The notes under the pieces: generated by a model | The model's database searches: none | Seen by the model: the letters and a program-made list of their open reading frames with translations, nothing else | Told to the model about the DNA's origin: nothing | Made by a program: the position numbers and the translations under genes | Origin: Escherichia coli | Lineage (GTDB): Bacteria; Pseudomonadota; Gammaproteobacteria; Enterobacterales; Enterobacteriaceae | Length of the DNA stretch: 17,115 nt | Assembly (NCBI RefSeq): GCF_003334765.1 | Contig: NZ_QOWT01000052.1 | Direction: 5' to 3' (one strand) | In this document: piece after piece, positions 1 through 17,115 of the stretch | Layout of the letters: each line of letters opens with the position of its first letter | Numbering within the stretch: position 1 is the stretch's first letter

Positions 1-77
1 GTGGCGGCCTCAGTCCGGAACAATTTGAAAACAAGAACCTCGCTTAGGCCTGTGTCCATATTACGTGGGTAGGATCA
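1..77 (-). repeat. Left copy of a perfect 77-bp terminal inverted repeat; reverse complement equals 17039..17115. Likely the terminus of an IS3-family element whose body lies outside the window.
   Basis: Reverse complement of 1..77 is identical to 17039..17115; identity stops at 78 versus 17038. Terminus reads TGATCCTACCCAC...TGGACA, an IS3-family-like end. Confidence 0.6.
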
Positions 78-283
78 CAACGTCTTCACCGGCAGCAACA
101 GCAGTGAGGCTTCCTTCCTGGTATTGTTTCTTCCACTTAAACAACAGACTGGGCTGAATTCCATGCAAACGCGCCACGTGGGACACGGTCATGCCAGGCT
201 CCATAGTCTGTTGAATAATTGCGATTTTTTCCTGAGGTGTTTTTACGTTTACGCACCTCTTTTCCTAACAAAACGCCAGCCAT
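78..283 (-). pseudogene. IS2-like orfA (insC-like), frameshifted in an A-run near 235-245 and 3'-truncated by insertion
   Basis: N-terminal residues are in one frame and the HTH region in another; the ORF terminates in the inserted repeat (..EDVV-ILPT-stop). Confidence 0.5.
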
Positions 284-374
284 CTCAAAATTAGAACTAG
301 TGTTAGACATATATCCAAGCCTATCTCTTATTTTAAGATACATCTACTGTCTGGTATTTCAGGGGGACAGCTCA
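78..374 (-). mobile_element. IS2-like (IS3 family) left-end fragment: IRL-like sequence plus orfA, cut at 77/78 by the terminal repeat element
   Basis: Minus-strand translation gives [14 protein letters not shown]..., then after a frame change [55 protein letters not shown], matching IS2 InsC/OrfA as recalled. Upstream motifs CCCCCTGAA..CCAGACA resemble the IS2 IRL. Homology ends exactly at the repeat boundary. Confidence 0.55.
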
Positions 375-574
375 ACGAATAATCACACAGCAAATAATAA
401 TGACAAACAAGAATATAACTCAAAAAAATATCCAGAATGATGATATCCTGAATATTTTGCCACTACGAATTAATCATATGAACATAATAATTTGACAATA
501 ACCACGCAAAATGTTAAAGAATTACGAACCTATATAATAGACAAAATCGTAAAATAATAGGCTGGAGATATAAG

Positions 575-2023
575 ATGCTAAAGGGCTTTGATATAACAAA
601 AGCAAAAGCACAAGAAGTAGATACAGAACTACTTAAGCGTAGAATTTCCACTGGAAAAGCCATCGCATTCACAGGTGCAGGCTTCTCACTCGGAACAAAA
701 AATGTACTAGGCTCTACCCCCCCAATGGCTGGAGAGCTAGCTAAGAAACTCAGTTTATTATGTAATCTCGAAGAATCTGAAGATTTAATGTTTGCAGCAG
801 ACGTTGCACTTGAGTACGCAGATAATATTTCAGTATTAGACTTACTTAAAGATAATTACACACTAACATCTGTTTCAGAATGTCATGAAAAAATATGTAA
901 ACTACCCTGGAAAAAATTTTTCACAACAAATTATGATAACTCTATAGAACTTGCCTGTCTGAATATAGGTAAACGTATAGAATCAGTTGACTTATCTTAC
1001 AAACCAACAAATTTTTTAAAAAAAAATAATGTTTGCCTTCATATTAATGGAAAAATTGAAAGTGCTGAACCTGAAGATTTAACCTCCAAAATAAAATTAT
1101 CAGATTCATCATACCTGTCTCCAGATTCATTTGTAAATTCTGATTGGTACTATCACTTCAAAAAAGATCTTGAAACCGCAAGTGCTATCGTATTTATGGG
1201 ATACTCCATGTATGATATGGATGTAAAAAAATTCTTGTTCGAAAATCCAGAGTTACAAGAAAAAACTTACTTCGTTGTAAGAGATGGTGCCGATTTTAAA
1301 GAAATATTCACCCTAAGAAAATATGGACATGTTTTGCCAATTGGGGTGGACAGGTTTTCAGATTTAATGAAGGATGTTCAAAAGCAATCACATGAAGATG
1401 GTGTTATCTTCACAGAAACACTAGTCAAATATGAAGTTTTCGACACACAAACAGACTTTAGAGATATTGATAGTGAGCGATTATTTCTTTACGGTGATTA
1501 TGAAATAGAAAAACTCCATGACTCTATCAGAAGAATAGAAACCATTCCGTACTTTATTAAACGCGATATAATTCCTGTTTGTCTTAACAACATTAAAAAT
1601 AATAATAACATTATTATCACTGGCGATCTGGGAAATGGAAAGTCTATAGTTTTAGAAATGTTAGCTTATGAGTTAACTGTAAATGGTTTTCACACATATA
1701 TATTACGAAATAACGATGGTGATTATGTTTCTGATCTTGATCAAATTATCAAACATGAGGGGACGGCCGTAATTATCATTGATAACTGCTCTAATCATCC
1801 GGGTTTGATAAAACATATTTTTGAAGTTAAAGCTGATAACTTAATTTATGTTTTTGCTGACAGAAACTCAAACGACATAAAATTTAATATTTCTCTTGAT
1901 TTTATAGAGCACAATATAGACTTACTATCTAGTGACGAAATCGCAAGCGCAGTAAAAATCATAGATAATTTATCTACATGGCAAAAATTTTCCGCATTAT
2001 CCACTGAGAGAAAAAAAGATTAG
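575..2023 (+). CDS. SIR2-like (SIR2_2-type) domain fused to a P-loop NTPase domain; N-terminal 482-aa segment of a longer frameshifted gene
   Basis: SIR2_2-like motifs: FTGAGFS, TTNYD, LHINGK, VFMGYSMYDMD. Walker A GDLGNGKS and Walker B-like AVIIIDN. RBS GGAG about 8 nt upstream of the ATG. AT-rich codon usage. Confidence 0.7.
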   Translation: MLKGFDITKAKAQEVDTELLKRRISTGKAIAFTGAGFSLGTKNVLGSTPPMAGELAKKLSLLCNLEESEDLMFAADVALEYADNISVLDLLKDNYTLTSVSECHEKICKLPWKKFFTTNYDNSIELACLNIGKRIESVDLSYKPTNFLKKNNVCLHINGKIESAEPEDLTSKIKLSDSSYLSPDSFVNSDWYYHFKKDLETASAIVFMGYSMYDMDVKKFLFENPELQEKTYFVVRDGADFKEIFTLRKYGHVLPIGVDRFSDLMKDVQKQSHEDGVIFTETLVKYEVFDTQTDFRDIDSERLFLYGDYEIEKLHDSIRRIETIPYFIKRDIIPVCLNNIKNNNNIIITGDLGNGKSIVLEMLAYELTVNGFHTYILRNNDGDYVSDLDQIIKHEGTAVIIIDNCSNHPGLIKHIFEVKADNLIYVFADRNSNDIKFNISLDFIEHNIDLLSSDEIASAVKIIDNLSTWQKFSALSTERKKD

Positions 2024-2301
2024 TATATGAAAAATATGACGCACAGCTATCTCTATTGCTTCTGGGATTGATAAATAGTCCAAATATAAAAACAAAAATC
2101 AAACAACAAACCGATTTAATATATTCCAATCCAGATCATAAAAAGAGCGTCTTCTGCATTTGCATTTGTGAAGTCGCTAATGTAGAACCAACATCAAGTT
2201 TAGTATCAGAAATATCAGGAACTAATGCTATTTATCATACATCACTAAGAAACTCCCCCCCCATTCAATCAAATTTTCAAAGTAAATGGAGCAACTATTA
2301 A
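2008..2301 (+). other. Middle fragment of the SIR2/NTPase gene in the +1 frame between two homopolymer frameshifts
   Basis: This frame is open from 2008 immediately after the A7 run (2011..2017) and ends shortly after the C8 run (2255..2262). Confidence 0.4.
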
Positions 2302-3019
2302 ATCAAAATCAAGCATTCTGTCATTATCTTTACTAAACAATACCTTTAGCGATATTTATGTAAGAGATGTACTCCTTGAAATTGTTGAACGTACTGACTC
2401 AATAAAAGACCAGGATATTGAAATAAAAAAAATATTTAAAGCACTATTGAGATTTCATATAGTTGAAAGAATTTTACCGAAGAATCAATCTGCACTAGAC
2501 AGATATTATGAACAGTTAAAATATAGATGCACATGGTTAATGGATAGCCCTCACTATTGGGTTCAATATGCAATGTGTCGACTATCTTTTTCAGATTATA
2601 ATAGAGCACAAAATTACCTAACCAACGCTTATCAAAAAGCAGAAACAAAAAAAGGAAGTTATCATACTGATAACATTGACACTCAACAGGCTCGTCTATA
2701 TTTAAATCAGTGTTTAGATCATAACAACAGTTCTGAGTGTTATAAACTGTTCGATAAAGCACATGCTCTTCTTGTGAAACTCCCCAATGAAGGAAGAAAG
2801 TTTAGACAAGTTCTGTTATATAAAAAAGTTTTTGATTTAAAATACCAAAGTTTCAGTAAAAAAAACAAAACTGATTTTGAACAGGCATGTAAAAAATTAT
2901 TAGATCAGACAAAACCAGATAATGTTTATCCTATAAATACTAATATGGTAAGATTCATCACCTCTGCTGAAGAGGCATTAATTGAAATATTAAACACTAT
3001 TATGCTAGAGCGAACTTAA
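2264..3019 (+). CDS. C-terminal alpha-helical (possibly TPR-like) segment of the SIR2/NTPase gene; the frame is open from 2264 although the ORF caller starts at 2447
   Basis: Same frame as 575..2023, open from just after the C8 run to the stop at 3019, followed by a strong terminator hairpin. Confidence 0.55.
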   Translation, partial: FNQIFKVNGATIKSKSSILSLSLLNNTFSDIYVRDVLLEIVERTDSIKDQDIEIKKIFKALLRFHIVERILPKNQSALDRYYEQLKYRCTWLMDSPHYWVQYAMCRLSFSDYNRAQNYLTNAYQKAETKKGSYHTDNIDTQQARLYLNQCLDHNNSSECYKLFDKAHALLVKLPNEGRKFRQVLLYKKVFDLKYQSFSKKNKTDFEQACKKLLDQTKPDNVYPINTNMVRFITSAEEALIEILNTIMLERT

Positions 3020-3027
3020 CTGTAAAA

Positions 3028-3053
3028 AGCCACCTCCTGAGGAGGTGGCTTTT
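3028..3053. terminator. Rho-independent terminator hairpin, possibly bidirectional
   Basis: Perfect 10-bp stem AGCCACCTCC / GGAGGTGGCT with a 3-nt loop, followed by TTTT and preceded by AAAA. Confidence 0.65.
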
Positions 3054-3096
3054 CAGAATCCCCCCTATAAGGATGGCAAATGTCATATTCCATTTT

Positions 3097-3468
3097 CTAC
3101 TCTAGCAACTCCATCTGCTGTTCATGTGTTTGTTCCATCTTTTCCTGGTACCTCACATATCGTCTGATAATTTCTTCGTTCCCCCCTACCGTATCAACAA
3201 AGTAACCCCTCGACCAAAAATGGTTTCCCCATAACTTCTTCCCGATATGCAGGAATCGATTGTAGAGTCTGATTGCACTGCGGTCTTTCAGCTGCCCCAT
3301 CAGAGTAGATATTGAGATTTTTGGTAGCACTATTACGACAAGATGCATATGATCTGGCTGTACATTTAACTCCAGAGCCTCGCAATCTTTTATTCCGCAA
3401 AGAATAAAGATGGTTCTGTACAGCTCCTTGCCCAATTTATCCCTCAGAATCCTAAAGCGGTACTTTAG
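3097..3468 (-). CDS. tnpA: IS200/IS605-family Y1 (HUH) transposase TnpA; N-terminus apparently disrupted (in-frame stop upstream of the conserved CKYHIV, no ATG)
   Basis: Minus-strand translation CKYHIVWTLKYR...DHMHLVV (HxH)...FWSRGYFVDTVG (catalytic Y region) matches IS200 TnpA. The ORF caller starts at an internal Met (3435). Confidence 0.7.
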   Translation of the reverse strand, partial: LKYRFRILRDKLGKELYRTIFILCGIKDCEALELNVQPDHMHLVVIVLPKISISTLMGQLKDRSAIRLYNRFLHIGKKLWGNHFWSRGYFVDTVGGNEEIIRRYVRYQEKMEQTHEQQMELLE

Positions 3469-3917
3469 CGTCCAGACTATGTGATATTTGCAACACTAAT
3501 ATACATGTGATGAACTTCTGTAAAGCCCTATATCAGTTTGTCTCCTTTTACTTGTGGTGTGTAAGCAGATATATTCAGACATGGACATTCTTCAGGCTAT
3601 AACCTTACAGGAACAATCACCACCTCCACAAGAGGTGAGGTTTTATTTTACCTGTCACTCCCAAAAGAGTATATTAATACATGAATAATGTCTTAGCATT
3701 CTATTTGGCATTCATATTAATTTAACTTCTGCACCCCTAATATTTCATTACTCTCTTTTGAATGTATGCCTGATACAGTATATGATGTTAAAAACTTAAT
3801 TGACGTTGTGTAAATAGACCCGTTTTGGTTACATACATTTTTTGAGATTCCGGAAAGAATTACCCTGTCCCAAAATCAATACAGTGCTAAATCAGAGATC
3901 TTTGTCTTTCCTGAGAC

Positions 3918-4295
3918 TTCAAAAAAATTCAGCCGGCGTCACGTCATTTAATTATGAATGCGTTCTCTCATGATTATATTTCCTGCGCCAGTAATCGAGT
4001 TTGTCTTGTGCATCTTCCAGTTTTCAGCGCCAGTGATATAAGACGGTAATTCGCCATTTGGATTGTCCGCATCCCCATAACGGTCAAACATCGTGGCGTT
4101 GACACAGTGACAGGAACCAGTGAATGTTCAGACACTCATCCCGCAGACTGCCGTTAAACGATTCAATAAACGGTTTATCTGCCAGCTTTCCGGGGGGCGA
4201 GAAGTCCATGTTCACACCGTGTTCATACGCCCCTTTATCCAGACTTTTGAGATAAACTCGCTGCCGTTGTCACCGCCACGATGTTTGACCGTTAT
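3918..4295 (-). pseudogene. IS3-family (IS2-group-like) orfB C-terminal remnant with frameshift and premature stop
   Basis: Minus-strand frames give GGDNGSEFISK, PGKLADKPFIESFNGSLRDECLNIHWFLSLEDAQDKLDYWRRKYNHERTHS, then stop, then TPAEFF: a DDE/integrase core C-terminus. Confidence 0.55.
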
Positions 4296-4327
4296 TTGCC
4301 ATTTTCATGCCCGCTAAGATACTTTCG

Positions 4328-5111
<784 letters not shown>

Positions 5112-5115
<4 letters not shown>

Positions 5116-5780
5116 AACAGCTCCTCATAGGTACTCAGTGGTCGATGTTCCACCTGACTGACCTGCTGCCAGAGCGGGGCGTGATGCTCCGGCACTGTCT
5201 GCCAGCCAGACGATGCCGGACAGAGGCGATGTGAGGCCACCAGTTTCTCATTACTGTAGATCCGCAACTCGTCATCCAGCGATATTCGTATCGATACTGG
5301 CTGACCACACAGCGCTTCGGGAACGCTGTAACGATTACCACCAACCTCGATATAGCTGTCCCAGGACACATGGCGGATGTCGAAGTAACTGGTATCGAAG
5401 TCCGTATCCGGTAACGGCTGCAGATGTTCCTGCTCCAGCGCGAAGCGCTGTTCCGGCGTTTCTTTGAACTGGCGAAGCTCCCGTTTGTCAGCCACATCGG
5501 CTATCCATTGCTCCAGTAGTTGATTAACATGAGTGAAGCTGTCGAACCTGCGGTACCGGACGAAGAAGTTCTCCTTGAGGTATTTCACCATCCGCTCAAC
5601 CTTACCTTTTGTTCTGGCCCTGCGTGGACGGCATGCCCGTGGCAGGAAGTTATAGTGGTCGGCCAGCAACAGGAATCCGGAGTTGAACACGACTTTCCCG
5701 TTGTTATTCTTCAGCACCGCAGCCTTCTGGTTATCAACCAGCACCGTTTTCACACAACCACCGAATTTGATCCCTGAAAA
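5112..5780 (-). pseudogene. istA: IS21-family istA, 5'-truncated (C-terminal part only)
   Basis: Translation ..GIKFGGCVKTVLVDNQKAAVLKNNNGKVVFN... continues in frame upstream of the called start to a stop near 5780. Confidence 0.7.
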
Positions 5781-6018
5781 CTGTCAGCGCTGCGAGGACA
5801 TGGCTGCTTAAAAAAAGAACAAATGGTAGTGTCCGCTATTGCCAGTACACCTCAGATTCTGGGGATAACTGCGAAAAGAATATGTGCCAGGAAAGTCGGC
5901 TCCCGGGAAAAAGACCGCTGGCGGCGCAGCTGCTGGATACGAAAGCTGAGCTGAAAGGATCCCGGGAGGACGTCCGTAAACTTCAGTCCCTGGCCCGTCA
6001 TGACGGGAAGGTGAAAAA

Positions 6019-6660
6019 GTGAATGCGGACACCTGGACCCGCCTGCAGGCCTTCCGACATGCTCTGGAGCTGACTTCCTGTGAGGCTTCTCTCACCGCCG
6101 GGTATGATCACCTGAAGGATTTCCCGGCCGGTTGCAGCGAGCTGGCCAGCCAGACGCTGACTGATTATCTGACGGAAGACGGCAGCAACCTGTACTCCTG
6201 TATTGTCGGTATGCAGTGGGATAATGGTCCTGGCAGATACGGCCACGTCATTGCCGCCCCTGCCAGGGACTATATCGACCTGACCCTTGATCAGTTTCCA
6301 GGCTATCATAACCGGATTGTGGCAGAGCCCGTTGAGTCCGGCGGACAGCTCGCGGCAGACCTCAACAGGGAGCCTGCCATCAGTACAGCTGATGGAATAG
6401 TGGCCAGCGCATCAGATAAGGTTAATTACATTACTGAACAGAAAAATCGCCAGCCAATGGTGATCATTACAGAATGTTACAAACTGATCAGAATGACGGC
6501 AAGATTTATACCAATGTGCCAGTCATCTCAACTCTTCCAGCACCAGATATTCCCTCGCTTATTTATCATTTCAGACGTTGGCTCCTGCAGTTTGTCCAGG
6601 AACACCTTAGATCGTTTAGCTACTGACTGGAAGGTGACACTGTCCGTCCTGTCGCTATAG
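6019..6660 (+). CDS. Hypothetical protein; the C-terminal third may be spurious read-through
   Basis: 213-aa ORF with a GTG start overlapping the stop of a small upstream ORF; GC-rich backbone-like codon usage; no recognisable motifs. Confidence 0.35.
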   Translation: MNADTWTRLQAFRHALELTSCEASLTAGYDHLKDFPAGCSELASQTLTDYLTEDGSNLYSCIVGMQWDNGPGRYGHVIAAPARDYIDLTLDQFPGYHNRIVAEPVESGGQLAADLNREPAISTADGIVASASDKVNYITEQKNRQPMVIITECYKLIRMTARFIPMCQSSQLFQHQIFPRLFIISDVGSCSLSRNTLDRLATDWKVTLSVLSL

Positions 6661-7239
6661 GGCTTGATATAAACCAGGCAGGCAAGGGATCTGGTTAACA
6701 CCTTTCCTTCCATAAAGTGTTTGAAGATCCAGAGATACGTATCCACAAGCTCCAGCCCTGTACTCAGTGTCCCCGACTGGAAGACCTGCGGTTCAGCTGG
6801 TATTTCCGTTACATCCATGACCGGTGTCTGCGCAGCAGTGCCTGTCATCAGGATATTCATGGAGCCAGTCTGTATGCGCCTCTGGCGTTGAAACAAACAT
6901 ATGAAGTGTATTTCGGATATGACTGTACGCTCAGGAAGTACGGCAGATTCCGTCAAAAATTACCTGTAAAGACAGACTTCAGAAAAAACGGTGCTCGCCG
7001 CAGACCGGTGACCGGGCGAAGCCCGCGAACCGGCGAGGAAGCGCAATGGATCTGTAATCACAGTGAGCAGGTACGCCCTGAAGCCTTCATAATCGGTAGT
7101 GTATGCTGTTTTTCCGGAATGATTTATCCACATATCCAGAGGCCCGATCCAGTAAATAGATCCATGAATGATCAATAAAGGATCCATTAAAGATCCCCAT
7201 ATCGCTACAAACCTTGTCACTCATGGGCCGGGACCACGA

Positions 7240-7345
7240 TCACATAAGCTGTGGCATGTTACTGATAAACTGTAATATGCTAATGATAAGCTGTATTCAG
7301 TAATGCATATACTGAAGTAAGCTAATGACATAAACTATGGTCAGT
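7240..7345. repeat. Iteron-like repeats upstream of repA (RepFIB-type origin repeats)
   Basis: Repeated ATAAGCTGT / ATAAACTGTA-type motifs, at least five copies. Confidence 0.5.
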
Positions 7346-7499
7346 ACGCCAGACTCTGTTGTTAAATACAGACTGCAGGTTTTTCTTCAGTCAGTTAGCG
7401 GGGCTCTGACACACGATTTGCTGTTTATTCTTTTACTGTCCACAGGCAGGAGGCTTTCTGGAAAACGAAAATTCAGACATCAAAAAACTGTTCGGCGAG

Positions 7500-8477
7500 G
7501 TGGATAAGTCGTCCGGTGAGCTGGTGACACTGACACCAAACAATAACAACACCGTACAACCTGTGGCGCTGATGCGTCTGGGCGTCTTTGTACCGACCCT
7601 TAAGTCACTGAAGAACAGTAAAAAAAATACTCTGTCACGCACCGATGCCACGGAAGAACTGACGCGTCTTTCCCTGGCCCGTGCAGAAGGATTCGATAAG
7701 GTTGAGATCACCGGCCCCCGGCTGGATATGGATAACGATTTCAAGACCTGGGTGGGGATCATTCATTCCTTTGCCCGCCATAACGTGATTGGTGACAAAG
7801 TTGAACTGCCTTTTGTCGAGTTTGCAAAACTGTGTGGTATACCCTCAAGCCAGTCATCACGCAGGCTGCGTGAGCGCATCAGCCCTTCCCTGAAACGCAT
7901 TGCCGGTACCGTGATCTCCTTTTCCCGCACCGATGAGAAGCACACCCGGGAATACATCACCCATCTGGTACAGTCAGCCTACTACGATACTGAACGGGAT
8001 ATTGTTCAGTTACAGGCTGATCCCCGCCTTTTTGAACTGTACCAGTTTGACAGAAAGGTCCTTCTTCAGCTTAAGGCGATTAATGCCCTGAAGCGACGGG
8101 AGTCCGCCCAGGCACTTTACACCTTTATAGAGAGCCTGCCCCGGGATCCGGCACCGGTATCGCTGGCGCGGCTGCGTGCACGCCTCAATCTGAAGTCTCC
8201 TGTATTTTCCCAGAACCAGACGGTCAGACGGGCAATGGAGCAGTTGCGCGAGATTGGATATCTTGATTACACGGAGATCCAGCGGGGGCGGACAAAACTC
8301 TTCTGCATTCACTACCGGCGTCCCCGGTTAAAAGCACCGAATGATGAGAGTAAGGAAAATCCGTTGCCACCTTCACCTGCGGAAAAAGTCAGTCCGGAGA
8401 TGGCGGAGAAGCTTGCCCTGCTTGAAAAACTGGGCATCACGCTGGATGACCTGGAAAAACTCTTCAAATCCCGCTGA
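7500..8477 (+). CDS. repA: Plasmid replication initiator RepA, RepFIB-type
   Basis: 325-aa ORF beginning [30 protein letters not shown]..., recalled as IncFIB RepA; flanked on both sides by iteron clusters; GTG start. Confidence 0.8.
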
Positions 8478-8478
8478 A

Positions 8479-8747
8479 CATAAACTGTAGTCAGTGAAGA
8501 GTGCTCCTTTACTGACTACAGCTTATATTATCAGGTGCAGTGAGTGGTCTGCTCACTGCAGTTTATATTCAGTTTCCTGCAGTGCTGCCTGTGGCTGAGC
8601 TGCCATCTGCCTGTCCCTTACGTGAGTCACCCCGTAACCTGATGCTGAGGCATTTCTCCCTTTATAAAACATGGTTTACTCACTACAGCTTATCTACCTG
8701 CTCCAGCTTATGTTATGTCTGTTCTGCTGACCACTGCTTATATAAGG
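8479..8747. repeat. Iteron-like repeats downstream of repA
   Basis: Repeated ACTACAGCTTAT / CTGCAGTTTATATT / CCACTGCTTATATA motifs in both orientations. Confidence 0.5.
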
Positions 8748-8755
8748 AAGTGCCG

Positions 8756-9496
8756 TTACTTCAGGGGAGGCAGTGTACGCAGGATCTCCGCAGCATCCCG
8801 CCCGTCACCTGTGAAAGGCACTGCCAGCGTGGCAGCCATATCCAGTGCAAACACTCTGGTATAAACCTCCATAGAACGTGGATCCCTGTGACCAGCCAGT
8901 GCCTGGATGACTTTCCGGGGCTGGCGGTGATAGAGCATGTGCATGATATAGCTGTGCCGGAAGGTGTGTGGTGTGACCGGAATCGAAAAGTGCACCCCGT
9001 CAGCTTCGGCCCGCTTCACTGCCTGTTTCAGCCAGTTCCGCATCGTTTCATCCGTCACAGCCCATAACGGTGCACGGCGCCGGGGCCGGGTGGTGATCAT
9101 CCAGCTCTCCATCTGCCTGACATAGCTTATATCCGTCAGCGGGACCAGGCGGACTTCATCTTTTGGAGGGCGCCCGCGTCGCGCACGCACTTTTTCGGAC
9201 AGGATCCGCACAAACGGTCTTACTCCATCCAGGTCAAATGATTCCGGTGTCAGCATCCGGGCTTCGCCAATACGCATTCCGGTATTCCAGAGGGTGGCGA
9301 ACAGCATATGGTGACGCTGATCCGGCATATAGAAAAGAAGGGCACTCACTTCCGGGGCCAGCAGGTAGGCCGGTGTGGCCCCCGTGGAAGTGGCCATTCT
9401 TCTCAGGGAGAGCGCTGTTGCAAAATCCACCCCTGGCGCAATGGGTAACAGGGAGACGCGTTCTGGTGAATTCTGCAGGGGAATGACATTGTTCAT
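8756..9496 (-). CDS. int: Tyrosine site-specific recombinase (phage-integrase family)
   Basis: 246 aa with C-terminal [12 protein letters not shown]...[16 protein letters not shown], matching the R-H-R-Y catalytic region (LGH...Y motif). Confidence 0.8.
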
Positions 9497-9712
9497 GAGT
9501 TATTTTTCACGTAGCACACGCACTGTTTATGGATACAGTTATTCTGACCTGAACGCACGGATCCTTCCACGACAATAAATCGCAGCGCGCGGATCCTTTT
9601 GTTTGCTTATCACGCATTATTGCGGGTAAAACCAAATACGTAAAGGCGCGTTTTGCCGCAGGGATCCTGTCTTAAGCCAGTCATGGCGCGGGCTGAGAGC
9701 TGGTTTGCCGTT

Positions 9713-9858
9713 TTTGGGAGAATTGGGGTAATGCCAGGACAAACAGGATCGAACCAGAAGGGGGAGGGTGCAGAGAAGGAGAGGAAGCGCTACGTGAATT
9801 CTGACCTGGTACACCCCTGTAACCCTGTCTGTTTCCACGTAGCGCAATGCGGTTACTG
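9713..9858 (+). repeat. Repeat A: about 146-bp element, diverged direct copy of repeat B; contains a 10-bp inverted repeat GCGCTACGTG (9787..9796) / CACGTAGCGC (9836..9845)
   Basis: Start TTTGGGAGAATTGGGGTAAT and the core CGCTACGTGAATTCTGACCTGGTACA are near-identical to repeat B. Confidence 0.5.
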
Positions 9859-9859
9859 A

Positions 9860-10109
9860 CTACTGCCAGTTGAGATGACGCCCGGCATCCTGATGCTGAC
9901 TTAAAATACGGATAATAATAATATCTGTATCAGTCTGAATAAAATAAAGCATATGCCGTTCAACGGGCAGTGCGAAGATATCTTCCACCAGTTCAGGCCG
10001 GGGAGTGCCGATATTATTATCACTCATAACCTGAAAAATGCCGGCACCCGTAATACCAGATATCCTCCAGATCCTGACTGGCTTTAGGTGTGAGTTTAAC
10101 GGTTTTCAC
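9860..10109 (-). pseudogene. parE: ParE/RelE-family toxin, apparently frameshifted near 10050..10055
   Basis: GTG start overlaps the parD stop; N-terminal frame reads VKTVKLTPKASQDLEDIWYY.. then stop; a second frame reads ..PELVEDIFALPVERHMLYFIQTDTDIIIIRILSQHQDAGRHL, a ParE-like C-terminus. No ORF of 60 aa or more was called here. Confidence 0.5.
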
Positions 10110-10362
10110 CGGAAGCCCTCGTACCAGCCTTAACTTTTTTCAGGAACGCGTCCTTTTCCCACGCCACAGGTTCGCCGCTGCTCAGGCCTTCTGCCAGTAA
10201 ATCCCGCAGGGCCTGGAGACGTGACTCTGCCTGTTTCTCGCGCAGGAGACGAAGTGACTCGCGAATCACTTCACTCTGAGTACGATAATCACCTGATTCT
10301 ATGAGAGATTCAATGAATTCACGGAGTTCATCTCCGAGATCCACTGTCATTGTTCTGGCCAT
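10096..10362 (-). CDS. parD: ParD-family (ribbon-helix-helix) antitoxin
   Basis: 88 aa, MARTMTVDLGDELREFIESLIESGDYRTQSEVIRESLRLLREKQ...; RBS GAGG upstream; operon with the downstream toxin. Confidence 0.75.
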   Translation of the reverse strand: MARTMTVDLGDELREFIESLIESGDYRTQSEVIRESLRLLREKQAESRLQALRDLLAEGLSSGEPVAWEKDAFLKKVKAGTRASGENR

Positions 10363-10376
10363 ATTAAAGCCTCAAT

Positions 10377-10399
10377 ATTGTAAGTTTAAATCTTACAAT
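10377..10399. promoter_or_regulatory. Palindromic putative operator ATTGTAAG-N7-CTTACAAT, 15 bp upstream of the parD start
   Basis: 8-bp inverted arms around an AT-rich spacer, overlapping a candidate -10 on the minus strand. Confidence 0.45.
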
Positions 10400-10439
10400 C
10401 AGTTTATTCGATACTCAAGGGCGAGTCCAGTACTGAACA

Positions 10440-10577
10440 TTTGGGAGAAATGGGGTAATACCCAAGATAGACCAAAAAGGGAAGGGAGAAGTAAAGAAGA
10501 AGGTTCGCTACGTAAATTCTGACTTGGTACAAACCTCTATAAAAAAGAAATTTTTCATGTAACACATTTGGGTACTG
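10440..10577 (+). repeat. Repeat B: about 138-bp diverged copy of repeat A, flanked by direct 9-bp CCCAGTACT (10427..10435 and 10592..10600)
   Basis: Alignable to repeat A over its whole length at roughly three-quarters identity by eye. Confidence 0.5.
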
Positions 10578-10641
10578 CCTCCCAGTAAAGGGAGACAGCA
10601 TCCCAGTACTATAATTGTACTATATAATATAATGTAGGTGA

Positions 10642-12579
10642 TTAAAATAAATTATCTAATCCGAGCAAACTTTCTTTTTCCTTTTTTATCATGTTGAGAT
10701 GATTTAGTGATTTTAAATAAATATAATTATACATATCTTCAACCAAGTTTTCTAATACTAGGAAAACCCTGTTTTTTACACCTGCCTGTGTTAATAATTT
10801 ATCTATAAGCATACTGTTTTTATCGTTTATGATTCCATCAGATTTTATTTTATCGAGGCCTGAAATTATCTTTAAACATGAAGGTGTCGTAATTGCATTG
10901 TCAAAAATAATGTCATGCAAAGAGTATGTTGATAATTTTTCTATATCAGAGAAGGCGAGGACATTCAGAATGTTATCATTAAATGGACCGATTGATACAT
11001 CGTGCATAGATTCAAGTTTATTGTTATTTGATTTTCTATCTTTACGTAGTTCTTTATTTTGAACAATAACTCTCGCATCACCGATTAGTTTATAATAGAA
11101 ATTTTCAGCTAATGTGCTCGCTGAAAAATTCTCTTCTTTAAAACCAATCTCTTGCATTAACGGAATGATTAACTCTTCCGTTGTATTTTCCATGTCTATG
11201 TGGTTTAAAAAAACCGCAGTATTCAGCATAATAGAGTTATTTTTTAGTTCCTTTACCAAACTCAGCAATATCTTACTTTTTATACTAGATGCGCTGTTTT
11301 TAATGAATTCAGCCGCATGATACTCTTGAATTGTTTTATGGACAAATGTAAATATTTCGGCGCCATCTCTTCTGATCAAACCTGTGACATCGATATAGTC
11401 ATTAATAAGATCTTCGGCAAAAGTATCAGAATAATTGAGCCCCAAAACTTTAAATGATTTTTTAGTGATATTTTTTAAGTTATCCCATGATAATTGGGAT
11501 GAACTTTTTAGCGATATGTAACATAAAGCACAAAATATTTCTTTTGATTCACTAATTGAGAGGTTTGTTTTTCTATGCCTTTTATAGAAATTTTTTGTTT
11601 TATCATGGCCTTCAAATAGTATATTAAATATTCTATTGTAAAATTCTCTTGCATTTTTAGGCATTGAATCGAGATGCTTTTCACAAACACAAAGCAGTAC
11701 AGCAAGAATTGGAGTATTAATTGAAGAAAGCAATTGTTTATTTTTCTTAAGCGCTGCTATAAGTTGATCAGCTGACTCCTTTGGTAAAAAATTACCTATT
11801 ATGGAAAAAACATCTTTCTCTGTTAGTGGTTCAACATGATAATTATTTATTCCTGCAGTAGTGCATATTTCTGTTCCAGGCCGAGACGTTGATATTAATT
11901 GAGTCTGAAAAGAATCATTTAAATGCAATATTTCTTTTAAAATAGTTTCTCTAATATCAGGGGATATTTCATCAAAACCATCTAGTAGTAATATAATTTT
12001 TTTACTTTTCAGTAACCCCTTTAGGTCAGCATTAGTGCAGTTTAATTCGAGAGTAGTTAATGTTTTTATTAAACTATCTTGTATTGAATTGTTTTCCAAG
12101 TTTCTAAGATCAAAAAAGAATGGTATTTTATTAATTTTTGAATTATTACTTAAAATAGCTAGGAATATTTTTCTTAAAATTGTTGTTTTCCCTTGTCCAG
12201 CAGCGCCAATTATATTTAATATATTTTCATTTTGAATACAAAAATCATTATTAATTAAAAGGTCTTCATTTGTACGGTTGTTTTTTACCGTGAGTGGATG
12301 ATAAAATTCATCTATAAAAGCATCATCATTTAAATTATATAAAGTTCTTACTGACAAGTATCTTTTAATACATAAATCAAAATAATGAGTGAAAGTATCT
12401 TTCTTCAATATTTGTTCAATAAGTACTTTCGCATTATCAGTTCCATGTTTCCACTTTTGTGAAACTACTGAATTTAACAATTCGTAAGTTGATTTTGTTA
12501 AAGATTCACTAAAAGTTTCTACCATTTTATTGGTGGCCACAATACCCAGTGCAGCAGCAGATATTGTTAACGGTTCCAT
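10642..12579 (-). CDS. NACHT-domain NTPase (bacterial NACHT / STAND family), 645 aa
   Basis: Walker A GAAGQGKTT; NACHT-type Walker B ILLLDGFDE; sensor-1 ISTSRP; RBS AAGGAG 6 nt upstream of the ATG; AT-rich. Confidence 0.85.
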   Translation of the reverse strand: MEPLTISAAALGIVATNKMVETFSESLTKSTYELLNSVVSQKWKHGTDNAKVLIEQILKKDTFTHYFDLCIKRYLSVRTLYNLNDDAFIDEFYHPLTVKNNRTNEDLLINNDFCIQNENILNIIGAAGQGKTTILRKIFLAILSNNSKINKIPFFFDLRNLENNSIQDSLIKTLTTLELNCTNADLKGLLKSKKIILLLDGFDEISPDIRETILKEILHLNDSFQTQLISTSRPGTEICTTAGINNYHVEPLTEKDVFSIIGNFLPKESADQLIAALKKNKQLLSSINTPILAVLLCVCEKHLDSMPKNAREFYNRIFNILFEGHDKTKNFYKRHRKTNLSISESKEIFCALCYISLKSSSQLSWDNLKNITKKSFKVLGLNYSDTFAEDLINDYIDVTGLIRRDGAEIFTFVHKTIQEYHAAEFIKNSASSIKSKILLSLVKELKNNSIMLNTAVFLNHIDMENTTEELIIPLMQEIGFKEENFSASTLAENFYYKLIGDARVIVQNKELRKDRKSNNNKLESMHDVSIGPFNDNILNVLAFSDIEKLSTYSLHDIIFDNAITTPSCLKIISGLDKIKSDGIINDKNSMLIDKLLTQAGVKNRVFLVLENLVEDMYNYIYLKSLNHLNMIKKEKESLLGLDNLF

Positions 12580-12867
12580 TTTTGCTCCTTCAAAAAATTA
12601 TAAAGTGACTGTCTAAATTCATTTAGAATAAAAAGGATAATTACTGATTCTTGATATGGAAGTTATAAAGTGGTTCATATTAAGAAATTCCAAAACCTAA
12701 AGTGTTTGTAACTATATAAAAAATAGATAATAAATCAAGGTTGTTGACATAAAATTTGACACGACGAACTGAAACTCAATGTGGACTAAGGAAAGCACTT
12801 ACCCTATTGTAAAGCATTGATTTAAAATGTTATTTTTTATATTTAACATAATCTTTGTTATGCGCAC

Positions 12868-13570
12868 TAAGGGTGTAACAGCAAAGTTGTAATGTCCGCC
12901 TTGGGCTAAGTTAAGATGTCCGGCGTGTATAATCAAGTAAGGATTACCATGACGGCTCTCGCAGCGGAGTTTTTCACTTTGGATGAAGTTAACCGACTCA
13001 AGATTATTCAGGACGTCATCGACCGGCGTCTGACAACACAGATGGCAGCGCAGCGGCTTGGTATCTCCGACCGCCAGTGCCGTCGTCTGCTTGCGCGTTA
13101 TCGTGAAGATGGTCCGCTTGGCATGACCAGCCGCGTGTCGAAATCACTCACTGTGCAGTACGACAAAGTGCTTTACCTCATTGAAGACAATGAGTTCAGT
13201 CGTCGGGCGATTGGTAAATACATTGATGTCTGGCATTACCCTGACGGACATAAAGAGCTCCGGCTTAATGGCGTATCAATTCCCTACTCCACCTATGACA
13301 AACTGTCTGAAATCGATCAGGGTGCCATTGTGGACAATAAACGTCTTGGGCGTGCGCTGGAGATGGCGCAACTTGTGCAGGCCGAACGGGATAATAACCG
13401 GTCACAATCAGTGCCATCCGGTGACGGCCCTTCACGCAGGCGCAAAGCCCCTACGACGAAGAAATCCCAGCGTTCTTTGGACCAGGACGATATGTTCAAT
13501 GCACTTGTAAAACTTCAGACACGAGCTGAGGAGATTTTTGGTGAACGCAACCAAAAATGATGTTTTGATA
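12868..13570 (+). mobile_element. ISNCY/IS481-like IS remnant with an internally deleted transposase gene
   Basis: Left-end sequence AAGGGTGTA... is shared with the full copy at about 15675; the gene lacks the catalytic core. Confidence 0.5.
12949..13560 (+). pseudogene. Internally deleted DDE transposase derivative: N-terminal HTH fused in frame to the C-terminal domain (about 280 aa of catalytic core missing)
   Basis: Residues ..NRLKIIQDVIDRRL..GPLGM and ..LTVQYDKVLYLIEDNEFSRRAIGKYIDVWHYPDGHKELRLNG.. align to both ends of the 415-aa transposase at 15794..17041. Extended -10 TGTATAAT and RBS AAGGA precede the ATG at 12949. Confidence 0.6.
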
Positions 13571-13611
13571 CGAACATTTCAATGGTCAATAGATAGAGTG
13601 GAGATGGGCAG

Positions 13612-14658
13612 ATGATAACGTTTTCTATGGATGAAAGTGGCTATACGGGTTATGACTTACTCCACAAAGAGCAAAAATTCCAAGGCGCGTCATCAATATT
13701 AATAAACCATGATGACGCCAGTCGTCTGATAAAAGAATATTTCCCCAAACTTCAAGCCGATGAATTGAAGTACAGCTCGCTGAAAAGAAGAGATTCCAAC
13801 CGCAAGCCATTATTTGAATTGCAAAAGCATCTCTTATCTAATTACCCATGTATAACATGCGTAGGTGATAAACGCTTTTTACTAATTCTTATGTTCATCG
13901 ATTATGCTGTTGAACCATTCTATTATGATTTTGGGATTAATCTTTATGAGGATGGCGGTAACTTCTCAATGGCATCAATGGTGTATTACGTTGGACCAGC
14001 GTATTATGGCTCTGCCTTTGATGATGTTCTGCTTCAGTTTCAAAATGCTATGAAAGAAAAAACATTAGATTCAGTGAGTTTGCTAATAAGCAAAATAAGG
14101 AGGCTTGACTGGCAAAGGTTAAAAGAGTTTTTTGGTCCTTTGGCATTTAACCACCCAGATTGTATTGATGCCATCATGACTGATGGAATTAGCACTGATG
14201 CCTCATTTACTATTTTAAATGCATTAATTTCTCGCACGGAAATGATGTCCTCTGGAGAGTATGCAATTGAGCATGATCGTTCTAAAAATCTGCTAACTTA
14301 CAATGAACGCCTTAACTTTTTGATCAATTGTGATAAGGAAGGAGAGTTTAAACATTCCGAGATAGCAACTATCTCATTCCCACTAAACCTTAAAAAAGTC
14401 TATCAAATTGATTCGAAAGAAAGCCCAAGCGTGCAATTGTGTGATGTTCTTATAGGTGCATGTATTGAATCAGTTTATCAATTAATGGACTCTAAGGTAC
14501 TCAATCAAAATTCCGTTCTTTCACTTTACCAAGATAGCCAGTTAATACATTTCATACCTGATATAGATTTTGAAGGACAGAAAAAATTTAGGAAAGGCAG
14601 TCAAAGTGAGGAGTATCTTACGTTTATTCAAAATGAAATCTACTCTAGTAAACTTTAA
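13612..14658 (+). CDS. DUF3800-like protein (uncharacterised), 348 aa
   Basis: N-terminal FSMDESGYTG (DESG motif) and C-terminal VQLCDVLIGA (QxxD-like motif), as recalled for DUF3800; RBS GGAG; AT-rich. Confidence 0.6.
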   Translation: MITFSMDESGYTGYDLLHKEQKFQGASSILINHDDASRLIKEYFPKLQADELKYSSLKRRDSNRKPLFELQKHLLSNYPCITCVGDKRFLLILMFIDYAVEPFYYDFGINLYEDGGNFSMASMVYYVGPAYYGSAFDDVLLQFQNAMKEKTLDSVSLLISKIRRLDWQRLKEFFGPLAFNHPDCIDAIMTDGISTDASFTILNALISRTEMMSSGEYAIEHDRSKNLLTYNERLNFLINCDKEGEFKHSEIATISFPLNLKKVYQIDSKESPSVQLCDVLIGACIESVYQLMDSKVLNQNSVLSLYQDSQLIHFIPDIDFEGQKKFRKGSQSEEYLTFIQNEIYSSKL

Positions 14659-14663
14659 AAAAA

Positions 14664-14684
14664 GGCTCTGAAAATCAGAACCTT
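14664..14684. terminator. Imperfect hairpin between the convergent genes (possible bidirectional terminator)
   Basis: GGCTCTGA-AAA-TCAGAACC stem with one mismatch, A-run upstream. Confidence 0.3.
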
Positions 14685-14893
14685 ATCGCACCACCAGACA
14701 TAGAAATGATTCGTGAAGCTATTTTATACAGAACCAAAAACACAAAGGCCAAAACAGTCATGATATCTAATACCATAGGCATTACCTCCACTAACGTATT
14801 CAAGACAAACGCTTTATACCCGCATCAGTCCGTAGACAGGCATCTGTTCGTCAGTTTGTGGATTTCTATGGGTGGTGAGACCGGGTAGAGACA

Positions 14894-15538
14894 TCATACC
14901 TGTTTTCTTAGAAGCTGGTCAATATAGCTGATCGTGTGAAATTCACGTTCGATTTTCATACAAACATTTGGCAACTGTTCGATAAGAAAGTTTTCATCGA
15001 AGCGATCTAGAAGGTACGTGAGGGTAATAGTATCAATTTTATTCAATTTTCTATGTAAAACTGAAGAACGCCTCACAAAATCGTTTTTCCTTAACTCTTG
15101 AATAACATCGATCAAAATAGGGTTGAATAATTCTTTTTCTGGAAAGGACTTGTAAATTTTCGAATCAATAATTTGAGAAGGATCTAAGCGGTTAATTAAA
15201 TTATTACTGCTAACTATGTAGCACTTATCAATCATCAAACCTTCCGTTTTGCAACGGTCTAAATCACAAGCGTTTATTATACATTCTTTAAATACAACAT
15301 GTCGCAGGCTCCCGCCTCTAAAAAGGACTCCTCTTAATAAAGAGGATTGGAAAAGACTGCCAGTAAAGTTACACCATTTCAATGAAGCACCAATAAAAGA
15401 CGTGTTCGTGAATTTTGACTGAAAAAAATTTGAATGGTAACTGTGTGTCTTATTGAAATTTTTATTTATAAAATTCCTACTCGCAACATCACGATTATTG
15501 TAGCTGAAAGCATTTTTGCTCTTCTTATTCCTTGCCAT
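14894..15538 (-). CDS. Pentapeptide-repeat protein: N-terminal pentapeptide-repeat region plus a C-terminal domain of unknown function, 214 aa
   Basis: Residues about 20..95 show a 5-residue periodicity (RNFIN KNFNK .. SNFFQ SKFTN TSFIG ASLKW CNFTG SLFQS SLLRG VLFRG GSLRH VVFKE) with F/L at the centre position. Confidence 0.6.
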   Translation of the reverse strand: MARNKKSKNAFSYNNRDVASRNFINKNFNKTHSYHSNFFQSKFTNTSFIGASLKWCNFTGSLFQSSLLRGVLFRGGSLRHVVFKECIINACDLDRCKTEGLMIDKCYIVSSNNLINRLDPSQIIDSKIYKSFPEKELFNPILIDVIQELRKNDFVRRSSVLHRKLNKIDTITLTYLLDRFDENFLIEQLPNVCMKIEREFHTISYIDQLLRKQV

Positions 15539-15674
15539 ATTTATATCTCAGACTTTATAAGTCTAATGATATTCCCACGAATTGCTTTCCCTGTGAAGTT
15601 TTTGTTGACCAAGCAAAGCAGTTTATGGACATTTGAACTTTGCCCTACCCCGGACATCTGAACTTAGCTTTGAC

Positions 15675-17038
15675 AAAGGGTGTAGAGGCTCAATGCTAAT
15701 GTCTATTTGTGGCTCATTGGAATGTCCAGGCTATAGTTTCTCAGATCCCTATGTCTAGACAACGACTCACTTTTTCCTGATGAGGAGTTTTCTATGGCTA
15801 TAAATGACGCCGGAATGTTCACCGTGAAAGAAATCAATCGCCTCAAAATCCTTCAGGATGTCATCGATCGCAATATCCGTCCTGGACAGGCTGCCGAAAT
15901 GCTGGTCATCACGCCACGTCATTGCAGCCGTCTGCTCAAACGTTATCGCCAGTATGGGCCGCTTGGCATGAACAACCAGAGTCGTGGCCGCACTGGTAAC
16001 CGTCTGTTGCCAGCGTCACTGACAGATCAGGCACTCAGTATAATCCGGGAGCACTACCGTGATTTTGGCCCCACGCTAGCGCGGGAAAAGCTGGAGGAAG
16101 TTCACGGTCTGGTCCTTGGAAAGGAAACCATCCGACGTCTCATGATAAAGGCCGGACTCTGGATTCCCCGCAGACAACGCGCACCGAAAATTCATCAGCC
16201 TCGTTACCGGCGTCCTTGTACTGGCGAGCTGATACAAATTGATGGCTGCGACCACCACTGGTTTGAAAACCGGGGTCGACCCTGTACTGCCCTGGTCTAT
16301 GTTGACGATGCCACCAGTCGCCTGATGCACCTGCTGTTTGTGAAATCTGAGTCCACATTTACCTATTTTGAAGCTACACGTGGCTATATCGAGAAATACG
16401 GTAAACCGATGATCCTCTACAGCGATAAAGCCAGCATATTCAGAGTCAATAATAAGCACGCCACCACCGGCCCCGGCGAAACCCAGTTTGCCAGGGCCAT
16501 GCGCTGCCTTAATATTACTCCTTTGTGTGCTGAAACCAGCCAGGCAAAAGGCCGCGTTGAACGTGCTCATTTGACACTTCAGGACCGACTCGTTAAGGAG
16601 CTCAGGCTTAAGGGGATCTGTACAATAGAAGCGGCCAATGCATTTGCAGAAGAATACATGGCGGATTATAACCGTCGCTTTGCCAAAGAACCCTTGCATG
16701 ATTTTAACGCGCACCGGCCGCTGGCATTAGACGATGACCTTGATGCAGAATTTACCTGGCGAGAGCCTCGCCGGGTATCAAAAAATCTGACTGTACAATA
16801 CGATAAAATGCTCTATCTGATTGAGGACAACGAGTACAGTCGAAGAGCCATCGGCAAGTATATTGATGTCTGGCATTATCCTGACGGACATAAGGAGCTG
16901 CGACTAAATGGCGTGCTGCTGCCCTACTCCACCTATGACCGGCTTTCTGAGGTTGATCCCGTCGCCATTGTAGATAACAAGAGACTTGGCCATGTGTTGG
17001 ATGTTGCCCGTCAGGTCCAGAGAAAACGGGACAATAAT
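15675..17038 (+). mobile_element. ISNCY/IS481-like insertion sequence, 3'-truncated by insertion of the terminal-repeat element
   Basis: Left-end homology with the 12868 copy; the transposase reading frame is cut at 17038/17039. Confidence 0.6.
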
Positions 17039-17041
17039 TGA
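15794..17041 (+). CDS. DDE transposase (integrase-core type, ISNCY/IS481-like), 415 aa, C-terminally truncated by about 45 aa relative to the homolog at 12949..13560
   Basis: N-terminal HTH, central core (..QIDGCDHHWF..YVDDATSRLM..) and C-terminal DVWHYPDGHKELRLNG; RBS GAGGAG. The stop codon TGA is supplied by the first bases of the 77-bp repeat. Confidence 0.8.
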   Translation: MAINDAGMFTVKEINRLKILQDVIDRNIRPGQAAEMLVITPRHCSRLLKRYRQYGPLGMNNQSRGRTGNRLLPASLTDQALSIIREHYRDFGPTLAREKLEEVHGLVLGKETIRRLMIKAGLWIPRRQRAPKIHQPRYRRPCTGELIQIDGCDHHWFENRGRPCTALVYVDDATSRLMHLLFVKSESTFTYFEATRGYIEKYGKPMILYSDKASIFRVNNKHATTGPGETQFARAMRCLNITPLCAETSQAKGRVERAHLTLQDRLVKELRLKGICTIEAANAFAEEYMADYNRRFAKEPLHDFNAHRPLALDDDLDAEFTWREPRRVSKNLTVQYDKMLYLIEDNEYSRRAIGKYIDVWHYPDGHKELRLNGVLLPYSTYDRLSEVDPVAIVDNKRLGHVLDVARQVQRKRDNN

Positions 17042-17115
17042 TCCTACCCACGTAATATGGACACAGGCCTAAGCGAGGTTCTTGTTTTCAAATTGTTCCG
17101 GACTGAGGCCGCCAC
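17039..17115 (+). repeat. Right copy of the 77-bp terminal inverted repeat (IS3-family-like terminus)
   Basis: Identical to the reverse complement of 1..77. Confidence 0.6.

Follow-up and report, generated by a model that had tools for sequence, protein, structure and literature searches.

The 17,115-nt stretch of Escherichia coli DNA analysed here (the window) is very probably a contig assembled with a k-mer size of 77 that ends on both sides within IS3, the two IS3 copies being inverted relative to each other, the DNA between them having been flipped by homologous recombination, and the junctions having been rearranged later. In pAA-type virulence plasmids of enteroaggregative E. coli, these two inverted IS3 copies bracket the RepFIB region, which occurs in both orientations. 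A bracketed, invertible RepFIB region is relevant to plasmid typing, short-read scaffolding and the comparison of pAA-type plasmids. The 17-kb segment itself is a real but ordinary IS-mediated rearrangement, a known phenomenon that involves no new mechanism.

The window ends within two inverted copies of IS3

A repeat search and a script both identified arms of 77 nt at the window edges that are inverted and 100% complementary. By chance, about 6e-39 perfect inverted pairs of this length would be expected in 17,115 nt. Just inward of the arms, identity falls to 13 of 40 positions, which is the chance level, so the preliminary description was right that a perfect 77-bp inverted repeat bounds the window and that identity stops abruptly inside it. 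The arms and the DNA between them are as follows:

1..77, plus strand: left arm, corresponding to positions 1182-1258 (the IRR end) of the left-hand IS3, the remainder of which lies outside the window
78..17038, no strand: segment of 16,961 bp enclosed by two IS3 copies in inverted orientation, found either way round with respect to the plasmid backbone
17039..17115, minus strand: right arm, the equivalent 77 nt of the right-hand IS3, a minus-strand copy

The 77-mer is the IRR-terminal 77 nt of IS3. The left arm is identical to the final 77 nt of the full 1,258-bp IS3 in four records (L001, L003, L004 and L005), and the terminus, previously recognized as an IS3-family end, matches the IRR of IS3 itself. 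The tips of the element are TG...CA, and its two ends (IRL TGATCTTACCCAG... and IRR TGATCCTACCCAC...) match each other at only 28 of 39 and 36 of 77 positions; a perfect 77-nt inverted repeat must therefore be one end of two copies. At the inner edge of each arm is the IS3 tip (TG...), facing the segment (window positions 77 and 17039).

Two closed pAA-type (enteroaggregative) E. coli plasmids, pANT_425 and AF58 plasmid 2, contain the whole window with 3-4 differences, mainly single-base indels. Both have the layout IS3(+), segment, IS3(-), with the IRR ends pointing inward and two IRLs pointing outward. The flanking IS3 copies are full-length (1,258 bp), inverted and 100% identical to each other, as anticipated by the proposal that two inverted copies of one IS lie just outside the window. 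RefSeq/PGAP names the element "IS3-like element IS3 family transposase", joined from two pieces with a programmed frameshift, and Pfam matches on the full copies, outside the window, are HTH_Tnp_1, HTH_21, rve, rve_2 and rve_3. Records matching IS3 at 99% identity or more number 4,084. By these features the flanking element is indistinguishable from IS3 of E. coli, and the only difference is that its two copies here lack target-site duplications. Elements of the IS3 family, about 1.2-1.5 kb long, duplicate 3 bp (occasionally 4 bp) of their target; they transpose by a copy-out-paste-in route via a circular copy, not via cointegrates, and join one IRL with one IRR.

Inversion of the segment

Between pANT_425 and AF58 plasmid 2, the 19,477-bp block consisting of IS3, segment and IS3 is inverted with one mismatch and one gap. 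Outside the block, the two plasmids are collinear at 99.4-100% identity, save for a few insertions. The region had been called inversion-prone; the inverted isomer was looked for and found, as a block of opposite orientation in otherwise collinear closed plasmids. The flanking bases at all four IS3 tips are unchanged between the two orientations. Homologous recombination between the inverted IS3 copies would turn the segment, including the RepFIB replicon, round within the plasmid without altering any unique base. Because the copies are identical over 1,258 bp and the junction bases are unchanged, both being properties of the sequences, we infer that the flip probably occurred by RecA-type homologous recombination.

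The inversion could instead have been made by a transposase, via one-step intramolecular transposition in trans, which adds a second IS copy in inverted orientation and turns round the DNA in between, but we consider this unlikely. Plasmid segments bracketed by IS26 or Tn4401 have been found inverted between inverted IS copies (PMC4471558), and, as here, two identical inverted IS copies enclose DNA that runs either way in closely related plasmids. For both elements, an inverted duplication split between the two IS copies has been documented (PMC4471558), and in the IS26 cases it indicates one-step replicative transposition. In contrast, the IS3 pair bracketing the segment retains none. The IRL sides of the two IS3 copies abut AAC and CTT and the IRR sides CAA and ATT, and comparison of these four flanks, direct or inverted, at 3 and 4 bp gave no match in any pairing. 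Also unlike the IS26 cases, both isomers are two-copy: pANT_425 and AF58 plasmid 2 each already have two IS3 copies and differ in orientation only, with identical junction bases, as expected of a reciprocal exchange inside the IS; this points to homologous exchange within IS3. The IS3-family route, via a circular copy, likewise argues against the transposase.

Elsewhere the same element does leave duplications. A simple IS3 insertion in L013, which served as a positive control, has a clean 3-bp duplication (GTA), and a second control, in pSTEC711_5, has a 3-bp GAC duplication. Given these cases, the absence of duplications from the window's IS3 pair reflects later rearrangement and not a different element. 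The GAC triplet can be placed in the window:

6783..6785, no strand: GAC triplet at which IS3 inserted independently in the related plasmid pSTEC711_5, where two GAC copies adjoin two different inverted IS3 copies

Window positions 6774-6794 (CGACTGGAAGACCTGCGGTTC) are uninterrupted. In L003 they are split into ...GAAGAC next to the IRR of one IS3, and the IRL of the other next to the reverse complement of GACCTGCGGTTC. This split GAC marks a separate inversion of DNA bracketed by IS3. As pSTEC711_5 has exactly one split pair, it is compatible with either a transposase-made or a recombinational inversion.

Truncated IS genes at the junctions

Each IS3 tip that faces the segment adjoins the broken end of another IS gene:

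78..283, minus strand: remnant of an IS2-like orfA (IS3 family, N-terminal HTH part), cut at the IS3 tip; "transposase, incomplete" in RefSeq
15794..17041, plus strand: ISNCY-family transposase gene with 415 of 466 codons kept and its stop codon supplied by the IS3 tip

The IS2-like orfA continues uninterrupted in the plasmid pECC-1470_100, and this continuation has about 67% DNA identity to annotated IS2. The other open reading frame matches NF033594 (transpos_ISNCY_2) with 479 bits (E=1e-143), and an intact 1,401-nt version of this ISNCY gene, in which the sequence runs on past window position 17038, was found in L007. In the window the frame ends in a TGA codon (17039-17041) formed by the first three bases of the right-hand repeat, confirming the earlier observation that the repeat terminus provides the transposase stop codon.

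The preliminary description attributed both truncations to the insertion. In support of this, the breakpoints fall at the IS3 tips, and both genes occur intact elsewhere. However, the missing IS2-like and ISNCY halves are absent from both closed plasmids, where the sole partial match is a piece of a different IS2-like copy at 94.7% identity, and the flanks carry no duplication. A simple insertion is thus insufficient, and deletion or recombination after insertion is required. Each junction would have arisen by IS3 insertion followed by an IS3-associated deletion or recombination in which the outer half of the gene was lost. LR890350 and CP063685 were considered as preserved cases of IS3 within ISNCY and rejected, as both have independent IS3 insertions that adjoin an intact ISNCY gene.

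For the IS3 on the vapC side, the empty-site continuation (AGCCCGTATACGGGC...) is seen in pCss165Kan, whose own IS3 lies 82 nt further on. This continuation, sought as the original partner flank, is absent from the plasmids that carry the window.

Origin and content of the segment

Within the segment are a RepFIB replicon, a NACHT gene, a SIR2 gene that is broken, and several remnants of IS elements. The main genes are:

575..3019, plus strand: SIR2/nSTAND3-type gene, disrupted by a -1 frameshift at about 2010 and a +1 frameshift at 2255
7500..8477, plus strand: RepFIB replication initiator (RepB/Rep3 family; Pfam Rep3_N), which places the replicon inside the invertible segment
10642..12579, minus strand: NACHT-domain NTPase gene (PADLOC PDC-S60, 1e-14; Pfam NACHT)

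All related records label the initiator "RepB family plasmid replication initiator protein", and the PLSDB replicon type is IncFIB. The window's SIR2/nSTAND3-type gene has multiple stop codons between its two frameshifts and weak matches to ThsA/STALD and Dsr2; an intact 2,445-nt version is present in L002, L006 and L008. The NACHT gene has a partial match to NCBIfam EruA, far under the cut-off. Domains of the defence type are thus present, and PADLOC and NCBIfam scans detected no complete known defence system above cut-off in this cargo.

One IS in two copies around a 17-kb, cargo-like segment suggests a composite transposon that moved in as one piece with the replicon and the defence-type genes, an origin that we regard as very unlikely. 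Composite transposons of the Tn10/Tn5 type share with this unit only the order IS, cargo, inverted IS. No direct duplication was found around the whole IS3-segment-IS3 unit: its outer 3-bp flanks differ (AAC versus AAG, read on one strand), whereas the L013 control is clean. At least 80% of the window is covered in only 2 of 20,395 E. coli records and in none of the PLSDB records, and both of those that carry the unit have one and the same pAA backbone. Moreover, window positions 77-9751 are collinear with pECC-1470_100, an IS3-free plasmid that also has a vapBC module upstream, indicating that the segment is native plasmid backbone; unlike in the Tn10/Tn5 type, the cargo is the plasmid's own replicon region. 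The two outward ends of the unit are both IRLs, which is not the combination that the IS3 family joins. Thus, of the earlier term "composite-transposon-like", the layout stands; the lack of a flanking duplication, the single backbone and the collinearity of the left half with an IS3-free relative argue against the rest.

Junctions in independent assemblies

All four possible combinations of plasmid flank and segment end were found across a full IS3 in public records. The vapC-IS3-IS2-like remnant junction occurs in AP028871, CP056358, CP145100, AF58 and L029, and the aminotransferase-IS3-ISNCY junction in CP057477, CP061102, AF58, L022 and L024-26. For the opposite orientation, the vapC-IS3-ISNCY junction was detected in CP088797, pANT_425, L019 and L021, and the aminotransferase-IS3-IS2-like remnant junction in two records only, pANT_425 and L034. 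The records of the two orientations come from separate isolates rather than from a single culture.

Short reads alone cannot orient a segment bracketed by repeats, so there might be a single natural orientation, with the other a mis-orientation in one finished assembly. This is hardly plausible, as reads that span one 1.26-kb IS3 suffice to orient the segment, and for every one of the four junction types there are contigs from independent projects that run across a full IS3. Inversion by recombination between the IS3 copies would account for both orientations.

Arm length and the assembly boundary

The 77-bp repeat length given in the preliminary description is not a property of the element: the length of the arms is set by where the window stops, and in the closed plasmids the arms stay identical across the entire 1,258-bp IS3. 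We ran a de Bruijn unitig simulation on the closed plasmids that carry the window DNA, with k=55, 77, 99 and 127. At k=77 the unitig from a closed plasmid had exactly the window's length, 17,115 bp, and the same 20 nt at either end, and the unitigs at the other settings were 17,071 bp (k=55), 17,159 bp (k=99) and 17,215 bp (k=127). The length of 77 is thus the assembler k-mer size in the simulation, and from the exact match we infer that the window was assembled with k=77. Contig L038, from a different assembly, begins exactly 127 nt inside the same IS3 end.

The window would then be a single unitig from the short-read assembly, by de Bruijn graph with k=77, of a pAA-type IncFIB/FII E. coli virulence plasmid. 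Each contig end would enter the IRR of an IS3 copy, and the assembler would halt at the first 77-mer that lies wholly within IS3. IS3 occurs nearly complete in 3,817 of the 5,426 complete E. coli genomes covered, at a median of 3 places per genome; because it is a multi-copy repeat, the assembler stops inside it and leaves two perfect inverted 77-nt arms.

Terminal identities of 77 bp have been described for SPAdes assemblies with k = 21,33,55,77 (PMC8767329), and such identities from SPAdes were also published in PMC5671560. As in the window, the arm is as long as the largest k (77) and begins at the repeat boundary. The usual SPAdes terminal identity, however, is a direct repeat that marks a circular contig, whereas that of the window is inverted because the contig runs on both sides into one and the same end of a collapsed repeat.

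The position of the repeat, exactly at the start and finish of the window, would also suit a discrete element of 17 kb (a large transposon or linear replicon) that the window spans in full and whose genuine terminal inverted repeats these are, but this is refuted by closed circular plasmids that continue past both ends as full IS3, by an arm length that tracks the simulated k and is 127 nt in another assembly, and by IS tips that point inward to the segment, opposite to a transposon's own ends, leaving virtually no chance that it is correct. A contig that ends in collapsed IS3 remains the preferred reading, and the value of the finding is mainly practical: a perfect terminal repeat, inverted or direct, whose length equals a common k (55, 77, 99 or 127) at contig edges should be read as entry into a collapsed repeat and should not be counted as a feature of the DNA.

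Junction variants lacking IS3

Public contigs include eight IS3-less variants of these junctions, with deletion endpoints within about 20 nt of the IS3 tips. They come from NCBI isolate assemblies (including a 117-kb contig), ENA metagenome scaffolds and Logan. We considered whether these contigs are assembly collapses and rejected this, given eight distinct junctions from four pipelines and joins with no Ns and microhomologies of 2-6 nt.

A role for the IS3 pair as a reversible phenotypic switch, acting through the orientation of RepFIB relative to RepFII and the partition loci or through cargo placed under an outward promoter at an IS3 end, with frequent IS3 excision "locking" one state in a lineage, seems exceedingly improbable.

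Excision of IS elements is promoted by the IS-excision enhancer, IEE (PMC9943667; bioRxiv 10.1101/2023.06.07.543989). Transposase-independent slippage may alternatively have given rise to the IS3-less variants. On sequence grounds, their endpoints and microhomology appear as would be expected of breaks made by the transposase and joined by a microhomology-mediated process.

Identity and length of the terminal repeat

In a megablast search covering PLSDB and every complete RefSeq E. coli genome, the window proved to be an IncFIB plasmid region. Its two ends (1-77 and 17039-17115) are 100% reverse-complementary by repeat search and script re-check, in agreement with the preliminary description, every factual statement of which holds. 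The chance expectation for such pairs in 17,115 nt is ~6e-39, and just inside the arms 13 of 40 positions agree between the two sides, which is chance level. The transposase stop codon also comes from the right arm, as had been reported: TGA at 17039-17041, its first three bases, ends the ORF at 15794-17041.

The whole window is present in two finished plasmids, with three to four differences that are mostly single-base indels: pANT_425 (NZ_JBQGLE010000005.1, 86,145 bp; urine, Brazil) and AF58 plasmid 2 (NZ_OZ547039.1, 82,534 bp; blood, UK). They belong to the pAA type of enteroaggregative E. coli and carry aggR, aap, aatPABCD, aggDCBA, RepFIB, and RepFII. In these plasmids, both window ends run on into a complete 1,258-bp element, named in RefSeq "IS3-like element IS3 family transposase" (with programmed frameshift), and the arm 77-mer is its right end (IRR, the last 77 nt). 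The element's own left end (IRL) matches IRR at 28/39 and 36/77 positions. The two ends of one IS3 are thus too unlike, and the perfect repeat represents the same end of two facing copies. The finished plasmids confirm the proposed pair of inverted copies immediately outside the window: the layout is IS3(+), a 16,961-bp segment (78-17038), and IS3(-), with IRR ends inward, and each plasmid contains exactly two full IS3 copies.

Because the flanking IS3 copies are identical across all 1,258 bp in the closed plasmids, 77 nt marks where the window, not the similarity, stops. From de Bruijn graphs of both closed plasmids, we took the unbranched path that runs through the RepFIB gene. The k=77 path starts with GTGGCGGCCTCAGTCCGGAA and ends with the reverse complement of GTGGCGGCCTCAGTCCGGAA, reproducing window length and ends exactly.

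Length of the unitig from pANT_425 by k-mer size
k=55: 17,071 bp
k=77: 17,115 bp
k=99: 17,159 bp
k=127: 17,215 bp

In published SPAdes assemblies with k = 21,33,55,77, contigs are reported with coinciding first and last 77 bp (PMC8767329; see also PMC5671560, PMC11528492). Near-full IS3 occurs in 3,817 of 5,426 complete genomes (median, three places per genome). Given this multi-copy element, the window is best read as a short-read contig stopping in a collapsed repeat; it would be a whole contig, ending at the first 77-mer entirely within that repeat. Its assembly with k=77 is likewise the best reading, based on the exact quantitative match to the simulation. The repeat itself is real, but its length is set by the assembly boundary. 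Separately, a 55.6-kb contig from another assembly (GCA_054478315.1) begins exactly 127 nt within the same IS3 end (its positions 1-127), a start that corresponds, for k=127, to the window's 77-nt arm.

Both orientations of the segment

Relative to the common backbone, the IS3-segment-IS3 block is oppositely oriented in the two finished plasmids, bearing out the earlier suggestion of an inversion-prone segment with an inverted isomer. The order is aminotransferase/cyd, IS3, window (1 to 17115), IS3, vapCB/ccdAB in pANT_425, and ccdBA/vapBC, IS3, window (1 to 17115), IS3, aminotransferase/cyd in AF58. By whole-plasmid BLAST, DNA outside the block is collinear at 99.4-100% identity, and the 19,477-bp block matches in the reverse direction, with a single mismatch and a single gap. 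Apart from this, pANT_425 has a Tn3/TEM-1 insertion, and AF58 has an additional copy of IS1414 next to umuC. All four possible junctions between backbone gene and segment end were found in independent records spanning the full IS3.

Junction A, vapC-IS3-IS2-like remnant: AP028871, CP056358, CP145100, AF58, L029
Junction B, vapC-IS3-ISNCY: CP088797, pANT_425, L019, L021
Junction C, aminotransferase-IS3-IS2-like remnant: pANT_425, L034
Junction D, aminotransferase-IS3-ISNCY: CP057477, CP061102, AF58, L022, L024-L026

The A/D arrangement is commoner than B/C among these records. It is probably the older state, since its gene order agrees with that of the IS3-free relative pECC-1470_100 (vapBC ... 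IS2-like ... SIR2).

Homologous recombination is the most likely mechanism of inversion. Host recombination between the identical inverted 1,258-bp IS3 repeats would flip the segment, leaving every unique base as before and all genes unbroken. The bases next to all four IS3 tips are the same in both isomers, as expected if reciprocal exchange occurred within the repeat. Alternatively, the inversion could have been made by one-step intramolecular transposition in trans, a process known from IS26 and Tn4401 (PMC4471558). However, this route predicts a split, inverted duplication, which is absent at the window's IS3 copies, and two IS3 copies are already present in both isomers. Homologous recombination is therefore preferred. 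In a further related plasmid, pSTEC711_5, IS3 has inserted at window position 6783-6785. One half of the GAC duplication now adjoins each of two inverted IS3 copies, the mark of a separate inversion bracketed by IS3. These copies lie at 4820-6077 and 14297-15554 of L003, and the insertion region corresponds to window 6774-6794. Where the other IS3 of pSTEC711_5 meets the IS2-like remnant, the junction (IRR|CAGAAGCAGGAA CAACGTC) is displaced outward by 12 bp relative to that in the window; the remnant thus contains two different IS3 junctions, separated by 12 bp.

The proposal that the segment resembles a composite transposon is unsupported: the outer flanks of the unit are AAC and AAG, with no matching duplication, the whole unit is confined to one plasmid backbone (PLSDB and complete RefSeq E. 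coli), and window 77-9751 is collinear with the IS3-free pECC-1470_100. The duplication test works, as a simple IS3 insertion in another record (L013) has a clean GTA duplication. The segment is thus backbone native to the plasmid and later bracketed by IS3, rather than imported cargo. Everything seen is of well-known kinds (IS3, IS-bracketed inversion, and k-mer contig ends).

Truncated IS genes and IS3-less junctions

Two IS genes end at the IS3 copies.

78-283, minus strand, IS3-family, IS2-like orfA remnant, stopping at the IS3 tip
15794-17041, truncated ISNCY transposase ORF, with 415 of 466 codons retained

The IS2-like sequence runs uninterrupted in pECC-1470_100 (...AGCAGGAA|CAACGTC), and an intact 1,401-nt ISNCY gene is present in L007. 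The distal halves of both genes were not found in either closed plasmid, the sequence that follows vapC in the IS3-free context is absent from them, and no pairing of IS3 flanks at the window's two copies gives a target duplication. The claim that insertion truncated both genes thus stands as to where they end, but not as two simple insertions. The truncations instead result from insertion of IS3 and, after it, either IS3-associated deletion or exchange with additional IS3 copies.

The vapBC-IS3 neighborhood occurs in many IncF plasmids, including many of ETEC type, with an IS3 copy aligning at ~94% overall. In pCss165Kan (L015, 3859-5154), the distance from vapC to IS3 is 82 nt greater than in the lineage of the window, so IS3 has hit the region downstream of vapC at least twice.

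In public contigs, these junctions also occur in eight different forms that lack IS3, at sites equivalent to window 78-90 and 17038.

A context: L032, L033 (around 5440-5536)
C context: L030, L035, L037 (around 5440-5536)
D context: L020 (11246-11270), L023 (11188-11200), L028 (11246-11260)

Each retains 0-20 nt of IS3 tip, and both deletion endpoints lie within ~20 nt of IS3 tips, with 2-6 nt of microhomology (for example, TGATCCTACCCACGTAATAT|AGACAAGG and GGGACTCTT|CACCGG). Outside the window, the aminotransferase-side IRL flank AAGAGTCCCTCTTCCCTAATATAGACAAGGCGTTAGTGAGC (L005, 25296-25336) resembles the IS3 IRR TGATCCTACCCACGTAATATGGACACAGGCCTAAGCGAGG and is separated from the IRL tip by 2 nt. 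The current IS3 is thus adjoined, head-to-tail, by the relic of an IS3-like right end, and in three of the excision footprints the IRR tip is fused to that relic. In sequence, the eight junctions look like recurrent IS3 excision footprints. The IS-excision enhancer IEE promotes excision of IS3-family elements via transposase-made breaks and microhomology-mediated joining (PMC9943667). The pattern fits such breaks and joining, and IEE itself is possibly responsible.

Segment contents

575-3019, SIR2/nSTAND3 gene, broken by two frameshifts
7500-8477, RepFIB initiator
9860-10362, minus strand, intact ParD antitoxin gene beside a frameshifted RelE/ParE toxin gene (closed-plasmid annotation)
Within the segment, tyrosine recombinase
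Within the segment, NACHT NTPase, DUF3800, and pentapeptide-repeat genes
Within the segment, remnants of IS200, IS21, and two ISNCY elements

No complete known defense system scored above cut-off in the segment, though defense-type domains are present. An intact, 2,445-nt SIR2/nSTAND3 gene is present in AP028871, pECC-1470_100, and CP145100. In the window, the frame is shifted by -1 near 2010 and by +1 at 2255 (an extra C), so that ~245 nt are read in the wrong frame and contain several stops. The -1 change is common to the window and both closed plasmids; the differences at 2255 and 2890 are possibly long-read homopolymer errors on the closed-plasmid side.

A second ISNCY transposase remnant (12916-13560; 74-75% identical DNA to 15794-17038, direct orientation) lies upstream of the DUF3800 and pentapeptide-repeat genes, which thus lie between two ISNCY remnants. 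Beside the IS21-like istB remnant is a 28-nt inverted repeat (4077-4104 and 4268-4295; 96% complementary, 163 nt apart), probably an IS21-family end. Several plasmid matches start at 4267/4268, indicating a recombination or IS boundary there.

Follow-up and report, generated by a model that had tools for sequence, protein, structure and literature searches.

The 17,115 nucleotides of Escherichia coli DNA analysed here (the window) come from an F-type (IncFIB) plasmid, of which they form the variable region surrounding the RepFIB replicon; replicon typing gives IncFIB. The best overall explanation, in which we have considerable confidence, is that host-like backbone and IS sequence of about 50% GC is interleaved with three accessory modules of 29-36% GC, that these carry defence-like cargo, that the third came on a transporter IS, and that the AT-richness of the NACHT and Avs5 genes is family-wide. 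The mosaic itself is an ordinary and known phenomenon, an IncFIB backbone strewn with IS debris and three AT-rich cargo blocks.

An earlier note on this DNA had described a patchwork of AT-rich and balanced sequence, and this is real and lies roughly where it was placed, with GC, GC3, segmentation and shuffles all in agreement. The three AT-rich blocks, at about 284-3951, 10463-12840 and 13561-15625, have 29-36% GC and a GC3 of 22-35%, against about 50% GC and a GC3 of 47-65% for backbone and IS sequence. As first delimited, the AT-rich segments have 31.5% (375-3060), 28.7% (10600-12900) and 36.0% GC (13570-15700), and the stretches between them 49.4% (3061-10599), 50.2% (12901-13569) and 50.5% GC (15701-17115). 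Two limits needed correction, as the first block ends near 3951 rather than at 3060 and the second starts at 10462/10463 rather than at 10600. Likelihood-ratio segmentation recovered this pattern in seven blocks (change points 203, 3982, 10264, 12862, 13490 and 15877). The GC contrast is significant: the SD of 400-bp GC is 0.097, where 1000 shuffles gave 0.024 on average and at most 0.032, and islands defined by their features have 32.1% GC against 50.5% for the remainder (chi-square 583, p ~1e-128). The claimed preference for A/T-ending codons is borne out by codon usage, GC3 being 22-25% in the SIR2 gene, 22% in the NACHT gene, 33% in the DUF3800 gene and 35% in the pentapeptide gene, and 47-65% in repB, int, parD and every transposase gene or remnant. 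The features are as follows.

1..76, + strand: IS3 right end, left window boundary (77-nt inverted repeat; IS3 transposase annotated just upstream in identical plasmids)
76..283, - strand: decayed transposase fragment, 47.8% GC (PGAP pseudogene "transposase; frameshifted; incomplete" in identical plasmid NZ_OZ547039.1)
284..3951: AT-rich island 1, 33.3% GC, with Avs5-like gene, terminator, IS200 remnant and unannotated AT-rich spacer (composition)
575..3019, + strand: homolog of Avs5 (AVAST type 5; SIR2-NOD-sensor), 814 aa when intact, interrupted here (Pfam SIR2_2 and nSTAND NTPase)
2011..2017, + strand: A7 tract (A8 in intact allele), -1 frameshift, stop at 2021-2023, giving a 482-aa product (alignment with intact allele)
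2255..2262, + strand: C8 tract (C7 in intact allele), second, compensating +1 frameshift (same alignment)
3025..3054, + strand: intrinsic-terminator-like hairpin 3' of the Avs5-like gene, GCCACCTCC-TGA-GGAGGTGGC then TTTT (read from sequence)
3097..3480, - strand: IS200/IS605-family tnpA remnant, 43% GC, lacking a start codon and with an in-frame stop ahead (NCBIfam NF033573, 1.7e-25; translation; PGAP)
3952..5765, - strand: integrase-core transposase and IS21-family istB and istA remnants, 51.6% GC (PGAP pseudogenes, identical plasmid)
5766..10462: GC-balanced IncFIB backbone, 50.9% GC (annotation and replicon typing)
6019-6660: hypothetical gene (backbone annotation, as for the next three)
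7500-8477, + strand: RepB(FIB)
8756-9496, - strand: tyrosine recombinase
~9860-10109, - strand: parE, frameshifted
10096-10362, - strand: parD (TIGR02606 match, 4e-24)
10463..12840: AT-rich island 2, 29.1% GC, NACHT module of one gene, with parDE on one side and the dif-like site on the other (homology limits, GC)
10642..12579, - strand: NACHT-domain (bacterial NLR-like) protein, 645 aa, candidate anti-phage sensor (Pfam NACHT 1.8e-13, residues 123-265)
12841..12868, - strand: dif-like XerC/XerD site, AGTGCGCATAA-CAAAGA-TTATGTTAAAT in the - strand reading (1 mismatch to E. coli dif arms)
12869..12873: target-site duplication AAGGG, left copy (element-end comparison)
12874..15675, + strand: transporter IS, element A, IS1202 family (ISAba32/ISAjo2-type), 2802 bp here and 3598 bp intact (inverted repeats, intact copies)
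12916..13560, + strand: element A transposase gene, ~795 bp internal deletion (468 aa intact), 50% GC (NCBIfam ISNCY_2 on N- and C-terminal pieces)
13561..15625: AT-rich island 3, 35.6% GC, element A passenger region (GC)
13612..14658, + strand: DUF3800 protein, 348 aa, passenger gene 1 (Pfam DUF3800, 1.6e-4)
14894..15538, - strand: pentapeptide-repeat protein, 214 aa, passenger gene 2 (Pfam Pentapeptide matches)
15676..15680: target-site duplication AAGGG, right copy (element-end comparison)
15681..17039, + strand: element B, ISSen13-like, IS1202 family, 3' end cut off by IS3 (first 38 nt are the ISSen13 left inverted repeat)
15794-17041, + strand: element B transposase (NCBIfam ISNCY_2, 1e-143)
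17040..17115, - strand: IS3 right end, second inverted copy (77-nt inverted repeat and annotation)

The window is thus bounded by two inverted IS3 ends, with an exact 77-nt inverted repeat at 1-77 and 17039-17115, and in plasmids without the left IS3 copy the matches begin at 77.

On domain content and homology, the island genes are likely to be standalone candidate anti-phage immunity genes. Island 1, which includes the 43%-GC IS200 remnant and a 35%-GC spacer in its extent to about 3951, has a putative gene for an Avs5-type SIR2-STAND NADase sensor, which would have been inactivated here by two homopolymer frameshifts. In a phmmer comparison the protein matches EfAvs5 (PDB 9JAP) over residues 16-784 with E=5.6e-139, and the TTNYDN, GNGKS and Walker B Asp motifs match up in the alignment. 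The PADLOC HMMs did not call it Avs5, and gave SIR2-domain (ThsA) matches only. CP101982.1 has the intact 814-aa allele, and repair of the A and C tracts in silico restores the 814-aa ORF. The 482-aa product falls in a cluster with 195 member sequences. As the gene is frameshifted in the window, at least this module is probably inert. The entire stretch 3020-4330 is present in 9 E. coli genomes only. In the case of island 2, the NACHT protein matches PADLOC candidate PDC-S60 at 1e-14 and is matched by NLRC4 NACHT domains (E=9e-9), and other F-like plasmids have homologs, of 78% and 50% identity, next to toxin-antitoxin modules. It and the DUF3800 protein with its pentapeptide-repeat partner may be further immunity genes.

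With regard to origin, the earlier note had proposed that an adjacent IS brought each AT-rich island from a low-GC donor organism, the composition being retained. There are IS elements or remnants near every island and island 3 is truly IS-borne, but as a general account we consider this doubtful. The statement that each island abuts an IS end is not borne out, as island 3 is inside an IS, island 2 meets parDE and an Xer site, and the flanks of island 1 have only decayed IS fragments. The left edge of island 2 meets the parDE promoter region at 10462 with no IS, and its right edge adjoins the dif-like site with no IS end. In the Enterobacter, Vibrio and Shewanella chromosomes, each of the close Avs5-family orthologues examined has been inserted as a single gene between housekeeping genes, and no IS lies beside it. 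Acquisition by an IS is shown for island 3, by its ends, duplications and independent copies, and is not supported for islands 1 and 2, which have no recognisable IS junction.

The proposed low-GC donor is likewise unsupported for islands 1 and 2. Where relatives of their NACHT and Avs5-like proteins could be named, the hosts were E. coli, Enterobacter, Klebsiella, Yersinia, Vibrio, Pseudomonas and similar genera, all Proteobacteria of middle or high GC (about 36-70%). The genes are below host GC everywhere tested: NACHT homologs are 7-25 GC points under the far flanks in 16/16 genomes, and Avs5-family homologs 18-23 points under the surrounding genome in 4/4 hosts, making 20/20 host genomes examined (24 loci were examined, with host GC approximated from 2-14 kb far flanks). 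As the NACHT and Avs5 genes are AT-rich in every host sampled, low GC is a standing property of these families in every host examined, and not a trace of one low-GC donor. Only in the DUF3800 family does the GC of the gene follow that of the host (Burkholderia 57%, Pseudomonas 56%, Proteus 37%, Rahnella 39%), and the window copy at 35.6% resembles those of Proteus (36.6%) and Rahnella (39.2%). It is thus possible that island 3 had an earlier stay in a lower-GC Enterobacterales lineage, but the best identity found for DUF3800 relatives is 60-64%, and no candidate donor exceeds 64%.

The left homology boundary of island 2 is at 10462/10463. Other plasmids share parDE up to 10460-10462 only, in another plasmid the same parD-proximal junction leads into a different AT-rich cargo (33.8% GC), and in many Klebsiella plasmids 12816-12868 is the sole part in common. 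The dif-like site is the sole good Xer site in the window (0/200 shuffles gave such a match), and is nearly identical to tabulated targets of ISKpn21 and ISKpn65 (PMC10132070 Table 8; bioRxiv 10.1101/2022.12.17.520857 supplementary table). With this near-consensus site directly adjoining the island, and a recurrent swap point among plasmids at the opposite junction, one could see the NACHT island as an Acinetobacter-type cassette with two Xer sites, moved by XerC/XerD recombination. However this is improbable, as a second acceptable site was looked for in the window and is absent, the next best candidate having 6/22 mismatches and lying inside the NACHT gene, and the plasmid with the alternative cargo has no such site in the region retrieved. 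Islands 1 and 2 are single-gene modules without a recognisable transposition junction, and their most likely route of entry is recombination or exchange, in a part of the plasmid where cargo is repeatedly swapped.

An IS1202-family transporter IS at the dif-like site carries island 3 as its passenger load. The island lies inside this IS, element A, between the transposase gene and the right inverted repeat; the termini of the element are TGT...ACA, and its imperfect inverted repeats contain repeated AAGTTnnnATGTCC motifs. Intact copies on K. pneumoniae and C. braakii plasmids have their own duplications, AATTT and TAACG, which with AAGGG gives 5-bp duplications in three independent insertions. 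In these three and a fourth (pPM4-5-tetX4, right end lost), a gap of 5 bp separates element A from the XerC arm of a dif-like site, towards which its left inverted repeat faces. GC in the intact element is 35.5% for the cargo and 50.2% for the transposase part; the transposase deletion in the window copy was mapped by blastn against an intact copy.

The cargo lies between two related ISNCY-type transposase genes of like orientation, as would be expected of a composite transposon in which two flanking ISNCY copies mobilised the DUF3800 and pentapeptide genes jointly, but this is refuted by the element boundaries and very hard to sustain: the two copies are different elements with 71% nucleotide identity, the duplication and inverted repeats enclose only the left transposase gene and the cargo (12874-15675), and the 3.6-kb element A is found with its own duplications, and without element B, in the C. 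braakii and K. pneumoniae plasmids. The ends, duplications and independent copies show that element B targeted the dif-like site first, and that element A later inserted between the site and element B, 5 bp from the XerC arm, duplicating AAGGG. The internal deletion in the element A transposase and the cutting of the older element B by IS3 followed.

The DUF3800 protein belongs to a large, conserved 348-aa family, relatives of which are carried as cargo by a Tn7-like element, an ICE and two prophages, and PADLOC gave a marginal match only. Published work predicts an RNase H-like fold for the domain and describes it in type VII retrons and Cas12a2 loci. The pentapeptide protein has no PADLOC match and scores 22.7 bits against Qnr, far under the 240-bit cut-off; its close copies occur solely alongside DUF3800, on enterobacterial plasmids.

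That the mosaic is a chimeric assembly or a chance fluctuation can be dismissed, for although the window resembles a short-read contig ending in a 77-nt repeat, the arrangement is no assembly artefact because two complete E. coli plasmids carry all 17.1 kb at 100% identity, large parts are in many other records, and the shuffle and chi-square tests exclude chance.

Among known systems, the Avs5-like protein compares with EfAvs5 of Escherichia fergusonii (Nat Commun 2025, PMC11897194; Mol Cell 2026, PMC12931631), the function of which is described in PMC11897194. The homology is full-length, with the same architecture of SIR2 effector, NOD and C-terminal sensor, and equivalents of the SIR2 Asn, Walker A Lys and Walker B Asp are aligned. 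However the window protein is a diverged paralogue of the studied one, and the window copy is frameshifted after codon 481 and lacks the sensor, deletion of which abolishes defence in EfAvs5.

The NACHT protein resembles the bacterial NACHT (bNACHT, NLR-related) anti-phage proteins, such as bNACHT25 (PMC12169576) and bNACHT11 (bioRxiv 10.1101/2024.12.17.629029), in its layout, with a NACHT NTPase that has a P-loop at the centre, little sequence N-terminal to it and a C-terminal region without repeats, and in being a single-gene module in mobile DNA. It differs in that it was matched to no characterised bNACHT (34.6 bits with the EruA model, cut-off 1000), its sole named family match being PDC-S60, itself untested.

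Element A shares with the ISAba32/ISAjo2 subgroup of the IS1202 family (Harmer, Pong & Hall 2023, PMC10132070; Siguier et al. bioRxiv 10.1101/2022.12.17.520857), which includes the transporter IS ISKpn21, ISKpn65, ISKpn63 and ISRel10, a transposase of about 468 aa, TGT...ACA termini, imperfect inverted repeats with internal repeated motifs, a 5-bp duplication, a constant distance of 5 bp between the left end and the XerC arm of a dif-like site, and passenger ORFs. The stacking of insertions at one site, with the site-proximal copy last to arrive, is also typical of the subgroup, and the ISSen13 left inverted repeat that element B matches is from the supplementary table of the second paper. At 3598 bp element A is longer than the tabulated ISKpn21 (2278 bp), ISKpn65 (1980 bp) and ISRel10 (2528 bp); for ISKpn63 a size was not found. 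Its passenger genes are two in number and have recognisable domains (DUF3800 and pentapeptide repeat), where the papers describe single "hypothetical" ORFs. Element A seems to be uncatalogued in the published table, as its left end is there only as sequence flanking an ISKpn65, and it may already bear a name.

AT-rich horizontally acquired ("xenogeneic") DNA is a target of H-NS silencing in Enterobacteriaceae. The islands are alike in composition, with accessory genes 15-20 GC points under a genome of about 50% GC and strongly A/T-biased third codon positions, and on composition the window is the same in kind, a plasmid example of the general pattern.

The compositional mosaic that the earlier note described is real and strongly significant, and it is ordinary in kind. 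In a 400-bp sliding profile the GC content swings between about 25-38% and 45-59% along the window, and the standard deviation of windowed GC is 0.097, against 0.032 or less across 1000 shuffles. The three segments that had been called AT-rich have 31.5%, 28.7% and 36.0% GC and the stretches between them 49.4-50.5%, and the same seven blocks were recovered by unsupervised likelihood-ratio segmentation. The borders had been placed roughly right, but block 1 extends to about 3951 and block 2 begins at 10463. With borders based on features, the three AT-rich blocks, which we refer to as island 1 (284-3951), island 2 (10463-12840) and island 3 (13561-15625), make up 7727 nt with 32.1% GC, and the remaining 9388 nt have 50.5% (chi-square 583). 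The preference for A/T-ending codons also holds, with GC3 of 22-35% in the four island genes vs 47-65% in repB, int and parD and in all of the transposase genes, whole or fragmentary. The proposed GC and codon-usage comparisons thus give strongly significant differences rather than none, and the profile, segmentation, shuffles, chi-square and GC3 values together confirm the observation on composition. AT-rich accessory genes are textbook features, to be expected in an enterobacterial replicon of about 50% GC. They are often scored as foreign and traced to a low-GC donor, which reads too much into them, as this window illustrates.

By megablast the window belongs to F-type plasmids of E. coli (replicon type IncFIB). 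All 17,115 nt are present at 100% identity in two complete plasmids, which rules out a chimera as the source of the mosaic. The ends (1-77 and 17039-17115) are an exact 77-nt inverted repeat comprising the right end of IS3 plus one coincidental base, and on this basis the window appears to be the stretch between two inverted IS3 copies. The length of the terminal repeat also suggests a complete short-read contig (k = 77). The map below combines the PGAP annotation of an identical plasmid with our own domain searches.

Features of the window
1-76, IS3 end
76-283, transposase remnant
575-3019, SIR2-STAND gene
3097-3480, IS200 remnant
3481-3951, AT-rich spacer
3952-5765, rve, istB and istA remnants
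6019-6660, hypothetical gene
7500-8477, repB(FIB)
8756-9496, int
9860-10109, frameshifted parE
10096-10362, parD
10642-12579, NACHT gene
12841-12868, dif-like site
12874-15675, element A (deleted transposase gene, DUF3800 gene, pentapeptide gene)
15681-17039, element B
17040-17115, IS3 end

Three further details may be recorded here. The repB gene is flanked by 19-24-nt repeat motifs (TTTACTGACTACAGCTTAT and variants, at 8477-8741 and 7285-7308) that resemble RepFIB iterons. Within the decayed integrase-core fragment there is a 28-nt inverted repeat (4077-4104 and 4268-4295, 96% complementary, 163 nt apart). In the annotation of the identical plasmid parD is intact but the gene for its cognate toxin, parE, is frameshifted, leaving an orphan antitoxin adjoining the NACHT island (9860-10362).

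With regard to the origin of the islands, the suggestion of a low-GC donor is unsupported for islands 1 and 2, as the NACHT and Avs5-family genes are below the GC content of their flanks in every host sampled. The NACHT gene is 7-25 GC points under DNA more than 3 kb away at all 16 loci with usable flanks (mean -15), and the Avs5-family gene has 30-33% GC in host flanks of 50-57%; the flanking DNA of hosts of these AT-rich families spans 36% to 70% GC. In the taxonomic check all of the named NACHT relatives were from Proteobacteria, and when a single genome of each species was scanned the relatives were again mostly in Proteobacteria, with a few very distant matches in other phyla. For these two islands we therefore replace the low-GC donor by AT-richness of the gene families themselves, seen in all of the hosts sampled. 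In the case of island 3 a low-GC donor is conceivable but unproven, as the GC content of the DUF3800 gene follows that of its host (57%, 56%, 37% and 39%).

The proposal that the islands were acquired by means of IS elements holds for island 3, as passenger cargo of an IS aimed at a Xer site, but is not demonstrated for islands 1 and 2, for which we infer the route of entry. Many plasmids share the DNA from about 12840 onward, with an intact 468-aa ISNCY transposase gene followed 51 nt on by the DUF3800 gene. In K. pneumoniae plasmid pS161-2.2 this unit is 3598 bp with imperfect inverted repeats at its ends (TGTAACAGCAAAGTTGTAATGTCC... and ...GGACATCTGAACTTAGCTTTGACA). In the window the unit, element A, ends at 12874 and 15675 with AAGGG on either side; its termini pair at 18 of 24 positions (TGTAACAGCAAAGTTGTAATGTCC with TGTCAAAGCTAAGTTCAGATGTCC), and AAGTTnnnATGTCC recurs as a second, internal repeat. 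In independent copies the 5-bp duplication is AATTT (pS161-2.2) and TAACG (C. braakii plasmid pF217-2). An intact copy of element A is also in NZ_CP058546.1 (reverse strand, about 138199-141796). In all four contexts the left end is 5 bp from ATTTAACATAA-N6-TTAnnCGCAC, with the left inverted repeat towards the site; the XerD arm ATTTAACATAA is perfect in each and the central region differs in each. The dif-like XerD/XerC site of the window has one mismatch to the arms of E. coli dif, and no match was found in 200 shuffles.

Element A in its intact form has 50.2% GC in the transposase part vs 35.5% in the cargo, and thus the GC step falls inside a single mobile element. The window copy has lost about 795 bp of the transposase gene by internal deletion, and from its sequence could move only with transposase supplied in trans. 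NCBIfam model ISNCY_2 matches both retained pieces of this transposase and also that of element B (1e-143), an ISSen13-like element that follows the right AAGGG without a gap and whose opening 38 nt are the published left inverted repeat of ISSen13. As B abuts the duplication, B was at the site first, and A was inserted between B and the site. The two elements do not form a composite transposon, being only 71% identical in nucleotide sequence and with a duplication that encloses A alone.

In at least 29 large plasmids of Salmonella, Klebsiella, Enterobacter, Citrobacter, Leclercia and E. coli the match ends at window position 14807, so that the pentapeptide gene and right inverted repeat are lacking; this truncated form has an intact transposase gene and DUF3800. 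One of these plasmids, the IncHI1A tet(X4) plasmid pPM4-5-tetX4 (L046, NZ_CP096833.1, 4034-6762), was typed and inspected. Other IS1202-family ends were seen stacked against element A, giving tandem arrays at one Xer site: in pS166-1.1 (L048, NZ_CP063946.1, ~1460-1500) an ISKpn21-like right end lies between the Xer site and element A, and in pS161-2.2 (L047, 7638 onward) another TGT... left end lies just past it.

In the case of island 2 homology with other plasmids stops at 10460-10462 on the parD side and picks up at about 12816, in the dif-like region common to many Klebsiella plasmids. There is no IS to the left of this island. It was also considered as a dif (pdif) module, but a search for a second Xer site found that the window holds a single site with 5 or fewer mismatches. 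The junction at 10462 is a recurrent swap point for cargo among F-type plasmids: elsewhere it carries a gene for a 389-aa multi-pass membrane protein (33.8% GC; NZ_CP145100.1, L004 19106-20740), and in other records a Ser/Thr kinase. On other F-like plasmids NACHT homologs with 78% and 50% identity adjoin toxin-antitoxin modules in the vicinity of the replicon (L051 6109-8938 and L053 7001-10110, near IncFII repA), the pair being Gp49 (PF05973)/HTH in one and TacA with a GNAT acetyltransferase in the other.

Island 1 is flanked solely by IS debris. In chromosomes of Enterobacter, Vibrio and Shewanella close orthologues of its Avs5-like gene stand as insertions of one gene, with no IS, whereas a more distant Methylomagnum copy has genes for an integrase, a transposase and a resolvase in its region. 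In a search for a shared mobile unit around the gene, comparing the window with orthologous loci, the part in common with Enterobacter was limited to the gene and its promoter (about 100 nt).

The Avs5-like protein is 814 aa when intact (as in CP101982.1), with Pfam SIR2_2 and nSTAND NTPase domains, and matches Avs5 of Escherichia fergusonii (EfAvs5, PDB 9JAP) along nearly the whole protein (E=5.6e-139, residues 16-784 to 42-834). Its TTNYDN, GNGKS and I-D-(D/N) motifs align with EfAvs5 N141, K379 and D426, allowing for an offset of 20 residues in the chain numbering that was deduced from the alignment; these are the catalytic SIR2 Asn, the Walker A Lys and the Walker B Asp, with roles described in PMC11897194. 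The window allele has A7 for A8 at 2011-2017 and C8 for C7 at 2255-2262. The two changes compensate in frame, but a stop at 2021-2023 between the tracts ends the product at 482 aa, and repair of both tracts restores the ORF. The 482-aa product falls in a cluster of 195 deposited sequences, so the frameshifted allele is real and circulating, though probably non-functional. In the near-identical plasmid NZ_OZ547039.1, which is 1 nt shorter, the gene is split differently.

As to function, we infer from homology and context that the island genes may have a role in defence. PADLOC and NCBIfam gave no firm defence names for them beyond domains, and the literature gave no match to the RefSeq accessions of the four proteins. 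For the Avs5-like protein the PADLOC hits were with ThsA SIR2-domain models only (E ~1e-9), and none was with an AVAST type V model. The NACHT protein has PF05729 (1.8e-13) and a GxxGxGKT motif that is invariant across the family alignment, and is matched by NLRC4 NACHT domains; it scores 34.6 bits against the EruA model (cut-off 1000), and its PADLOC match is to a candidate family alone. The DUF3800 protein (348 aa) is of a large and well conserved family. Its relatives are cargo of a Tn7-like element, an ICE and a lambdoid prophage, with one beside a P2-like prophage repressor. The domain has a predicted RNase H-like fold and has been connected with type VII retrons and Cas12a2 loci; a PDB search with the protein sequence found nothing. 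We do not regard the pentapeptide protein as a Qnr/MfpA type of quinolone protection protein, as its best score was 22.7 bits against a curated NCBIfam cut-off of 240. Nor are it and DUF3800 a conserved pair, as none of four distant DUF3800 contexts had a pentapeptide neighbour; the combination belongs to element A and derivatives of it.

It is possible, although we think it rather unlikely, that element A is a dedicated vehicle taking a two-gene module of DUF3800 (predicted RNase H-like fold) and pentapeptide protein to plasmid dif-like sites across Enterobacterales, and that the module is a new system directed against phages or used in competition among plasmids. Under this reading defence islands would be built on plasmids with dif-like sites as the landing pads. 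The RepFIB-adjacent variable region may be seen as a small plasmid-borne candidate immunity island (Avs5-like, NACHT and DUF3800), which bears on how virulence and resistance plasmids could shape phage susceptibility. The module of element A is also on Klebsiella and Citrobacter plasmids, inside the dif-targeting IS, and the truncated span without the pentapeptide gene, as in pPM4-5-tetX4, is on large Salmonella, Enterobacter, Leclercia and Klebsiella plasmids.

With regard to known systems, the island 2 protein has the NACHT NTPase domain and P-loop of the bacterial NACHT anti-phage proteins. The island 1 protein has the SIR2, STAND NTPase and C-terminal sensor architecture of Avs5 (AVAST type 5), but the window copy lacks the intact frame that includes the sensor domain; EfAvs5 is a validated NAD-depleting anti-phage STAND protein in which the sensor is essential (PMC11897194). 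Element A fits the ISAba32/ISAjo2 subgroup of the IS1202 family in sequence features and target site. It has a large DDE transposase (468 aa when intact, about 441-496 aa in the subgroup), TGT...ACA ends with imperfect inverted repeats of the ~24-26 bp usual in the family and a 5-bp duplication, and its insertion is of the subgroup's kind, with the left inverted repeat facing a dif/pdif-like site and 5 bp between the element and the XerC arm. The subgroup is described as including transporter IS with passenger ORFs, and stacked insertions in which the copy proximal to the site came last (PMC10132070; bioRxiv 10.1101/2022.12.17.520857). In two IS1202 papers the left end of element A is present only as the flank of an ISKpn65, and the ends of ISKpn63 differ. 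Element A is thus a transporter IS of a known family with two passengers that has apparently not been catalogued before, this being the sole novelty, and to a class whose earlier passengers were termed "hypothetical" it adds passengers with recognisable domains.

Follow-up and report, generated by a model that had tools for sequence, protein, structure and literature searches.

Known SIR2 defence proteins

EfAvs5 of Escherichia fergusonii (PDB 9JAP) is an AVAST type 5 protein for which anti-phage defence has been shown (Wang et al., Nat Commun 2025, PMC11897194). NAD+ drops upon T7 infection, with T7 gp1.7 as the trigger, and defence is abolished by each of N141A, K379A, D426A and deletion of the sensor (PMC11897194). 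The winged-helix and sensor domains are required both for dimer/filament contacts and for defence (PMC11897194). Phage-triggered NAD+ hydrolysis and protection have so far been demonstrated for EfAvs5 and PaAvs5 alone.

The other Avs5 clades (PaAvs5-1, PaAvs5-2, PaAvs5-3 and EcAvs5; PDB 9NC9) combine a Sir2 domain (PF13289), nSTAND3 (PF20720) and a C-terminal helical repeat. Identity between Avs5 clades is ~20%, and a likeness of Avs5 to human SAMD9 has been reported (Muralidharan et al., Mol Cell 2026, PMC12931631). An N-terminal SIR2 NADase effector that depletes NAD+ upon phage sensing is also found in Thoeris ThsA and in DSR2 (defence-associated sirtuin 2). However, both lack the STAND P-loop NTPase found in the protein described here, and their oligomers differ as well. 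DSR2 binds the tail tube through HEAT-like repeats, and ThsA has a SLOG domain that binds a ThsB-made signal.

We analysed a 17,115-nt stretch of an Escherichia coli contig (NZ_QOWT01000052.1; hereafter the window), in which an initial annotation had proposed a candidate single-gene antiphage system of the SIR2-STAND or Avs5-like type. We conclude with high confidence that window positions 575-3019 represent a frameshift-inactivated AVAST type 5 (Avs5, SIR2-STAND) gene of the EfAvs5-like clade, carried by an E. coli IncFIB plasmid within an AT-rich insertion that is flanked by IS sequences. The proposed affiliation was thus borne out, as the nearest relative among characterised proteins is EfAvs5, which depletes NAD+ and defends as a single gene. 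The Avs5 family is already defined, with two cryo-EM filament structures, and in this respect the locus has little discovery value.

Gene structure, domains and kinship with EfAvs5

The gene (575-3019, plus strand, 2,445 nt) is split over three frame segments. Segment 1 (575-2023, frame 0) is a 482-aa ORF encoding the SIR2 effector, a linker/FISNA-like region, the NBD and most of the helical domain. Its ATG at 575 is also the start assigned by PGAP in intact copies, and a Shine-Dalgarno-like GGAG (564-567, plus strand), read from the sequence, lies 7 nt 5' of it. The frame drops to -1 at an A7 run (2011-2017; A8 in intact alleles), and segment 1 ends with TAG two codons past this run. Segment 2 (2017-2262, frame -1) corresponds to aa 482-563 of the intact protein, comprising the end of the helical domain and the start of the winged-helix domain. 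At a C8 run (2255-2262; C7 in every other copy examined) the original frame is regained, and segment 3 (2261-3019, frame 0) covers aa 563-814, i.e., the remaining winged-helix domain and the all-helical C-terminal sensor. As a free ORF, segment 2 can be read only at 2056-2301 from a TTG start (81 aa), and the earliest usable start in segment 3 is the TTG at 2447, giving a 190-aa ORF. The window gene has no uninterrupted reading frame, and stops occur in all frames within 2021-2301.

Repair of both homopolymers (+1 A at A7, -1 C at C8) yielded 2,445 nt encoding 814 aa plus a stop codon, with zero internal stops, matching the earlier estimate of about 815 aa from two further segments. The repaired protein differs by three substitutions from an intact protein of other E. 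coli IncF plasmids, which RefSeq annotates merely as 'SIR2 family protein'. Compared with the intact copies in NZ_AP028871.1 and NZ_CP010345.1, the window has one A fewer (A8 to A7) and one C more (C7 to C8); these two indels and a few SNPs are the sole differences from the intact 814-aa plasmid alleles. One such intact allele is WP_041521554.1 from pECC-1470_100. The three segments form a single gene in every intact homologue.

All six motifs that had been read in the 482-aa ORF were found in place on the plus strand: GAGFS (aa 34-38, nt 674-688), TTNYD (aa 117-121, nt 923-937), LHING (aa 155-159, nt 1037-1051), FMGYSMYDMD (aa 207-216, nt 1193-1222), GDLGNGKS (aa 350-357, nt 1622-1645) and IIIDN (aa 400-404, nt 1772-1786). 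Profile searches of the reconstructed protein, which the initial annotation had suggested as a check, matched both a SIR2 and an NTPase domain, at scores well beyond chance. SIR2_2 (PF13289) was detected at 914-1264 (aa 114-230; Pfam, 1.7e-9), within a whole SIR2 fold spanning approximately aa 17-265. The NAD-pocket residues A35, T118, N119, Y120, N158, Y180 and S211 correspond to A41, T140, N141, Y142, N180, Y202 and S233 of EfAvs5 and are invariant in 45 sequences. The STAND NTPase core at 1559-1825 (aa 329-417) matched nSTAND3 (PF20720; 1.3e-6) and nSTAND_NTPase5 (7e-7). It is accompanied by Walker A GNGKS (1631-1645; K356/S357, equivalent to EfAvs5 K379/S380), Walker B IIID (1772-1783; D403, equivalent to D426) and the sensor arginine R430 (1862-1864; equivalent to R453), all conserved across 45 family members. 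An AF2 model of the repaired protein (pLDDT 85, pTM 0.81) was entirely helical from about aa 593 to 813, with pLDDT mostly >85. The helical C-terminus was therefore borne out in the model, whereas its suggested TPR-like character is unconfirmed: Pfam returned no repeat profile (TPR, Sel1, PPR or other) for this region. The intact protein is a SIR2 domain, a STAND NTPase and a helical C-terminal sensor in one polypeptide.

A phmmer search against the PDB retrieved EfAvs5 (9jap_A) with E 2.5e-139, collinear across aa 16-782, and the EfAvs5 sensor aligned to the C-terminal helical region as far as aa 782. Identity by BLASTP was 35% over 800 columns. EfAvs5 was likewise the best Foldseek match of the AF2 model (4e-50), along with the AVAST5 filament 9nc9 (8e-16). 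Both proteins have the order SIR2, NOD (NBD-HD-WHD) and helical sensor in a single polypeptide. Their NAD-pocket residues are identical, including the Asn that both have in LHxNG where canonical sirtuins have His, as are the Walker A K/S, Walker B D, sensor Arg and adenine-contacting Ile. Every NAD-pocket or ATP-binding residue that was mutated in EfAvs5 is kept in the window protein. The initial annotation regarded the protein as possibly a compact or distinct family on account of its length. However, native EfAvs5 has 849 aa and more than 40 homologues span 812-846 aa, so that 814 aa is ordinary for the clade, in which 814-830 aa is normal.

The two proteins nevertheless differ at 65% of residues and in length, and most dimer, filament and bundle contact residues of EfAvs5 are changed in the window protein (T262D, H362N, D164Y, R185G, I303T, E307V, H622D, K623I). 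Only K219, K523 and K763 are identical among 15 mapped EfAvs5 interface residues, with E404 conservatively replaced by D381. The basic C-terminal tail of EfAvs5 is missing, and its 'TTR' reads 'ADR'. With the interface residues mostly unconserved and no basic tail, the filament mechanism of EfAvs5 may not carry over. Alternatively, the interfaces may have co-evolved, and the divergence would then concern the assembly mode rather than family membership. EfAvs5 is located on a phage-inducible chromosomal island, whereas the window gene lies on an IncF plasmid and is frameshifted.

Structural similarity extended to the other Avs5 clades (9nc9 against the window protein: Foldseek E 8e-16, probability 1.0). 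However, identity to these clades was a mere 14-16%, and 9nc9 was reached by neither phmmer nor the family profile search. Such values are in line with the ~20% reported between clades and would place the window protein with EfAvs5 instead. As judged from identity levels, it probably belongs to clade 3 of PMC12931631. Human SAMD9 (PDB 9ZJW; Foldseek E 9e-12, TMq 0.37) also matched in fold over the SIR2-like, STAND and helical-array regions; this eukaryotic protein has several domains, other effector chemistry and only 10% identity. None of the RefSeq accessions of the window protein turned up in the supplementary material of PMC12931631, and our literature search found no experimental study of the window protein or of relatives >50% identical. 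Neighbouring genes of the homologues were unrelated among three contexts, namely E. coli plasmids, a Vibrio cholerae chromosome and a Klebsiella aerogenes prophage. Stand-alone homologues in such unrelated contexts fit a one-gene system.

Frameshift alleles and the state of the window copy

By homology with EfAvs5, the intact 814-aa protein would sense a phage protein through its C-terminal helical domain. Oligomerisation, driven by the STAND module in its ATP-bound state (Walker A K356, Walker B D403, R430), would then gather the N-terminal SIR2 domains, leading to NAD+ hydrolysis in the N119 pocket and stalling phage replication. In the window, the A8-to-A7 slip is predicted to stop translation at codon 482, behind the NBD and the larger part of the helical domain. 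The C7-to-C8 slip would cut the remainder once more. Together, the two slips would leave the winged-helix and sensor domains unjoined to the SIR2-NBD part. In EfAvs5 numbering the truncation falls at residue 510, before the winged-helix residues K552, H622 and K623 and before the sensor. Because the winged-helix and sensor domains needed by EfAvs5 are lost, the window copy is most likely a non-functional pseudogene.

The initial annotation treated the frameshifts as things to be corrected in a live candidate system. For the A7 run, this view could not be maintained. The exact 482-aa product is present on 157 public contigs (NCBI, ENA, JGI and Logan assemblies), showing that A7 is a real, widespread and most likely inactivating allele rather than a private error. 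This knockout is found in about one third of the E. coli contigs that were counted. The 482-aa product is accompanied by downstream ORFs of 320 aa (58 contigs), 288 aa (127 contigs) or 284 aa (86 contigs). In contrast, the C8 state was found in none of 13 other copies. Exact look-up of the 81-aa ORF that it creates gave no record, and look-up of the 190-aa ORF returned alleles frameshifted at the 2425 tract, none of them that of the window. The extra C may have arisen by private mutation or through a sequencing error. Other copies carry frameshifts at further tracts (1018, 2425, 2647 and 2890), and this variety of homopolymer frameshifts fits ongoing decay.

It should be noted that both changes sit in homopolymers and are opposite in sign, so the 2,445-nt length is kept, as would be seen if the actual plasmid carried an intact gene and the record had acquired both indels through sequencing or assembly errors. 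The absence of C8 and of its 81-aa ORF from all other copies points the same way, and such errors do occur in the dataset, since the plasmid record CP061263.1 is full of homopolymer deletions. However, the 482-aa product on 157 contigs is made by the A7 state only, and the window shares both A7 and the linked SNP 1061A with two independent complete plasmids. Moreover, the remainder of the window matches an independent record at 100.0% identity over 12.6 kb, indicating that its sequence is not generally error-prone. We therefore regard errors at both sites as quite improbable. Membership of another SIR2 defence family (DSR1/DSR2, Thoeris ThsA, SIR2-HerA or Kongming KomC) has almost no chance of being correct. 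The only PADLOC matches were to ThsA SIR2 models (2.4e-9), and ThsA, KomC and DSR2 were also returned by sequence and fold searches (SIR2 fold matches to DSR2/ThsA: Foldseek 1e-10 to 1e-7). However, these matches were SIR2-only or had 12-17% identity with E values of 1e-7 to 1e-10, compared with the end-to-end match to EfAvs5 at 2.5e-139. The Walker A/B STAND NTPase missing from DSR2 and ThsA is present here, Pfam gave no SLOG match, and no TIR/ThsB, HerA or KomA/B partner adjoins the gene.

The A7 allele could also be leaky or switchable, with -1 ribosomal frameshifting, transcriptional slippage or reversible tract length restoring some full-length Avs5 and thereby tuning or phase-varying a costly NADase. 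The frame-0 letters at the shift site are AGA AAA AAA GAT TAG, and a -1 slip on the A_AAA_AAA heptamer would recreate the wild-type sequence ...ERKKRLVYE... exactly. On at least 58 contigs the A7 change stands alone and leaves a 320-aa downstream ORF intact, and tracts 1018 and 2010 were each shifted on different SNP backgrounds, suggesting recurrent slippage. However, the RNA 3' of A7 has no stimulatory structure (MFE -6 kcal/mol, z +1.05; 174 of 200 shuffles fold equally well), and the window allele would additionally need a +1 shift at C8. Second and third downstream frameshifts pile up in copies (C8 in the window, +A at 2890 on 127 contigs, and two copies with three frameshifts), which argues that the downstream frame is not under selection. 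Shortening A8 to A7 reduces slippage rather than increasing it. We consider a leaky or switchable A7 allele highly unlikely. There is a very slim chance that the many independent homopolymer +/-1 changes as a group (1018, 2010, 2255, 2425, 2647, 2890) switch off or throttle a costly F-plasmid NADase receptor rather than reflecting plain decay; -1 slippage at A7 could in that case still supply a little full-length Avs5. A two-polypeptide 'split Avs5' (482 aa plus 320 aa) was rejected: the second ORF has a TTG start with no SD-like sequence upstream, its product would miss 12 residues of a helix, and the downstream frames have decayed in many copies.

As a frameshift-inactivated Avs5 gene, the locus and its A7 knockout, together with the other frameshift alleles, provide a natural case in which an NADase defence gene has been lost repeatedly, which bears on the plasmid cost of such systems. 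Defence finders that rely on intact ORFs or on PADLOC v2 models will miss the gene. A PADLOC-DB v2.0.0 scan of the intact protein gave no Avs5 call and just the weak ThsA SIR2 matches. The EfAvs5 control was equally unrecognised, so the PADLOC negative carries no weight. No NCBIfam family was assigned to the intact protein.

Plasmid setting and distribution

No Rfam match passed the gathering threshold in the whole window, and a tblastn search of 50,697 phage records with the protein gave no match. Between 250 and 3200, a promoter and terminator scan returned 18 promoter-like sites against 14.6 expected and no terminator, an uninformative outcome.

The EfAvs5-like subclade is present on E. coli IncF plasmids from humans and livestock, as well as in Enterobacter, Klebsiella, Yersinia, Pectobacterium and Vibrio. 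It is 35% identical to EfAvs5, with divergent oligomer interfaces and sensor. Its trigger specificity could differ from that of EfAvs5.

The GC content of the gene is 31.5%, compared with 51.6% at window positions 4500-10400, and the surrounding backbone is that of an IncFIB plasmid, in agreement with the AT-rich island on a plasmid backbone described previously. The IS remnants described as its flanks were also identified. On the left edge lies an IS3-family transposase (orfA) remnant (61-283, minus strand) containing an HTH_Tnp_1-like ORF (61-204), which is annotated as 'transposase, frameshifted, incomplete' in pANT_425 and AF58 plasmid 2. The right flank contains IS21 remnants and an IS200/IS605 tnpA (Y1 transposase; 3097-3480, minus strand) that lies 78 nt past the stop codon and adjoins the gene in all plasmid copies examined.

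Reading frames and setting of the gene

The 482-aa ORF at window positions 575-2023 (+), with a GGAG 7 nt upstream of its ATG, contained every SIR2 and P-loop motif claimed for it in the initial annotation, namely GAGFS (aa 34-38), TTNYD (aa 117-121), LHING (aa 155-159), FMGYSMYDMD (aa 207-216), GDLGNGKS (aa 350-357), and IIIDN (aa 400-404). Three-frame translation of 1900-3060 showed that the coding signal moved to the -1 frame at a run of seven A (A7, 2011-2017) and returned to the original frame at a run of eight C (C8, 2255-2262), ending at the stop at 3017-3019.

Megablast matches to the 2.7-kb region were confined to 8-9 of 72,556 PLSDB plasmids and 9 of 5,426 complete E. coli genomes, in each case on IncF plasmids. 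In NZ_AP028871.1, NZ_CP010345.1, NZ_CP145100.1, CP061230.1, and NZ_CP041421.1, the region is annotated as one 'SIR2 family protein' of 814 aa. When aligned with the intact copies, the window had an A-run one A shorter, a C-run one C longer, and a handful of SNPs. Mending both indels gave 2,445 nt (814 codons plus stop) with no internal stops, and the repaired protein differed from the intact one (P0001) by three substitutions. The three frame segments are therefore one gene of nearly the length first proposed (about 815 aa), not separate unrelated genes.

The gene region had a GC content of 31.5%, versus 51.6% for 4500-10400. It was flanked by an IS3-family transposase remnant on the left (61-283, -) and by an IS200/IS605 tnpA (3097-3480, -) followed by IS21 remnants on the right, and the remainder of the window was IncFIB plasmid backbone (repB, integrase, parD), in agreement with the AT-rich island between IS remnants described initially. 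In every E. coli copy examined (loci L001-L009 and L011-L015), 78 nt separated the end of the Avs5 gene from the tnpA downstream, which was followed by IS21 remnants; the two genes appear to travel as one unit.

Domain architecture and relation to EfAvs5

The repaired protein matched Pfam SIR2_2 (aa 114-230, 1.7e-9) and, over aa 329-417, nSTAND_NTPase5 (7e-7) and nSTAND3 (1.3e-6). An AlphaFold2 model built on a 45-sequence family alignment was confident (pLDDT 85, pTM 0.81) and comprised a Rossmann-type SIR2 domain, then an alpha/beta NBD and, from ~453 to 813, helices only, bearing out the proposed order of SIR2, P-loop NTPase, and helical C-terminus. A PDB sequence search matched EfAvs5, an AVAST type 5 protein (9jap_A), collinearly over aa 16-782 (E 2.5e-139), with 35% identity over 800 columns by BLASTP, so that the 'SIR2-STAND / Avs5-like' call was upheld end to end. 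Among the best-ranked Foldseek matches of the model in the PDB were EfAvs5 (9JAP; E 4e-50, 34% identity), a second AVAST5 filament (9nc9; 8e-16, 14-16%), SAMD9 (9e-12, 10%), DSR2 (about 1e-10, 12-14%), and ThsA (1e-8 to 1e-7, 14-17%). Against 9JAP, the model had a low global TM-score (0.39), probably because a closed monomer prediction was compared with an open filament subunit.

Avs5 is defined by Sir2 (PF13289), nSTAND3 (PF20720), and C-terminal helical repeats, and has four clades sharing ~20% identity (PMC12931631). Architecture, catalytic residues, and full-length homology place the gene, as judged from its sequence, in Avs5. The protein probably belongs with EfAvs5 in clade 3 of that study, since it is much closer to EfAvs5 than to 9nc9 (~15% identity). 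Identification as DSR2, ThsA, KomC, or SIR2-HerA was rejected, as the matches were restricted to the SIR2 domain and the STAND module or required partners were absent. PADLOC v2 and NCBIfam scans returned no name for the protein; the PADLOC result is uninformative because EfAvs5 was missed as well. The impression of an unusually short protein from a compact or distinct family did not hold, as EfAvs5 has a native length of 849 aa (chain numbering minus a 20-residue tag) and homologues in Enterobacter, Klebsiella, Yersinia, Pectobacterium, Vibrio, and Shewanella have 812-846 aa.

EfAvs5 from E. fergusonii protects E. coli against T7, with a drop in NAD+ after infection, and T7 gp1.7 can trigger the system (PMC11897194). 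Its NADase activity occurs solely in filament bundles, and defence is lost with N141A (SIR2), with K379A or D426A (Walker A/B), when the C-terminal sensor is deleted, or when the NBD-WHD interfaces of dimer and filament are mutated (PMC11897194). Mapped through the 45-sequence alignment, EfAvs5 A41, T140/N141/Y142, N180, Y202, and S233 correspond to A35, T118/N119/Y120, N158, Y180, and S211 here, and K379/S380, D426, and R453 to K356/S357, D403, and R430; I351 corresponds to I328, identical in the pairwise mapping. All 45 family members shared the NAD-pocket residues, the lysine of Walker A (K356), and the sensor arginine (R430), whereas the S357 position was Ser/Thr and the D403 position Asp/Glu. 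However, 65% of residues differ from EfAvs5, including the majority of its oligomer-interface residues, and the window protein lacks the basic C-terminal tail that EfAvs5 needs for bundling. Unlike EfAvs5, the window gene is plasmid-borne and its copy is broken by frameshifts.

Frameshifts and the state of the window copy

The initial annotation treated the frameshifts as something to be corrected. However, the exact 482-aa product (…ERKKD*), whose sole possible source is the A7 state, was found on 157 contigs (NCBI, ENA, JGI, Logan), and A7 with the linked SNP 1061A was common to two independent complete plasmids, pANT_425 (Brazil) and AF58 plasmid 2 (UK). The A-run frameshift is not peculiar to the window record. 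Downstream partner ORFs of 320 aa (A7 only), 288 aa (A7 plus an additional A at 2890), and 284 aa were found on 58, 127, and 86 contigs, respectively. Intact 814-aa E. coli alleles summed to ~380 contigs; as a rough estimate covering named alleles only, the A7 knockout made up roughly 30% of the contigs tallied. The C8 insertion was absent from all 13 other aligned copies, and exact look-up found no record of the 81-aa ORF that it produces, so C8 is a sequencing error or else a second mutation private to this copy. The window sequence is not poor overall, since elsewhere 12.6 kb of it matched an independent plasmid at 100.0% identity.

Whatever C8 is, the A7 state by itself breaks the gene. 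Translation ends at codon 482, which maps to EfAvs5 residue 510, upstream of the winged-helix residues (EfAvs5 K552, H622, K623) and the sensor. Because EfAvs5 requires both winged helix and sensor for assembly and defence (PMC11897194), we read the window locus as a probable pseudogene.

Public copies (L003, L004, L006, L011-L015) carried six or more distinct ±1 frameshifts in homopolymers, with a maximum of three in any one copy, including A9 at 1018, A8 at 2425, A7 at 2647, and A6 at 2890 (gene-equivalent window positions). The shifts at 1018 and 2010 each occurred on two different SNP backgrounds, demonstrating recurrent slippage there; the pattern suggests that the downstream frame is unmaintained once the gene is broken. 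Leaky or phase-variable full-length expression was also considered. The shift site in frame 0 (window 2009-2023, +) reads ACT GAG AGA AAA AAA GAT TAG, with TAG two codons past A_AAA_AAA. This heptamer is of the classic slippery type for -1 shifts, and slipping by -1 would recreate the wild-type sequence (…ERKKRLVYE…) exactly. No stimulatory structure was found 3' of the heptamer (MFE -6 kcal/mol, z +1.05), and the window allele would need a further shift at C8. Such expression, conceivable for the A7-only allele, is unlikely. The window gene appears to be an inactivated member of the established Avs5 kind, the population of recurrent homopolymer knockouts being its only mildly unusual aspect.

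In CP061263.1 (L007, pSTEC1018_5), ~25 single-base homopolymer deletions fell within 2.7 kb compared with all other copies. This record looks like an unpolished long-read assembly, and its missing annotation of the gene is accordingly taken as an artefact.

Homologue neighbourhoods and other cargo

A 73% identical V. cholerae homologue (L016, 6001-8460) stood alone, inserted between abrB-like and spoU genes in a housekeeping setting, and an 83% identical K. aerogenes homologue (L018, 6001-8445) lay in a prophage, with dinI/S24-peptidase genes on one side and tail-fibre genes on the other. A stand-alone gene in unrelated neighbourhoods fits a one-gene system. Upstream of the intact Avs5 gene, pECC-1470_100 (L002, 1019-4891) carried a 712-aa AAA family ATPase, a VapC toxin, and a hypothetical protein, none of them in the window, which may be more accessory or defence cargo of the same hotspot. 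An 86% identical 814-aa homologue (P0044), filed as a 'hypothetical protein' of the myxozoan animal Thelohanellus kitauei, almost certainly stems from bacterial DNA contaminating a eukaryotic assembly.

A second AT-rich block of the window (25-31% GC, about 10500-12600) contained a 645-aa NACHT-domain ORF (10642-12579, -), annotated as 'NACHT domain-containing protein' in CP088797.1. It partially matched the PADLOC candidate system PDC-S60 (1.1e-14) and, far below cut-off, NCBIfam EruA (6e-9); this ORF is intact and may be another STAND-type defence gene of the plasmid, alongside the Avs5 gene. AT-rich genes for a 348-aa DUF3800 protein (13612-14658, +) and a 214-aa pentapeptide-repeat protein (14894-15538, -; weak Qnr-like match, 6.5e-5) may, together with the NACHT gene, make up a small islet of accessory or defence genes. 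These two genes were bracketed by a full 415-aa ISNCY-family transposase (15794-17041, +; NF033594, 1e-143) and a fragment with the same N-terminus (12916-13560, +).

Follow-up and report, generated by a model that had tools for sequence, protein, structure and literature searches.

Homopolymer frameshifts in a predicted Avs5-family defense gene on an Escherichia coli IncF plasmid

Results and Discussion

The locus and its reading frames

The window analyzed in this report is a stretch of 17,115 nt of E. coli DNA. Positions 575..3019 on its (+) strand span 2445 nt, a length equal to that of the intact gene for an 814-aa "SIR2 family protein" on related E. coli IncF plasmids. Alignment with the copies on related IncF plasmids shows that this stretch and the intact gene are colinear. 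In the window, the gene is broken after codon 481. The features that matter for the following discussion are these:

575..3019, (+): the whole remnant of the gene, assigned to the Avs5 family (SIR2-STAND) from plasmid alignment, PDB 9JAP and Pfam
575..2023, (+): readable ORF of 482 aa, ending in ...STERKKD and then TAG at 2021..2023; identical product WP_001573202.1
2011..2017, (+): A7 run; intact alleles have A8, which makes this a 1-nt deletion and the primary inactivating frameshift, inherited (from allele alignment)
2017..2262, (+): native residues R482..P563, 82 codons, presently in frame 1
2255..2262, (+): C8 run; a 1-nt insertion that is private to the window and lies 3′ of the stop (from allele alignment)
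2264..3019, (+): native residues F564..T814 and the stop codon, in frame 2; C-terminal helical sensor region
3025..3053, (+): GC-rich hairpin AAAAGCCACCTCC-TGA-GGAGGTGGCTTTT, 6 nt past the native stop (read from the sequence and RNAfold)

The original prediction had placed the two homopolymers at 2011..2017 and 2255..2262 and had described a gene split into three segments that are open only in the expected order. Both runs are located as claimed, and a frame map confirms the layout, with all other combinations closed by many stops. With frames numbered by position mod 3, frame 2 runs without a stop from the ATG at 575 to the TAG at 2021..2023, frame 1 has its only open stretch at 2008-2301, and frame 2 opens again from just 5′ of the C run and continues to the TAA at 3017..3019. 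Outside of these three segments, stops are abundant in each frame; frame 2, for example, contains eight within 2024-2248. Two details had to be corrected. The middle segment counts 82 codons instead of 85. The shift at the A run, which lacks a base, is −1 relative to the native frame and not +1, and the C run undoes it by +1.

The 482-aa ORF retains the SIR2 domain with the asparagine of the catalytic motif (N119, nt 929..931), the Walker A sequence GNGKS (1631..1645) and the Walker B residue D403. Residues 482-814 are missing from this product. The hairpin downstream of the native stop folds at −23.5 kcal/mol (RNAfold) and is likely the transcription terminator of the gene. A consensus terminator scan did not call this hairpin, owing to its rule on T runs: only four T's follow the stem.

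Intact relatives and in silico repair

A megablast search with positions 500..3100 as the query against PLSDB and RefSeq complete genomes returned no full-length copies outside E. coli IncF-type plasmids; eight copies are in PLSDB and nine in RefSeq complete genomes, with partial overlap between the two sets. In eight of the copies read, the region is a single CDS of 2445 nt that is annotated as "SIR2 family protein" and codes for 814 aa. Comparing tract lengths with related plasmids had been suggested as a check on the two frameshifts. Alignment to 12 related plasmid copies identifies A8 at 2011 and C7 at 2255 as the intact allele, to be compared with A7 and C8 in the window, where the gene is indeed frameshifted. 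Since intact alleles were compared directly, we can conclude that the observation is real and not a chance pattern.

Repair of both tracts affords an 814-aa ORF with three amino acid differences to WP_228340204. The repaired protein is identical to P0032, which is found intact in two public assemblies or contigs (L021 and L022). Over its full 17,115 nt, the window shows four differences to pANT_425 (two SNPs, C8/C7 and, at 2891, A6/A7) and likewise four to AF58 plasmid 2; the comparison with pB16EC0481-1 reveals one difference in 12,558 nt. One of these differences, at 10787, is a private nonsynonymous SNP, which changes residue 598 of a NACHT gene from leucine to glutamine (L598Q). The lineage of the window has therefore had time for genuine change.

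Assignment to the Avs5 family

The label "SIR2/NTPase" given to the gene from sequence was correct, and can be sharpened to Avs5, or SIR2-STAND, with the help of Pfam and PDB 9JAP. In the repaired protein, Pfam recognizes SIR2_2 at residues 114-230 (E = 1.4e-9) and nSTAND3 / nSTAND_NTPase5 at residues 329-417. A phmmer search of the PDB sequences with the repaired protein matches the EfAvs5 filament (PDB 9JAP) over residues 16-782 with E = 8.5e-140, including the region that is out of frame in the window. In the alignment, the TTNYDN motif (N119) falls opposite the N141-containing motif of EfAvs5; it is invariant in 12 homologues, and GNGKS (K356) and D403 align with the Walker A and B residues of EfAvs5. 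By this homology, the protein is assigned to the Avs5 family (AVAST type 5, SIR2-STAND), a single-gene anti-phage system, here carried on an IncF plasmid. PADLOC-DB v2 returned no match to an Avs model and only weak matches to ThsA SIR2 (E = 3e-9), and NCBIfam contains no family match for the protein. The accessions of the 814-aa protein are also absent from the supplementary tables of the Avs5 clade paper (PMC12931631). Homologues with 40-86% identity are found in Enterobacterales, Vibrio, Shewanella and others. These homologues are uninterrupted ORFs, and the uninterrupted form is also the commonest form of the gene.

The closest point of reference is EfAvs5 from Escherichia fergusonii (PDB 9JAP; PMC11897194). 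The homology to this protein is nearly full length, and the two share the domain order SIR2, NOD and a short helical C-terminal sensor, in addition to the aligned TTNYDN motif, Walker A GNGKS and Walker B aspartate. In contrast to EfAvs5, which is a clearly diverged chain of 869 aa including the tag, the plasmid gene codes for 814 aa, is carried on IncF replicons and, in the window, is broken after codon 481. The PaAvs5 and EcAvs5 clades, among the four published clades of Avs5 (PMC12931631), have the same Sir2-STAND single-gene architecture.

Previous work on EfAvs5 has established that defense is abolished by the SIR2 mutation N141A, by Walker mutations or by deletion of the C-terminal sensor, and that the wild-type protein is toxic on induction (PMC11897194). 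Deletion of the last 17 residues of PaAvs5-1 also abolishes immunity (PMC12931631). Because C-terminal deletions eliminate defense by both EfAvs5 and PaAvs5-1, the 482-aa product is predicted to be inactive and, by analogy, should be non-defensive. This product contains the SIR2 NADase domain and the P-loop core, and lacks the rest of the NOD module and the entire C-terminal sensor.

The A7 deletion is an inherited null allele

The 482-aa product is not peculiar to the window. Exactly this protein is recorded on 157 contigs and is listed in 331 blocks of the assembly collection; in pANT_425 from Brazil it appears as WP_001573202.1. At the DNA level, we found A7 in two complete plasmids (Brazil and UK) and in 10 further assemblies, which are all of the 10 places sampled among those that carry the 482-aa product (10/10). 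All 13 of the A7 copies read on the SNP background of the window share the SNP 1061A, and the two intact copies on this same background (L021 and L022) have A8. Because of its linkage to 1061A on a background that also includes these A8 copies, A7 must be an inherited allele. The same deletion also occurs in L020 on a 1061G background, where it arose separately. A7 is not an artifact, and the gene is dead regardless of the C8 run.

A sequence of events follows from these alleles. The ancestral gene is an uninterrupted ORF of 814 codons, in which the tract at 2011 is A8 and that at 2255 is C7. On the 1061A background, replication slippage dropped one A (A8 to A7), with a TAG two codons later that limits the product to 482 aa. 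This null allele was then passed on and is now common. Later, in the lineage of the window, a C would have been added to the C7 run 238 nt downstream. Loss of Avs5 was probably tolerated or even favored, given that Avs5 is an NAD-depleting abortive-infection effector with toxicity on overexpression.

Recurrent hits in other isolates

The copies on the 1061A background form a stepwise series in which the window is one step away from the allele with A7 only:

Intact: L021 and L022
A7 only: L028 and L034; a 320-aa downstream ORF is found on 58 contigs
A7 and an extra A at 2891: L002 and eight more; a 288-aa ORF is found on 127 contigs
A7, A7 at 2891 and A9 to A8 at 1018: L003
A7 and C8: the window

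The intact allele on this background, the copies with A7 only and the layered further hits bear out the suggestion in the original prediction that a defense gene had been inactivated recently. The additional tracts that are unchanged in the window and altered elsewhere are listed below together with disruptions seen in single plasmids:

717..723, (+): second C7 run (codons T48-P49-P50); C6 or C8 in other isolates, which forces the gene call to start from M51
1018..1026, (+): A9 run; A8 in AF58 plasmid 2, L017, L018 and L020
2425..2432, (+): A8 run; A7 in L017-L020
2891..2896, (+): A6 run; A7 in pANT_425, AF58 plasmid 2 and 8 of 10 sampled contigs with A7 at 2011
Run at 2647: A7 to A6 in pRHB09-C22_2
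Runs A6 at 1160 and A8 at 2858: changes inferred from truncated products
IS100 insertion in the gene: pRHB08-C09_2

Across other isolates, this amounts to six further runs with ±1 changes in DNA that was read, two changes inferred from truncated products, and the IS100 insertion. The change from A6 to A7 at 2891 is an alternative second hit in the sister lineage. The variant with A8 at 1018 is also widespread, with its 168-aa product on 145 contigs. Several tracts have changed on more than one SNP background: the A8 run at 2011 on two, the A9 run at 1018 on two, and the C7 run at 717 on three and in both directions. In addition, truncation at codon 482 is also seen in an orthologue with 85% identity, and other orthologues have their start at the equivalent of M212. 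From this recurrence and from the truncated orthologue we conclude that the tracts are true slippage hot spots. Among 14 good-quality complete plasmids, four carry a disrupted gene, by way of three independent primary events. The extended sample of disrupted alleles was located by searching for truncated products and is therefore biased to broken copies.

Similar events have been described for Salmonella, where A/T runs of at least 8 nt are mutable, with mutations at 12.3% of such loci (PMC8538453). The gene discussed here shares with such homopolymer-slippage pseudogenes of Enterobacteriaceae the recurrent, lineage-inherited ±1 changes in A/T runs of 8-9 nt that inactivate accessory genes. 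It differs in that a poly-C run is also hit, and in that many tracts of one gene are hit across the population.

Origin of the C8 insertion

The C8 insertion differs from the A7 deletion in that it is confined to the window. Every other good-quality copy has C7 at 2255, one poor assembly has C6, and C8 itself did not turn up among about 40 copies besides the window. A C8 allele would give a specific ORF of 81 aa, or of 77 aa when started at the second TTG; by exact match, a collection of 15 billion proteins contains neither. The insertion leaves the product unchanged, because translation already ends at the TAG at 2021..2023. Located after this stop, the additional C would be selectively invisible.

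The idea that the frameshifts are sequencing errors at homopolymers, with one or both tract lengths misjudged in the consensus and the gene intact in the cell, therefore has to be considered separately for the two tracts. Both changes do fall within homopolymers. Runs of eight G or C are a typical site of residual consensus error in long-read, 454 or Ion Torrent data. The one copy with C6 at this same tract, CP061263 (L012), exemplifies an error-ridden assembly with at least 12 1-nt deletions in this gene. For A7, the explanation fails on the 157 contigs with the 482-aa product and on the occurrence of the deletion in many independent assemblies with linkage to a SNP. For C8, the uniqueness of the variant among about 40 copies and the missing diagnostic ORFs keep the explanation alive. 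On the other side, the window shows no other homopolymer discrepancy in 17 kb relative to three near-identical plasmids, all complete, where an error-prone consensus should show several. Overall, an artifact at one or both tracts is possible, and we regard it as the less probable account.

Slippage of poly-C in this gene does occur in nature, since several independent assemblies, which represent three SNP backgrounds, have C6 or C8 in place of the sister C7 run at 717. We lean slightly toward C8 as a real second hit in an already dead gene, over a single residual consensus error. The second hit is a tentative step, because C8 appears in no other copy and because a G/C run of eight is such a typical error site.

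Decay, switching or recoding

In the window, 575..3019 is very probably a recently formed and still decaying pseudogene, an ordinary one, of an already known defense family (Avs5). The original prediction had also raised slipped-strand phase variation. Under this alternative, the homopolymers would form a contingency switch by which a costly NADase defense gene goes off, and on again, at high frequency. Phase-variable poly-G/C tracts in Type III mod genes of Haemophilus, Neisseria and Campylobacter are the familiar examples. The locus resembles them in that a defense-related gene is switched off by ±1 changes in intragenic homopolymers whose length is polymorphic among relatives. The recurrent change of the same tracts across SNP backgrounds and among close isolates, and the orthologues that are truncated at codon 482 or called from the equivalent of M212, would fit such a switch. 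So would the variants with C6 and C8 at 717, in which all other tracts are intact.

Base composition bears on this alternative in two ways. With a GC content of 31.5%, the gene is poorer in GC than the remainder of the window (about 44%). It is also rich in lysine, with 73 Lys codons of which 64 are AAA. It contains 16 homopolymers of at least 6 nt. As an AT-rich and Lys-rich gene with this many runs, it may simply be prone to slippage. In a synonymous-codon shuffle, the six observed A runs of at least 7 nt compare with a mean of 4.3 (P = 0.16); the number of A runs thus fits the codon usage and is what Lys-rich, AAA-biased coding predicts, which argues against a selected switch. The two C7 runs are unexpected by the same procedure (shuffle mean 0.06, P = 0.0006). 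In orthologues from Enterobacter, Klebsiella and Pectobacterium, the codons for these two prolines are CCA CCN. None of the four orthologues examined has the C tracts (0/4), and one of them has the A8 run at 2011. The two C7 runs are the main support for the contingency-gene reading, to which we attach a low probability.

Other observations weigh against a switch. E. coli is mismatch-repair proficient, and the tracts in classical contingency loci are as long as or longer than 7-9 nt. The tracts in this gene, with 7-9 nt, are at or below that length and lack conservation in orthologues. Variation affects at least six different tracts in the copies read, besides the two inferred ones and the IS100 insertion, which describes diffuse decay rather than one switch. 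In contrast to contingency loci, the tracts here are not only shorter but many and unconserved, and off alleles gain further hits. The weightiest point is that two or three frameshifts each have accumulated in the window, L002, L003, L017, L018 and L020; such haplotypes show that the gene is not kept repairable. In the window in particular, the second shift means that a single-step reversion cannot restore the ORF. This diffuse pattern of many tracts and many hits indicates irreversible decay at slippage hot spots, and not phase variation or recoding. Phase variation as a working switch is thus unlikely. We consider it similarly improbable that evolution has made the Avs5 allele of E. coli IncF plasmids a mutational on/off gene through its two lineage-specific poly-C runs (codons 48-50 and 561-563) together with several A8-A9 runs. 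If this reading were true, a costly, self-toxic NADase would be shed, and perhaps regained, at elevated rates, and plasmids would represent a standing mix of armed and disarmed copies.

Programmed recoding would let the cell still make the full-length protein, by a −1 slip on A_AAA_AAA and a +1 slip on CCC_CCC_A, by either the ribosome or RNA polymerase. The A run in the zero frame is formally a slippery heptamer, where a −1 slip would give the native ...ERKKRLV..., and a +1 slip of the P-site tRNA-Pro at CCC-A would continue into the native ...SPPFNQ..., as read from the sequence. However, RNA folding identified no stimulatory structure 3′ of either site (z = +0.84 and +1.59 relative to shuffles), and two independent rare events would be needed. 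The ancestral and commonest form of the gene is moreover an uninterrupted ORF, and the positions of the frameshifts are unconserved and differ between lineages. We consider this mechanism extremely improbable.

Implications and minor observations

Returning to the gene as a decaying pseudogene, the 482-aa "SIR2 family protein" and the small ORFs 3′ of it should be annotated as fragments of one dead Avs5 gene. Neither a working defense system nor separate genes should be counted here. In public assemblies, frameshifted products occur about as often as intact ones. Because of this frequency, and because four of 14 plasmids carry a disrupted gene, censuses of defense systems on E. coli plasmids that are based on domain hits may overcount functional Avs5. 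That the gene is lost repeatedly agrees with the view of NAD-depleting abortive-infection genes as costly cargo, without proving it. The only mildly unusual points about this locus are the frequency with which plasmid Avs5 is lost by homopolymer slippage and the two lineage-specific poly-C runs.

Two candidate readings were rejected along the way. A 190-aa C-terminal ORF (2447..3019) on eight contigs was considered as a marker for C8. The four copies read (L017-L020), which represent all eight, carry the change from A8 to A7 at 2425 instead. The interpretation of the two shifts in the window as a compensating pair was discarded as well: with a TAG two codons past the A7 run, no +1 shift further downstream can rescue translation. 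The restored total length would then be a coincidence of −1 followed by +1.

As a side observation, a −1 followed by a +1 with exact restoration of the length does resemble compensation, and the sister lineage has also acquired a +1 after the same −1; these are two cases, and the coincidence is not significant.

Poly-C runs of the Avs5 gene

The Avs5 gene, with a GC content of 31.5%, holds two poly-C runs that are both C7 in the intact allele:

717..723, 5' poly-C run
2255..2262, 3' poly-C run

Both runs encode Thr/Ser-Pro-Pro in the form xCC-CCC-CCA, and a shuffle of synonymous codons within the gene gave a probability of 0.0006 for two such runs. A C run was not found in any of the four Avs5 orthologues compared, which encode the same Pro-Pro pair.

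The 5' run varies in length among contigs from other isolates (L037-L043). The equivalent of 717..723 reads C6 in two of these contigs and C8 in four, and the changes are spread over three SNP backgrounds. All other tracts are intact in these contigs. With C6 or C8 at this position, gene callers pick M51 as the start codon, and the resulting 764-residue product does not contain the GAGFS motif. A further record, L019, carries an in-frame C8 at the 5' run, which is made by a T48P substitution.

Avs5 copies and orthologues in other records

Three Avs5 orthologues from other lineages (P0118, P0103 and P0104; 81-85% identity) either end at codon 482, just as the product of the window does, or begin at the equivalent of M212. 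These protein products suggest that slippage may have occurred in parallel at the orthologous A runs. In L013 (plasmid pRHB08-C09_2, CP057963.1), the Avs5 gene carried by the window was inactivated independently and by another route, the insertion of IS100, an IS21-family element, which breaks the gene after approximately codon 510. The appearance of real homopolymer error was gauged with L012 (CP061263.1) as a control. This record contains at least 12 single-base deletions inside the 2.4-kb Avs5 gene, its annotation is almost absent, and it has the look of long reads assembled without polishing.

An intact homologue with 86% identity was also observed on a 3.9-kb contig (L023) of a myxozoan genome assembly labelled Thelohanellus kitauei (GCA_000827895.1), where it adjoins a phage P2 GpU gene. 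This homologue is almost certainly bacterial contamination of the assembly.

Genetic surroundings of Avs5

Two sets of mobile-element sequences lie near the Avs5 gene:

3097..3480, minus strand, IS200/IS605 tnpA, converging on the Avs5 gene
3952..5765, minus strand, integrase-core fragment plus IS21-like remnants of istB/istA, carrying frameshifts and internal stops

The tnpA gene begins 78 nt past the Avs5 stop, just beyond a hairpin at 3025..3053, and is itself frameshifted in some relatives. Since the lesions in the integrase-core, istB and istA remnants are common to all relatives compared, and unchanged among them, these remnants are old, genuine pseudogenes rather than errors.

On a larger scale, positions 1..60 and 17056..17115 are perfect 60-nt inverted repeats, and both are termini of IS3-family elements. 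The window therefore corresponds to the stretch between two IS3 copies in inverted orientation, a module resembling a composite transposon whose cargo comprises Avs5, a RepB replicon, parDE, a NACHT protein and a DUF3800 protein. Within this cargo lie a toxin-antitoxin pair and, between ISNCY fragments, a second defence-like cluster:

9860..10109, minus strand, RelE/ParE-family toxin gene, frameshifted
10096..10362, minus strand, ParD antitoxin gene, intact, overlapping the toxin gene
10642..15538, second defence-like cluster
10642..12579, minus strand, NACHT-domain STAND protein, 645 residues, intact
13612..14658, DUF3800 protein
14894..15538, minus strand, pentapeptide-repeat protein

With its partner toxin gene frameshifted, the ParD antitoxin is an orphan. 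The NACHT gene of the window carries a private L598Q change at position 10787.

Follow-up and report, generated by a model that had tools for sequence, protein, structure and literature searches.

Salmonella IS200, an element of 707 bp, carries at its left end a terminator that has been described as protecting against impinging transcription, and the stem that sequesters its Shine-Dalgarno (SD) sequence has been shown experimentally (PMC4513863). In IS608, guide and cleavage sites are arranged around subterminal hairpins (PMC3201880). Here, we compare with these elements a locus in a 17,115-nucleotide stretch of Escherichia coli DNA (contig NZ_QOWT01000052.1; the whole stretch is referred to as the window), in which an earlier note, made from the letters alone, had recognised an IS200-family tnpA without a start codon and a terminator-like hairpin in its presumed left end. 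Judged by sequence comparison, window 3022-3638 is, with a probability of about 90%, the fossil of a single-strand, 'peel-and-paste' insertion sequence (IS) of the IS200/IS605 family, from its tnpA-only IS200 group. It is a dead, immobile copy of an already known kind of IS, and as such ordinary.

Results

Identity and extent of the remnant

The remnant occupies ~615 bp on the minus strand, from the right-end tip at ~3022 to 3637/3638, where homology to intact copies stops. The element ends were set from six independent full-length intact E. coli copies and further compared with a non-autonomous miniature copy and a copy from Photobacterium. In megablast and blastn searches the remnant showed ~93% nucleotide identity to intact copies over 3022/3025-3637; the alignment including the ends, which the earlier note had proposed as a check, thus bears out the family assignment, with the left tip absent. 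The remnant carries tnpA and no other gene, and there is no tnpB. By inspection, neither the six intact copies nor the window revealed terminal inverted repeats or a target-site duplication: the element tips, TTGTTATCCC... and ...TCTTTTACT, do not form inverted repeats, and no duplication shows in the flanks. An Rfam scan of the whole window at E<=1 returned no family, and no curated IS200 antisense or 5'UTR RNA was recognisable in it.

The ~93%-identical intact relatives are found on chromosomes and plasmids of E. coli, Salmonella, Klebsiella and others, in several copies in some strains, and were counted in 168 of 5,426 E. coli genomes and in 669 plasmid records. An intact element encoding the transposase WP_038989254.1 lies, for example, beside ompX in strain CUPF09, the chromosome of which holds nine copies, and the element also occurs on IncHI2-type and other plasmids. 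By comparison of such copies, a live relative consists of a 144-aa Y1/HUH tnpA between two subterminal hairpins that share CCACCTCC-N3-GGAGGTGG, adjoins on its 5' side a T-run, TTTT[A/G], preceded by a terminator-like hairpin, and buries the SD and ATG of its gene in a long 5'UTR stem. Indeed, a hairpin (-7 to -21 kcal/mol) and T-run directly precede each of the six intact E. coli copies, as they do the miniature derivative and the Photobacterium copy, which suggests from the insertion sites that intact relatives strongly target the T-runs of intrinsic terminators. Examples of such insertions are those after the ompX, yehD and pbp4b-side terminators.

Several reduced forms of the element were also seen. 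The miniature derivative measures ~230 bp and lies in the queD-dpdD interval of the E. coli 2013C-4991 chromosome; it lacks tnpA but keeps a left end with tip and hairpin, as well as a right hairpin of the form GCCACCTTC-TAA-GAAGGTGG and the tip CTTTACT. Many Escherichia, Salmonella and Klebsiella plasmids carry a solo piece of the left end, ~113 nt long, with the tip, the hairpin and most of the 5'UTR up to a break immediately in front of the SD; on the one plasmid examined this piece is located between a ProQ/FinO-family gene and a permease gene. The copy on pGJ3-1 of Photobacterium sp. GJ3 may also be truncated, as its tnpA similarity is apparently lost after about codon 108 (...FWARG, then unrelated sequence).

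Subterminal hairpins and the adjacent T-run

The right-end subterminal hairpin (IP_R; 3025-3053, minus strand) has the core CCACCTCC-TCA-GGAGGTGG at 3030-3048, which A/T pairs extend to a 13-bp stem with DNA folding energies of -15.4 and -15.5 kcal/mol (z -5.9 and -7.0). Intact right ends read ...CTGAAAAG-CCACCTCC-TCA-GGAGGTGG-TCTTTTACT up to the junction; the core stem-loop of the window copy is the same, and its 3' tail differs in two bases (GGCTTTTTAC versus GGTCTTTTAC). The TTTTAC right tip (3022-3029) and the stop codon (3017-3019) of a convergent SIR2-family ORF are 2 nt apart, and the hairpin starts 6 nt after this stop codon.

In sister plasmids such as pSTEC711_5 (WP_089664696.1), the SIR2-family gene (575-3019, plus strand) is a single ORF of 814 aa. 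In the window, a deletion of 1 nt near 2010 and an insertion of 1 nt at 2255 split the gene into three ORFs (575-2023, 2056-2301 and 2447-3019). The gene of pANT_425 differs again, lacking the insertion at 2255 and having one extra base near 2890. These indels could be real decay or homopolymer sequencing errors.

At the left end, the hairpin (IP_L; 3620-3638, minus strand) is decayed. It reads TCACCTCT-TGT-GGAGGTGG, with six Watson-Crick and two G.T pairs, and aligns to the left-end hairpin of the intact copies, CCACCTCC-TAG-GGAGGTGG, which has 9 bp; two C>T changes weaken the window version. By itself, it folds no more stably than expected by chance (DNA fold z -1.4 to -1.5, RNA fold z -1.75), whereas the hairpin of an intact copy reaches z -4.9. 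The hairpin is nevertheless judged real because of its homology to the intact copies and because the motif is limited to the element ends: the motif CCACCTCCNNNGGAGGTGG, with at most three mismatches, has exactly two matches in the window, one at each end of the element (0.03 expected), and CCACCTCC-N3-GGAGGTGG matches with no mismatch at 3030-3048 and with two at 3620-3638. Moreover, the Photobacterium copy carries a compensatory T-A>G-C change in its left hairpin, from which it follows that the structure itself is under selection. By homology, the left hairpin of the window is a decayed form of the predicted subterminal TnpA-binding hairpin, with the same motif as the right end.

The earlier note had described this structure as a terminator-like hairpin, i.e. 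a stem CACCTC/GAGGTG followed by a T-run. The stem and run do exist on the plus strand at 3621-3649, where CACCTC (3621-3626) pairs with GAGGTG (3632-3637), followed by AGG and by TTTTATTTT (3641-3649), and the hairpin does lie in the left end; but it is a subterminal TnpA-binding hairpin by comparison, and the run falls beyond the homologous element and reads antisense to tnpA. Indeed, every match outside the sister plasmids stops at 3637. In the orientation of tnpA the run reads AAAATAAAA, an A-run upstream of the stem, and therefore cannot stop transcription entering the element; the left hairpin is then followed by TGATTGTTCC, not by a T-run, and the left hairpin of intact relatives has a T-run on neither side. 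The strand and position of the run, as read from the sequence, would thus rule out an IS200-style terminator.

Could the hairpin and TTTTATTTT at 3621-3649 instead be a working intrinsic terminator for plus-strand read-through from the SIR2 gene, antisense to the dead tnpA? The terminator pattern is matched, the T-run is good (8 T in 9) and the orientation is correct for plus-strand transcripts; in a scan of 1.1 kb, two terminator-like sites were found against 0.7 +/- 1.0 in shuffled sequences, and both are the left hairpin. However, the stem is short (6 bp, closed by a 5-nt loop) and stands 3 nt before the run, its fold is no better than that of shuffles, and no plus-strand gene ends nearby. 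The SIR2 stop lies 600 nt upstream and is itself directly followed by the far stronger right-end hairpin (13 bp, RNA z -5.5). The juxtaposition is explained by a left hairpin that happens to abut unrelated AT-rich DNA, and we consider a working terminator here doubtful. A wider form of this idea would be an exaptation in which the right hairpin acts as terminator of the SIR2-family defence gene and the left hairpin with its T-run either backs it up as a second terminator or forms the 3' end of an antisense RNA, and to this we likewise give little credence; if true, a defence gene on a plasmid would take its 3' processing signals from an IS remnant. The right-end hairpin may be a putative transcription terminator of the SIR2-family gene, a passive role and the sole plausible one left to the remnant.

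The missing left tip

Intact left ends consist of TTTT(A/G), the junction, then TTGTTATCCCTAAA - CCACCTCC-TAG-GGAGGTGG - TGATTG..., the hairpin foot being 14-15 nt away from the junction. In the window, unrelated sequence stands where the intact copies have this conserved 15-nt tip and the T-rich cleavage and target site. Elsewhere in the window, the canonical tip found only a chance-level match with three mismatches. From the abrupt stop of homology at 3637/3638 we infer that the left tip has been lost. The left flank of the window also contains nothing comparable to the hairpin and T-run that precede intact copies, which suggests that the original left junction is gone. As cleavage of the IS608 type needs a site 5' of the left hairpin, the remnant would probably not be excised even if transposase were supplied in trans.

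A different reading is that the left end is complete, with a lineage-specific tip of 24 nt, GGGAGTGACAGGTAAAATAAAACC, after CTCTTTT at 3663-3666, so that the element would be dead in cis and mobilisable by a related TnpA. MAFFT places a TTTT-G of the window opposite the TTTT-G junction of an intact copy, the place expected for a guide, close to the hairpin foot on its 5' side, still has AAAA, and the right end is essentially intact. Yet these 24 nt show no similarity to a tip that is kept in the 79%-identical Photobacterium copy (TTGTCATCCCTAAA) and can still be made out in the miniature derivative (TGTTGTCACCTCTGAA), which has diverged further. The spacing would be 24 nt instead of 15, the TTTT is preceded by no terminator-like hairpin (-1.8 kcal/mol), in contrast to six out of six intact E. 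coli copies, and the variant is seen in no second context. We hold a complete left end to be quite unlikely and prefer the loss of the tip. The window copy may also represent a distinct sub-lineage, the own authentic left tip of which is not visible elsewhere.

The sequence to the left of the break was also considered as the end of another IS that cuts into the left end, and this was rejected: within 3638-3960, only 3808-3960 is an IS3-family fragment, and 3640-3807 had no match outside the same sister plasmids. Queries with the 3' end of the SIR2 gene (2500-3024) and with the right-hand flank (3638-3810) gave the same nine plasmids only, and neither an empty site nor a second copy of the variant was found among them.

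Plasmid context and distribution of the variant

Has the damaged copy moved? The variant was found at one locus only, with the same flanks, in nine E. coli-genome records, nine plasmid records and two metagenome contigs. The exact 26-nt left-end pattern had no match in 100,044 species representative genomes (one per species), and two matches in metagenome contigs, both in the same plasmid region. The window belongs to an E. coli plasmid; compared with ~10 sister IncF-type plasmids, it is 99.2-99.9% identical; it differs from pANT_425 at four positions in its whole length, and 2950-3850 is 100% identical between the two. With the variant confined to a single locus in the sequences searched, there is no sign of movement since the lesions arose.

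In pANT_425, the segment that matches the window is bracketed by two IS3 copies with the same transposase (WP_085947771.1). The segment includes defence-like genes (SIR2-family, NACHT, DUF3800 and pentapeptide repeat), a ParDE-type toxin-antitoxin pair with a frameshifted toxin, a tyrosine recombinase, a FIB-type RepB and many IS fragments (IS21 istA/istB, IS3-family and ISNCY pseudogenes).

Lesions of the tnpA gene

The tnpA pseudogene (3097-3531, minus strand) is 435 nt long and collinear with the gene of the intact 144-aa TnpA WP_038989254.1. The earlier assignment to IS200-family tnpA holds: the product matches Pfam Y1_Tnp with E=2.7e-35 and NCBIfam transpos_IS200 with 120.5 bits (cut-off 55). 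An intact relative matches the solved TnpA structures 2ec2 and 2f4f (Sulfolobus), 2xm3 (ISDra2) and 2a6m (IS608) with E values from 1e-26 to 5e-20. By this homology the gene would encode a Y1/HUH transposase, and by its lesions it is a pseudogene.

Translated from the minus strand, 3097-3600 reads ...RMSMSEYICLHTTSKRRQTDIGLYRSSSHVY*CCKYHIVWTLKYRF...ELLE*, and the transposase frame ends at 3097. An in-frame TAG (3498-3496) directly precedes CCKYHIV. The earlier note had let the homology begin at CKYHIV, which the alignment to intact relatives contradicts: the 11 codons that precede the TAG (GLYRSSSHVY), the SD AAGGAG (3547-3542, minus strand) and the former start codon, now ATA (3531-3529), all align to them. 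The gene does lack a usable start, as had been claimed, but the cause is a G>A change at 3529 that turned ATG into ATA, together with a G>A change at 3497 that turned codon 12 (3496-3498) from TGG into TAG (W12>stop), and with further damaging substitutions. Likewise, the statement that no ATG precedes the homology is right in so far as no ATG, GTG or TTG occurs between the TAG and CKYHIV; two in-frame ATGs do exist further upstream, at 3588 and 3582, and are cut off by the TAG. These two ATGs, neither of which has a convincing SD, open a 30-aa ORF ending at the TAG, and in an amber-suppressor host this ORF would read through into the transposase frame to give an N-terminally extended protein.

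Altogether, 24 of the 435 nt differ from the intact gene. Beyond the start and codon 12, these changes alter 13 more amino acids, and three of the alterations, P22L, P69L and G83D, affect positions conserved in the alignments to 2ec2 and 2f4f. The conceptual translation retains the HUH motif as H61-M62-H63 (V62M relative to intact copies) and the aligned catalytic Tyr125. The dN/dS ratio of tnpA against the intact family is 0.33, not ~1, so some of the 7% divergence built up before function was lost. This fits, as far as the substitutions can tell, a lineage that diverged while functional and decayed afterwards. The ATA start and the TAG at codon 12 are common to all five sister-plasmid copies aligned, some of which have extra frameshifts; the inactivation therefore predates the spread of the plasmid lineage. 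The window copy has no complete tnpA reading frame with a start codon, as an autonomous element would, and would make no transposase. The earlier judgement that the element is probably inactive is thus upheld by the comparison of the start and codon 12 with intact copies.

The same region shows the decay of a 5'UTR stem-loop (3520-3610, minus strand), which in intact copies pairs the SD and ATG with upstream sequence. In an intact copy, the 126-nt stretch that includes the left hairpin and reaches codon 6 is predicted to fold into the hairpin and a long stem with -52.3 kcal/mol (z -6.2), compared with -29.6 kcal/mol (z -0.5) for the equivalent 126 nt of the window (3515-3640, left-end hairpin included). 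Folding of the left end, another check named in the earlier note, thus finds strong structure in the intact copy, and in the window a hairpin that does not exceed shuffled sequences. The stem is kept with compensatory pairs in the 79%-identical Photobacterium copy, in a comparison of four sequences of which three are nearly identical. An SD-sequestering 5'UTR stem, as in left-end regulation of the IS200 type, is thus predicted in the intact relatives and lost in the window, where according to the folding model the start-codon mutation and nearby changes have destroyed it.

Does any alternative start rescue the gene? RefSeq/PGAP calls a non-pseudo 127-aa 'IS200/IS605 family transposase' (WP_162753152.1) from an ATA at 3480, while sister plasmids are annotated differently, among others with 111 aa or as 'frameshifted'. 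An in-frame start with a ribosome-binding site, which the earlier note had held would speak against its reading, does formally exist: an internal GAGG-N6-TTG (3433-3445, minus strand) opens a residual ORF of 112 aa (3435-3097). In intact copies the identical sequence is plain coding sequence (L-R-D-K-L-G), the product would miss the first 32 residues including the YHIVWTPKYR segment, and we do not judge the TTG a genuine start. That the gene is still functional from the ATA at 3480 or the TTG at 3435, and the IS live, is very improbable: although PGAP calls an intact CDS, an in-frame GAGG-TTG is present and neither the HUH motif nor Tyr125 has been lost, translation very rarely starts at ATA and no SD stands before it here, the conserved N-terminal YHIVWTPKYR that aligns to solved TnpA structures is missing in part or in full from both products, P22L, P69L and G83D alter conserved residues, a second insertion of the variant was found nowhere, and frameshifts are accumulating in sister copies. 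The 'intact' 127-aa protein is probably an annotation artefact and deserves flagging.

Discussion

A decayed IS200/IS605 copy in an IS-rich, IS3-flanked plasmid segment is routine and of small biological weight. The dead copy can serve as a stable marker of one plasmid lineage, and the comparison set assembled around it comprises E. coli and Salmonella relatives that have a left-end architecture of the IS200 type and sit directly 3' of terminator-like hairpins and T-runs.

The window copy shares gene order, right-end hairpin, 5'UTR and SD with the intact element encoding WP_038989254.1. It differs in the ATG>ATA and W12>stop changes and the 13 further amino-acid changes, in a weakened left hairpin, a collapsed 5'UTR stem and the absence of the conserved left tip, and in that it does not lie beside a terminator-like hairpin and T-run.

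IS608 and ISDra2 (2a6m, 2vhg, 2xm3) have a homologous Y1/HUH TnpA (E ~1e-20) and, like the relatives of the window copy, subterminal hairpins at the two ends on one strand without terminal inverted repeats. A motif shared by the hairpins of the two ends is the hallmark of the imperfect palindromes bound by TnpA in the IS200/IS605 family, as in the IS608 mechanism (PMC3201880). The A-rich tetranucleotides 5' of both hairpin feet could, from their position, be guides for T-rich cleavage sites, a pairing that we can only infer for the window's relatives. Unlike IS608 and ISDra2, these relatives have no tnpB, and their target is a T-run after a hairpin, not TTAC or TTGAT.

Salmonella IS200 belongs to the same family, is also tnpA-only and has its catalytic Tyr at position 125 as well. 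The likeness to IS200 left ends noted earlier holds at this family level, but the relatives of the window copy are a different tnpA-only element, with a 144-aa TnpA and a length of ~630 bp. Their left hairpin, flanked by a T-run on neither side, does not appear from its sequence to be an obvious bidirectional terminator. The 5'UTR stem of the intact relatives, which the window copy has lost, mirrors the SD-sequestering stem of IS200.

Follow-up and report, generated by a model that had tools for sequence, protein, structure and literature searches.

Probable remnants of three genes beside a predicted P1-type iteron origin in the RepFIB flank shared with plasmid F

The window, the whole 17,115-nucleotide stretch of Escherichia coli DNA analyzed here, matches E. 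coli plasmid pB16EC0481-1 (IncFIA/IncFIB) with 100% identity. A preliminary description had placed four ORFs between 5882 and 7220, and all four were found there (Table 1); a further ORF of 153 aa is open opposite the minus-strand pair. The coupling that it reported is also present, as the TGA of the 46-aa ORF and the GTG of the 213-aa ORF share a 4-nt GTGA overlap. On the minus strand, positions 6528-7220 make up 231 codons in one frame, and translation gave TAA at 6962..6960 as the sole internal stop, as had been stated. Taken alone, this layout, both the overlap and the common minus-strand frame, is not beyond chance; 24 ORFs of at least 100 aa lie in the 17-kb window, many of them antisense shadows, and two adjacent ORFs fall in one frame by chance one-third of the time. 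RefSeq annotates a 213-aa hypothetical protein and RepB in the region and nothing else, and some DFAST records name the 213-aa ORF ydiA.

Table 1. Features of the region and aligned segments, in window coordinates
Feature	Position	Strand	Remarks
ORF, 46 aa	5882..6022	+	ATG start; TGA stop 6020-6022
ORF, 213 aa	6019..6660	+	GTG start 6019-6021; stop 6658-6660
ORF, 142 aa	6528..6956	-	includes the DUF3800 remnant
ORF, 153 aa	6717..7178	+	open opposite the minus-strand ORFs
ORF, 86 aa	6960..7220	-	open frame over RepFIB origin DNA
KfrA-like 3' remnant	5882..6022 (homologous part 5918-6019)	+	by tblastn
Segment aligned with L017 4930-5339	5960-6357		83% nt identity
Segment aligned with L017 5510-5638	6361-6482		follows 170-nt L017 gap (5340-5509)
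Segment aligned with L017 5882-6221	6488-6825		begins at DUF3800 stop codon; 83% nt identity
N-terminal transglutaminase-like domain (putative)	6019..6357	+	83% nt identity to L017 5001-5339
Chimeric C-terminal tail	6483..6660	+	reads antisense of DUF3800 remnant; homology to L017 264-aa gene stops at 6482
DUF3800 3' fragment, pseudogene remnant	6488..6825	-	in frame with aa 266-358 over 6546-6824
Junction filler, DUF3800 remnant to RepFIB left arm	6826..6881	.	no L017 homology
GC-rich hairpin	6989..7046	.	outer origin edge; nearly invariant in distant RepFIB-like replicons
DnaA box TTATCCACA	7124..7132	+	perfect consensus match, invariant in alignment
Five GATC (Dam) sites	7146, 7159, 7170, 7181, 7192 (7146..7195)	.	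spacing 13, 11, 11, 11 nt
Five upstream RepA iterons (BCDD'D'' block)	7243..7339	+	copies at 7243, 7264, 7285, 7306, 7329; period ~21 nt
repA, RepFIB initiator, 325 aa	7500..8477	+	RepB-family plasmid replication initiator in every matched record
Six inverted iterons	8479-8742		downstream of repA

Two checks had been proposed for these ORFs, and the first, homology and profile searching, gave a divided answer. The profile searches were empty: the four ORFs and the overlapping plus-strand ORF had zero matches in NCBIfam and PHROGs, the 213-aa ORF had zero in Pfam, and the 213-aa ORF together with its intact relatives had zero in PADLOC. The best match of the 213-aa ORF among PDB sequences had an E value of 0.87, and an Rfam scan of the whole window returned zero matches. 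At the tblastn level, homologs were found for three of the four ORFs.

The second check was comparison with related plasmids. Plasmid F (NC_002483) and window 5853-9600 share 97.8% identity, with one base difference in 5853-7220 and 49 in 7221-8600, and the encoded 213-aa protein is identical to WP_000990665.1 of plasmid F. The description of the region as backbone adjoining IncFIB was borne out in that the sequence is the RepFIB flank of plasmid F (36.6 to 39.3 kb), with the same order of 213-aa ORF, origin, repA, and tyrosine recombinase; the region is already known as plasmid F sequence. The window differs from plasmid F in its iterons and repA, where the 49 changes lie, and it therefore combines an F-type left flank with a RepFIB allele other than that of plasmid F. 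With a single difference in 5853-7220, the comparison with plasmid F has no power for a selection test. Left of 5850, the window holds an IS21-family remnant that is absent from other plasmids. Of 5426 complete E. coli genomes, 3085 carry some part of the region and 322 carry at least 80% of it, the 213-aa ORF included. Most carrier E. coli genomes keep just 6882-7500, the repA-side arm.

We then considered the 46-aa ORF. Its residues 13 to 46 are 71% identical by tblastn (E 1e-8) to aa 162 to 199, the last 38, of a 199-aa protein (L007) of pO157-like plasmids, which matches KfrA_N (PF11740, E 9e-20) at aa 10 to 121. The window lacks that DNA-binding domain and holds the C-terminal coiled-coil tail, coupled to a downstream gene as in KfrA-like relatives. 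Intact relatives have 199 to 203 aa, and in L007 and in contigs L012-L016 a 4-nt overlap joins them to the gene that follows; in L012-L016, intact members of the family described below come directly after a 203-aa KfrA_N gene. We take the GTGA coupling in the window to descend from a genuine operon in which a KfrA-like gene and a 264- to 268-aa gene are translationally coupled. By homology, the 46-aa ORF reads as the last ~38 codons of a gene for a KfrA-like DNA-binding, coiled-coil protein. KfrA of the IncP-1 type likewise joins a DNA-binding N-domain to a long coiled-coil, and the 46-aa ORF matches the coiled-coil tail. The partners of IncP-1 kfrA are kfrB and kfrC, whereas the downstream partner of the KfrA-like gene here is a gene for a putative transglutaminase-like protein.

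All homologs of the 213-aa ORF are unnamed Enterobacterales plasmid proteins, mostly of 264 to 268 aa (E 1e-50 and better), and they align to ~73% of the 213-aa protein's own length. The nearest intact relative is a 264-aa protein on a Citrobacter braakii plasmid contig, L017, in which a KfrA-tail remnant is followed by the 264-aa gene and, 86 nt on, by a convergent 377-aa DUF3800 gene. Aligned with L017, the window shows two deletions. The first removes 170 nt inside the gene (~55 internal codons), and the second removes 243 nt, namely, 157 nt from the 3' end of the gene plus the 86-nt spacer. The frame is restored ~30 nt past the first gap and then stays open through DUF3800 antisense sequence to its stop codon; identity at the internal deletion (6358-6393) is low, and the exact path of the frameshift is uncertain. 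Homology over the full length of the family, including the C-terminal block WVSECGLRFRK..., is missing from the 213-aa protein, which has a ~55-residue internal gap and a nonhomologous tail. Its last ~50 residues are antisense DUF3800 sequence, and the only matches of residues 181 to 213 are to DUF3800 genes of L003, L004, and L008 read in antisense.

Next, we examined the conserved residues of the N-terminal domain. The window copy violates 10 of 54 conserved sites, compared with 0 to 2 in each of 26 intact members. One of the changes, C40S, replaces the second Cys of the FPxGCCELAS motif with Ser (GCSELAS in the window) through a single TGC-to-AGC exchange. This Cys is kept in the pO157-type paralog and is invariant in 30 remote homologs of ~150 aa; Ser occurs only in the window copy. 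The window copy thus lacks the nucleophile Cys of the transglutaminase-like superfamily, and it retains His76 (in GHVI) and Asp87 (in DYIDLTLDQF) of the triad. The dN/dS ratio of the domain is uninformative, at 0.72 between the window and L017 and 0.71 between two intact members. With its predicted nucleophile, its middle portion, its C-terminal domain, and its KfrA partner all gone, the 213-aa ORF is probably a decayed, nonfunctional relic.

As the main alternative, the 213-aa ORF could encode a short but functional variant of the family, such as an enzyme with a Ser nucleophile or a noncatalytic binding protein. Several observations would fit this. The ORF is open, identical in plasmid F and the window, and annotated in hundreds of plasmids; its Shine-Dalgarno sequence (AAGGTG) and coupled start are kept, as are the triad His and Asp. 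Furthermore, pO157-like plasmids carry a paralogous form of 206 aa that likewise has no C-terminal domain, so a short form could work. However, the change from Cys to Ser falls on the one superfamily-invariant position, the other violations of conserved sites accompany it, ~55 codons are gone with a local shift of frame, and the protein ends in another gene's antisense. The KfrA-like partner gene has been lost but for its tail, and our search of the 320 nt upstream of the ORF revealed no sigma-70-like promoter; the counts from our promoter and terminator scan of 5700-7600 were at or below shuffle expectation. In addition, three of the four differences from L006 within the ORF are nonsynonymous. 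Given these points, we consider a functional short variant unlikely and prefer the reading of the ORF as a relic.

To describe what the relic may once have encoded, we used the intact family. A search of Pfam with the 264- to 268-aa proteins themselves gave no significant family, and their remote relatives in sequence gave weak Pfam matches to YunG, Transglut_core, and Transglut_core3. Against standalone remote homologs of ~150 aa, the family aligned with an hhalign probability of 99.8%. The AF2 model of P0043, a 268-aa member, is of moderate confidence (pLDDT 65, pTM 0.52); in it, a helix begins with the Cys, and the strands after this helix bear His and Asp. Foldseek with this model retrieved, beyond direct homologs, transglutaminase-like proteins and proteins with the McjB C-terminal domain. 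These matches suggest that the intact family is a putative transglutaminase-like Cys-His-Asp enzyme or hydrolase coupled to a KfrA-like protein. We compared it with known enzymes of transglutaminase-like or papain fold, namely, Transglut_core (PF01841), Transglut_core3 (PF13471, which includes the McjB C-domain), YunG (PF24585), protein-glutaminase, and LapG. The 264- to 268-aa family differs from these in matching no Pfam model and in having an extra C-terminal region of ~100 aa, and the window copy differs in having Ser for Cys. A search of the literature for a link of KfrA, transglutaminase-like proteins, ydiA, or DUF3800 to RepFIB found nothing relevant.

On the minus strand, tblastn with the 377-aa DUF3800 protein WP_000545983.1 aligned its aa 266 to 358 with window 6824..6546 (E 1e-31, 61% identity). 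The PF12686 domain spans aa 2 to 301 of the intact protein, so that ~36 last residues of a ~300-residue Pfam domain are left in the window. The homology to DUF3800 is clear over this fragment, and neither the whole domain nor an intact frame is present. Two 1-nt deletions upset the last codons of the remnant, which has neither a start codon nor a promoter. As in L017, it lies convergent beside the family gene. Omega between the remnant and L017 is 0.70, versus 0.09 when two intact genes are compared across this segment, indicating relaxed selection on the remnant. DUF3800 residues 1 to 265 were sought in 6826-7220 and not found, and neither the first 44 residues of the 142-aa ORF nor any of the 86-aa ORF has a DUF3800 counterpart. 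The junction filler supplies part of the nonhomologous N terminus of the 142-aa ORF. At its position, another E. coli plasmid (L008) has 770 nt that include DUF3800 aa 51 to 265. That plasmid keeps aa 51 to 372 of the protein, with a frameshift, which suggests stepwise loss.

The remainder of the region, from 6960 to 7220, lies in the left arm of the RepFIB origin as predicted from the arrangement of its elements. We judged the conservation of the origin blocks in an alignment of RepFIB-type replicons that are 67 to 97% identical. In it, all five GATC sites are invariant, and the DnaA box, also invariant, is the sole zero-mismatch match in the window. The elements stand in the order of RepFIB- and P1-type replicons: DnaA box, Dam cluster, upstream iterons, rep, and downstream iterons. 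The layout in the window fits the published description of RepFIB (PMC11983097), in which the origin is made up of the upstream BCDD'D'' iterons, the downstream iterons have a control function, and there is a DnaA site. The oriR of P1 (NC_005856) has DnaA boxes, five Dam sites, five incC iterons, repA, and nine incA iterons. The RepFIB elements have the identical order and orientation relative to rep, and their five GATC sites, about one helical turn apart, are located as the annotated Dam sites of P1 are. However, there is no detectable DNA similarity between the two origins. RepFIB also differs from P1 in having one perfect DnaA box rather than the annotated 18-nt DnaA site, six downstream iterons rather than nine, and an added GC-rich hairpin outside the DnaA box.

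Related copies of this hairpin, ~78 to 84% identical, occur at two other plasmid origins. In mini-F, the copy is found between resD and repE, ~60 nt to the left of the pair of DnaA boxes in ori2. In a ColE1-like plasmid of 4.8 kb, it lies between ori and rop, with rop ~40 nt downstream. Sixteen pairs make up the consensus fold, and compensatory changes occur in 3 of these; the folding z-score of -1.5 is not significant alone, and the terminator scan of 5700-7600 did not call the hairpin as a terminator. Around their n'-pas (ssiA) site, pBR322 and pUC presumably have a sequence like that of the hairpin; near mini-F ori2, a primosome assembly site was reportedly described by Imber, Low and Ray in 1983. 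A conserved hairpin beside a plasmid origin, as expected of n'-pas/ssiA, is found at all three places, RepFIB, mini-F ori2, and the ColE1-like plasmid. In ColE1, ssiA sits just downstream of the origin (PMC3167613). We offer the hairpin as a candidate single-strand initiation or primosome assembly site, a lead rather than a result. In a bolder reading, the 213-aa ORF of plasmid F, with its Ser and its new tail, would still be expressed and used as a noncatalytic or altered member of an undescribed, widespread plasmid module, a KfrA-like DNA-binding protein coupled translationally to a transglutaminase-like Cys-His-Asp enzyme, and would be retained near RepFIB through an effect on plasmid maintenance; separately, the hairpin would be a priming site shared by RepFIB, RepFIA ori2, and ColE1-type origins. 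We find this decidedly improbable and retain the relic for the ORF and the candidate site for the hairpin.

The preliminary description had also proposed that the minus-strand ORFs could be one gene of about 230 aa, inactivated by a nonsense mutation or read through. The shared frame with its lone TAA favors this, as does L008, in which the 86-aa frame is open too, with 94% amino acid identity. However, nucleotide identity to L008 (96.7%) exceeds that amino acid identity, and substitutions in the 86-aa frame are spread evenly over the codon positions (6:6:9, 2:2:2, and 5:4:4), so the frame shows no coding signal. The pECOS88-type RepFIB allele, a common one, has a further in-frame stop in it; distant replicons keep the DnaA box, GATC sites, and hairpin, whereas the frame is disrupted there by indels of 1, 13, and 1 nt. 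L010 has no equivalent of the 86-aa ORF, and RefSeq has never annotated it. Protein homology is confined to 6546-6824, the C-terminal quarter of the DUF3800 protein with aa 1 to 265 missing, and the rest is origin elements; none of the two ORFs and the overlapping plus-strand ORF matches a family. A single gene is therefore highly improbable, and the 86-aa ORF reads from these comparisons as a chance frame over origin elements that is by chance in phase with the DUF3800 remnant. The last possibility, that all four ORFs are spurious and without genic ancestry, would fit the lack of Pfam, NCBIfam, PHROG, and PADLOC matches and has next to no likelihood, since, at the protein level, three of the four are clearly homologous to genes that are intact elsewhere (KfrA tail, 264- to 268-aa family, and DUF3800), at the E values given above.

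Taken together, these results describe an ordinary, familiar stretch, the RepFIB flank of plasmid F, in which remnants of three genes are joined to an iteron origin of the P1 type. The region is very probably decayed accessory DNA left of the RepFIB origin in plasmid F and its relatives. An ancestral arrangement would have been reduced by deletions, and the order of 264-aa gene and convergent DUF3800 gene still stands intact in L017 from Citrobacter braakii. The KfrA-like gene would have lost all but its last ~38 codons, leaving the 46-aa ORF and the 4-nt overlap with the next start. The 264-aa gene would have lost its ~55 internal codons, its last 157 nt, and the 86-nt spacer, so that its frame now enters the antisense of its neighbor and ends after 213 aa, and its invariant catalytic-type Cys would have become Ser. 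Codons 1 to 265 of the DUF3800 gene would also have been lost. What remained would have been joined to the RepFIB left arm, with its hairpin, DnaA box, five Dam sites, and five iterons in the order of P1 oriR.

This interpretation bears mainly on annotation. The "hypothetical protein" of 213 aa in plasmid F and in hundreds of IncFIB plasmids is probably what is left of a wrecked gene, and the tempting minus-strand frame combines a DUF3800 fragment with origin DNA. None of the thousands of matched records annotates the DnaA box, Dam cluster, or hairpin. Two by-products are of modest interest: an uncharacterized Enterobacterales plasmid operon that pairs a KfrA-like gene with a putative transglutaminase-like gene, and a hairpin common to three kinds of plasmid origin.

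Compared with plasmid F, the window carries 1 difference at positions 5853 to 7220 and 49 at positions 7221 to 8600. Positions 7220 to 7240 look like a recombination breakpoint, with the Dam-site cluster on one side and the first iteron on the other, and the window's RepFIB therefore looks like a mosaic in which an F-type left arm is joined to an iteron/rep segment from another allele. The left boundary specific to the window lies at ~5849, where IS21-family remnants end; left of this point, other plasmids have one different flank in common.

Location of the features in the window and in matched plasmid loci
Feature	Coordinates	Strand	Remark
IS21-family remnants	window 4328-5849	minus	
IstB	window 4328..4645 + 4825..5115	minus	split in two pieces
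IstA	window 5112..5753	minus	C-terminal 213 aa
~320-nt insertion	L018 (matched plasmid locus) 3503-3821		equivalent to window 6839-6854, where the DUF3800 remnant meets the RepFIB arm
GC-rich hairpin element	window 6989-7046		conserved; outside the RepFIB DnaA box
109-aa ORF	window 7433..7762	minus	antisense to the repA start
KfrA_N + transglutaminase-like pair	L017 (Citrobacter braakii plasmid contig) 2814-7015; L012-L016 (five contigs) 4393-5807		

Some RefSeq plasmids annotate the antisense ORF as a hypothetical protein (WP_011478086.1, WP_042095689.1), and there the repA call is shorter, at 750 nt; this is probably a misannotation. In Escherichia, Salmonella, and Klebsiella, SSU5-like phage-plasmids encode homologues 52 to 66% identical to RepFIB RepA (window 7500-8477).

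On Enterobacterales plasmids, we found an uncharacterized, translationally coupled gene pair, in which a KfrA_N gene (203 aa) precedes a transglutaminase-like gene (206 or 264 to 268 aa). Both forms of the latter occur in tandem in L017, separated by a DUF2971 gene, together with a convergent DUF3800 gene. For intact members compared with each other, dN/dS is high (0.45 to 0.7). Some plasmids (97.5% group, e.g., NZ_OZ546919.1) carry the ~320-nt insertion; a 16-nt duplication flanks it, and it could be a small mobile element.

Of 5426 complete E. coli genomes, 3575 contain the hairpin element, at 5320 places in all, and it is annotated at none of them. Related copies adjoin mini-F ori2 and are also present between ori and rop in a ColE1-like plasmid. 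The window's hairpin may be a primosome assembly/ssi site, which it seems to resemble.

Follow-up and report, generated by a model that had tools for sequence, protein, structure and literature searches.

The window, by which we mean the whole 17,115-nucleotide stretch of Escherichia coli DNA that was analyzed, carries near its center an initiator gene, repA, with short repeats on both sides, and a convergent gene for a small tyrosine recombinase, int. The features of this region, with positions counted from the first letter of the window, are listed here.

7124-7132, plus strand: DnaA box TTATCCACA, matching the consensus perfectly, outside the upstream iterons on their origin side.
7146-7195, no strand assigned: cluster of five GATC (Dam) sites, at 7146, 7159, 7170, 7181, and 7192, lying on 11-bp tandem repeats.
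7240-7348, plus strand: upstream iterons, five direct copies of about 21 bp phased at 21 to 23 bp (7240-7262, 7261-7283, 7282-7304, 7303-7325 [weak], and 7326-7348).
7448-7453, plus strand: Shine-Dalgarno sequence AGGAGG, 4 nt ahead of the CTG, the pO157-type (functional) allele.
7458-8477, plus strand: repA, the RepFIB initiator gene, 339 amino acids from the CTG.
7500-8477, plus strand: repA as the mechanical open reading frame, 325 amino acids from a GTG, the start in most annotations.
8476-8745, no single strand: downstream iterons of about 21 bp, six or seven, mostly inverted, the copy-control/incompatibility set. The near copies are 8476-8498 (plus), 8508-8530 (minus), 8526-8548 (plus, weak), and 8548-8570 (minus); the far group is 8675-8697, 8693-8715, and 8723-8745 (all minus).
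8571-8674: iteron-free spacer of about 100 bp between the two downstream iteron groups.
8756-9496, minus strand: int, tyrosine recombinase of 246 amino acids, convergent with repA.
9112-9134, minus strand: lone iteron-like site within int, GGATATAAGCTATGTCAGGCAGA.
9497-9846, minus strand: conserved noncoding region upstream of int, a candidate Int recombination or regulatory site, with three GCTACGTGAA, two ATTCTGACCTG, and three CGCrCGGATCC motifs.
9644-9639 (-35) and 9621-9616 (-10), minus strand: predicted sigma-70 promoter, facing int.
9787-9845: 24-nt imperfect inverted repeat within the int-upstream region.

We read positions 7124 to 9846 as a complete RepFIB (IncFIB) iteron-type replicon of the pO157/F lineage together with its associated recombinase, a reading to which we give a probability of roughly 0.9. 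A preliminary description of this DNA had proposed a RepFIB-type replicon, open to refutation by a repA unlike the initiators of that family. The RepA protein proved to be 100% identical to that of the pO157 RepFIB (339 amino acids from the CTG) and to match the F RepFIB protein at 323 of 325 residues. The gene, the iterons on either side of it, and the tyrosine recombinase were all found where that description had placed them, but its span of 7240 to 9496 was too narrow, as the origin reaches to the left of 7240 and the DNA belonging to int to the right of 9496. An iteron-flanked repA next to an integrase-family recombinase is indeed the known RepFIB layout, being shared by F, pO157, and Klebsiella IncFIB(K), and the rep-int arrangement is common to Citrobacter and Enterobacter FIB plasmids as well. 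The alignment of the iteron region that had been suggested as a check gave 97 to 98% identity to the iteron regions of the F RepFIB. An IncFIB module with repA, flanking iterons, and a small recombinase is ordinary, textbook, and already known, and the present one leaves the understanding of RepFIB unchanged.

At the DNA level, the window is 97.6% identical to plasmid F (NC_002483.1) across positions 5853 to 9751. The PLSDB record CP088797.1, typed IncFIA,IncFIB (PLSDB/MOB-suite), is 100% identical over positions 7150 to 9600, and 2956 of the PLSDB matches listed, which number at least 5000, cover at least 80% of that interval. An Rfam scan for structured RNA in the region gave nothing at the gathering threshold, and what appeared at E<1 was noise. 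PADLOC gave no match to RepA, Int, or a 213-amino-acid open reading frame to the left of the origin, so the replicon genes themselves are not defence genes. That 213-amino-acid frame is also present in F, within the 97.6% identity span.

The closest named relatives differ from the window in instructive places. The pO157 RepFIB of E. coli O157:H7 Sakai (NC_002128.1, 24316-26733) has the same RepA, the same AGGAGG, both iteron sets, and the convergent recombinase, and it is 96.4% identical in DNA over window positions 7084 to 9740, with 88 substitutions; past 9740 its DNA is different, and to the left it is homologous only as far as 7084 and hence lacks the window's ssi-like element (described below) and the 213-amino-acid frame. 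The F RepFIB (NC_002483.1, 35.6 to 39.1 kb), which belongs to the reference plasmid for PlasmidFinder IncFIB(AP001918), shares with the window the 213-amino-acid frame, the DnaA box, the GATC cluster, all iterons, rep, and int. It differs in a single-nucleotide AGAAGG ribosome-binding site and in RepA residues I234 and F281, and the window is without 6 bp (the GCGCGTA region) that F has between the last iteron and the int stop codon. The prototype is the P307 RepFIB, for which the repeats around repA, the CTG start, autoregulation, and the repeat names BCDD'D'' and EFGHIJ were described (Saul 1989 and Spiers 1992/1993, as relayed in PMC11983097); upstream of the CTG the P307 clade has GGCTGGAGGC, whereas the window has GGCAGGAGGC. 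More distant is the Klebsiella IncFIB(K) replicon (e.g., p35657-1, NZ_CP015135.1), which keeps the order of GATC cluster, iterons, rep, iterons, convergent int, and conserved int-upstream DNA. Its Int is 92% identical and its Rep, which starts at an ATG, only 52%; its iterons are different (core TGACTG...ATGC), and its rep-int spacer measures 716 bp against 278 bp in the window. RepFIA (mini-F), with the order ssiA, DnaA boxes, AT-rich region, ori2 iterons, repE, and incC iterons, and with ccdAB-resD and rfsF, resembles the window replicon in architecture and in its handcuffing logic. However, RepA shows no BLASTP similarity to RepE (E=0.05), the iteron sequences are unrelated, and the window int is convergent with rep and lies outside any ccdAB operon, unlike resD.

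The CTG at 7458, 14 codons before the GTG at 7500, is the most likely coding start of repA. RepA is reported to start at a CTG, and to repress its own promoter, in the P307, pO157, and F replicons (PMC11983097). Several comparisons agree with such a start. The only differences between the present RepA and that of F are V234I and L281F in CTG-based numbering, and this numbering reproduces the two positions, 234 and 281, that are given in print for the F and pO157 proteins (PMC11983097). The PHROG 775 family matches RepA from residue 4 (E=2e-137) and thus covers the N-terminal extension, and where the CTG stands, the rep of Klebsiella FIB(K) shows an ATG. In Pfam, RepA matched the Rep_3 initiator family (PF01051) through the winged-helix domain Rep3_N (WH1; E=1.2e-10) and, marginally, Rep3_C (WH2; E=0.047); NCBIfam models gave no match, and a search by sequence found no relative in the PDB. 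A simple consensus scan of the plus strand gave no sigma-70 promoter for repA; the published one overlaps the D repeats. RefSeq records of FIB replicons recurrently begin rep at the GTG instead of the CTG, or truncate it, and some records annotate a spurious antisense frame at 7433-7762.

The two iteron clusters belong to one family of sites. A matrix built from the downstream copies only recovered three upstream copies, and one built from the upstream copies only recovered five downstream copies, against a chance level of 0.4 to 0.6 matches (whole window shuffled 100 times with dinucleotides preserved, same threshold). The core ATAARCTG occurs 13 times in the 17-kb window, eight times inside the two clusters. 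Compared with F, the upstream iterons are 96 to 100% conserved and the downstream iterons about 97% identical; the iteron-free spacer is partly missing in another FIB plasmid (L014). In the literature the upstream repeats are BCDD'D'', acting as the origin, and the downstream repeats are E to J(K), with the control role of EFGHIJ demonstrated experimentally (PMC11983097). The downstream E to J repeats would set copy number and incompatibility through RepA dimers that pair them with the origin iterons (handcuffing). The lone site GGATATAAGCTATGTCAGGCAGA within int lay outside both training sets. The matrix of all sites gave it a score of 16.1 and that of the downstream sites alone a score of 13.7; it could represent the 'K' repeat or have arisen by chance.

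To the left of the upstream iterons, the DnaA box TTATCCACA occurs only once in the window when both strands are searched, and it is kept in F, pO157, and other E. coli FIB replicons; a DnaA binding site within the FIB replicon is given in the literature (Lloyd et al. 2025, legend to Fig. 3; PMC11983097). The five GATC sites beside it compare with a window average of about one per 255 bp, and in Klebsiella IncFIB(K) these tetramers stay in register although the intervening bases differ. By analogy with oriC and P1 oriR, the cluster may be where the origin unwinds or senses methylation. Further left lies a 60-nt element (6991-7050) with 78% identity to the F DNA that precedes the ori2 DnaA boxes, in which ssiA has been described. 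As a DNA hairpin this ssi-like element was not significantly stable (fold z-scores of -0.9 and -1.6).

The recombinase matched Pfam Phage_integrase (PF00589, E=1.5e-14) and is identical to the int product of F at 244 of 246 residues. Its R75, H177, R180, H203, and Y212 align with R148, H244, R247, H270, and Y279 of XerD; the position of the catalytic lysine is ambiguous, since R105 aligns there. Int is probably a plasmid multimer resolvase, because it is 47% identical over 257 aligned positions (E=1e-66) to ResD, the resolvase of the F RepFIA replicon, of which it is a paralogue. In F, rfsF and oriV-1 are placed upstream of ccdA (PMC4398462). A comparison of F 45749-46344 with window 8400-10200 gave no rfsF-like site near int (best E, 0.46), in a search that a short, diverged core could escape. 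The F resD-repE intergenic DNA likewise gave nothing significant with the int flanks, the sole real match being the ssi-like element by the origin. The candidate resolution site probably lies within the 350 bp that precede int, which are very conserved.

This upstream DNA is 86 to 88% identical between the E. coli and Klebsiella FIB modules, and int plus its upstream DNA 80 to 88%, whereas rep DNA is just 60% identical. We tentatively suggest that int and some 350 bp upstream of it (8756-9846) form an independently conserved recombination module, at once a resolution site and a joining point for cargo, though we hold this to be less than an even bet. Another reading, in which Int is an integrase or shuffling enzyme and not a resolvase, and itself joins cargo upstream of int to give a mosaic right-hand boundary, seems unlikely to us. 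It would account for the far greater conservation of int and its upstream DNA than of rep, for the BLAST match ends that cluster at 9739-9741 and about 9845, and for the unrelated DNA that at least five lineages carry past the inverted-repeat element at 9787-9846; a similar role in cargo acquisition has been proposed for rfsF-ResD/RsdB (PMC9412624). Yet identity falls gradually at 9740, into a fast-evolving CT-rich tract (52 to 88% identity), with no clean crossover, a pattern that fits homologous recombination between diverged modules equally well. No duplication of an attachment site was found, and ResD, the closest characterized relative, is a resolvase. Far less credible still is the notion that Int operates a fimS-like promoter switch by inverting the 273 bp that separate two perfect 10-bp inverted repeats (9506-9515 and 9789-9798), attractive as a small neighboring recombinase and a predicted promoter within this segment that faces int may make it. 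The PLSDB records, at least 5000, were all oriented as in the window, and when the query was inverted in silico none of them covered more than 61% of it, and we rejected the switch.

Other alternatives concern the replicon as a whole. Two identical 1258-bp IS3 copies, inverted relative to each other, bound the window, and the 19.5-kb block of IS3, segment, and IS3 lies in opposite orientations in two plasmids that are otherwise collinear, which could suggest that the whole window is an IS3 composite transposon in which replicon and defence-like genes travel together. This is very improbable, since in other plasmids the two halves of the window, left and right, are found apart from each other, with the RepFIB core alone shared, and homologous recombination between the IS3 copies suffices for the inversion. 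No 3-bp target duplications were seen at the outer or inner IS3 ends and inversion is the only event documented, and composite transposition was rejected. A more serious alternative, though one we consider doubtful, holds that RepFIB is intact in sequence yet redundant or silent, with IncFII driving replication and FIB retained in reserve or chiefly for the incompatibility it determines. Both host plasmids (described below) carry a complete IncFII repA/tap/copB set, and given this intact co-resident replicon RepFIB may be dispensable or silent. There are precedents in pCG86, cited in PMC4398462 as a dual-replicon plasmid in which RepFII is active but RepFIB, though intact, is not, and in the F copy of RepFIB, which is defective in rich medium (PMC11983097). 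The defect of F has been traced to the ribosome-binding site, in which the AGAAGG polymorphism alone makes the FIB replicon defective (Lloyd et al. 2025; PMC11983097, section 15). The present copy instead has the pO157-type ribosome-binding site and RepA, a combination with which the pO157 FIB works experimentally as the single replicon of a stable plasmid (Lloyd et al.; PMC11983097), and its iterons, DnaA box, and GATC cluster are all intact. Because its ribosome-binding site and RepA protein are the pO157 alleles, the present FIB copy should, judging by its sequence, replicate by itself, unlike the F copy.

The entire window is 99.98% identical to two complete pAA plasmids of enteroaggregative E. 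coli, pANT_425 and OZ547039, which are roughly 82 to 86 kb in size and of IncFII plus FIB type. Each of these records differs from the window by a few indels and one or two substitutions. There is no byte-identical database record, and the host-plasmid context therefore rests on near-identity. The neighboring genes can thus be taken as plasmid-borne, as had been proposed, on the strength of this match between the whole window and complete plasmids. That they are also mobilisable, the other half of that proposal, did not hold up. The RefSeq annotation of both pAA plasmids contains no relaxase, and their tra genes amount to finO and fragments of TraC and TraD. The nic pattern of F/R100 type had no match in pANT_425, with F as positive control giving one, and pANT_425 showed no BLAST similarity to the oriT-traM-traJ stretch of F (64.5 to 67.5 kb); these oriT checks were of the F/R100 type and made in pANT_425, and OZ547039 was judged by its annotation. 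CP088797.1, the closest PLSDB record among the matches listed, is typed non-mobilizable. From sequence, then, the host pAA plasmid is one that has lost its conjugation genes and its oriT (F type, as tested in pANT_425). Non-mobilizable plasmids make up 804 of at least 5000 PLSDB records having the same replicon, and replicon type is therefore no predictor of mobility.

The SIR2-, NACHT-, and DUF3800-type defence-like genes thus adjoin an IncFIB replicon that should be proficient in maintenance, on an enteroaggregative E. coli virulence plasmid (AAF/I fimbriae, aggR, and dispersin) that the usual criteria mark as not transferable. Such a plasmid would therefore spread its cargo by clonal expansion, by recombination among F-like plasmids, or by IS3 rearrangement, and not by conjugation. 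The cargo next to the present FIB replicon is a ParDE/NACHT/DUF3800 island.

The replicon at the centre of the window was correctly recognized in the preliminary description as RepFIB, a well-known and already described module with iterons on both sides of repA and an adjoining tyrosine recombinase. Translated from a CTG codon at 7458, RepA shows 100% amino acid identity to the RepFIB protein of pO157 (the Sakai plasmid, NC_002128.1), and the 325-aa frame of the ORF list is identical at 323 residues to that of plasmid F (NC_002483.1), so the mismatch to RepFIB initiators that had been named as refuting evidence is clearly absent. Numbered from the CTG, the two differences are V at residue 234 and L at residue 281 (I and F, respectively, in plasmid F), and these are both of the reported differences between the F and pO157 RepA proteins (Lloyd et al. 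2025, PMC11983097). The 325-aa frame matched the Pfam family Rep3_N (WH1; E=1.2e-10), and a Rep3_C match was marginal. DNA identity was 97.6% to F over 5853-9751 and 96.4% to pO157 over 7084-9740. F shares the layout, a tyrosine recombinase, a "RepB family" rep gene and then an identical 213-aa hypothetical protein (WP_000990665.1), and in pO157 the homologous gene is annotated "RepFIB (P307 replicon)" with a recombinase adjoining. The 213-aa reading frame, at 6019-6660 in the window, had no match in Pfam, PHROG or PADLOC. At least 5000 PLSDB plasmids matched window 7150-9600; among the matches listed, 2956 covered at least 80% of it, and the hosts were for the most part Escherichia and Klebsiella.

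Elements of the replicon, in window coordinates
7124-7132, perfect DnaA box TTATCCACA, its sole occurrence in the window
7146, 7159, 7170, 7181, 7192 (starts), five GATC sites in 11-bp tandem repeats, lying after the DnaA box and ahead of the first iteron
7240, 7261, 7282, 7303 (weak), 7326 (starts), all + strand, upstream iterons with 21-23 bp phasing
7448-7453, + strand, repA ribosome-binding site AGGAGG, read from the sequence
7458, + strand, probable CTG start of repA, at the position given in PMC11983097
7500-8477, + strand, repA in the ORF list, 325 aa
8476 (+), 8508 (-), 8526 (+, weak), 8548 (-), 8675 (-), 8693 (-), 8723 (-) (starts), downstream iterons

A repeat finder returned related motifs on either side of repA. 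Iterons were anchored on the core ATAARCTG, 8 of whose 13 copies in the window fall within the two clusters, and their 23-nt consensus is taAnATAAgCTGTAGTcAGTAaA. Circularity was avoided by building a matrix from one cluster and scanning the other. The downstream-trained matrix found three upstream iterons and the upstream-trained matrix five downstream iterons, compared with 0.4 to 0.6 matches at the same threshold in dinucleotide shuffles of the whole window. Because each cluster recovers the other above the shuffled level, both are real and not due to chance. Another iteron-like site, outside the training sets, lies within the int coding region (9112-9134, - strand; scores 13.7 to 16.1). 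Inverted pairs of downstream iterons at 8485-8521 and 8536-8560 form long hairpins with T-rich tails just past the repA stop, and these could double as repA terminators; terminator-like matches around them were not more numerous than in shuffles.

In P307, pO157 and F, RepA binds the iterons, and the upstream set BCDD'D'' is associated with the origin (summarized in PMC11983097). The downstream set E-J(K) carries a copy-control and incompatibility function, since it displaces an FIB plasmid by itself; copy control is modelled as handcuffing, a RepA-mediated pairing of downstream with upstream iterons, and rep expression is weak and autoregulated (PMC11983097). The window has all of these cis elements, with 96 to 100% conservation against F. 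The window's RepFIB would presumably work by the published scheme, with RepA acting on iterons, the origin upstream and copy control downstream.

Left of the iterons, the GATC tetramers of Klebsiella IncFIB(K) are in register with those of the window even though the bases between them differ, which argues for a functional cluster; oriC, P1 oriR and other Dam/SeqA-sensitive origins would be its analogues. A 60-nt GC-rich element at 6991-7050, including GGGCGAAGCCC, has 78% identity (E=1e-8) to a stretch of F RepFIA that directly precedes the ori2 DnaA boxes; its orientation matches, and its spacing to the DnaA box is similar. A single-strand initiation site, ssiA, is described at that place in RepFIA (PMC4398462). 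The element lies outside the region shared with pO157, where homology begins at 7084, and its predicted DNA hairpin was no more stable than those of shuffles.

The FIB rep start is a CTG 14 codons 5' of the GTG usually annotated (PMC11983097). Two independent comparative observations back it here: in rep of Klebsiella FIB(K), the corresponding codon is an ATG, 13 residues ahead of a conserved EVDK, and the PHROG 775 profile alignment begins at residue 4 of the CTG-initiated RepA. The ribosome-binding site is AGGAGG in the window, whereas that of F is AGAAGG, a single SNP that renders the FIB replicon of F defective; with the pO157 version, a single-replicon plasmid is stable (Lloyd et al., PMC11983097). 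Because both ribosome-binding site and RepA are the pO157 alleles, we infer that this copy is replication proficient. A consensus scan located no repA promoter. Some public annotations of this region are artefacts. RefSeq PGAP places an antisense 109-aa 'hypothetical protein' across the repA start of AF58 plasmid 2 (7433-7762, - strand), the frame that the depositors of pO157 called pO157p25, and cuts repA there to 249 aa (7727-8476, + strand); most records start rep at GTG, not at the experimentally established CTG.

The recombinase and the DNA upstream of it
8756-9496, - strand, int, 246 aa in the ORF list
9497-9846, three copies of GCTACGTGAA, two identical copies of the 11-mer ATTCTGACCTG and three copies of CGCrCGGATCC
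9787-9845, imperfect inverted repeat of 24 nt
9859-10108, parE, annotated as frameshifted
10096-10362, parD, intact

Int matched Phage_integrase (PF00589; E=1.5e-14), its residues R75, H177, R180, H203 and Y212 align with the catalytic residues of XerD, and it is identical to F Int at 244 of 246 positions. Its most likely role is multimer resolution, since it is 47% identical (E=1e-66) to ResD, the recombinase associated with F RepFIA, a resolvase acting at rfsF (PMC4398462); no rfsF-like sequence was found adjoining int. Judged by alignment, int and its upstream non-coding DNA are unusually conserved. Relative to a Klebsiella FIB(K) module, Rep is 52% identical in amino acids, and DNA identity is 60% for the rep coding sequence, 48% for the origin region, 80.5% for int, 86% for the first 245 nt upstream of int and 88% for the next 115 nt; the non-coding DNA at 9497-9846 is thus kept better than int and far better than rep. 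A promoter predicted within it points toward int. A CT-rich tract at 9745-9786 is fast-evolving, BLAST match ends of other plasmids cluster at 9739-9741 and near 9845, and unrelated DNA follows the inverted repeat in at least five lineages. Because it is conserved and rich in repeats, with match ends piling up and lineages differing beyond the inverted repeat, 9497-9846 is the best candidate for the Int site, though only a lead, and the sole mildly new one here. Plasmid lineages part ways at or beyond the CT-rich tract. A fimS-like flip of the promoter segment between perfect 10-bp inverted repeats was rejected, as an in silico inverted query found the inverted state in none of at least 5000 records. 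The parDE toxin-antitoxin pair (9859-10362) adjoins the int module.

The defence-like genes were said to be plasmid-borne and mobilizable, and only the former holds. Two complete plasmids match the whole window at 99.98% identity: pANT_425 (86 kb; urine isolate, Brazil) and AF58 plasmid 2 (NZ_OZ547039.1; 82.5 kb; blood culture, UK). A small number of indels and one or two substitutions separate the window from each, and the genes are therefore plasmid-borne. The two plasmids belong to the pAA type of enteroaggregative E. coli and carry aggABCD, aggR, aap, aar and aatPABCD, an IncFII replicon (repA/tap/copB), ParM and ParA partition genes and several toxin-antitoxin pairs. Their transfer region consists of remnants, finO and a TraC fragment fused to an ssb fragment, with a TraD fragment also kept in pANT_425, and neither has an annotated relaxase. 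In pANT_425 we found no F/R100-type nic site, with a pattern that did find oriT in F, and nothing resembling F 64.5-67.5 kb (oriT-traM-traJ). PLSDB gives the mobility type of the nearest record, CP088797.1, as non-mobilizable. Replicon type does not imply mobility, because the records sharing this RepFIB among the PLSDB matches listed include 3,702 conjugative, 494 mobilizable and 804 non-mobilizable ones. Mobilizability was an unsupported inference, and it fails here.

Partial PADLOC matches of the defence-like genes
575-2023, SIR2 protein, 482 aa, matching the ThsA SIR2 region (E=1e-9)
10642-12579, NACHT NTPase, 645 aa, matching candidate system PDC-S60 (E=1e-14)
13612-14658, DUF3800 protein, weak match

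These three are plausibly defence genes, and PADLOC identified no complete known system among them. They lie in islands of about 30% GC, SIR2 on one side of the replicon (about 52% GC) and NACHT and DUF3800 on the other; elsewhere, plasmids carry either the left or the right island, and the RepFIB core is all that these have in common. Compared with the two database plasmids, the window carries one additional C (at 2262) and is missing an A near 2897. A hypothetical gene of 285 to 288 aa (2056-2922) that directly follows the SIR2 gene is frameshifted as a result, which may reflect sequencing errors in homopolymers or genuine pseudogenization. Both plasmids have that gene intact, but in AF58 plasmid 2 it is SIR2 that is split. 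Two identical 1,258-bp IS3 copies in inverted orientation bound the window exactly at its ends (1-77 and 17039-17115), and a search of all IS3 ends revealed no target duplications of 3 bp. The resulting 19.5-kb block, with replicon and defence-like genes (pANT_425 6483-25959; NZ_OZ547039.1 30359-49834), is inverted between the two host plasmids, which are otherwise collinear.

What the first reader, a model, noticed from the sequence alone, without database searches (positions are those of the whole stretch)
9500..10600. Family of about 140-bp repeats bracketing parDE, with a partial third copy at the int start
Repeats A (9713..9858) and B (10440..10577) are diverged direct copies flanking the toxin-antitoxin locus. 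A carries a perfect 10-bp inverted repeat (GCGCTACGTG / CACGTAGCGC) around a 39-nt loop, while in B the stem is degraded. B is flanked by a direct 9-bp CCCAGTACT. The core motifs TTTTCACGTAGC and ATTCTGACCTG recur at 9503..9551, directly abutting the int start codon. This could be a miniature mobile element, a recombinase or regulator binding-site family, or a structured sRNA; I cannot distinguish these from sequence alone.
Basis: seen in the sequence. Interest (0 to 1): 0.5.

Follow-up and report, generated by a model that had tools for sequence, protein, structure and literature searches.

The report
Resolvase-linked repeat units flanking parDE
The two ~140-bp repeats around the parDE toxin-antitoxin genes are real; each carries one copy of a widespread 57-bp plasmid palindrome that sits next to plasmid recombinase genes, and they are most likely cis-acting sites of the neighbouring ResD-type resolvase where plasmid modules get exchanged, although no experiment shows this.

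Summary
The window is an E. coli IncFIA/FIB plasmid with the order RepFIB repB, int, repeat A, parE (frameshifted), parD, repeat B, NACHT gene.

Each repeat has three parts: a nearly invariant 27-mer (TTTGGGAGAAWTGGGGTAATRCC+AGGA), a fast-evolving purine-rich linker of about 47 nt, and a 57-59-bp palindrome (16-17-nt arms, fixed 25-nt spacer).

- **Third copy.** It is a degenerate but correctly spaced palindrome with the int start codon in its spacer.
- **Family.** The palindrome has no Rfam match and I found no description of it. It hits about 3,000 PLSDB plasmids, usually once each. It lies within 40 nt of, or overlaps, the 5' ends of two unrelated recombinase families (ResD-like and true Cre homologues).
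- **Int.** Int is 47% identical to the F resolvase ResD.
- **27-mer.** It sits 216-218 nt (in some variants 274 nt) from the int start in 111 units.
- **Recombination traces.** parDE is present or absent exactly between two 27-mers. Mosaic plasmids have breakpoints inside the 17-bp arm.

The sRNA, terminator, REP, MITE, lox, dif and attC readings were tested or considered, and none was supported. The best reading is a set of rfsF-like recombination or operator sites of Int (confidence about 0.45). The binding protein and the crossover point remain unproven.

The parts
8756..9496 (-). int: 246-aa tyrosine recombinase of the ResD/Rsd plasmid-resolvase family, with almost no N-terminal core-binding domain
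   Evidence: 47% identity to F ResD over 258 aligned positions, E=3e-68. Only the catalytic domain (residues ~40-222) matches Xer/IntI models.
9458..9516 (+). Site I: degenerate member of the 57-59-bp palindrome family overlapping the int start. The left-arm remnant lies in int codons 8-11, the right arm lies upstream of the ATG, and the ATG (9494-9496) lies in the spacer.
   Evidence: Arm-to-arm geometry is preserved. The same layout is conserved in 72-77 of 101 distinct FIB units. Related ResD-like genes encode QNSRS from the arm.
9541..9551 (+). Half-site relic ATTCTGACCTG, identical to the inner left arm plus spacer start of palindrome A
   Evidence: 3 matches, 0.35 expected; conserved in most FIB units.
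9552..9712 (.). int-proximal cis region: short conserved islands (three GGATCC at 9559-9564, 9591-9596 and 9662-9667; GGGTAAAACCAAAT; AAGCCAG) separated by variable spacers
   Evidence: Alignment of 20 diverged variants; no conserved RNA fold, 0 covarying pairs.
9713..9739 (+). 27-mer A (TTTGGGAGAATTGGGGTAATGCC+AGGA): nearly invariant block at a fixed distance from int; boundary between conserved backbone and variable DNA
   Evidence: 216-218 or 274 nt from the int start in 111 units with Int 73-100% identical. Information content drops from ~1.9 to <0.55 bits just to its right.
9740..9786 (+). Purine-rich linker A: keeps purine richness and a GATC, but the sequence evolves fast
   Evidence: 62-64% identity between lineages whose flanks are 84-95% identical.
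9787..9845 (-). Palindrome A: intact family member. Arms at 9788-9803 and 9829-9844; the family's asymmetric spacer motif CAGGGG is at positions 27-32 when read on the minus strand.
9860..10109 (-). parE toxin gene, frameshifted here (two ORFs, 9860-10027 and 10020-10109)
   Evidence: annotated as a frameshifted RelE/ParE gene in the sibling plasmid.
10096..10362 (-). parD antitoxin gene
   Evidence: TIGR02606, E=4e-24.
10440..10462 (+). 27-mer B (TTTGGGAGAAATGGGGTAATACC): second copy, always linked to the parD side. Many plasmids lose homology to the window at this point.
   Evidence: Hits H9-H25 end at query 2060-2063, which is window 10459-10462.
10463..10504 (+). Purine-rich linker B
10505..10563 (-). 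Palindrome B: degenerate. The left arm is intact (10506-10521, 1 mismatch). The right arm (TTTTCATGTAAC) and the spacer motif have decayed.

Best explanation
A and B are two paralogous copies of a composite cis-acting unit that belongs to the RepFIB-linked ResD-family resolvase Int. The unit is a 27-mer, a purine-rich linker and a 57-bp palindrome. A third, degenerate palindrome covers the int start.

Proposed mechanism (inferred):
- Int, possibly with a partner protein, recognises the two 16-17-bp arms (consensus GCGCTACGTGAATTCTG). The arms are held about 41 bp apart, centre to centre.
- At the int start this would give autoregulation, as reported for F ResD.
- At the intact palindrome A, and perhaps at the 27-mer, it would give site-specific recombination. 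That would resolve plasmid multimers and occasionally join different plasmids. The DNA on the far side of the site would then be swapped as a module.
- parDE lies between two such units. It was either inserted there or is lost from there by recombination between the two 27-mers.
- B is a decaying copy. A and B have different spacers, so they no longer recombine and parDE stays in place.

Shown: the anatomy, the family, the linkage to recombinase genes, the present/absent alleles and the breakpoints inside the arms.
Inferred: which protein binds, where strands are cut, and that Int is the enzyme.
For: - Int is 47% identical to the F resolvase ResD.
- The 27-mer is 216-218 or 274 nt from the int start in 111 units, with Int 73-100% identical.
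- Palindrome arms are conserved in sequence and the spacer length is fixed at 25 nt in 56 distinct copies from many genera.
- One arm lies inside the first codons of ResD-like genes of IncFIB and IncL/M plasmids and of Pluralibacter, Photorhabdus, Serratia and Hafnia.
- The canonical F/IncI/IncR ResD operon has a conserved upstream palindrome of similar build: CACAACATGTGGTG-N20-CACTATATGTTGTG. It shares GCRCWACRTG with the family arm.
- Occupied versus empty alleles: L004 is int-27mer-[A body-parE-parD]-27mer-X, whereas L010, L140 and L154 are int-27mer-X.
- Recombinants with a breakpoint in the 17-bp left arm: L187 vs L005 has linker 98% and spacer 56% identical; L187 vs F has linker 63% and spacer 100%. 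By my own knowledge, 17 bp is below the ~23-27 bp needed for efficient RecA recombination.
- The literature reports rfsF/ResD sites as points of module switching in IncI1 and IncR plasmids (PMC8004404, PMC9412624).
Against: - A 25-bp spacer is far longer than the 6-8 bp overlap of every characterised tyrosine-recombinase core site.
- The 27-mer has no dyad symmetry.
- The same palindrome sits 36-37 nt upstream of true Cre homologues. These have their own lox/pox-like site 80-200 nt further out and show no similarity to Int. Int therefore cannot be the only partner.
- 33 of 50 non-FIB copies have no recombinase gene within 400 bp, and some lie on megabase-size, probably chromosomal, contigs.
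- Many FIB plasmids have no intact palindrome beyond the 27-mer.
- Conserved islands are also the only places where homologous recombination between diverged alleles could cross over.
- No cassette array longer than two units was seen, and parDE was never found away from int.
- There are no experimental data.
Confidence: 0.45

Rival explanations
1. The palindrome is an operator for some other sequence-specific DNA-binding protein, from the host or from the plasmid, and not for Int. That protein would control promoters, including those of plasmid resolvase genes. A and B would then be extra copies of this operator and the recombination traces would be incidental.
For: Arms are conserved in sequence rather than merely complementary, at a fixed spacing of about four helical turns, with an A-tract in the spacer. 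The element lies 22-46 nt upstream of the start codons of unrelated genes: Cre-like at 36-37 nt, a Rahnella cupin gene at 45-46 nt, a ResD-like gene at 22 nt and a LysR gene at 57 nt. It has the same placement in front of two unrelated recombinase families.
Against: No candidate regulator was identified, and I could recall no known operator consensus that matches it. Many copies lie at 3' ends of genes or between convergent genes. A and B lie downstream of minus-strand genes, not at promoters. This reading does not explain breakpoints inside the arms.
Confidence: 0.2
2. The palindrome is a dispersed REP- or MITE-like repeat that spreads or persists on its own. It would be a structural DNA or RNA hairpin, and it happens to have landed next to int and around parDE.
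For: It has terminal inverted repeats with a variable interior and a fixed length. Several copies occur per locus in Tatumella (4 in 6 kb), Erwinia, Rahnella, Yersinia and Cedecea. Some copies are on megabase-size contigs.
Against: In E. coli there are 289 plasmid hits against 1 chromosomal hit, with a median of one per genome. In PLSDB it is mostly one per record. No target-site duplication is visible in the flanks. No Y1/RAYT or other transposase lies between paired copies. Orthologous copies persist across four Rahnella species. The position relative to recombinase genes is fixed.
Confidence: 0.15
3. A and B are decaying relics of a local duplication, or of the ancient joining of two plasmid lineages, and have no present function.
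For: B's right arm and spacer motif are degraded and it does not fold. The linker evolves fast. Many plasmids lack an intact palindrome beyond the 27-mer.
Against: The 27-mer is nearly invariant across Int variants down to 73% identity. Palindrome A's arms are perfectly conserved in lineages whose flanks have diverged 15-40%. The two-copy arrangement around parDE is kept in a Klebsiella plasmid whose second copy is only 68% like A.
Confidence: 0.12
4. The unit encodes a structured small RNA, or is the terminator or 3'-UTR element of the upstream minus-strand genes.
For: Hairpin A is stable, with z down to -4.3. On the minus strand it starts about 14 nt after the parE stop and is followed by a CU-rich tract. 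The plus strand is rich in GGA motifs.
Against: There are no Rfam matches, even at E<=5. No T-run enrichment appears on either side of 57 family members, and there is no consistent orientation relative to flanking genes. There is little compensatory change among the less diverged family members. No promoter was predicted. The small ORFs on either strand are not conserved.
Confidence: 0.06

Closest known systems
ResD / rfsF multimer-resolution system of F (also IncI1 and IncR; Rsd/crs of Salmonella virulence plasmids)
   Same: The recombinase is homologous (47% identity). It lies next to a replicon and a type II toxin-antitoxin pair (ccdAB-resD in F, parDE-int here). A cis region rich in inverted repeats lies upstream. 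The conserved F/IncI/IncR palindrome has 14-bp arms and a 20-bp spacer, and its arm shares GCRCWACRTG with the family arm. The site marks the boundary where plasmid modules are exchanged.
   Different: The arm sequence, spacer length (25 vs 20 nt) and asymmetric CAGGGG motif differ. The F-type region has no copy of this palindrome or of the 27-mer. The unit is duplicated around the toxin-antitoxin genes. I could not obtain the published rfsF sequence, so its equivalence to the F palindrome is my inference.
Cre/loxP-type systems (Dre/rox, Panto/pox)
   Same: A tyrosine recombinase gene has a palindromic element just upstream. The Pantoea neighbours of the palindrome are true Cre homologues (E=7e-77) with rox/pox-like 34-bp sites nearby (PMC4957104).
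   Different: The build is 16-25-16 rather than 13-8-13. At the Cre-like loci where a lox/pox-like site was found, it is a separate sequence 80-200 nt away, so the palindrome is not the crossover site there. Int shows no similarity to Cre.
Integron attC / attI cassette system and Acinetobacter pdif modules
   Same: A gene module (here a toxin-antitoxin pair) is bracketed by two copies of an imperfect-palindrome site next to a tyrosine recombinase gene. A further site abuts the recombinase start. Occupied and empty alleles exist.
   Different: There is no IntI-type integrase, no R/L box consensus and no XerC/D binding motifs. Only one cassette type was seen, never more than two units, and never away from int.
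REP/BIME and MITE repeats
   Same: It is a short intergenic palindrome with conserved ends, and several copies occur in some Erwiniaceae and Yersiniaceae loci.
   Different: It is plasmid-restricted and about single-copy in E. coli. GTAG lies inside the stem rather than 5' of it. No RAYT gene and no target duplication were found.

Membership tests
ResD/rfsF-type plasmid resolution system | Adjacent ResD-family tyrosine recombinase | tested here: met
   blastp of Int vs F ResD: 47% identity, E=3e-68. The IncL/M orthologue is named resD in the literature.
ResD/rfsF-type plasmid resolution system | Cis site with inverted repeats close to the recombinase operon, related to rfsF | tested here: inconclusive
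   Palindromes are present at the int start and 290 nt upstream. Their build resembles the conserved F/IncI/IncR palindrome and they share GCRCWACRTG.
ResD/rfsF-type plasmid resolution system | recA-independent recombination at the site, dependent on the recombinase | not testable with these tools
   Only indirect traces are available: breakpoints within the 17-bp arm and occupied/empty alleles.
ResD/rfsF-type plasmid resolution system | Site is a boundary of module exchange between related plasmids | tested here: met
   parallels in PMC8004404 and PMC9412624.
lox-type site (Cre family) | Two 13-15-bp inverted arms separated by an 8-bp spacer | tested here: not met
   16-17-bp arms and a 25-bp spacer in 56 copies.
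lox-type site (Cre family) | Cognate Cre-family recombinase | tested here: not met
   Int has no similarity to the Cre homologue. Where found, the lox/pox-like site of a Cre-like gene is a separate sequence.
Integron (attI/attC) | IntI integrase with its extra domain, and attC sites with R''/L''-L'/R' boxes (RYYYAAC...GTTRRRY) | tested here: not met
   Int is 246 aa. It scores 50.8 bits against an integron-integrase cut-off of 265, over the C-terminal 65 residues only. The arms do not carry the box consensus.
Xer dif/cer/pdif site | 11-bp XerC and XerD arms (GGTGCGCATAA / TTATGTTAAAT type) around a 6-8-bp centre | tested here: not met
   By inspection of the consensus profile, no such arms are present.
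REP/BIME | Many chromosomal intergenic copies per genome | tested here: not met
   E. coli: 289 plasmid places to 1 chromosomal place, median 1 per genome. This remains open for Erwiniaceae.
REP/BIME | Associated RAYT (Y1 transposase) flanked by inverted copies | tested here: not met
   The inverted pair in Erwinia persicina flanks a small 127-aa ORF of unknown function and an IS-like remnant, and none of the ORFs looked like a Y1 transposase by inspection (no family search was run).
MITE | Terminal inverted repeats plus target-site duplication | tested here: inconclusive
   Terminal inverted repeats are present. The flanks continue the palindrome (GGCGT...ACGCC) rather than forming direct repeats. 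The only direct repeat is CCAGTACT around B, which comparative data attribute to the parDE module.
Known RNA family (Rfam 15) | Match to a covariance model | tested here: not met
   No hit at gathering thresholds over the whole window. Only chance-level hits at E<=5.
Intrinsic terminator | GC-rich hairpin followed by a T-run, oriented with the upstream gene | tested here: not met
   The mean T count after the stem is 3.9 against 4.1 on the other strand in 57 copies, and there is no consistent orientation.

The most novel reading that the evidence does not exclude
The 57-bp palindrome is a new kind of tyrosine-recombinase site with long arms and a long spacer. It might be used as a folded single strand or as a bent duplex. 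Minimal ResD-like recombinases, which lack a core-binding domain, would use it to exchange gene modules such as parDE between plasmids. That would be an integron- or dif-module-like cassette mechanism operating on IncF, IncL/M, IncX and large Klebsiella and Pantoea plasmids.
Probability: 0.1. Interest if true: 0.8.

Novelty: new variant of a known kind. Interest (0 to 1): 0.5.

Why it matters
RepFIB-linked 'int' and the IncL/M 'resD' genes are carried by thousands of clinically important resistance and virulence plasmids. In the literature I could search, no cis site is described for them. This analysis gives concrete candidate sites and shows that variable cargo is joined to the conserved replicon there. 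If Int acts at these sites, three things follow:
- It explains how virulence, defence and toxin-antitoxin modules are swapped next to RepFIB.
- It gives a test system for a tyrosine recombinase with almost no core-binding domain.
- It explains a 57-bp palindrome found in about 3,000 sequenced plasmids, which also precedes Cre-like recombinases of interest as genome-engineering tools.

Tried and rejected
- **Rfam.** Gathering thresholds on the whole window and E-value mode on two regions gave nothing.
- **tRNA scan.** None found.
- **Small ORFs in the repeats.** The minus-strand 76-aa and 65-aa ORFs and the plus-strand 42-aa ORF behind a GGAG motif are not conserved. The open frames are explained by pyrimidine richness, and they match no NCBIfam family.
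- **Terminator idea.** No T-run enrichment and no consistent orientation. The promoter/terminator scan was at chance level.
- **Conserved RNA structure between int and the 27-mer.** None found.
- **REP/RAYT idea.** No Y1 transposase lies between paired copies.
- **The palindrome as the lox site of the Pantoea Cre homologues.** Rejected, because separate rox/pox-like sites lie nearby.
- **F-type rfsF region.** It contains no copy of this palindrome.
- **Phage collection.** Only weak partial hits.
- **Literature.** Searches for the arm sequences and for the F palindrome sequence found nothing relevant. A search for rsd/crs returned only unrelated papers. R64 (AP005147) is not in the collections.
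- **My first impression of an absolutely sharp junction after the 27-mer.** I weakened this. Several 'foreign' right-hand sequences are very diverged homologues of the same unit.
Full report
**Context.** The window is identical to part of E. coli plasmid pB16EC0481-1 (CP088797.1, IncFIA/IncFIB). The local order is:
- RepFIB initiator repB, 7500-8477 (+), followed by iterons
- int, 8756-9496 (-)
- repeat A
- parE, 9860-10109 (-), frameshifted
- parD, 10096-10362 (-)
- repeat B
- a NACHT-domain gene, 10642-12579 (-).

Int is a 246-aa tyrosine recombinase. Only its catalytic domain matches Xer/IntI models. It is 47% identical (E=3e-68) to ResD, the multimer resolvase of F, which is encoded on the same plasmid behind ccdAB.

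**Observation check.** The repeats are real. The repeat finder reports 69 nt at 75% and 23 nt at 91% identity in the same register, and blastn gives E=9e-12. The 10-bp perfect inverted repeat in A, the decay of the stem in B, and the recurrence of ATTCTGACCTG and TTTTCACGTAGC next to the int start are all present. The direct repeat around B is 8 bp exact (CCAGTACT).

**Anatomy.** I compared the window with 11 related plasmid loci and with 134 units recovered from metagenomes by an exact scan for the 22-mer core. Each repeat is composite:
1. A nearly invariant 27-mer, TTTGGGAGAAWTGGGGTAATRCC followed by AGGA.
2. A linker of about 47 nt that stays purine-rich and keeps one GATC, but otherwise diverges quickly.
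3. A palindrome of 57-59 bp.

The 27-mer lies 216-218 nt (in some variants 274 nt) from the int start codon in 111 units whose Int proteins range from 73% to 100% identity. Second copies always have the parD-side left flank (CCAGTACTGAACA) and always have int about 1 kb away.

**The palindrome is a family.** An exact scan of one genome per species for the left arm, plus relaxed matching, gave 57 distinct copies, 56 in a later re-extraction.
- The arms are 16-17 nt, with consensus GCGCTACGTGAATTCTG. The spacer is 25 nt in almost every copy. An asymmetric CAGGGG sits at spacer positions 27-32, usually preceded by an A-rich run.
- Window A fits this profile on the minus strand, including CAGGGG. 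B keeps one arm only.
- The 'third copy' at the int start keeps the arm-to-arm geometry but has a degenerate left arm. The int ATG lies in its spacer.
- A consensus query hits 3,044 PLSDB records: Klebsiella 2,058, Escherichia 465, Enterobacter 146, Pantoea 124. Most records have one place.
- In complete E. coli genomes there are 289 places on plasmids and 1 on a chromosome.
- Copies occur in IncFIB, IncL/M (pOXA-48 type), IncX4 and large Klebsiella FIB(K)/HI1B plasmids.
- In Pantoea, Rahnella, Erwinia, Tatumella, Buttiauxella and others, some copies lie on megabase-size contigs and some loci hold two to four copies.
- Rfam has no matching family. Full-text searches for the arm sequences found nothing relevant.

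**Link to recombinase genes.** Of 50 copies outside the FIB set, 17 lie within about 40 nt of the start of a tyrosine recombinase gene.
- Sixteen of these genes are true Cre homologues (E=7e-77 to Cre structures). They are 57-100% identical to each other, and the palindrome usually lies 36-37 nt upstream of the ATG.
- Several of those Cre-like loci carry a separate 34-bp rox/pox-like site 80-200 nt further out. This is the kind of site shown experimentally to be recombined by the Pantoea enzyme Panto (PMC4957104). The palindrome is therefore not the Cre-type crossover site.
- In ResD-like genes of IncFIB and IncL/M plasmids and of Pluralibacter, Photorhabdus, Serratia and Hafnia, one arm lies inside codons 8-13 and encodes QNSRS. 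In FIB it is degenerate and encodes QNSPE.
- Int and the Cre homologue show no pairwise similarity. Two unrelated recombinase families therefore carry the same element at their 5' ends.

**What kind of constraint.** Among members within four mismatches of the consensus, the arms are conserved in sequence. One-sided changes are not compensated (for example pair 6-54: 8 G-T and 5 A-C, no G-C). More diverged members show mirrored multi-base changes in both arms: pO157 has CGCTATGTAG/CCACATAGCG, L219 has GCAAAATCTGG in both arms, and the second Klebsiella copy has ACGCGA/TCGCGT. Sequence conservation, fixed spacing of about four helical turns and an A-tract fit two protein-binding half-sites on one face of bent DNA better than they fit a purely structural RNA hairpin. 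There is no T-run enrichment and no consistent orientation to neighbouring genes, so a terminator role is not supported. The 216 nt between int and the 27-mer consist of short conserved islands (three GGATCC, GGGTAAAACCAAAT, AAGCCAG) with variable spacers. They show no conserved fold, which again looks like a protein-DNA assembly region.

**Traces of recombination.**
- Many plasmids lose homology to the window at 10459-10462, the end of 27-mer B. More than 2,000 E. coli plasmids share only the first 40 nt of a query that starts 13 nt before 27-mer A.
- Information content drops sharply after the 27-mer. Some apparently foreign right-hand sequences are very diverged homologues of the same unit, so this boundary is partly a change in constraint.
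- A clean occupied/empty pair exists. L004 reads int-27mer-[linker, palindrome A, parE, parD]-27mer-X, whereas L010, L140 and L154 read int-27mer-X with the same X.
- Block-wise identities show recombinants with a breakpoint inside the 17-bp left arm. L187 matches L005 in the linker (98%) but not in the spacer or downstream (56%, 52%). It matches F in the spacer and downstream (100%, 92%) but not in the linker (63%). L004 vs L005 gives linker 98% and spacer 56%. L151 vs L004 breaks just after the right arm (85% then 50%).
- By my own knowledge, 17 bp of identity is below the length needed for efficient RecA recombination, so these joints favour a site-specific or microhomology process.
- The literature describes rfsF/ResD sites as the points where IncI1 and IncR plasmids switch gene sets (PMC8004404, PMC9412624).
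- The canonical F/IncI/IncR ResD operon has its own conserved upstream palindrome, with 14-bp arms and a 20-bp spacer (L136 505-552). Its arm shares GCRCWACRTG with the family arm. I take this to be rfsF, but I could not retrieve the published sequence.

**Most likely mechanism.** The units are cis sites of the RepFIB-linked ResD-type resolvase.
- Site I would allow autoregulation.
- The intact palindrome A, and possibly the 27-mer, would be where multimers are resolved and where rare intermolecular events swap the cargo beyond the site.
- parDE lies between two units. This resembles ccdAB between rfsF and resD in F. It is gained or lost by recombination between the two 27-mers.
- B is a decaying copy with a different spacer, which would prevent A×B deletion.

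The anatomy, the distribution, the linkage and the breakpoints are shown. The binding protein, the cleavage positions and Int dependence are inferred. The main difficulties are the 25-bp spacer, the asymmetric 27-mer, the presence of the same palindrome before Cre homologues that have their own lox/pox-like site, and the many copies without a recombinase nearby. An operator for another protein is therefore a serious rival. A REP/MITE-like repeat or a functionless relic cannot be excluded.

**Novelty.** ResD/rfsF-type systems and their role in plasmid mosaicism are known. In the sources I could search, I found no description of this palindrome family, its fixed geometry, its placement at the 5' ends of two recombinase families, the 27-mer, or the duplicated unit around parDE. 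For IncL/M, resD is only called a probable resolvase and no site is given. I rate it a new variant of a known kind, of moderate interest.

Noticed in passing
window 1-77 and 17039-17115: The two ends of the window are a perfect 77-nt inverted repeat, 16,961 nt apart. The right arm coincides with the end of an IS3-family element and the left arm lies in a gene annotated as an AAA ATPase. This may be an IS-mediated inversion or a composite structure.
   Followed up: no
window 9860-10109: parE is split into two overlapping ORFs (a frameshift) while parD is intact. The sibling plasmid is annotated the same way. The toxin is probably inactive in this plasmid.
   Followed up: partly
L102 7731-7787, L060 553-609, L089 1283-1339, L044 5750-5806, L098 8631-8687 and others: The 57-bp palindrome lies 36-37 nt upstream of true Cre homologues in Pantoea-group replicons. 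Where one was found, a rox/pox-like 34-bp site lies 80-200 nt further out. The layout is therefore lox site, palindrome, cre.
   Followed up: partly
L057 4454-4510, 6359-6415, 7361-7417, 10126-10183: Tatumella ptyseos has four same-strand copies of the palindrome within 6 kb of a 328-kb contig. Small genes lie between them (by eye, a ParE-like toxin, a NUDIX protein and a chitin-binding protein). Two copies share extended flanks. It looks array-like, and no recombinase gene was found within 400 bp of any copy.
   Followed up: partly
L132 3001-3043, L032 7775-7814, L043 1961-2000, L071 8597, L086 261: ResD-like recombinases of IncL/M (pOXA-48 type) and of several other genera start with ...FPLQ(ISQ)NSRS. 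QNSRS is encoded by the palindrome arm CAGAATTCACGTAGC. The N-terminal peptide may be conserved because of the DNA element.
   Followed up: partly
L136 505-552 (same plasmid, 33 kb region), L137, L138: The F-type ccdAB-resD operon and its IncI and IncR relatives share an upstream palindrome, CACAACATGTGGTG-N20-CACTATATGTTGTG, followed by about 150 conserved nt. This is probably rfsF.
   Followed up: partly
window 10427-10434 and 10603-10610: An 8-bp direct repeat, CCAGTACT, brackets repeat B. The first copy belongs to the conserved parD-side flank in other plasmids, so a target duplication is unlikely but not excluded.
   Followed up: partly
window 9559-9564, 9591-9596, 9662-9667, 9751-9754: There are three GGATCC sites in the int-upstream region and a conserved GATC in the purine-rich linker. 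Together they form a cluster of Dam sites next to the RepFIB iterons.
   Followed up: no
window 10642-15538: The cargo beyond repeat B looks like a defence island: a NACHT gene (weak match to antiphage EruA), a DUF3800 gene and a pentapeptide-repeat gene. Related plasmids carry Abi and DUF3800 genes on the other side of RepFIB.
   Followed up: no
window 13072-13397 vs 15917-15977 and 16770-17037: Diverged (74-75%) direct repeats of 61 and 268 nt suggest two related IS-like or helix-turn-helix transposase genes.
   Followed up: no
window 9617-9847 (-) and equivalents in other plasmids: RefSeq annotates the pyrimidine-rich strand of the unit variously as 'hypothetical protein', 'transcriptional regulator' or a partial 'serine/threonine protein kinase'. 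These look like spurious ORF calls in stop-poor sequence.
   Followed up: partly

Follow-up and report, generated by a model that had tools for sequence, protein, structure and literature searches.

The resolution system closest to the one considered here is that of plasmid F, in which the ResD recombinase acts on the rfsF site. In the oriV1 region of F, rfsF reads AGATCCGAAA-ACCCCAAG-TTACGGATCT, an inverted repeat with 10-bp arms around an 8-bp spacer, and its first base is F nt 45922. The homology of the pEC958 RepFIA region to F starts at this same nucleotide, and rfsF is described as the target of ResD (PMC4398462). Lane et al. (1986), a paper cited in PMC5587640, report in their title that the D protein of F (ResD) is both a repressor and a resolvase. 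Blast comparisons of plasmids confirmed the rfsF site, with homology breaking exactly at the edges of the arms and at the spacer, and with two records having the 28 bp only. Among seven diverged rfsF sites, only AGATCCG...(C)GGATCT is invariant. Moreover, a solitary TCGGATC with variable flanks is found at +213 to +216 in seven of the seven ResD loci, and because all of them carry it, solitary arm-like boxes can be regarded as a trait of the ResD family.

Some related systems combine a recombinase gene with direct repeats. The Rsd/crs system of the Salmonella virulence plasmids (pSDL2 and pSLT), whose resolvase belongs to the ResD family, is a precedent for direct repeats beside a gene of the ResD type. 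The crs site, reportedly described by Krause and Guiney in 1991 in a study that PMC5065971 cites, is said to be located upstream of the gene and to consist of direct imperfect repeats (17-bp units, eight copies) together with an rfsF-like segment. The GGATCC boxes described below differ from crs in having no accompanying rfsF-like inverted segment. In the TnpI/IRS system of Tn4430, core inverted repeats and accessory direct repeats are bound by the same tyrosine recombinase, which controls the reaction; for the recombinase studied here this serves as a working analogy. No core with the same motif has been identified for it, and there is no sequence relationship. Another group of precedents is formed by promoters controlled by Dam methylation, in which GATC sites are near or just downstream of the promoter, such as the regulatory region of P1 cre, IS10 pIN and agn43/OxyR. 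At agn43, whether a repressor can bind depends on GATCs within an operator that lies downstream of the start site.

The window analysed here, by which we mean the whole stretch of 17,115 nucleotides, belongs to an IncF plasmid and is 100% identical over 2 kb to the E. coli plasmids CP088797 and NZ_OZ547039. It encodes Int (int, 8756..9496, minus strand), a 246-aa tyrosine recombinase that corresponds to the Int linked to RepFIB in plasmid F and is paralogous to ResD. The Int of the window shares 99% identity with the Int beside RepFIB in plasmid F, its residues 40-222 match the NCBIfam Xer and integron-integrase models with E = 1e-15 to 1e-9, under the equivalog cut-offs, and the R...HxxR...Y catalytic motifs are visible in its translation (RIGEA, HTFRHSY and EVYTRV), so that both the catalytic-domain homology and the R..HxxR..Y residues of a tyrosine recombinase are present. 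Of 5426 complete E. coli genomes, 3174 have matches to DNA of the int region, and related DNA occurs in at least 5000 plasmid records, including plasmids of Klebsiella, Salmonella, Citrobacter and Enterobacter. Nevertheless, this gene, very widespread as it is (beside RepFIB in plasmid F and in thousands of E. coli genomes), is unstudied: a literature search found no study on the function, target site or regulation of the RepFIB-linked int.

The int system shares several features with that of ResD and rfsF. The two recombinases are 47% identical in an alignment that covers the entire protein (E = 1e-66), and a GATCC(G) motif is found in both systems, the ResD loci also having a solitary conserved copy outside the core. 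In both cases a toxin-antitoxin pair precedes the recombinase gene, the parD-parE-int order paralleling ccdA-ccdB-resD of F. The RepFIB repA gene is on the opposite side of int from the boxes, while parD (10096..10362) and a frameshifted parE are farther upstream and form a cassette at 9860..10362 on the minus strand, as given by the RefSeq annotation of an identical plasmid and by the list of open reading frames. On the other hand, int has its own (predicted) promoter and a 113-nt leader, whereas resD is translationally coupled to the toxin gene.

The repeats upstream of int

An earlier note on this DNA had pointed out near-identical direct repeats, GCACGGATCCTT at 9555-9566 and GCGCGGATCCTT at 9587-9598, a third copy near 9661, and their location upstream of int. 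All of this was found as described: the first two are separated by a gap of 20 bp, the third (GGGATCCTG) occupies 9661-9669, and the three precede the minus-strand recombinase gene. A repeat search places them in a family of 13-nt repeats with the unit CGCNNGGATCCTK, whose members are CGCACGGATCCTT (9554-9566), CGCGCGGATCCTT (9586-9598) and CGCAGGGATCCTG (9657-9669), with start-to-start distances of 32 and 71 bp. These are referred to as boxes 1, 2 and 3. They are read on the minus strand, every copy in the same orientation, and their unit in int sense is AGGATCC. Box 1 (9554..9566) reads GGAAGGATCCGTGCG in int sense (GGAAGGATCCGTGC on the int coding strand), and its GGATCC, at 9559-9564, occupies about +46 to +51 relative to the predicted start of transcription. 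Box 2 (9586..9598), which is ancestral and invariant, reads AAAAGGATCCGCGCGC (AAAAGGATCCGCGC on the coding strand), with GGATCC at 9591-9596, or about +14 to +19. Box 3 (9657..9669), which is lineage-specific, reads ACAGGATCCCTGC and has its GGATCC at 9662-9667, at about -58 to -53. Inside every box there is a GATC, the site of Dam methylation.

The repetition by itself is not beyond chance and is not evidence of function. The window contains 8 copies of GGATCC where 3.2 are expected, a count of at least 8 being reached in 5 of 200 shuffles, and GGATCCT is found in the window in these three boxes only. In a Markov-shuffled sequence of 17 kb, about 2.1 cases of a 7-mer present at least three times within 119 bp are expected, and 87% of the shuffles have at least one. 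Since shuffles yield about two comparable 7-mer clusters per window, the repetition alone is not significant, and the weight of the argument falls on conservation.

The GGATCC copies inside int were also considered as related boxes and were set aside, as the copy at 9202 is E. coli-specific and the one at 8880 is largely due to the codons for K/R-D-P-R.

The predicted int promoter and the turnover of the boxes

A consensus scan predicts a sigma-70 promoter of int at 9616..9644 on the minus strand, with the -35 hexamer TTTACG (9644..9639), a 17-nt spacer and the -10 hexamer AATAAT (9621..9616). This promoter-like site sits between boxes 3 and 2 and is directed toward int. We infer that transcription starts at about 9609 on the minus strand, which would put the int ATG at about +114 and give a leader of about 113 nt (9497..9609, minus strand) that contains boxes 1 and 2 as well as the invariant elements GCGATTTATTG (9583..9573) and G(T/C)GCTACGTGAAAA (9517..9504). 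The promoter segment is 86-100% identical across enterobacterial lineages, 63% identical in Erwinia, and nearly invariant in 93 metagenomic variants. The leader shows 83-87% identity in enterobacterial lineages, against 45-55% at the third codon positions of int when the window is compared with Klebsiella, E. soli or Erwinia. Promoter and leader together are 83-97% identical, and because the third codon positions, taken as the neutral benchmark, are far less alike (45-55%), the region is, judging from these alignments, under strong constraint.

Other causes of this conservation were considered. Coding does not account for it, as stop codons break the RefSeq open reading frame at 9617..9799, for a 60-aa 'hypothetical protein', in 7 of the 14 lineages. 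A helix in the leader RNA, pairing the GGAUCC of box 2 with box 1, was also rejected: the fold has z = -1.6, which is not significant, and all variants break pairs while none compensates. An Rfam search of the int-upstream region returned no match.

The history of the boxes was followed in an alignment of 14 lineages, from E. coli, F, Salmonella, Klebsiella, Citrobacter, Mixta, Enterobacter and Erwinia persicina, the Int of which is 80% identical. The plasmid protein search was filled by near-identical copies, and deeper lineages came from scans of genomes and metagenomes. Metagenomic contigs were scanned with a pattern composed of the two invariant leader elements only (GCGATTTATTG...GCTACGTGAAAA), the boxes not being used for selection, and this yielded 118 usable loci with 93 distinct sequences.

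The GGATCC of box 2 is present in all 14 lineages, including Erwinia persicina, in which the flanks differ. In the 93 metagenomic variants its G-G-A-T-C is 100% conserved and the final C is conserved in more than 90%, and the hexamer is intact even at 54-60% overall identity. Box 1 has AGGATC in 12 of the 14 lineages and in about 90 of the 93 metagenomic variants, its last C being variable (C/G/A), and it is missing from Erwinia-like lineages. Box 3 is a perfect GGATCC in E. coli-type sequences only, becomes GGATCT or AGATCT in Klebsiella and Citrobacter, and is absent from Enterobacter sp. 10-1, E. soli and Erwinia; the segment around it (9669-9639) has only 52-74% identity between lineages. 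Conservation across related plasmids, the check that the earlier note had proposed, is therefore clear for box 2, largely so for box 1, and limited to the E. coli and Klebsiella lineages for box 3.

A further position, here called the -35 box, is located at 9645..9650 on the minus strand, at about -41 to -36, where other lineages have AAAAGGATCCTTTAC and the window has the degenerate CGCGCC. In nine of the 14 lineages it is a GGATCC abutting the -35 hexamer, one more has CGATCC, and it is lost in four E. coli-type sequences, namely the window, F, pYT2 and pE47 (CGCGCC or CATACC). The three deepest metagenomic lineages, 54-60% identical to the window, have exactly two GGATCC, at the -35 box and at box 2, while in at least 60 E. 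coli-type sequences that lack the -35 box, each of boxes 1 to 3 is a GGATCC. In Klebsiella-type sequences the -35 box and box 2 are GGATCC, and boxes 1 and 3 are relaxed to GATC with variable outer bases. The ancestral pair consists of the -35 box and box 2, and in E. coli a perfect box 3 appears to have replaced the -35 box. The spacing is fixed, with box 2 and the -35 box 54 bp apart in identical alignment columns wherever they are present and box 1 at 32 bp from box 2, and the boxes keep their position relative to gene and promoter across diverged lineages. This ancestral fourth box, lost from E. coli plasmids, had escaped the earlier note, as had the Dam site in each box.

These patterns also bear on the possibility that the boxes are chance repeats in a conserved leader, without a function of their own. 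Clusters of 7-mers are expected by chance, as seen above, the whole promoter and leader are conserved so that any hexamer inside would be conserved likewise, box 3 is in a fast-evolving segment, and the copy at 9202 within the int coding sequence is confined to E. coli. However, both ancestral GGATCC are intact in the deepest lineages (54-60% identity), where about 0.03 would be expected per hexamer, the gain of a perfect box coincides with the loss of the -35 box, and the same GATCC motif is invariant in the sites of the paralog, all of which makes chance an improbable explanation. The pattern is what functional sites undergoing turnover would show, and not what chance repeats would. The earlier note had left a choice between binding sites for a recombinase or regulator and chance; the latter is contradicted for boxes 2 and 1, which are conserved far above the neutral rate, and a role in binding would fit the position at the promoter and the likeness to the rfsF arms.

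Candidate functions of the boxes

The boxes are most likely control sites that let the recombinase itself or DNA methylation adjust the expression of int, and not the site at which DNA is cut and rejoined. The reading that we tentatively prefer, with less than even confidence, is that they are conserved operator-like sites bracketing the int promoter, most likely bound by Int, with a GATC that is possibly methylation-sensitive. By analogy with the D protein of F, Int would repress its own synthesis by occupying boxes on either side of the promoter, and it might also form an accessory nucleoprotein structure beside its recombination site. Because a GATC is found in every box, the Dam methylation state probably alters box occupancy, and int expression or activity could in this way be tied to the passing of the fork during replication. 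Binding by Int and control by Dam are not mutually exclusive: if an Int operator were sensitive to methylation, it would couple the supply of resolvase to replication. Int is put forward as the most likely binder because the boxes always travel with int, because the sites of its paralog share the GATCC(G) core, solitary copies included, and because the D protein is reported to act as both repressor and resolvase.

The likeness between the boxes and the rfsF arms is suggestive and not statistically strong. Boxes 1 and 2 (GGATCCG) match the arm heptamer AGATCCG at 6 of 7 positions, a statistically weak match to arms that belong to the paralog and are not the core of Int itself, and box 1 with its flank (GGAAGGATCCGT) is one inserted G apart from the right arm of F (GGAAGATCCGT). 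Some observations count against Int operators. The GGATCC is palindromic, and in Erwinia-like lineages the asymmetry of its flanks is flipped, an arrangement that fits a symmetric dimeric regulator, or Dam, better than it fits a half-site for a monomer. Nor is the solitary box of the ResD loci an operator, given its place about 140 bp upstream of the ccd promoter. Moreover, the sole candidate crossover element found, a 26-nt block described in the next section, is unlike the boxes.

The flipped flanks lead to the question of whether a different dimeric regulator, encoded by the host or by the plasmid, could recognise the palindrome (A)AGGATCC(TT), Int and Dam being irrelevant. The -35 box of non-E. 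coli lineages is a perfect 12-bp palindrome (AAAGGATCCTTT), GGATCC stays while the flank asymmetry flips between lineages, and sites on either side of a promoter are typical for looping repressors. Still, no candidate gene travels with the module, only repA and int being always linked to it, and conservation from E. coli to Erwinia-like lineages would need a host factor conserved throughout, so that such a regulator seems unlikely. Two plasmid proteins were rejected as binders: the iteron-like repeats of RepA (8503-8746) have the core CTGACYACAGCTTATAT, which is different from and unrelated to AGGATCC, and the operator palindrome of ParD (about 10375-10400) is also unrelated, while F retains the boxes without an adjacent parDE.

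The main rival to Int operators is control by Dam methylation or SeqA alone, a possibility to be taken seriously although it is on the unlikely side. The selected unit would then be a cluster of GATCs at the int promoter, the methylation state of which would time int to replication without Int binding, full versus transient hemimethylation being read by RNA polymerase, SeqA or a methylation-sensitive regulator of the host. Hemimethylated GATC is a binding target of SeqA (PMC12707154). In agreement with such control, every one of the 93 variants keeps 3-4 GATCs per approximately 194 bp, against 0.76 expected, despite the turnover of the boxes. In boxes 1 and 3 and in the -35 box, the substitutions fall mainly at hexamer positions 1 and 6 and the GATC is retained, more conserved than its flanks. 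The central GATC is the most constrained part of the weaker boxes, which would be expected if it is the GATC that counts. Erwinia has additional GATCs with unrelated flanks, the adjoining RepFIB origin has a P1-like array of five GATCs 11-13 bp apart, and boxes 1 and 2 are separated by 32 bp, about three helical turns. Additionally, the promoter region of P1 cre, which encodes a related recombinase for the resolution of plasmid dimers, was reportedly found to be Dam-regulated by Sternberg et al. in 1986.

On the other hand, box 2 and the -35 box, the ancestral pair, have the full GGATCC, usually as AAAGGATCC, invariant over very deep divergence, which exceeds what Dam or SeqA would need. The GATCs are at about -57, +15 and +47 from the predicted start (and at -40 in other lineages), and none is inside the -10 or -35 hexamer of the predicted promoter. 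In both respects, the constraint on the full hexamer at two ancestral boxes and the -10 and -35 hexamers devoid of GATC, the int boxes differ from Dam-controlled promoters. Moreover, the rfsF arms of the paralog also hold an invariant GATC, embedded in a recombinase site whose longer heptamer is itself invariant, so a GATC content is compatible with binding by a recombinase.

Whether Int or Dam acts on them, the boxes would be an uncharacterised new case of a familiar element, the promoter-flanking operator or the Dam-site boxes of a plasmid recombinase gene. Should they prove to be ordinary sites for autoregulation or Dam, the finding amounts to no more than a useful annotation. The analysis defines a conserved predicted promoter and four positions for boxes, two of which clearly form the ancestral pair, as well as a cassette-junction block that is separate from them.

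Finally, the boxes could be part of the crossover (core) site of Int, an equivalent of rfsF or lox that resolves plasmid dimers. They adjoin the gene of a ResD-type recombinase, Int being the cognate recombinase that an rfsF-type site would have nearby, and they resemble rfsF arms. However, rfsF is an inverted repeat (10-8-10) where the homology between plasmids ends, while the boxes are all direct copies, 32 and 71 bp apart, that surround a promoter, have a G and not an A before the GATC, and show neither inverted arms of about 10 bp with AGATCCG around an 8-bp spacer nor breaks of homology. Around int, in 13 loci, there is no inverted pair of the GGATCC type with a gap of 6-8 bp (or 10-18 bp); a scan of the window and 12 related loci for [AG]GATCC-N10-18-GGATC[CT] returned only rfsF of F and the GATC array of the RepFIB origin. 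Furthermore, the homology breakpoints among thousands of plasmids are at about 9738 (9738-9741) and not at the boxes, and a role as crossover core is in consequence very improbable. A database hit containing only 9537-9740, which looked like a recombination product with a break near box 1, proved to be an IS600 insertion.

The junction block and the parDE cassette

The block at which these breakpoints fall has 26 nt (9713..9738, minus strand), reads CCTGGCATTACCCCAWTTCTCCCAAA (CCTGGCATTACCCCAATTCTCCCAAA in int sense) and forms the distal edge of the conserved int module, where it is a candidate recombination site. It is nearly invariant, and conservation jumps from about 0.6 to more than 0.9 exactly at 9739/9738. 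Repeat and blast comparisons revealed a distal copy upstream of parD (10440..10465, minus strand), two copies in the window where none is expected. The two belong to a longer direct repeat, 9713-9821 versus 10440-10539, with 75-91% identity and the common endpoint ...ATTACCCCAWTTCTCCCAAA|. In 100 metagenomic loci, at least 15 distal contexts that are distinct by blast are joined at the block, and blast breakpoints are also found at the edge of the copy on the parD side. Plasmids pE47 and p15648-3 differ by a 775-bp segment, consisting of parDE plus a hairpin, that is located precisely between the two block copies. The centre of the block, ACCCCAA, is the same as the spacer of F rfsF, but the block has no clear dyad symmetry and does not resemble the boxes.

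The block is, from these comparisons, a better candidate for a recombination site than the boxes. It is unlike them, and therefore, if Int acts there, its core half-sites do not resemble AGGATCC. A joint reading, distinctly unlikely to hold as a whole, is a two-part platform in which the block would be the crossover site of Int, where modules such as parDE with its covarying 3' hairpin would be inserted, excised or swapped, the boxes would be accessory Int sites that also repress int, and their GATCs would make both of these functions respond to hemimethylation after replication. Taken together, and with the same reserve, such a platform could be likened to rfsF or to the attI site of integrons, and would be previously undescribed. 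Recombination at the block, if real, would help to explain the mosaic structure beside RepFIB in virulence and resistance plasmids. The block also offers a testable lead on the function of the second recombinase of F.

The comparison with attI and attC of integrons concerns the block and the hairpin and not the boxes. As in integrons, the region upstream of a tyrosine recombinase gene is variable and has a sharp boundary, and the parDE cassette is bracketed by repeats of a short site and has an imperfect-palindrome hairpin at its 3' end. In contrast to integrons, only one cassette type was seen, the block is unlike attI or attC, and the genes are co-oriented with int. Int is also not an IntI, as it scores 50.8 bits with the NCBIfam integron-integrase model, for which the cut-off is 265.

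The conserved hairpin (GCGCTACGTGAA...TTCCACGTAGCGC) has 59 nt and is located at 9787..9845 on the minus strand, at the 3' end of the parDE cassette. Its RNA fold has -30.6 kcal/mol and z = -3.4, and four of its pairs show compensatory double changes across 9 lineages. The element GCGCTACGTGAA was also considered as a motif common to ResD loci and was discarded, being absent there. A third copy of the hairpin arm is found immediately 5' of the int ATG and is invariant.

A candidate recombination site at the edge of the int module

The conserved module around int, the RepFIB-linked tyrosine recombinase gene, has a sharp distal edge, which coincides with a 26-nt block (int sense CCTGGCATTACCCCAWTTCTCCCAAA) present in two copies at 9713-9738 and 10440-10465, with the parDE cassette between them and each copy lying within a longer direct repeat (9713-9821 / 10440-10539). 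No fewer than 15 different upstream contexts are joined to the module at this block, and what distinguishes plasmid pE47 from p15648-3 is a 775-bp cassette located exactly between two copies of it. The rfsF spacer of plasmid F, ACCCCAA, is identical to the centre of the block. The block is a candidate recombination site. In the cassette of the present plasmid, parE (9860-10109) is frameshifted and parD is intact, and thus the antitoxin is kept without a functional toxin.

GATC motifs of rfsF loci, the RepFIB origin and int

A solitary TCGGATC box with variable flanks was found in all seven diverged loci encoding ResD, the F resolvase, and its crossover site rfsF, at +213 to +216 from the rfsF start, namely at 16131-16142 of the F locus L002 (F nt about 46136) and at equivalent positions in L037-L042. 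To our knowledge, this box has not been described before; possibly it serves ResD as an accessory site. In the RepFIB origin, five GATCs (CGATCCA, AGATCCA, TGATCAA, GGATCCA and AGATCCC) are spaced by 11-13 bp at 7144-7196. One pair among them is arranged as AGATCC-N16-GGATCC, with the geometry of rfsF, which is probably a by-product of 11-bp Dam-site phasing. GGATCC also occurs inside int, at 8876-8887, across the codons for H-R-D-P-R, where Klebsiella-type lineages carry a 12-mer, AAGGATCCGCGC, that matches exactly box 2, the second of the GGATCC-containing repeats upstream of int. Of 14 lineages, 13 use GAT for the Asp codon of this stretch; the motif is mostly accounted for by coding, but it could be an internal site.

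A hairpin, its arm copy and an annotated ORF

The parE remnant carries, at its 3' end, a 59-nt imperfect palindrome at 9787-9845 (GCGCTACGTGAA...TTCCACGTAGCGC), which has a stable fold (z = -3.4) and compensatory double changes in four base pairs (nine lineages). Its possible roles are those of a terminator, of a hairpin at the mRNA end or of an attC-like folded site. The hairpin arm recurs in a third copy at 9504-9517 (G(T/C)GCTACGTGAAAA in the int sense), 8-20 nt ahead of the ATG of int, with no obvious Shine-Dalgarno sequence there; this copy does not vary in any lineage, including Erwinia-like ones. The 60-aa RefSeq 'hypothetical protein' on the minus strand (9617-9799), overlapping both box 3, the third upstream repeat, and the int promoter, is very likely not a gene, as stop codons interrupt it in 7 of 14 lineages.

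Defence-type genes in the flanks

According to the RefSeq annotation of an identical plasmid, the flanks (575-3000, 10642-12579 and 13612-15538) encode defence-type products, namely a SIR2 family protein, an nSTAND3 NTPase, a NACHT protein, a DUF3800 protein and a pentapeptide repeat protein. IS remnants are scattered among these genes, and the whole looks like a defence island adjoining RepFIB.

Follow-up and report, generated by a model that had tools for sequence, protein, structure and literature searches.

A parDE pair with a destroyed toxin gene beside RepFIB

The 17,115-nt stretch of DNA analyzed here (the window) is the part of an E. coli IncF plasmid that holds the RepFIB replicon. 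In it we identified an ordinary plasmid type II parDE pair whose toxin gene is destroyed and whose antitoxin gene is whole. We consider it very probable that the pair is a toxin-antitoxin (TA) module in decay, its toxin killed by a single repeat-mediated deletion and its ParD a recent leftover that marks a transitional stage. The operon runs exactly from 9860 to 10362, the limits given in an earlier note made from the sequence alone. The description in that note, a parDE-like locus with an intact antitoxin and a decayed toxin, was borne out and agrees with the RefSeq (PGAP) annotation of identical sequence, which lists a ParD family antitoxin and a pseudogene labelled 'type II toxin-antitoxin system RelE/ParE family toxin, frameshifted'. 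With its toxin disrupted and annotated by PGAP as a pseudogene, the operon is not a functional type II TA module, for which both genes would have to be intact.

The neighbors of parDE are the RepFIB initiator gene repB (7500-8477, plus strand), a gene for a tyrosine recombinase (8756-9496, minus strand) and a gene for a NACHT-domain protein (10642-12579, minus strand). Several E. coli IncF plasmids, among them those of the ETEC strains 90-9281, WS3294A, E7476, and TW14425, share the 861 nt around the locus with 100% identity. One of the identical RefSeq E. coli plasmids is NZ_CP024244.1 (locus COG34_RS26460/26455), which shares the full 861 nt as well as the annotation of ParD plus frameshifted toxin; plasmids of this type show no differences in the locus itself, and their flanking cargo varies from plasmid to plasmid. 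The pseudogene state is already in public annotation and the general phenomenon is already known, and the significance of the locus, one more degraded plasmid TA locus, is small. A literature search returned no paper on this particular RepFIB-linked parDE, which may or may not be identical to ParDE-I of IncI/IncF plasmids (PMC6614396).

The antitoxin gene and its upstream region

The antitoxin gene parD (10096-10362, minus strand; ATG at 10362, stop at 10096-10098) is an unbroken reading frame for an 88-aa ribbon-helix-helix protein of the ParD family. It scores 84.4 bits against NCBIfam TIGR02606 (cutoff 46.2), with residues 4-74 covering model positions 1-69 of 70, and the intact ParD-like ribbon-helix-helix antitoxin proposed in the earlier note thereby stands. 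Pfam PF03693 is recorded for a protein identical to the window ParD, encoded by the Logan contig L020. The window ParD further matches the antitoxin chains of solved ParD-ParE complexes (7YCS_D, 1e-26; 7B22/7R5A, 1.2e-11; 3KXE_C, 1.7e-10; 8C24_C, 1.8e-9). Compared with ParD proteins that are partnered with an intact ParE, it has the same length and a near-identical sequence, differing by two residues from each of those compared (loci L006 and L021).

Upstream of parD, sequence reading points to a GAGG Shine-Dalgarno sequence (10370-10373, minus strand) and a palindrome ATTGTAAG-N7-CTTACAAT (10377-10399, minus strand), a candidate ParD operator that overlaps a candidate -10 element and that is kept in all alleles compared. 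A scan for consensus promoters and terminators gave no sigma-70 promoter upstream of parD, and its counts did not exceed those of shuffled sequences. ParD is probably still expressed from this conserved, palindrome-bearing upstream region.

A 47-nt deletion in the toxin gene

The toxin gene parE is reduced to a pseudogene of 250 nt (9860-10109, minus strand), as seen from alignments to intact homologues and the PGAP label 'frameshifted'; intact genes measure 297 nt. The pseudogene begins with a GTG at 10109 and shares its first 14 nt with the end of parD; the original stop codon is kept at 9860-9862. Outside the lesion described below, the remnant has ~90% nucleotide identity to intact parE genes and occupies the same position after parD, which identifies it as a descendant of a ParE gene. 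The proposal of the earlier note that the N-terminus (from GTG 10109) and the C-terminus (to the stop at 9860-9862) of the toxin lie in different frames was correct. The N-terminal fragment, MKTVKLTPKASQDLEDIWYYGCRHFSGYE, is an open reading frame of 29 aa (10020-10109, minus strand) that begins MKTVKLTPKASQDLEDIWYYG, in which residues 1-22 are ParE-like and are followed by seven out-of-frame residues and a TGA stop at 10020-10022. The C-terminal fragment, 55 aa from an internal Met of ParE (9860-10027, minus strand; stop at 9860-9862), ends in IIIIRILSQHQDAGRHLNWQ. As read from the sequence, an AGG stands just 2 nt before its ATG, and the fragment would therefore have no usable Shine-Dalgarno sequence. 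Against Pfam ParE_toxin (PF05016) the 55-aa fragment covers only model positions 44-88 (E = 0.0012), and the window holds no full-length, single-frame domain of this family but two fragments in different frames. NCBIfam gave no match for either the intact ParE or its fragments, and Pfam had to be used instead.

For comparison, the intact homologue of plasmid pNORD58_1 (L002) is a 98-aa protein that matches Pfam ParE_toxin over positions 1-88 at 7.9e-12 and also matches the ParE chains of 7YCS, 3KXE, 7R5A, and 8C24. When the window parE was aligned with four intact parE genes, from L002, Salmonella salamae, S. bongori, and Klebsiella aerogenes, the only indel was a gap of 47 nt, which costs ~16 codons and puts the rest out of frame. 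At the junction, 10036-10045 (minus strand), a 9-nt repeat copy, CCGGCATTT, is retained at 10044-10036. The nearest intact relative found, the Logan contig L021 (encoding protein P0007), reads ...GGGTGCCTGCATTTCGG...(47 nt)...ATCCGGCATTTTTCAGG and contains the imperfect 9-nt direct repeats CCTGCATTT and CCGGCATTT (CCKGCATTT), with a distance of exactly 47 nt from start to start; of these two repeats a single copy, GGGTGCCGGCATTTTTCAGG, remains in the window. To judge from these sequences, a deletion between short direct repeats of this kind is the signature of slippage or illegitimate recombination. The 1-nt indel that the earlier note had assumed around 10050-10055 is wrong, as the alignments with intact homologues show, and the true junction of the 47-nt deletion is 5-10 nt from the guessed position.

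The structural consequences were examined on an AlphaFold2 model of an intact relative (mean pLDDT 89), which comprises beta1 (residues 3-6), alpha1 (8-25), alpha2 (27-46), and three strands (60-86). The deleted block takes in the last part of alpha1, the turn and the greater part of alpha2, and it contains G26, A30, D31, and Y33, which are conserved in at least 90% of 25 homologues. Translation from the start codon of parE itself gives only 22 native residues. From the missing alpha1-alpha2 segment and the conserved residues lost with it, we infer a loss of ParE function, such that no functional ParE would be made. Since the deletion takes conserved residues, a one-base repair would not bring back the toxin but would give a ParE without 16 residues; correcting the lesion to a 47-nt slippage deletion bears on any attempt at repair.

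Beside the junction lies a T5 run (10034-10038, minus strand; A5 on the plus strand). Three Logan contigs, including L020 (3001-3249; ERR12418564), have the same 47-nt deletion with T4 in place of T5, whereby the frame is restored and an 82-aa single-frame ParE without 16 internal residues is encoded (P0068 in L020). Because the repeat spacing is 47 nt, the T4 variant is most simply taken as a later 1-nt change, or else as a read error, rather than as the ancestral state. Some relatives, represented by these three contigs, may thus make a shortened ParE product. The 82-aa variant was also considered as the intact single-frame ParE that, according to the earlier note, would speak against a broken toxin, and was rejected because of the missing internal residues. 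A search for an intact toxin of the exact sub-lineage of the window yielded proteins at best 92-93% identical to a chimeric reconstruction, none of them with the motif ELVEDIF that is specific to the window, and the direct ancestor of the deletion allele was not found.

Taken as a mechanism, a single event of replication slippage or illegitimate recombination between the imperfect 9-nt repeats, 47 nt apart, would have excised the alpha1-alpha2 block described above and put the downstream codons out of frame, leaving the 29-aa N-terminal peptide alone as translatable from its own start. With parD, its Shine-Dalgarno sequence and the putative palindromic operator untouched, ParD is probably made and probably represses its own promoter, without a cognate toxin at this locus.

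Age of the deletion allele

A 52-nt probe centered on the junction was found exactly in 14 complete E. coli genomes, in all of them on plasmids, and the exact junction is also present in nine PLSDB plasmids. That the frameshift is an artefact of sequencing or assembly, and that the toxin is really intact, has almost no probability: the window does resemble a short-read contig, with inverted ends of 77 nt, and another of its genes has a compensating pair of 1-nt frameshifts, but the lesion in parE is 47 nt long and no homopolymer error, and its exact junction recurs in the 14 independently finished genomes and in the PLSDB plasmids. The artefact was rejected on the identity of the 52-nt junction in those complete genomes.

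The deletion is young as far as the sequences allow it to be dated, because neither toxin fragment has further stops or indels, because the dN/dS of the remnant falls within the range of intact genes, and because the copies of the allele are near-identical (99.8-100%). The dN/dS comparison, meant to reveal relaxed constraint on the remnant or persisting constraint on parD, was uninformative on both: the values were 0.18-0.24 for the remnant versus intact alleles and 0.14-0.38 among intact alleles, and the remnant was accordingly not elevated. Relative to L021, parD has 14 synonymous and two conservative non-synonymous differences, and the parE remnant has four synonymous and four non-synonymous ones, including G57V at a near-invariant position; the contrast between the two genes is not significant (Fisher p = 0.13). 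The 14 versus 2 pattern of parD fits continued constraint, but most of the divergence probably predates the deletion.

Decay of parDE across E. coli

The distribution of alleles was counted in 5,426 complete E. coli genomes, and the lesions were read in 14 fetched loci. The 861-nt locus region was matched by 2,735 genomes, ~79% of which have no match to this parE, and any match to parE at all was obtained in 572 genomes. Apart from the window lineage (lineage A; 47-nt deletion in parE, parD intact, 14 complete genomes), two further lineages with a broken toxin gene were distinguished. Lineage B (38 genomes) has a +1 insertion at nt 75 of parE together with a stop at codon 67, and its parD start is changed from ATG to ATC, for which PGAP annotates an upstream TTG start. 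Lineage C (464 genomes, counted as exact matches to a diagnostic parE segment) has parE stops at codons 18 and 29, sometimes with a 1-nt deletion, and a 2-nt insertion in parD, a frameshift read in all four loci examined. Intact alleles without lesions, similar to L002, were confirmed in three genomes among the 572. Additional parE copies are cut by IS1 (L010 and L011), and in L015 and L016, which were read directly, parDE is absent altogether. Intact relatives are common in Salmonella, Klebsiella, and Citrobacter and few in E. coli.

The 47-nt deletion and the +1 T insertion of lineage B share a CCATTT(T) tract at nt 75-76 of parE (~10036-10045 in the window, ~2585 in L004), which suggests a local mutational hotspot with two independent lesions.

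Based on these lesions, parE appears to have been inactivated independently in at least three lineages. These inactivations, together with the lack of a parE match in most genomes that have the locus region, support the relaxed selection on addiction that the earlier note had suggested. Loss of the antitoxin first would be lethal, and TA modules therefore decay toxin-first; an intact antitoxin beside a dead toxin is therefore the expected intermediate stage. No allele with a dead antitoxin and a live toxin was seen among the loci read, as expected for a state that would be lethal. When ordered by their lesions, the alleles constitute what reads as a toxin-first decay series, from intact through toxin dead and both genes dead to module absent, with the window as the first step. 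The series is readable at one plasmid locus and shows that E. coli IncFIB plasmids, which as a rule have other addiction systems, can do without this parDE.

A different explanation for the whole parD is that it is kept by selection, as an anti-addiction or cross-neutralizing antitoxin against post-segregational killing by related plasmids with an intact ParE of the same family. ParD is whole in 14 of 14 complete-genome copies and in the L020 variant, its two-residue differences from the ParD of L006 and L021 suggest that it should bind the toxins of those loci, intact relatives circulate in the three genera named above and in a few E. coli, and the idea has been discussed for orphan antitoxins (PMC7192599). 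We nevertheless regard this explanation as unlikely. The copies of the allele are near-clonal, and an intact parD is for that reason uninformative on selection since the deletion. Moreover, parD is frameshifted in the commonest E. coli lineage as well (4/4 loci read) and most locus-region genomes are without a parE match, which argues against a general pressure to keep ParD, and few E. coli have an intact cognate toxin (confirmed in 3 of 572 genomes). In the preferred reading, that of a decaying module, the persistence of ParD would reflect the recency of the deletion rather than demonstrated selection.

Flanking repeats and boundaries of the module

The parDE module is bounded by two copies of a 23-nt direct repeat, TTTGGGAGAAWTGGGGTAATRCC, at 9713-9735 and 10440-10462 (plus strand), the right copy being the point where homology to other parDE plasmids stops. 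The motif has two matches in the window versus zero expected and flanks parDE on both sides in most loci; the tyrosine recombinase gene begins ~220 nt downstream of it. Each copy heads a unit of ~145 nt (9713-9858 and 10440-10578), and the two units are 72-75% identical. Within the left unit, just downstream of the parE stop, the sequence forms a hairpin (GCGCTACGTG ... CACGTAGCGC; 9787-9845, minus strand). The fold of the whole unit downstream of parE did not differ from shuffled sequences (z = -0.3), giving no evidence of structured RNA beyond this one hairpin, and a scan of the whole window with Rfam at gathering thresholds matched no RNA family, so that the flanking repeat unit is not a described RNA. 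Two small open reading frames cross the repeat units together with the 23-nt motif (9617-9847 and 10404-10601, both minus strand). NCBIfam holds no family for the small open reading frames that overlap these units, and the public names of the former are inconsistent ('hypothetical protein', 'transcriptional regulator', 'serine/threonine protein kinase').

Comparison of L002, L006, L012, L015, and L016 showed that the module of ~730 bp is either there or missing, with exact borders at the repeats. Where parDE is missing, one motif connects the left flank to the sequence found past the second motif in plasmids with parDE, and the cargo past the second motif varies (NACHT, Sll1717-family ATPase, pco, mig-14). 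This pattern fits either repeat-mediated deletion or site-specific gain and loss. A bolder proposal would make the 23-nt motif the site at which the recombinase acquires, drops or exchanges TA and defence cassettes, with ParD then acting as an anti-addiction factor in plasmid competition; we hold this to be doubtful. The repeat-bounded module beside a recombinase gene is the only part of the locus that might repay more work.

The arrangement of the genes also bears on whether ParD could be kept as a regulator of a transcript that would extend past the dead parE to include the tyrosine recombinase gene downstream. The genes parD, parE and the recombinase gene follow one another in that order on the minus strand, the candidate operator palindrome is conserved, and an analogue exists in RepFIA of F, where ccdAB precedes resD and the rfsF sites, ccdAB and resD are described together (PMC4398462). 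Such a role is nonetheless highly improbable, as 363 nt including the long hairpin separate parE from the recombinase gene, and as this gene and the ~240 nt upstream of it are retained in plasmids that lack parDE. A promoter-like site (9644-9616) lies within these ~240 nt, and the recombinase gene would therefore probably be transcribed from a promoter of its own.

Two other plasmids carry additional TA sequence in tandem just past parDE. In L006 (2438-2575) this is a 96-nt duplicate of the 3' end of parE, and in L013 (2775-3334), the pAA plasmid of O104:H4, it is an intact RelE/ParE and CopG pair.

Other features of the window

Defence-like genes cluster near the RepFIB replicon, and the set differs among plasmids. 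In the window they comprise a SIR2 gene (575-3019), the NACHT gene, and DUF3800 and pentapeptide-repeat genes (with 13612-14658 and 14894-15538 among the coordinates of the cluster), and in other plasmids (L001 and L005) the RepFIB flanks have genes for an abortive-infection protein, a DUF2971 protein or an Sll1717-family P-loop ATPase. The RepFIB flanks hence look like a variable hotspot for defence and TA genes. The SIR2-family gene (plus strand) shares 99.7% identity with its intact 814-aa counterpart in pECC-1470_100. The window copy has a -1 deletion at gene nt 1437 (~2011 in the window) and a +1 insertion at nt 1681 (~2254), between which ~81 codons are out of frame and contain stops, and these frameshifts may reflect genuine decay of a defence gene or errors in homopolymers.

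The ends of the window (1-77 and 17039-17115) form a perfect inverted repeat of 77 nt, and in matching plasmids an IS3-family element adjoins the right end. This resembles a contig assembled from short reads that stops on each side at a copy of an insertion sequence, the two copies being inverted, with 77 presumably the k-mer length of the assembler. In addition, two diverged copies (74-75%) of a helix-turn-helix or transposase-like gene segment were observed at 13072-13397 and 15917-17037, as well as a 28-nt inverted repeat (96%) at 4077-4104 and 4268-4295, with the arms 163 nt apart.

Comparison with known systems

The locus belongs with the class of ParD (TIGR02606/PF03693) and ParE (PF05016) pairs that includes ParD1-ParE1 of Caulobacter (3KXE), ParD2-ParE2 of Vibrio cholerae (7R5A) and the 7YCS/7YCU complex. 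Like these, it has the antitoxin gene first, with the toxin start overlapping the antitoxin stop, an 88-aa ribbon-helix-helix ParD and a palindrome upstream of parD, and the 98-aa ParE of its intact relatives has the predicted fold beta-alpha-alpha-beta3. It differs from the class in that the toxin gene of the window is a pseudogene, with 47 nt deleted and the frame shifted.

In gene arrangement, the locus resembles ccdAB-resD with rfsF in RepFIA of F (PMC4398462), where a TA pair and a tyrosine recombinase gene also stand beside the replicon with short repeated sites nearby. The likeness is one of arrangement, as the TA family is ParDE and not CcdAB, and the 23-nt repeats are candidate sites only.

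The closest parallel for the state of the locus comes from a survey of Klebsiella pneumoniae, in which orphan antitoxins beside degraded toxins were abundant and were read as degrading TA pairs, possibly anti-addiction modules (Horesh et al. 2020, PMC7192599). As in that survey, the antitoxin of the window remains in its original context beside a disrupted toxin. In contrast to it, the present case is located on the replicon backbone of an E. coli plasmid, and the decay can be followed as a series across the relatives of one locus.

What the first reader, a model, noticed from the sequence alone, without database searches (positions are those of the whole stretch)
10377..10399. Palindromic candidate operator upstream of parD
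ATTGTAAG-N7-CTTACAAT lies 15 bp upstream of the parD start and overlaps the likely promoter, the usual arrangement for RHH-antitoxin autorepression.
Basis: inference. Interest (0 to 1): 0.3.

Follow-up and report, generated by a model that had tools for sequence, protein, structure and literature searches.

The report
ParD antitoxin operator palindrome
The 23-bp palindrome just upstream of the plasmid antitoxin gene parD is almost certainly the DNA site where ParD binds to shut off its own promoter; this is an ordinary arrangement, but the site is unusually well conserved across many bacteria.

Summary
ATTGTAAG-TTTAAAT-CTTACAAT lies at 10377-10399, 14 nt upstream of the ATG (10362) of a minus-strand 88-aa ParD antitoxin (RHH, PF03693/TIGR02606). 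The window is an E. coli IncFIA/FIB pAA-type plasmid.

The core TGTAAG-N7-CTTACA matches at 11 or 12 of 12 positions upstream of parD in 34 of 38 gammaproteobacterial homolog loci (48-93% protein identity). Their flanks and spacers are unrelated. No match of 11/12 or better occurred in 1900 shuffles. The site tracks the N-terminal beta-strand MARTxTV. Cyanobacterial ParDs (MNVSLT) carry a different palindrome.

The closest studied relative, PrpA of Pseudoalteromonas rubra (61% identical, same beta-strand), has a published footprint motif, TTTGTAAT. That motif is the left arm of the same architecture (TGTAAT-N7-CTTATA).

The promoter is inferred, not shown: TGGACT-17-TAAACT, with the -10 ending 3 nt before the palindrome. 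The operator would then cover the transcription start.

parE downstream carries a 47-bp frameshifting deletion, so ParD would act alone. This is the only such site on the 79-kb plasmid, and none lies in the RepFIB origin. It is a new member of a known kind, of low to moderate interest.

The parts
10377..10399 (.). Palindrome ATTGTAAG-TTTAAAT-CTTACAAT, the candidate ParD operator. The conserved core TGTAAG-N7-CTTACA is 10379-10397, with its dyad centre at 10388.
   Evidence: Direct reading and the repeat finder I19. The core is conserved in 34/38 gammaproteobacterial parD loci. The information-content table shows about 2 bits in the arms and about 0 in the flanks.
10401..10406 (-). Inferred -10 hexamer TAAACT, 3 nt upstream of TGTAAG
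   Evidence: It occupies the same position as the TATACT/TATAGT hexamers in most Enterobacterales homolog loci. This is an inference with no transcript data.
10424..10429 (-). Inferred -35 hexamer TGGACT, 17 nt upstream of TAAACT
   Evidence: Promoter scoring gives 8/12. There is weak TGG conservation at -32..-30 in the anchored table. Inference.
10390..10395 (-). Alternative -10 TAAGAT inside the palindrome, paired with -35 TTGAGT at 10413-10418
   Evidence: It scores equally, 8/12, but is less consistent with the homolog loci.
10370..10373 (-). Shine-Dalgarno GAGG, 7 nt before the ATG
   Evidence: Direct reading. A purine-rich block lies at the same position in the homologs (positions 22-25).
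10096..10362 (-). parD, an 88-aa RHH antitoxin and the presumed repressor that binds the palindrome
   Evidence: TIGR02606 at 84 bits against a cutoff of 46. PF03693 at E 1e-17. 61% identical to PrpA, PDB 7YCS. An in-frame TGA 12 nt upstream of the ATG rules out an N-terminal extension (direct reading).
9860..10109 (-). parE pseudogene: GTG at 10109, a 47-bp internal deletion between 10045 and 10044, a frameshift, and a premature TGA ending at 10020
   Evidence: Alignment with intact 98-aa parE genes of CP056358 and Salmonella p24399.

Best explanation
The palindrome is the operator of the parD(E) promoter.

Proposed mechanism: ParD dimerises through its N-terminal ribbon-helix-helix domain. 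The two-stranded beta-ribbon (residues A2-D8, RTMTVD) inserts into the major groove. One dimer reads each arm (TGTAAG / CTTACA), with arm centres 13 bp apart across an A/T-rich spacer. The two dimers probably contact each other as a tetramer, as in Arc, CopG and PrpA.

The site lies immediately downstream of the inferred -10 (TAAACT) and covers the transcription start. Bound ParD would therefore block RNA polymerase binding or open-complex formation and repress its own transcription. Because parE is broken in this plasmid, ParD alone is the repressor, without toxin-dependent tuning.

Shown: the palindrome, the RHH identity of ParD, conservation of the site with the gene, and its correspondence to the PrpA site. 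Inferred: the promoter position, the stoichiometry, and the repression itself.
For: 1. ParD is a PF03693/TIGR02606 RHH antitoxin.

2. TGTAAG-N7-CTTACA matches at 11/12 or better upstream of parD in 34 of 38 gammaproteobacterial loci. None of 1900 shuffled upstream regions reaches 11/12, and control regions 300 nt downstream reach at most 8/12.

3. In 30 loci with unrelated flanks, the arms carry about 2 bits per position. Positions 7 (A, 26/30) and 13 (T, 24/30) were not part of the search pattern and are also conserved. The spacer is always 7 nt but varies in sequence, and the flanks carry about 0 bits.

4. Within each 1-1.7 kb locus, a match of 10/12 or better occurs only upstream of parD. 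Salmonella p24399 has two parDE modules, each with its own site.

5. The site covaries with the recognition strand. Loci encoding MARTxT(V/F/I) have it. The cyanobacterial clade (MNVSLT) has a different palindrome. L039 and L043, which have altered strands, lack it.

6. PrpA is 61% identical and has an identical RTMTVD strand. It represses its promoter about 9-fold, shifts it in EMSA, and protects 30 bp containing TTTG(T/A)AAT (PMC7848731). In pMBL6842 that motif is the left arm of TGTAAT-gatatgt-CTTATA.

7. V. cholerae ParD2 similarly uses 6-bp boxes separated by 7 and 4 A/T bp, overlapping the -10 and +1 (10.1101/2021.03.22.436508).
Against: There are no binding or expression data for this ParD. 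The consensus scan found no sigma-70 promoter at the site. Both hand-found candidates are weak, at 8/12. The arms never show compensatory change, so conservation cannot by itself separate protein recognition from some other sequence-specific function. The loci are phylogenetically related, so they are not fully independent samples. In close IncF relatives the outer arm positions are degraded: CATGTAAA in CP056358 and 55989p.
Confidence: 0.87

Rival explanations
1. It is a chance palindrome in AT-rich intergenic DNA with no function.
For: Perfect 8-bp inverted repeats occur at 7 places in the window, with about 4 hits expected from shuffles. The region is AT-rich.
Against: The same 12 core positions recur upstream of parD in 34/38 loci with unrelated flanks, and none of 1900 shuffles reaches 11/12. 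The core occurs once in the 79-kb plasmid.
Confidence: 0.02
2. It acts as an RNA hairpin in the parD 5' leader, affecting mRNA stability or translation, or as a terminator for upstream transcription, rather than as a protein-binding DNA site.
For: If transcribed it folds into an 8-bp stem of -6.3 kcal/mol, z = -3.0. The commonest arm variant, C18 to T (7/30 loci), would keep a G-U pair. The NACHT gene upstream is on the same strand, so read-through transcripts could contain it.
Against: No U tract follows it on either strand, and the stem has one G-C pair per arm half, so it is not an intrinsic terminator. The arms are invariant in sequence with no compensatory changes over wide divergence, which a structure-only constraint would not require. 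By homology the -10 ends 3 nt before the stem, so the transcript would start inside the left arm. In marine loci the right arm doubles as the -10, which is a DNA-level role.
Confidence: 0.05
3. It is bound by ParD mainly for another purpose, as PrpA binds ori iterons to limit plasmid copy number. Alternatively, it is a site for the neighbouring tyrosine recombinase.
For: PrpA binds ori iterons as well as its own promoter (PMC7848731). Here parD lies 1.6 kb from the RepFIB initiator gene and next to a tyrosine recombinase gene. The module is flanked by ~135-nt repeats.
Against: No TGTAAG-type site or TTTGWAAT motif occurs in the RepFIB iteron regions. No second site of 11/12 or better occurs anywhere on the plasmid. 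The palindrome travels with parD into chromosomal contexts, whatever lies next to it.
Confidence: 0.05

Closest known systems
PrpA/PrpT of Pseudoalteromonas rubra plasmid pMBL6842 (PF03693 ParD-type antitoxin; PDB 7YCS/7YCU/7YCV/7YCW; PMC7848731, PMC9731233)
   Same: The antitoxins are 61% identical, with an identical RTMTVD beta-strand. The gene order is the same, with a 98-aa ParE-type toxin that is 37% identical to the intact relatives' ParE. The operator architecture is the same: TGTAAT-N7-CTTATA in pMBL6842 against TGTAAG-N7-CTTACA here. PrpA alone represses and footprints its promoter.
   Different: In pMBL6842 the site lies between the -35 and -10, and its right arm overlaps a TATAAT -10. 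Here it lies just after the inferred -10. PrpA also binds ori iterons, and no such sites occur in this plasmid. The toxin gene is broken here. [quoted passage not shown]
Vibrio cholerae ParD2/ParE2 operator (PDB 7B22/7R5A; 10.1101/2021.03.22.436508; PMC10776004)
   Same: It belongs to the same Pfam family (E 1e-11). Its operator has 6-bp boxes separated by A/T-only spacers of 7 and 4 bp. The operator overlaps the -10 and +1. One RHH dimer binds per box.
   Different: The box sequence differs (G[G/A]TA[C/T][C/T]). There are three boxes, read by a 6:2 ParD2:ParE2 assembly, and the toxin is needed for tight binding. Here there are two arms and no functional toxin.
Arc, Mnt and CopG repressors (MetJ/Arc/CopG RHH superfamily)
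   Same: These are small RHH dimers that bind as a dimer of dimers to a roughly 20-bp dyad-symmetric operator overlapping the promoter. This comparison rests on established knowledge, as cited in PMC9731233.
   Different: They are not antitoxins and lack a toxin-binding C-terminal tail. Their half-site spacing is shorter (about 11 bp in Arc) than the 13 bp here.
ParDE-I of IncI/IncF plasmids (Kamruzzaman & Iredell 2019, PMC6614396)
   Same: It is a ParE-type TA module on IncF/IncI resistance plasmids of Enterobacteriaceae.
   Different: Its antitoxin belongs to COG3905, not PF03693, and no operator was defined. It is not the same module.

Membership tests
Autoregulatory operator of a PF03693/TIGR02606 (ParD/PrpA-type) RHH antitoxin | The adjacent downstream gene encodes an RHH antitoxin of this family | tested here: met
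   TIGR02606 at 84.4 bits against a cutoff of 46.2. PF03693 at E 1.1e-17. PDB homologs 7YCS, 7B22 and 3KXE.
Autoregulatory operator of a PF03693/TIGR02606 (ParD/PrpA-type) RHH antitoxin | A dyad-symmetric site lies within or adjacent to the core promoter, upstream of the antitoxin start codon | tested here: inconclusive
   The palindrome lies 14 nt upstream of the ATG. The promoter is only inferred: TGGACT-17-TAAACT or TTGAGT-17-TAAGAT, each 8/12. The consensus scan found none.
Autoregulatory operator of a PF03693/TIGR02606 (ParD/PrpA-type) RHH antitoxin | The site is conserved upstream of orthologs while surrounding DNA diverges (phylogenetic footprint) | tested here: met
   34/38 loci match at 11/12 or better, against 0/1900 shuffles. 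Arms carry about 2 bits and flanks about 0 bits.
Autoregulatory operator of a PF03693/TIGR02606 (ParD/PrpA-type) RHH antitoxin | The site corresponds to an experimentally mapped binding site of a homolog | tested here: met
   The pMBL6842 prpA upstream region has TGTAAT-N7-CTTATA, which contains the published footprint motif TTTGTAAT (PMC7848731). The exact footprint borders are shown in a figure that is not held as text.
Autoregulatory operator of a PF03693/TIGR02606 (ParD/PrpA-type) RHH antitoxin | The antitoxin physically binds the site and represses transcription | not testable with these tools
   This needs EMSA or footprinting and a reporter assay.
Toxin-modulated (conditional cooperativity / ratio-sensing) TA operator | An intact cognate toxin is co-expressed from the same operon | tested here: not met
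   parE has a 47-bp frameshifting deletion in the window. It is intact in relatives CP056358 and p24399.
PrpA-type replication control (antitoxin competing with Rep at ori iterons) | Operator-like motifs occur in the iterons of the plasmid origin | tested here: not met
   The RepFIB iterons are CTGACTACAGCTTATAT-like. No TTTGWAAT occurs in the window. Only chance-level 3-mismatch hits were found (12 found, 8.6 expected). There is no second site of 11/12 or better in the 79-kb plasmid.
Intrinsic terminator or regulatory RNA hairpin | A G+C-rich stem followed by a U tract, or compensatory covariation in the stem | tested here: not met
   The terminator scan did not call it. The stem is AT-rich at -6.3 kcal/mol with no U run. 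The arms are invariant without compensatory changes. There was no Rfam hit.

The most novel reading that the evidence does not exclude
ParD of this IncFIB-linked module, which is retained with an intact operator although its toxin gene is destroyed, might have a second role beyond autoregulation. One possibility is a PrpA-like brake on the adjacent RepFIB replicon through degenerate sites that my pattern search would miss. Another is an 'anti-addiction' immunity factor against ParE toxins of competing plasmids. The family-wide 19-bp dyad TGTAAGA-N5-TCTTACA would then define a small regulon rather than a single autoregulatory site.
Probability: 0.07. Interest if true: 0.55.

Novelty: new member of a known kind. 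Interest (0 to 1): 0.28.

Why it matters
The finding itself is routine: an RHH antitoxin with a palindromic operator at its own promoter. The comparison adds three things.

First, it gives a clean family-wide operator consensus, TGTAAG(A)-N5/7-(T)CTTACA, for the PrpA-like branch of ParD antitoxins. This branch is common on IncF and other plasmids of Enterobacterales. The consensus refines the published PrpA motif (TTTG(T/A)AAT) into a 19-bp dyad.

Second, the operator covaries with the N-terminal beta-strand across ParD clades. That pairing could serve as a starting set for studying RHH recognition rules.

Third, this pAA-type virulence plasmid keeps the antitoxin and its operator after losing the toxin. 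This bears on how TA modules decay or are repurposed.

None of these would surprise a specialist.

Tried and rejected
- Rfam scan of the whole window at gathering thresholds found nothing.
- The consensus promoter/terminator scan called nothing at the palindrome. Promoters had to be placed by hand and by homology.
- I looked for PrpA-like binding motifs in the RepFIB iterons and across the whole plasmid. Only chance-level matches appeared, so the copy-number-control idea was dropped for lack of support.
- I checked whether the ParDE-I system of IncI/IncF plasmids is the same module. It is not, because its antitoxin is COG3905.
- Literature searches for the motif strings returned only primer sequences.
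- The PNAS supplement holds no footprint sequence as text.
- The 101-aa ParD annotation in CP056358 would place the palindrome inside the coding region. I rejected it as a likely artefact. That locus has one base fewer between the Shine-Dalgarno and the ATG, which appears to open the upstream frame. In the window an in-frame TGA lies 12 nt upstream of the ATG.
- One strand folding failed because the sequence was too long. I did not repeat it for the 135-nt repeats.

Full report
OBSERVATION

The window reads ATTGTAAG (10377-10384), TTTAAAT (10385-10391), CTTACAAT (10392-10399). The two 8-bp arms are perfect reverse complements. The repeat finder lists the site as 11-nt arms at 91% complementarity, 1 nt apart (I19).

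The only sizeable ORF next to it is on the minus strand, 10096..10362 (88 aa, ATG at 10362). Fourteen nucleotides separate the palindrome from the ATG. A GAGG Shine-Dalgarno lies at 10373-10370, 7 nt before the ATG. An in-frame TGA 12 nt upstream of the ATG excludes a longer ORF.

The palindrome alone is only mildly unusual. Perfect 8-bp inverted repeats with a spacer of 12 or less give 14 hits at 7 places in the window, against 4.2 +/- 2.5 hits in shuffles. About 2% of shuffles of the 78-nt upstream region contain one.

WHAT SURROUNDS IT

The window is 100% identical over the tested 1.16 kb to E. coli plasmid pB16EC0481-1 (CP088797.1, IncFIA/FIB). That plasmid carries the aggregative-adherence genes aggR, aap and aat.

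The 88-aa protein is a ParD-family RHH antitoxin. It scores 84 bits against TIGR02606 (cutoff 46) and E 1e-17 against PF03693. Neighbouring genes are:
- the RepFIB initiator, 7500-8477 on the plus strand;
- a 246-aa tyrosine recombinase, 8756-9496 on the minus strand;
- a NACHT-domain protein, 10642-12579 on the minus strand.

Downstream of parD, the parE toxin gene is a pseudogene. Intact 98-aa parE genes exist in CP056358 and Salmonella p24399. Relative to these, the window lacks 47 bp between 10045 and 10044. This shifts the frame and gives a TGA ending at 10020.

COMPARATIVE TEST

I aligned the window ParD with nine homologs. I used that alignment to fetch 80 loci from one genome per bacterial species. 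ParD identity across them ranges from 93% down to 36%.

In the gammaproteobacterial set (L006-L043, 48-93% identity) the upstream regions are unrelated, apart from a few plasmid-type copies. Even so, 24 of 38 loci carry an exact TGTAAG-N7-CTTACA and 10 more match at 11/12. All of these sites lie 10-42 nt upstream of the ATG.

Controls were clean:
- None of 1900 shuffled upstream regions reached 11/12.
- Control regions 300 nt downstream reached at most 8/12.
- The more distant loci L044-L085 (mostly cyanobacterial) reached at most 10/12.

Within each locus the site occurs nowhere else. Salmonella p24399 has two parDE modules and each has its own copy.

I then anchored 30 loci with dissimilar flanks on the site. 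The arms carry about 2 bits per position. Positions 7 (A, 26/30) and 13 (T, 24/30) were not in the search pattern, and they are also conserved. The spacer is always 7 nt, A/T-rich and variable in sequence. The flanks carry about 0 bits. The family consensus is therefore TGTAAGA-N5-TCTTACA.

The window's 8-bp arms extend this core outward by two positions that are not conserved. In close IncF relatives the left arm is CATGTAAA, so only the core is constrained.

LINK TO THE PROTEIN

Loci with the site encode an N-terminal strand MARTxT(V/F/I). The cyanobacterial clade encodes MNVSLT and carries a different conserved palindrome, ATAACAA...TTGTTAT. The two gammaproteobacterial loci without the site (L039, L043) have altered strands. 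This is the pattern expected if the beta-ribbon reads the arms.

LINK TO EXPERIMENT

The closest solved relative is PrpA of Pseudoalteromonas rubra pMBL6842 (7YCS, E 1e-26). It is 61% identical and has the same RTMTVD strand.

PMC7848731 reports that PrpA represses its own promoter (1730 to 198 Miller units) and shifts it in EMSA. PrpA protects a single 30-bp region over the -35 and part of the -10. The reported recognition motif is TTTG(T/A)AAT.

I read the pMBL6842 sequence. It is ...GTTTGTAATGATATGTCTTATAATTG..., which is TGTAAT-N7-CTTATA. The published motif is its left arm, and its right arm overlaps a perfect TATAAT. The experimentally mapped PrpA site therefore has the same dyad architecture as the window site.

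V. cholerae ParD2 belongs to the same Pfam family. It likewise uses 6-bp boxes separated by A/T-only spacers of 7 and 4 bp, overlapping the -10 and +1 (10.1101/2021.03.22.436508).

PROMOTER (INFERRED)

The consensus scan found no promoter at the site. Two hand-found candidates each score 8/12:
- TGGACT (10429-10424) -17- TAAACT (10406-10401);
- TTGAGT (10418-10413) -17- TAAGAT (10395-10390).

In most Enterobacterales homolog loci the best promoter has a TATACT- or TATAGT-type -10 starting 8-9 nt before TGTAAG. That is the position of TAAACT in the window, so I favour the first candidate. Transcription would then start inside the left arm and the operator would span roughly -1 to +18.

With either candidate the site overlaps the core promoter or the start point. 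In marine loci, including prpA, the site instead sits between the -35 and -10, and its right arm doubles as the -10. The position of the operator relative to the promoter therefore varies between lineages.

MECHANISM

The most likely mechanism is that two ParD RHH dimers bind, one per arm. The arm centres are 13 bp apart across a bendable A/T spacer. The dimers probably touch as a tetramer, as modelled for PrpA (PMC9731233). Binding would occlude RNA polymerase at the start site.

With parE inactivated, ParD alone is the repressor, and any toxin-ratio tuning is lost. The binding, stoichiometry and repression steps are all inferred.

RIVALS

Chance is excluded by the conservation.

An RNA hairpin is possible in principle (-6.3 kcal/mol). 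However, there is no U tract, and the arms show no compensatory change. The predicted start lies inside the stem. In some lineages the arm also serves as a -10, which is a DNA-level role.

A PrpA-like role at the replication origin finds no support. The RepFIB iterons are unrelated in sequence. No TTTGWAAT motif occurs in the window. Three-mismatch hits are at chance level, 12 found against 8.6 expected. The whole 79-kb plasmid has only this one site at 11/12 or better.

NOVELTY AND VERDICT

This is an ordinary autoregulatory operator of a known kind of repressor, next to a known kind of gene.

I found no paper describing this particular E. coli plasmid ParD or the 19-bp family dyad. The ParDE-I system of IncI/IncF plasmids is a different antitoxin family.

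I rate it a new member of a known kind, with interest about 0.28 and confidence in the operator reading about 0.87.

Noticed in passing
window 9860-10109 (minus strand): parE is a pseudogene. A 47-bp internal deletion between 10045 and 10044 shifts the frame and gives a premature stop ending at 10020. ParD is therefore an orphan antitoxin on this plasmid. Some records annotate the 55-aa remnant as a RelE/ParE toxin.
   Followed up: yes
window 9713-9846 and 10440-10566, with a partial copy at 9466-9551: Direct repeats of about 135 nt (75-91% identical) flank the parDE module. They contain an imperfect hairpin (9787-9810 / 9822-9845). The element is the conserved region next to the RepFIB-linked tyrosine recombinase in thousands of IncF plasmids. 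In Salmonella p24399 it separates two tandem parDE modules. It might be a recombination site through which the module was inserted. Its function is unknown.
   Followed up: partly
L045-L085 (ParD homolog loci, mostly cyanobacterial), about 20-90 nt upstream of the start codon: These more distant ParD homologs (N-terminus MNVSLT) carry a different conserved palindrome, ATAACAA-N(4-8)-TTGTTAT, upstream of the gene. It is presumably the operator of that clade.
   Followed up: partly
L031 638-683, L034 602-647, L087 539-583: Some marine and Legionella parD loci have two tandem copies of the TGTAAG-N7-CTTAYA site, 26-27 bp apart start to start. The upstream copy carries CTTATA.
   Followed up: no
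L003 2144-2449 (CP056358.1) and protein cluster P0049 (101 aa, 165 contigs): ParD is annotated with a 13-codon N-terminal extension that would run through the operator. A 1-nt difference between the Shine-Dalgarno and the ATG appears to open the upstream frame, so this is probably a start-codon annotation artefact.
   Followed up: partly
window 10642-12579 (minus strand), 13612-14658, 14894-15538: An AT-rich block encodes a 645-aa NACHT-domain NTPase, a DUF3800 protein and a pentapeptide-repeat protein (annotation of CP088797.1). It looks like a possible defence island inserted beside the RepFIB/parD region. Three TTGTAA hexamers cluster at 12706-12892.
   Followed up: no
window 3026-3056; also 1599, 7857, 8536, 11102, 13534: These are other perfect inverted repeats of 8 bp or more. 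The one around 3026-3056 is a long nested palindrome, giving six overlapping hits. None was examined.
   Followed up: no
CP088797.1 8532-8962 (outside the window): The same plasmid has a second small RelE/ParE-family toxin gene, preceded by a 270-bp ORF, just downstream of the IncFII repA. No TGTAAG-type site is near it.
   Followed up: no
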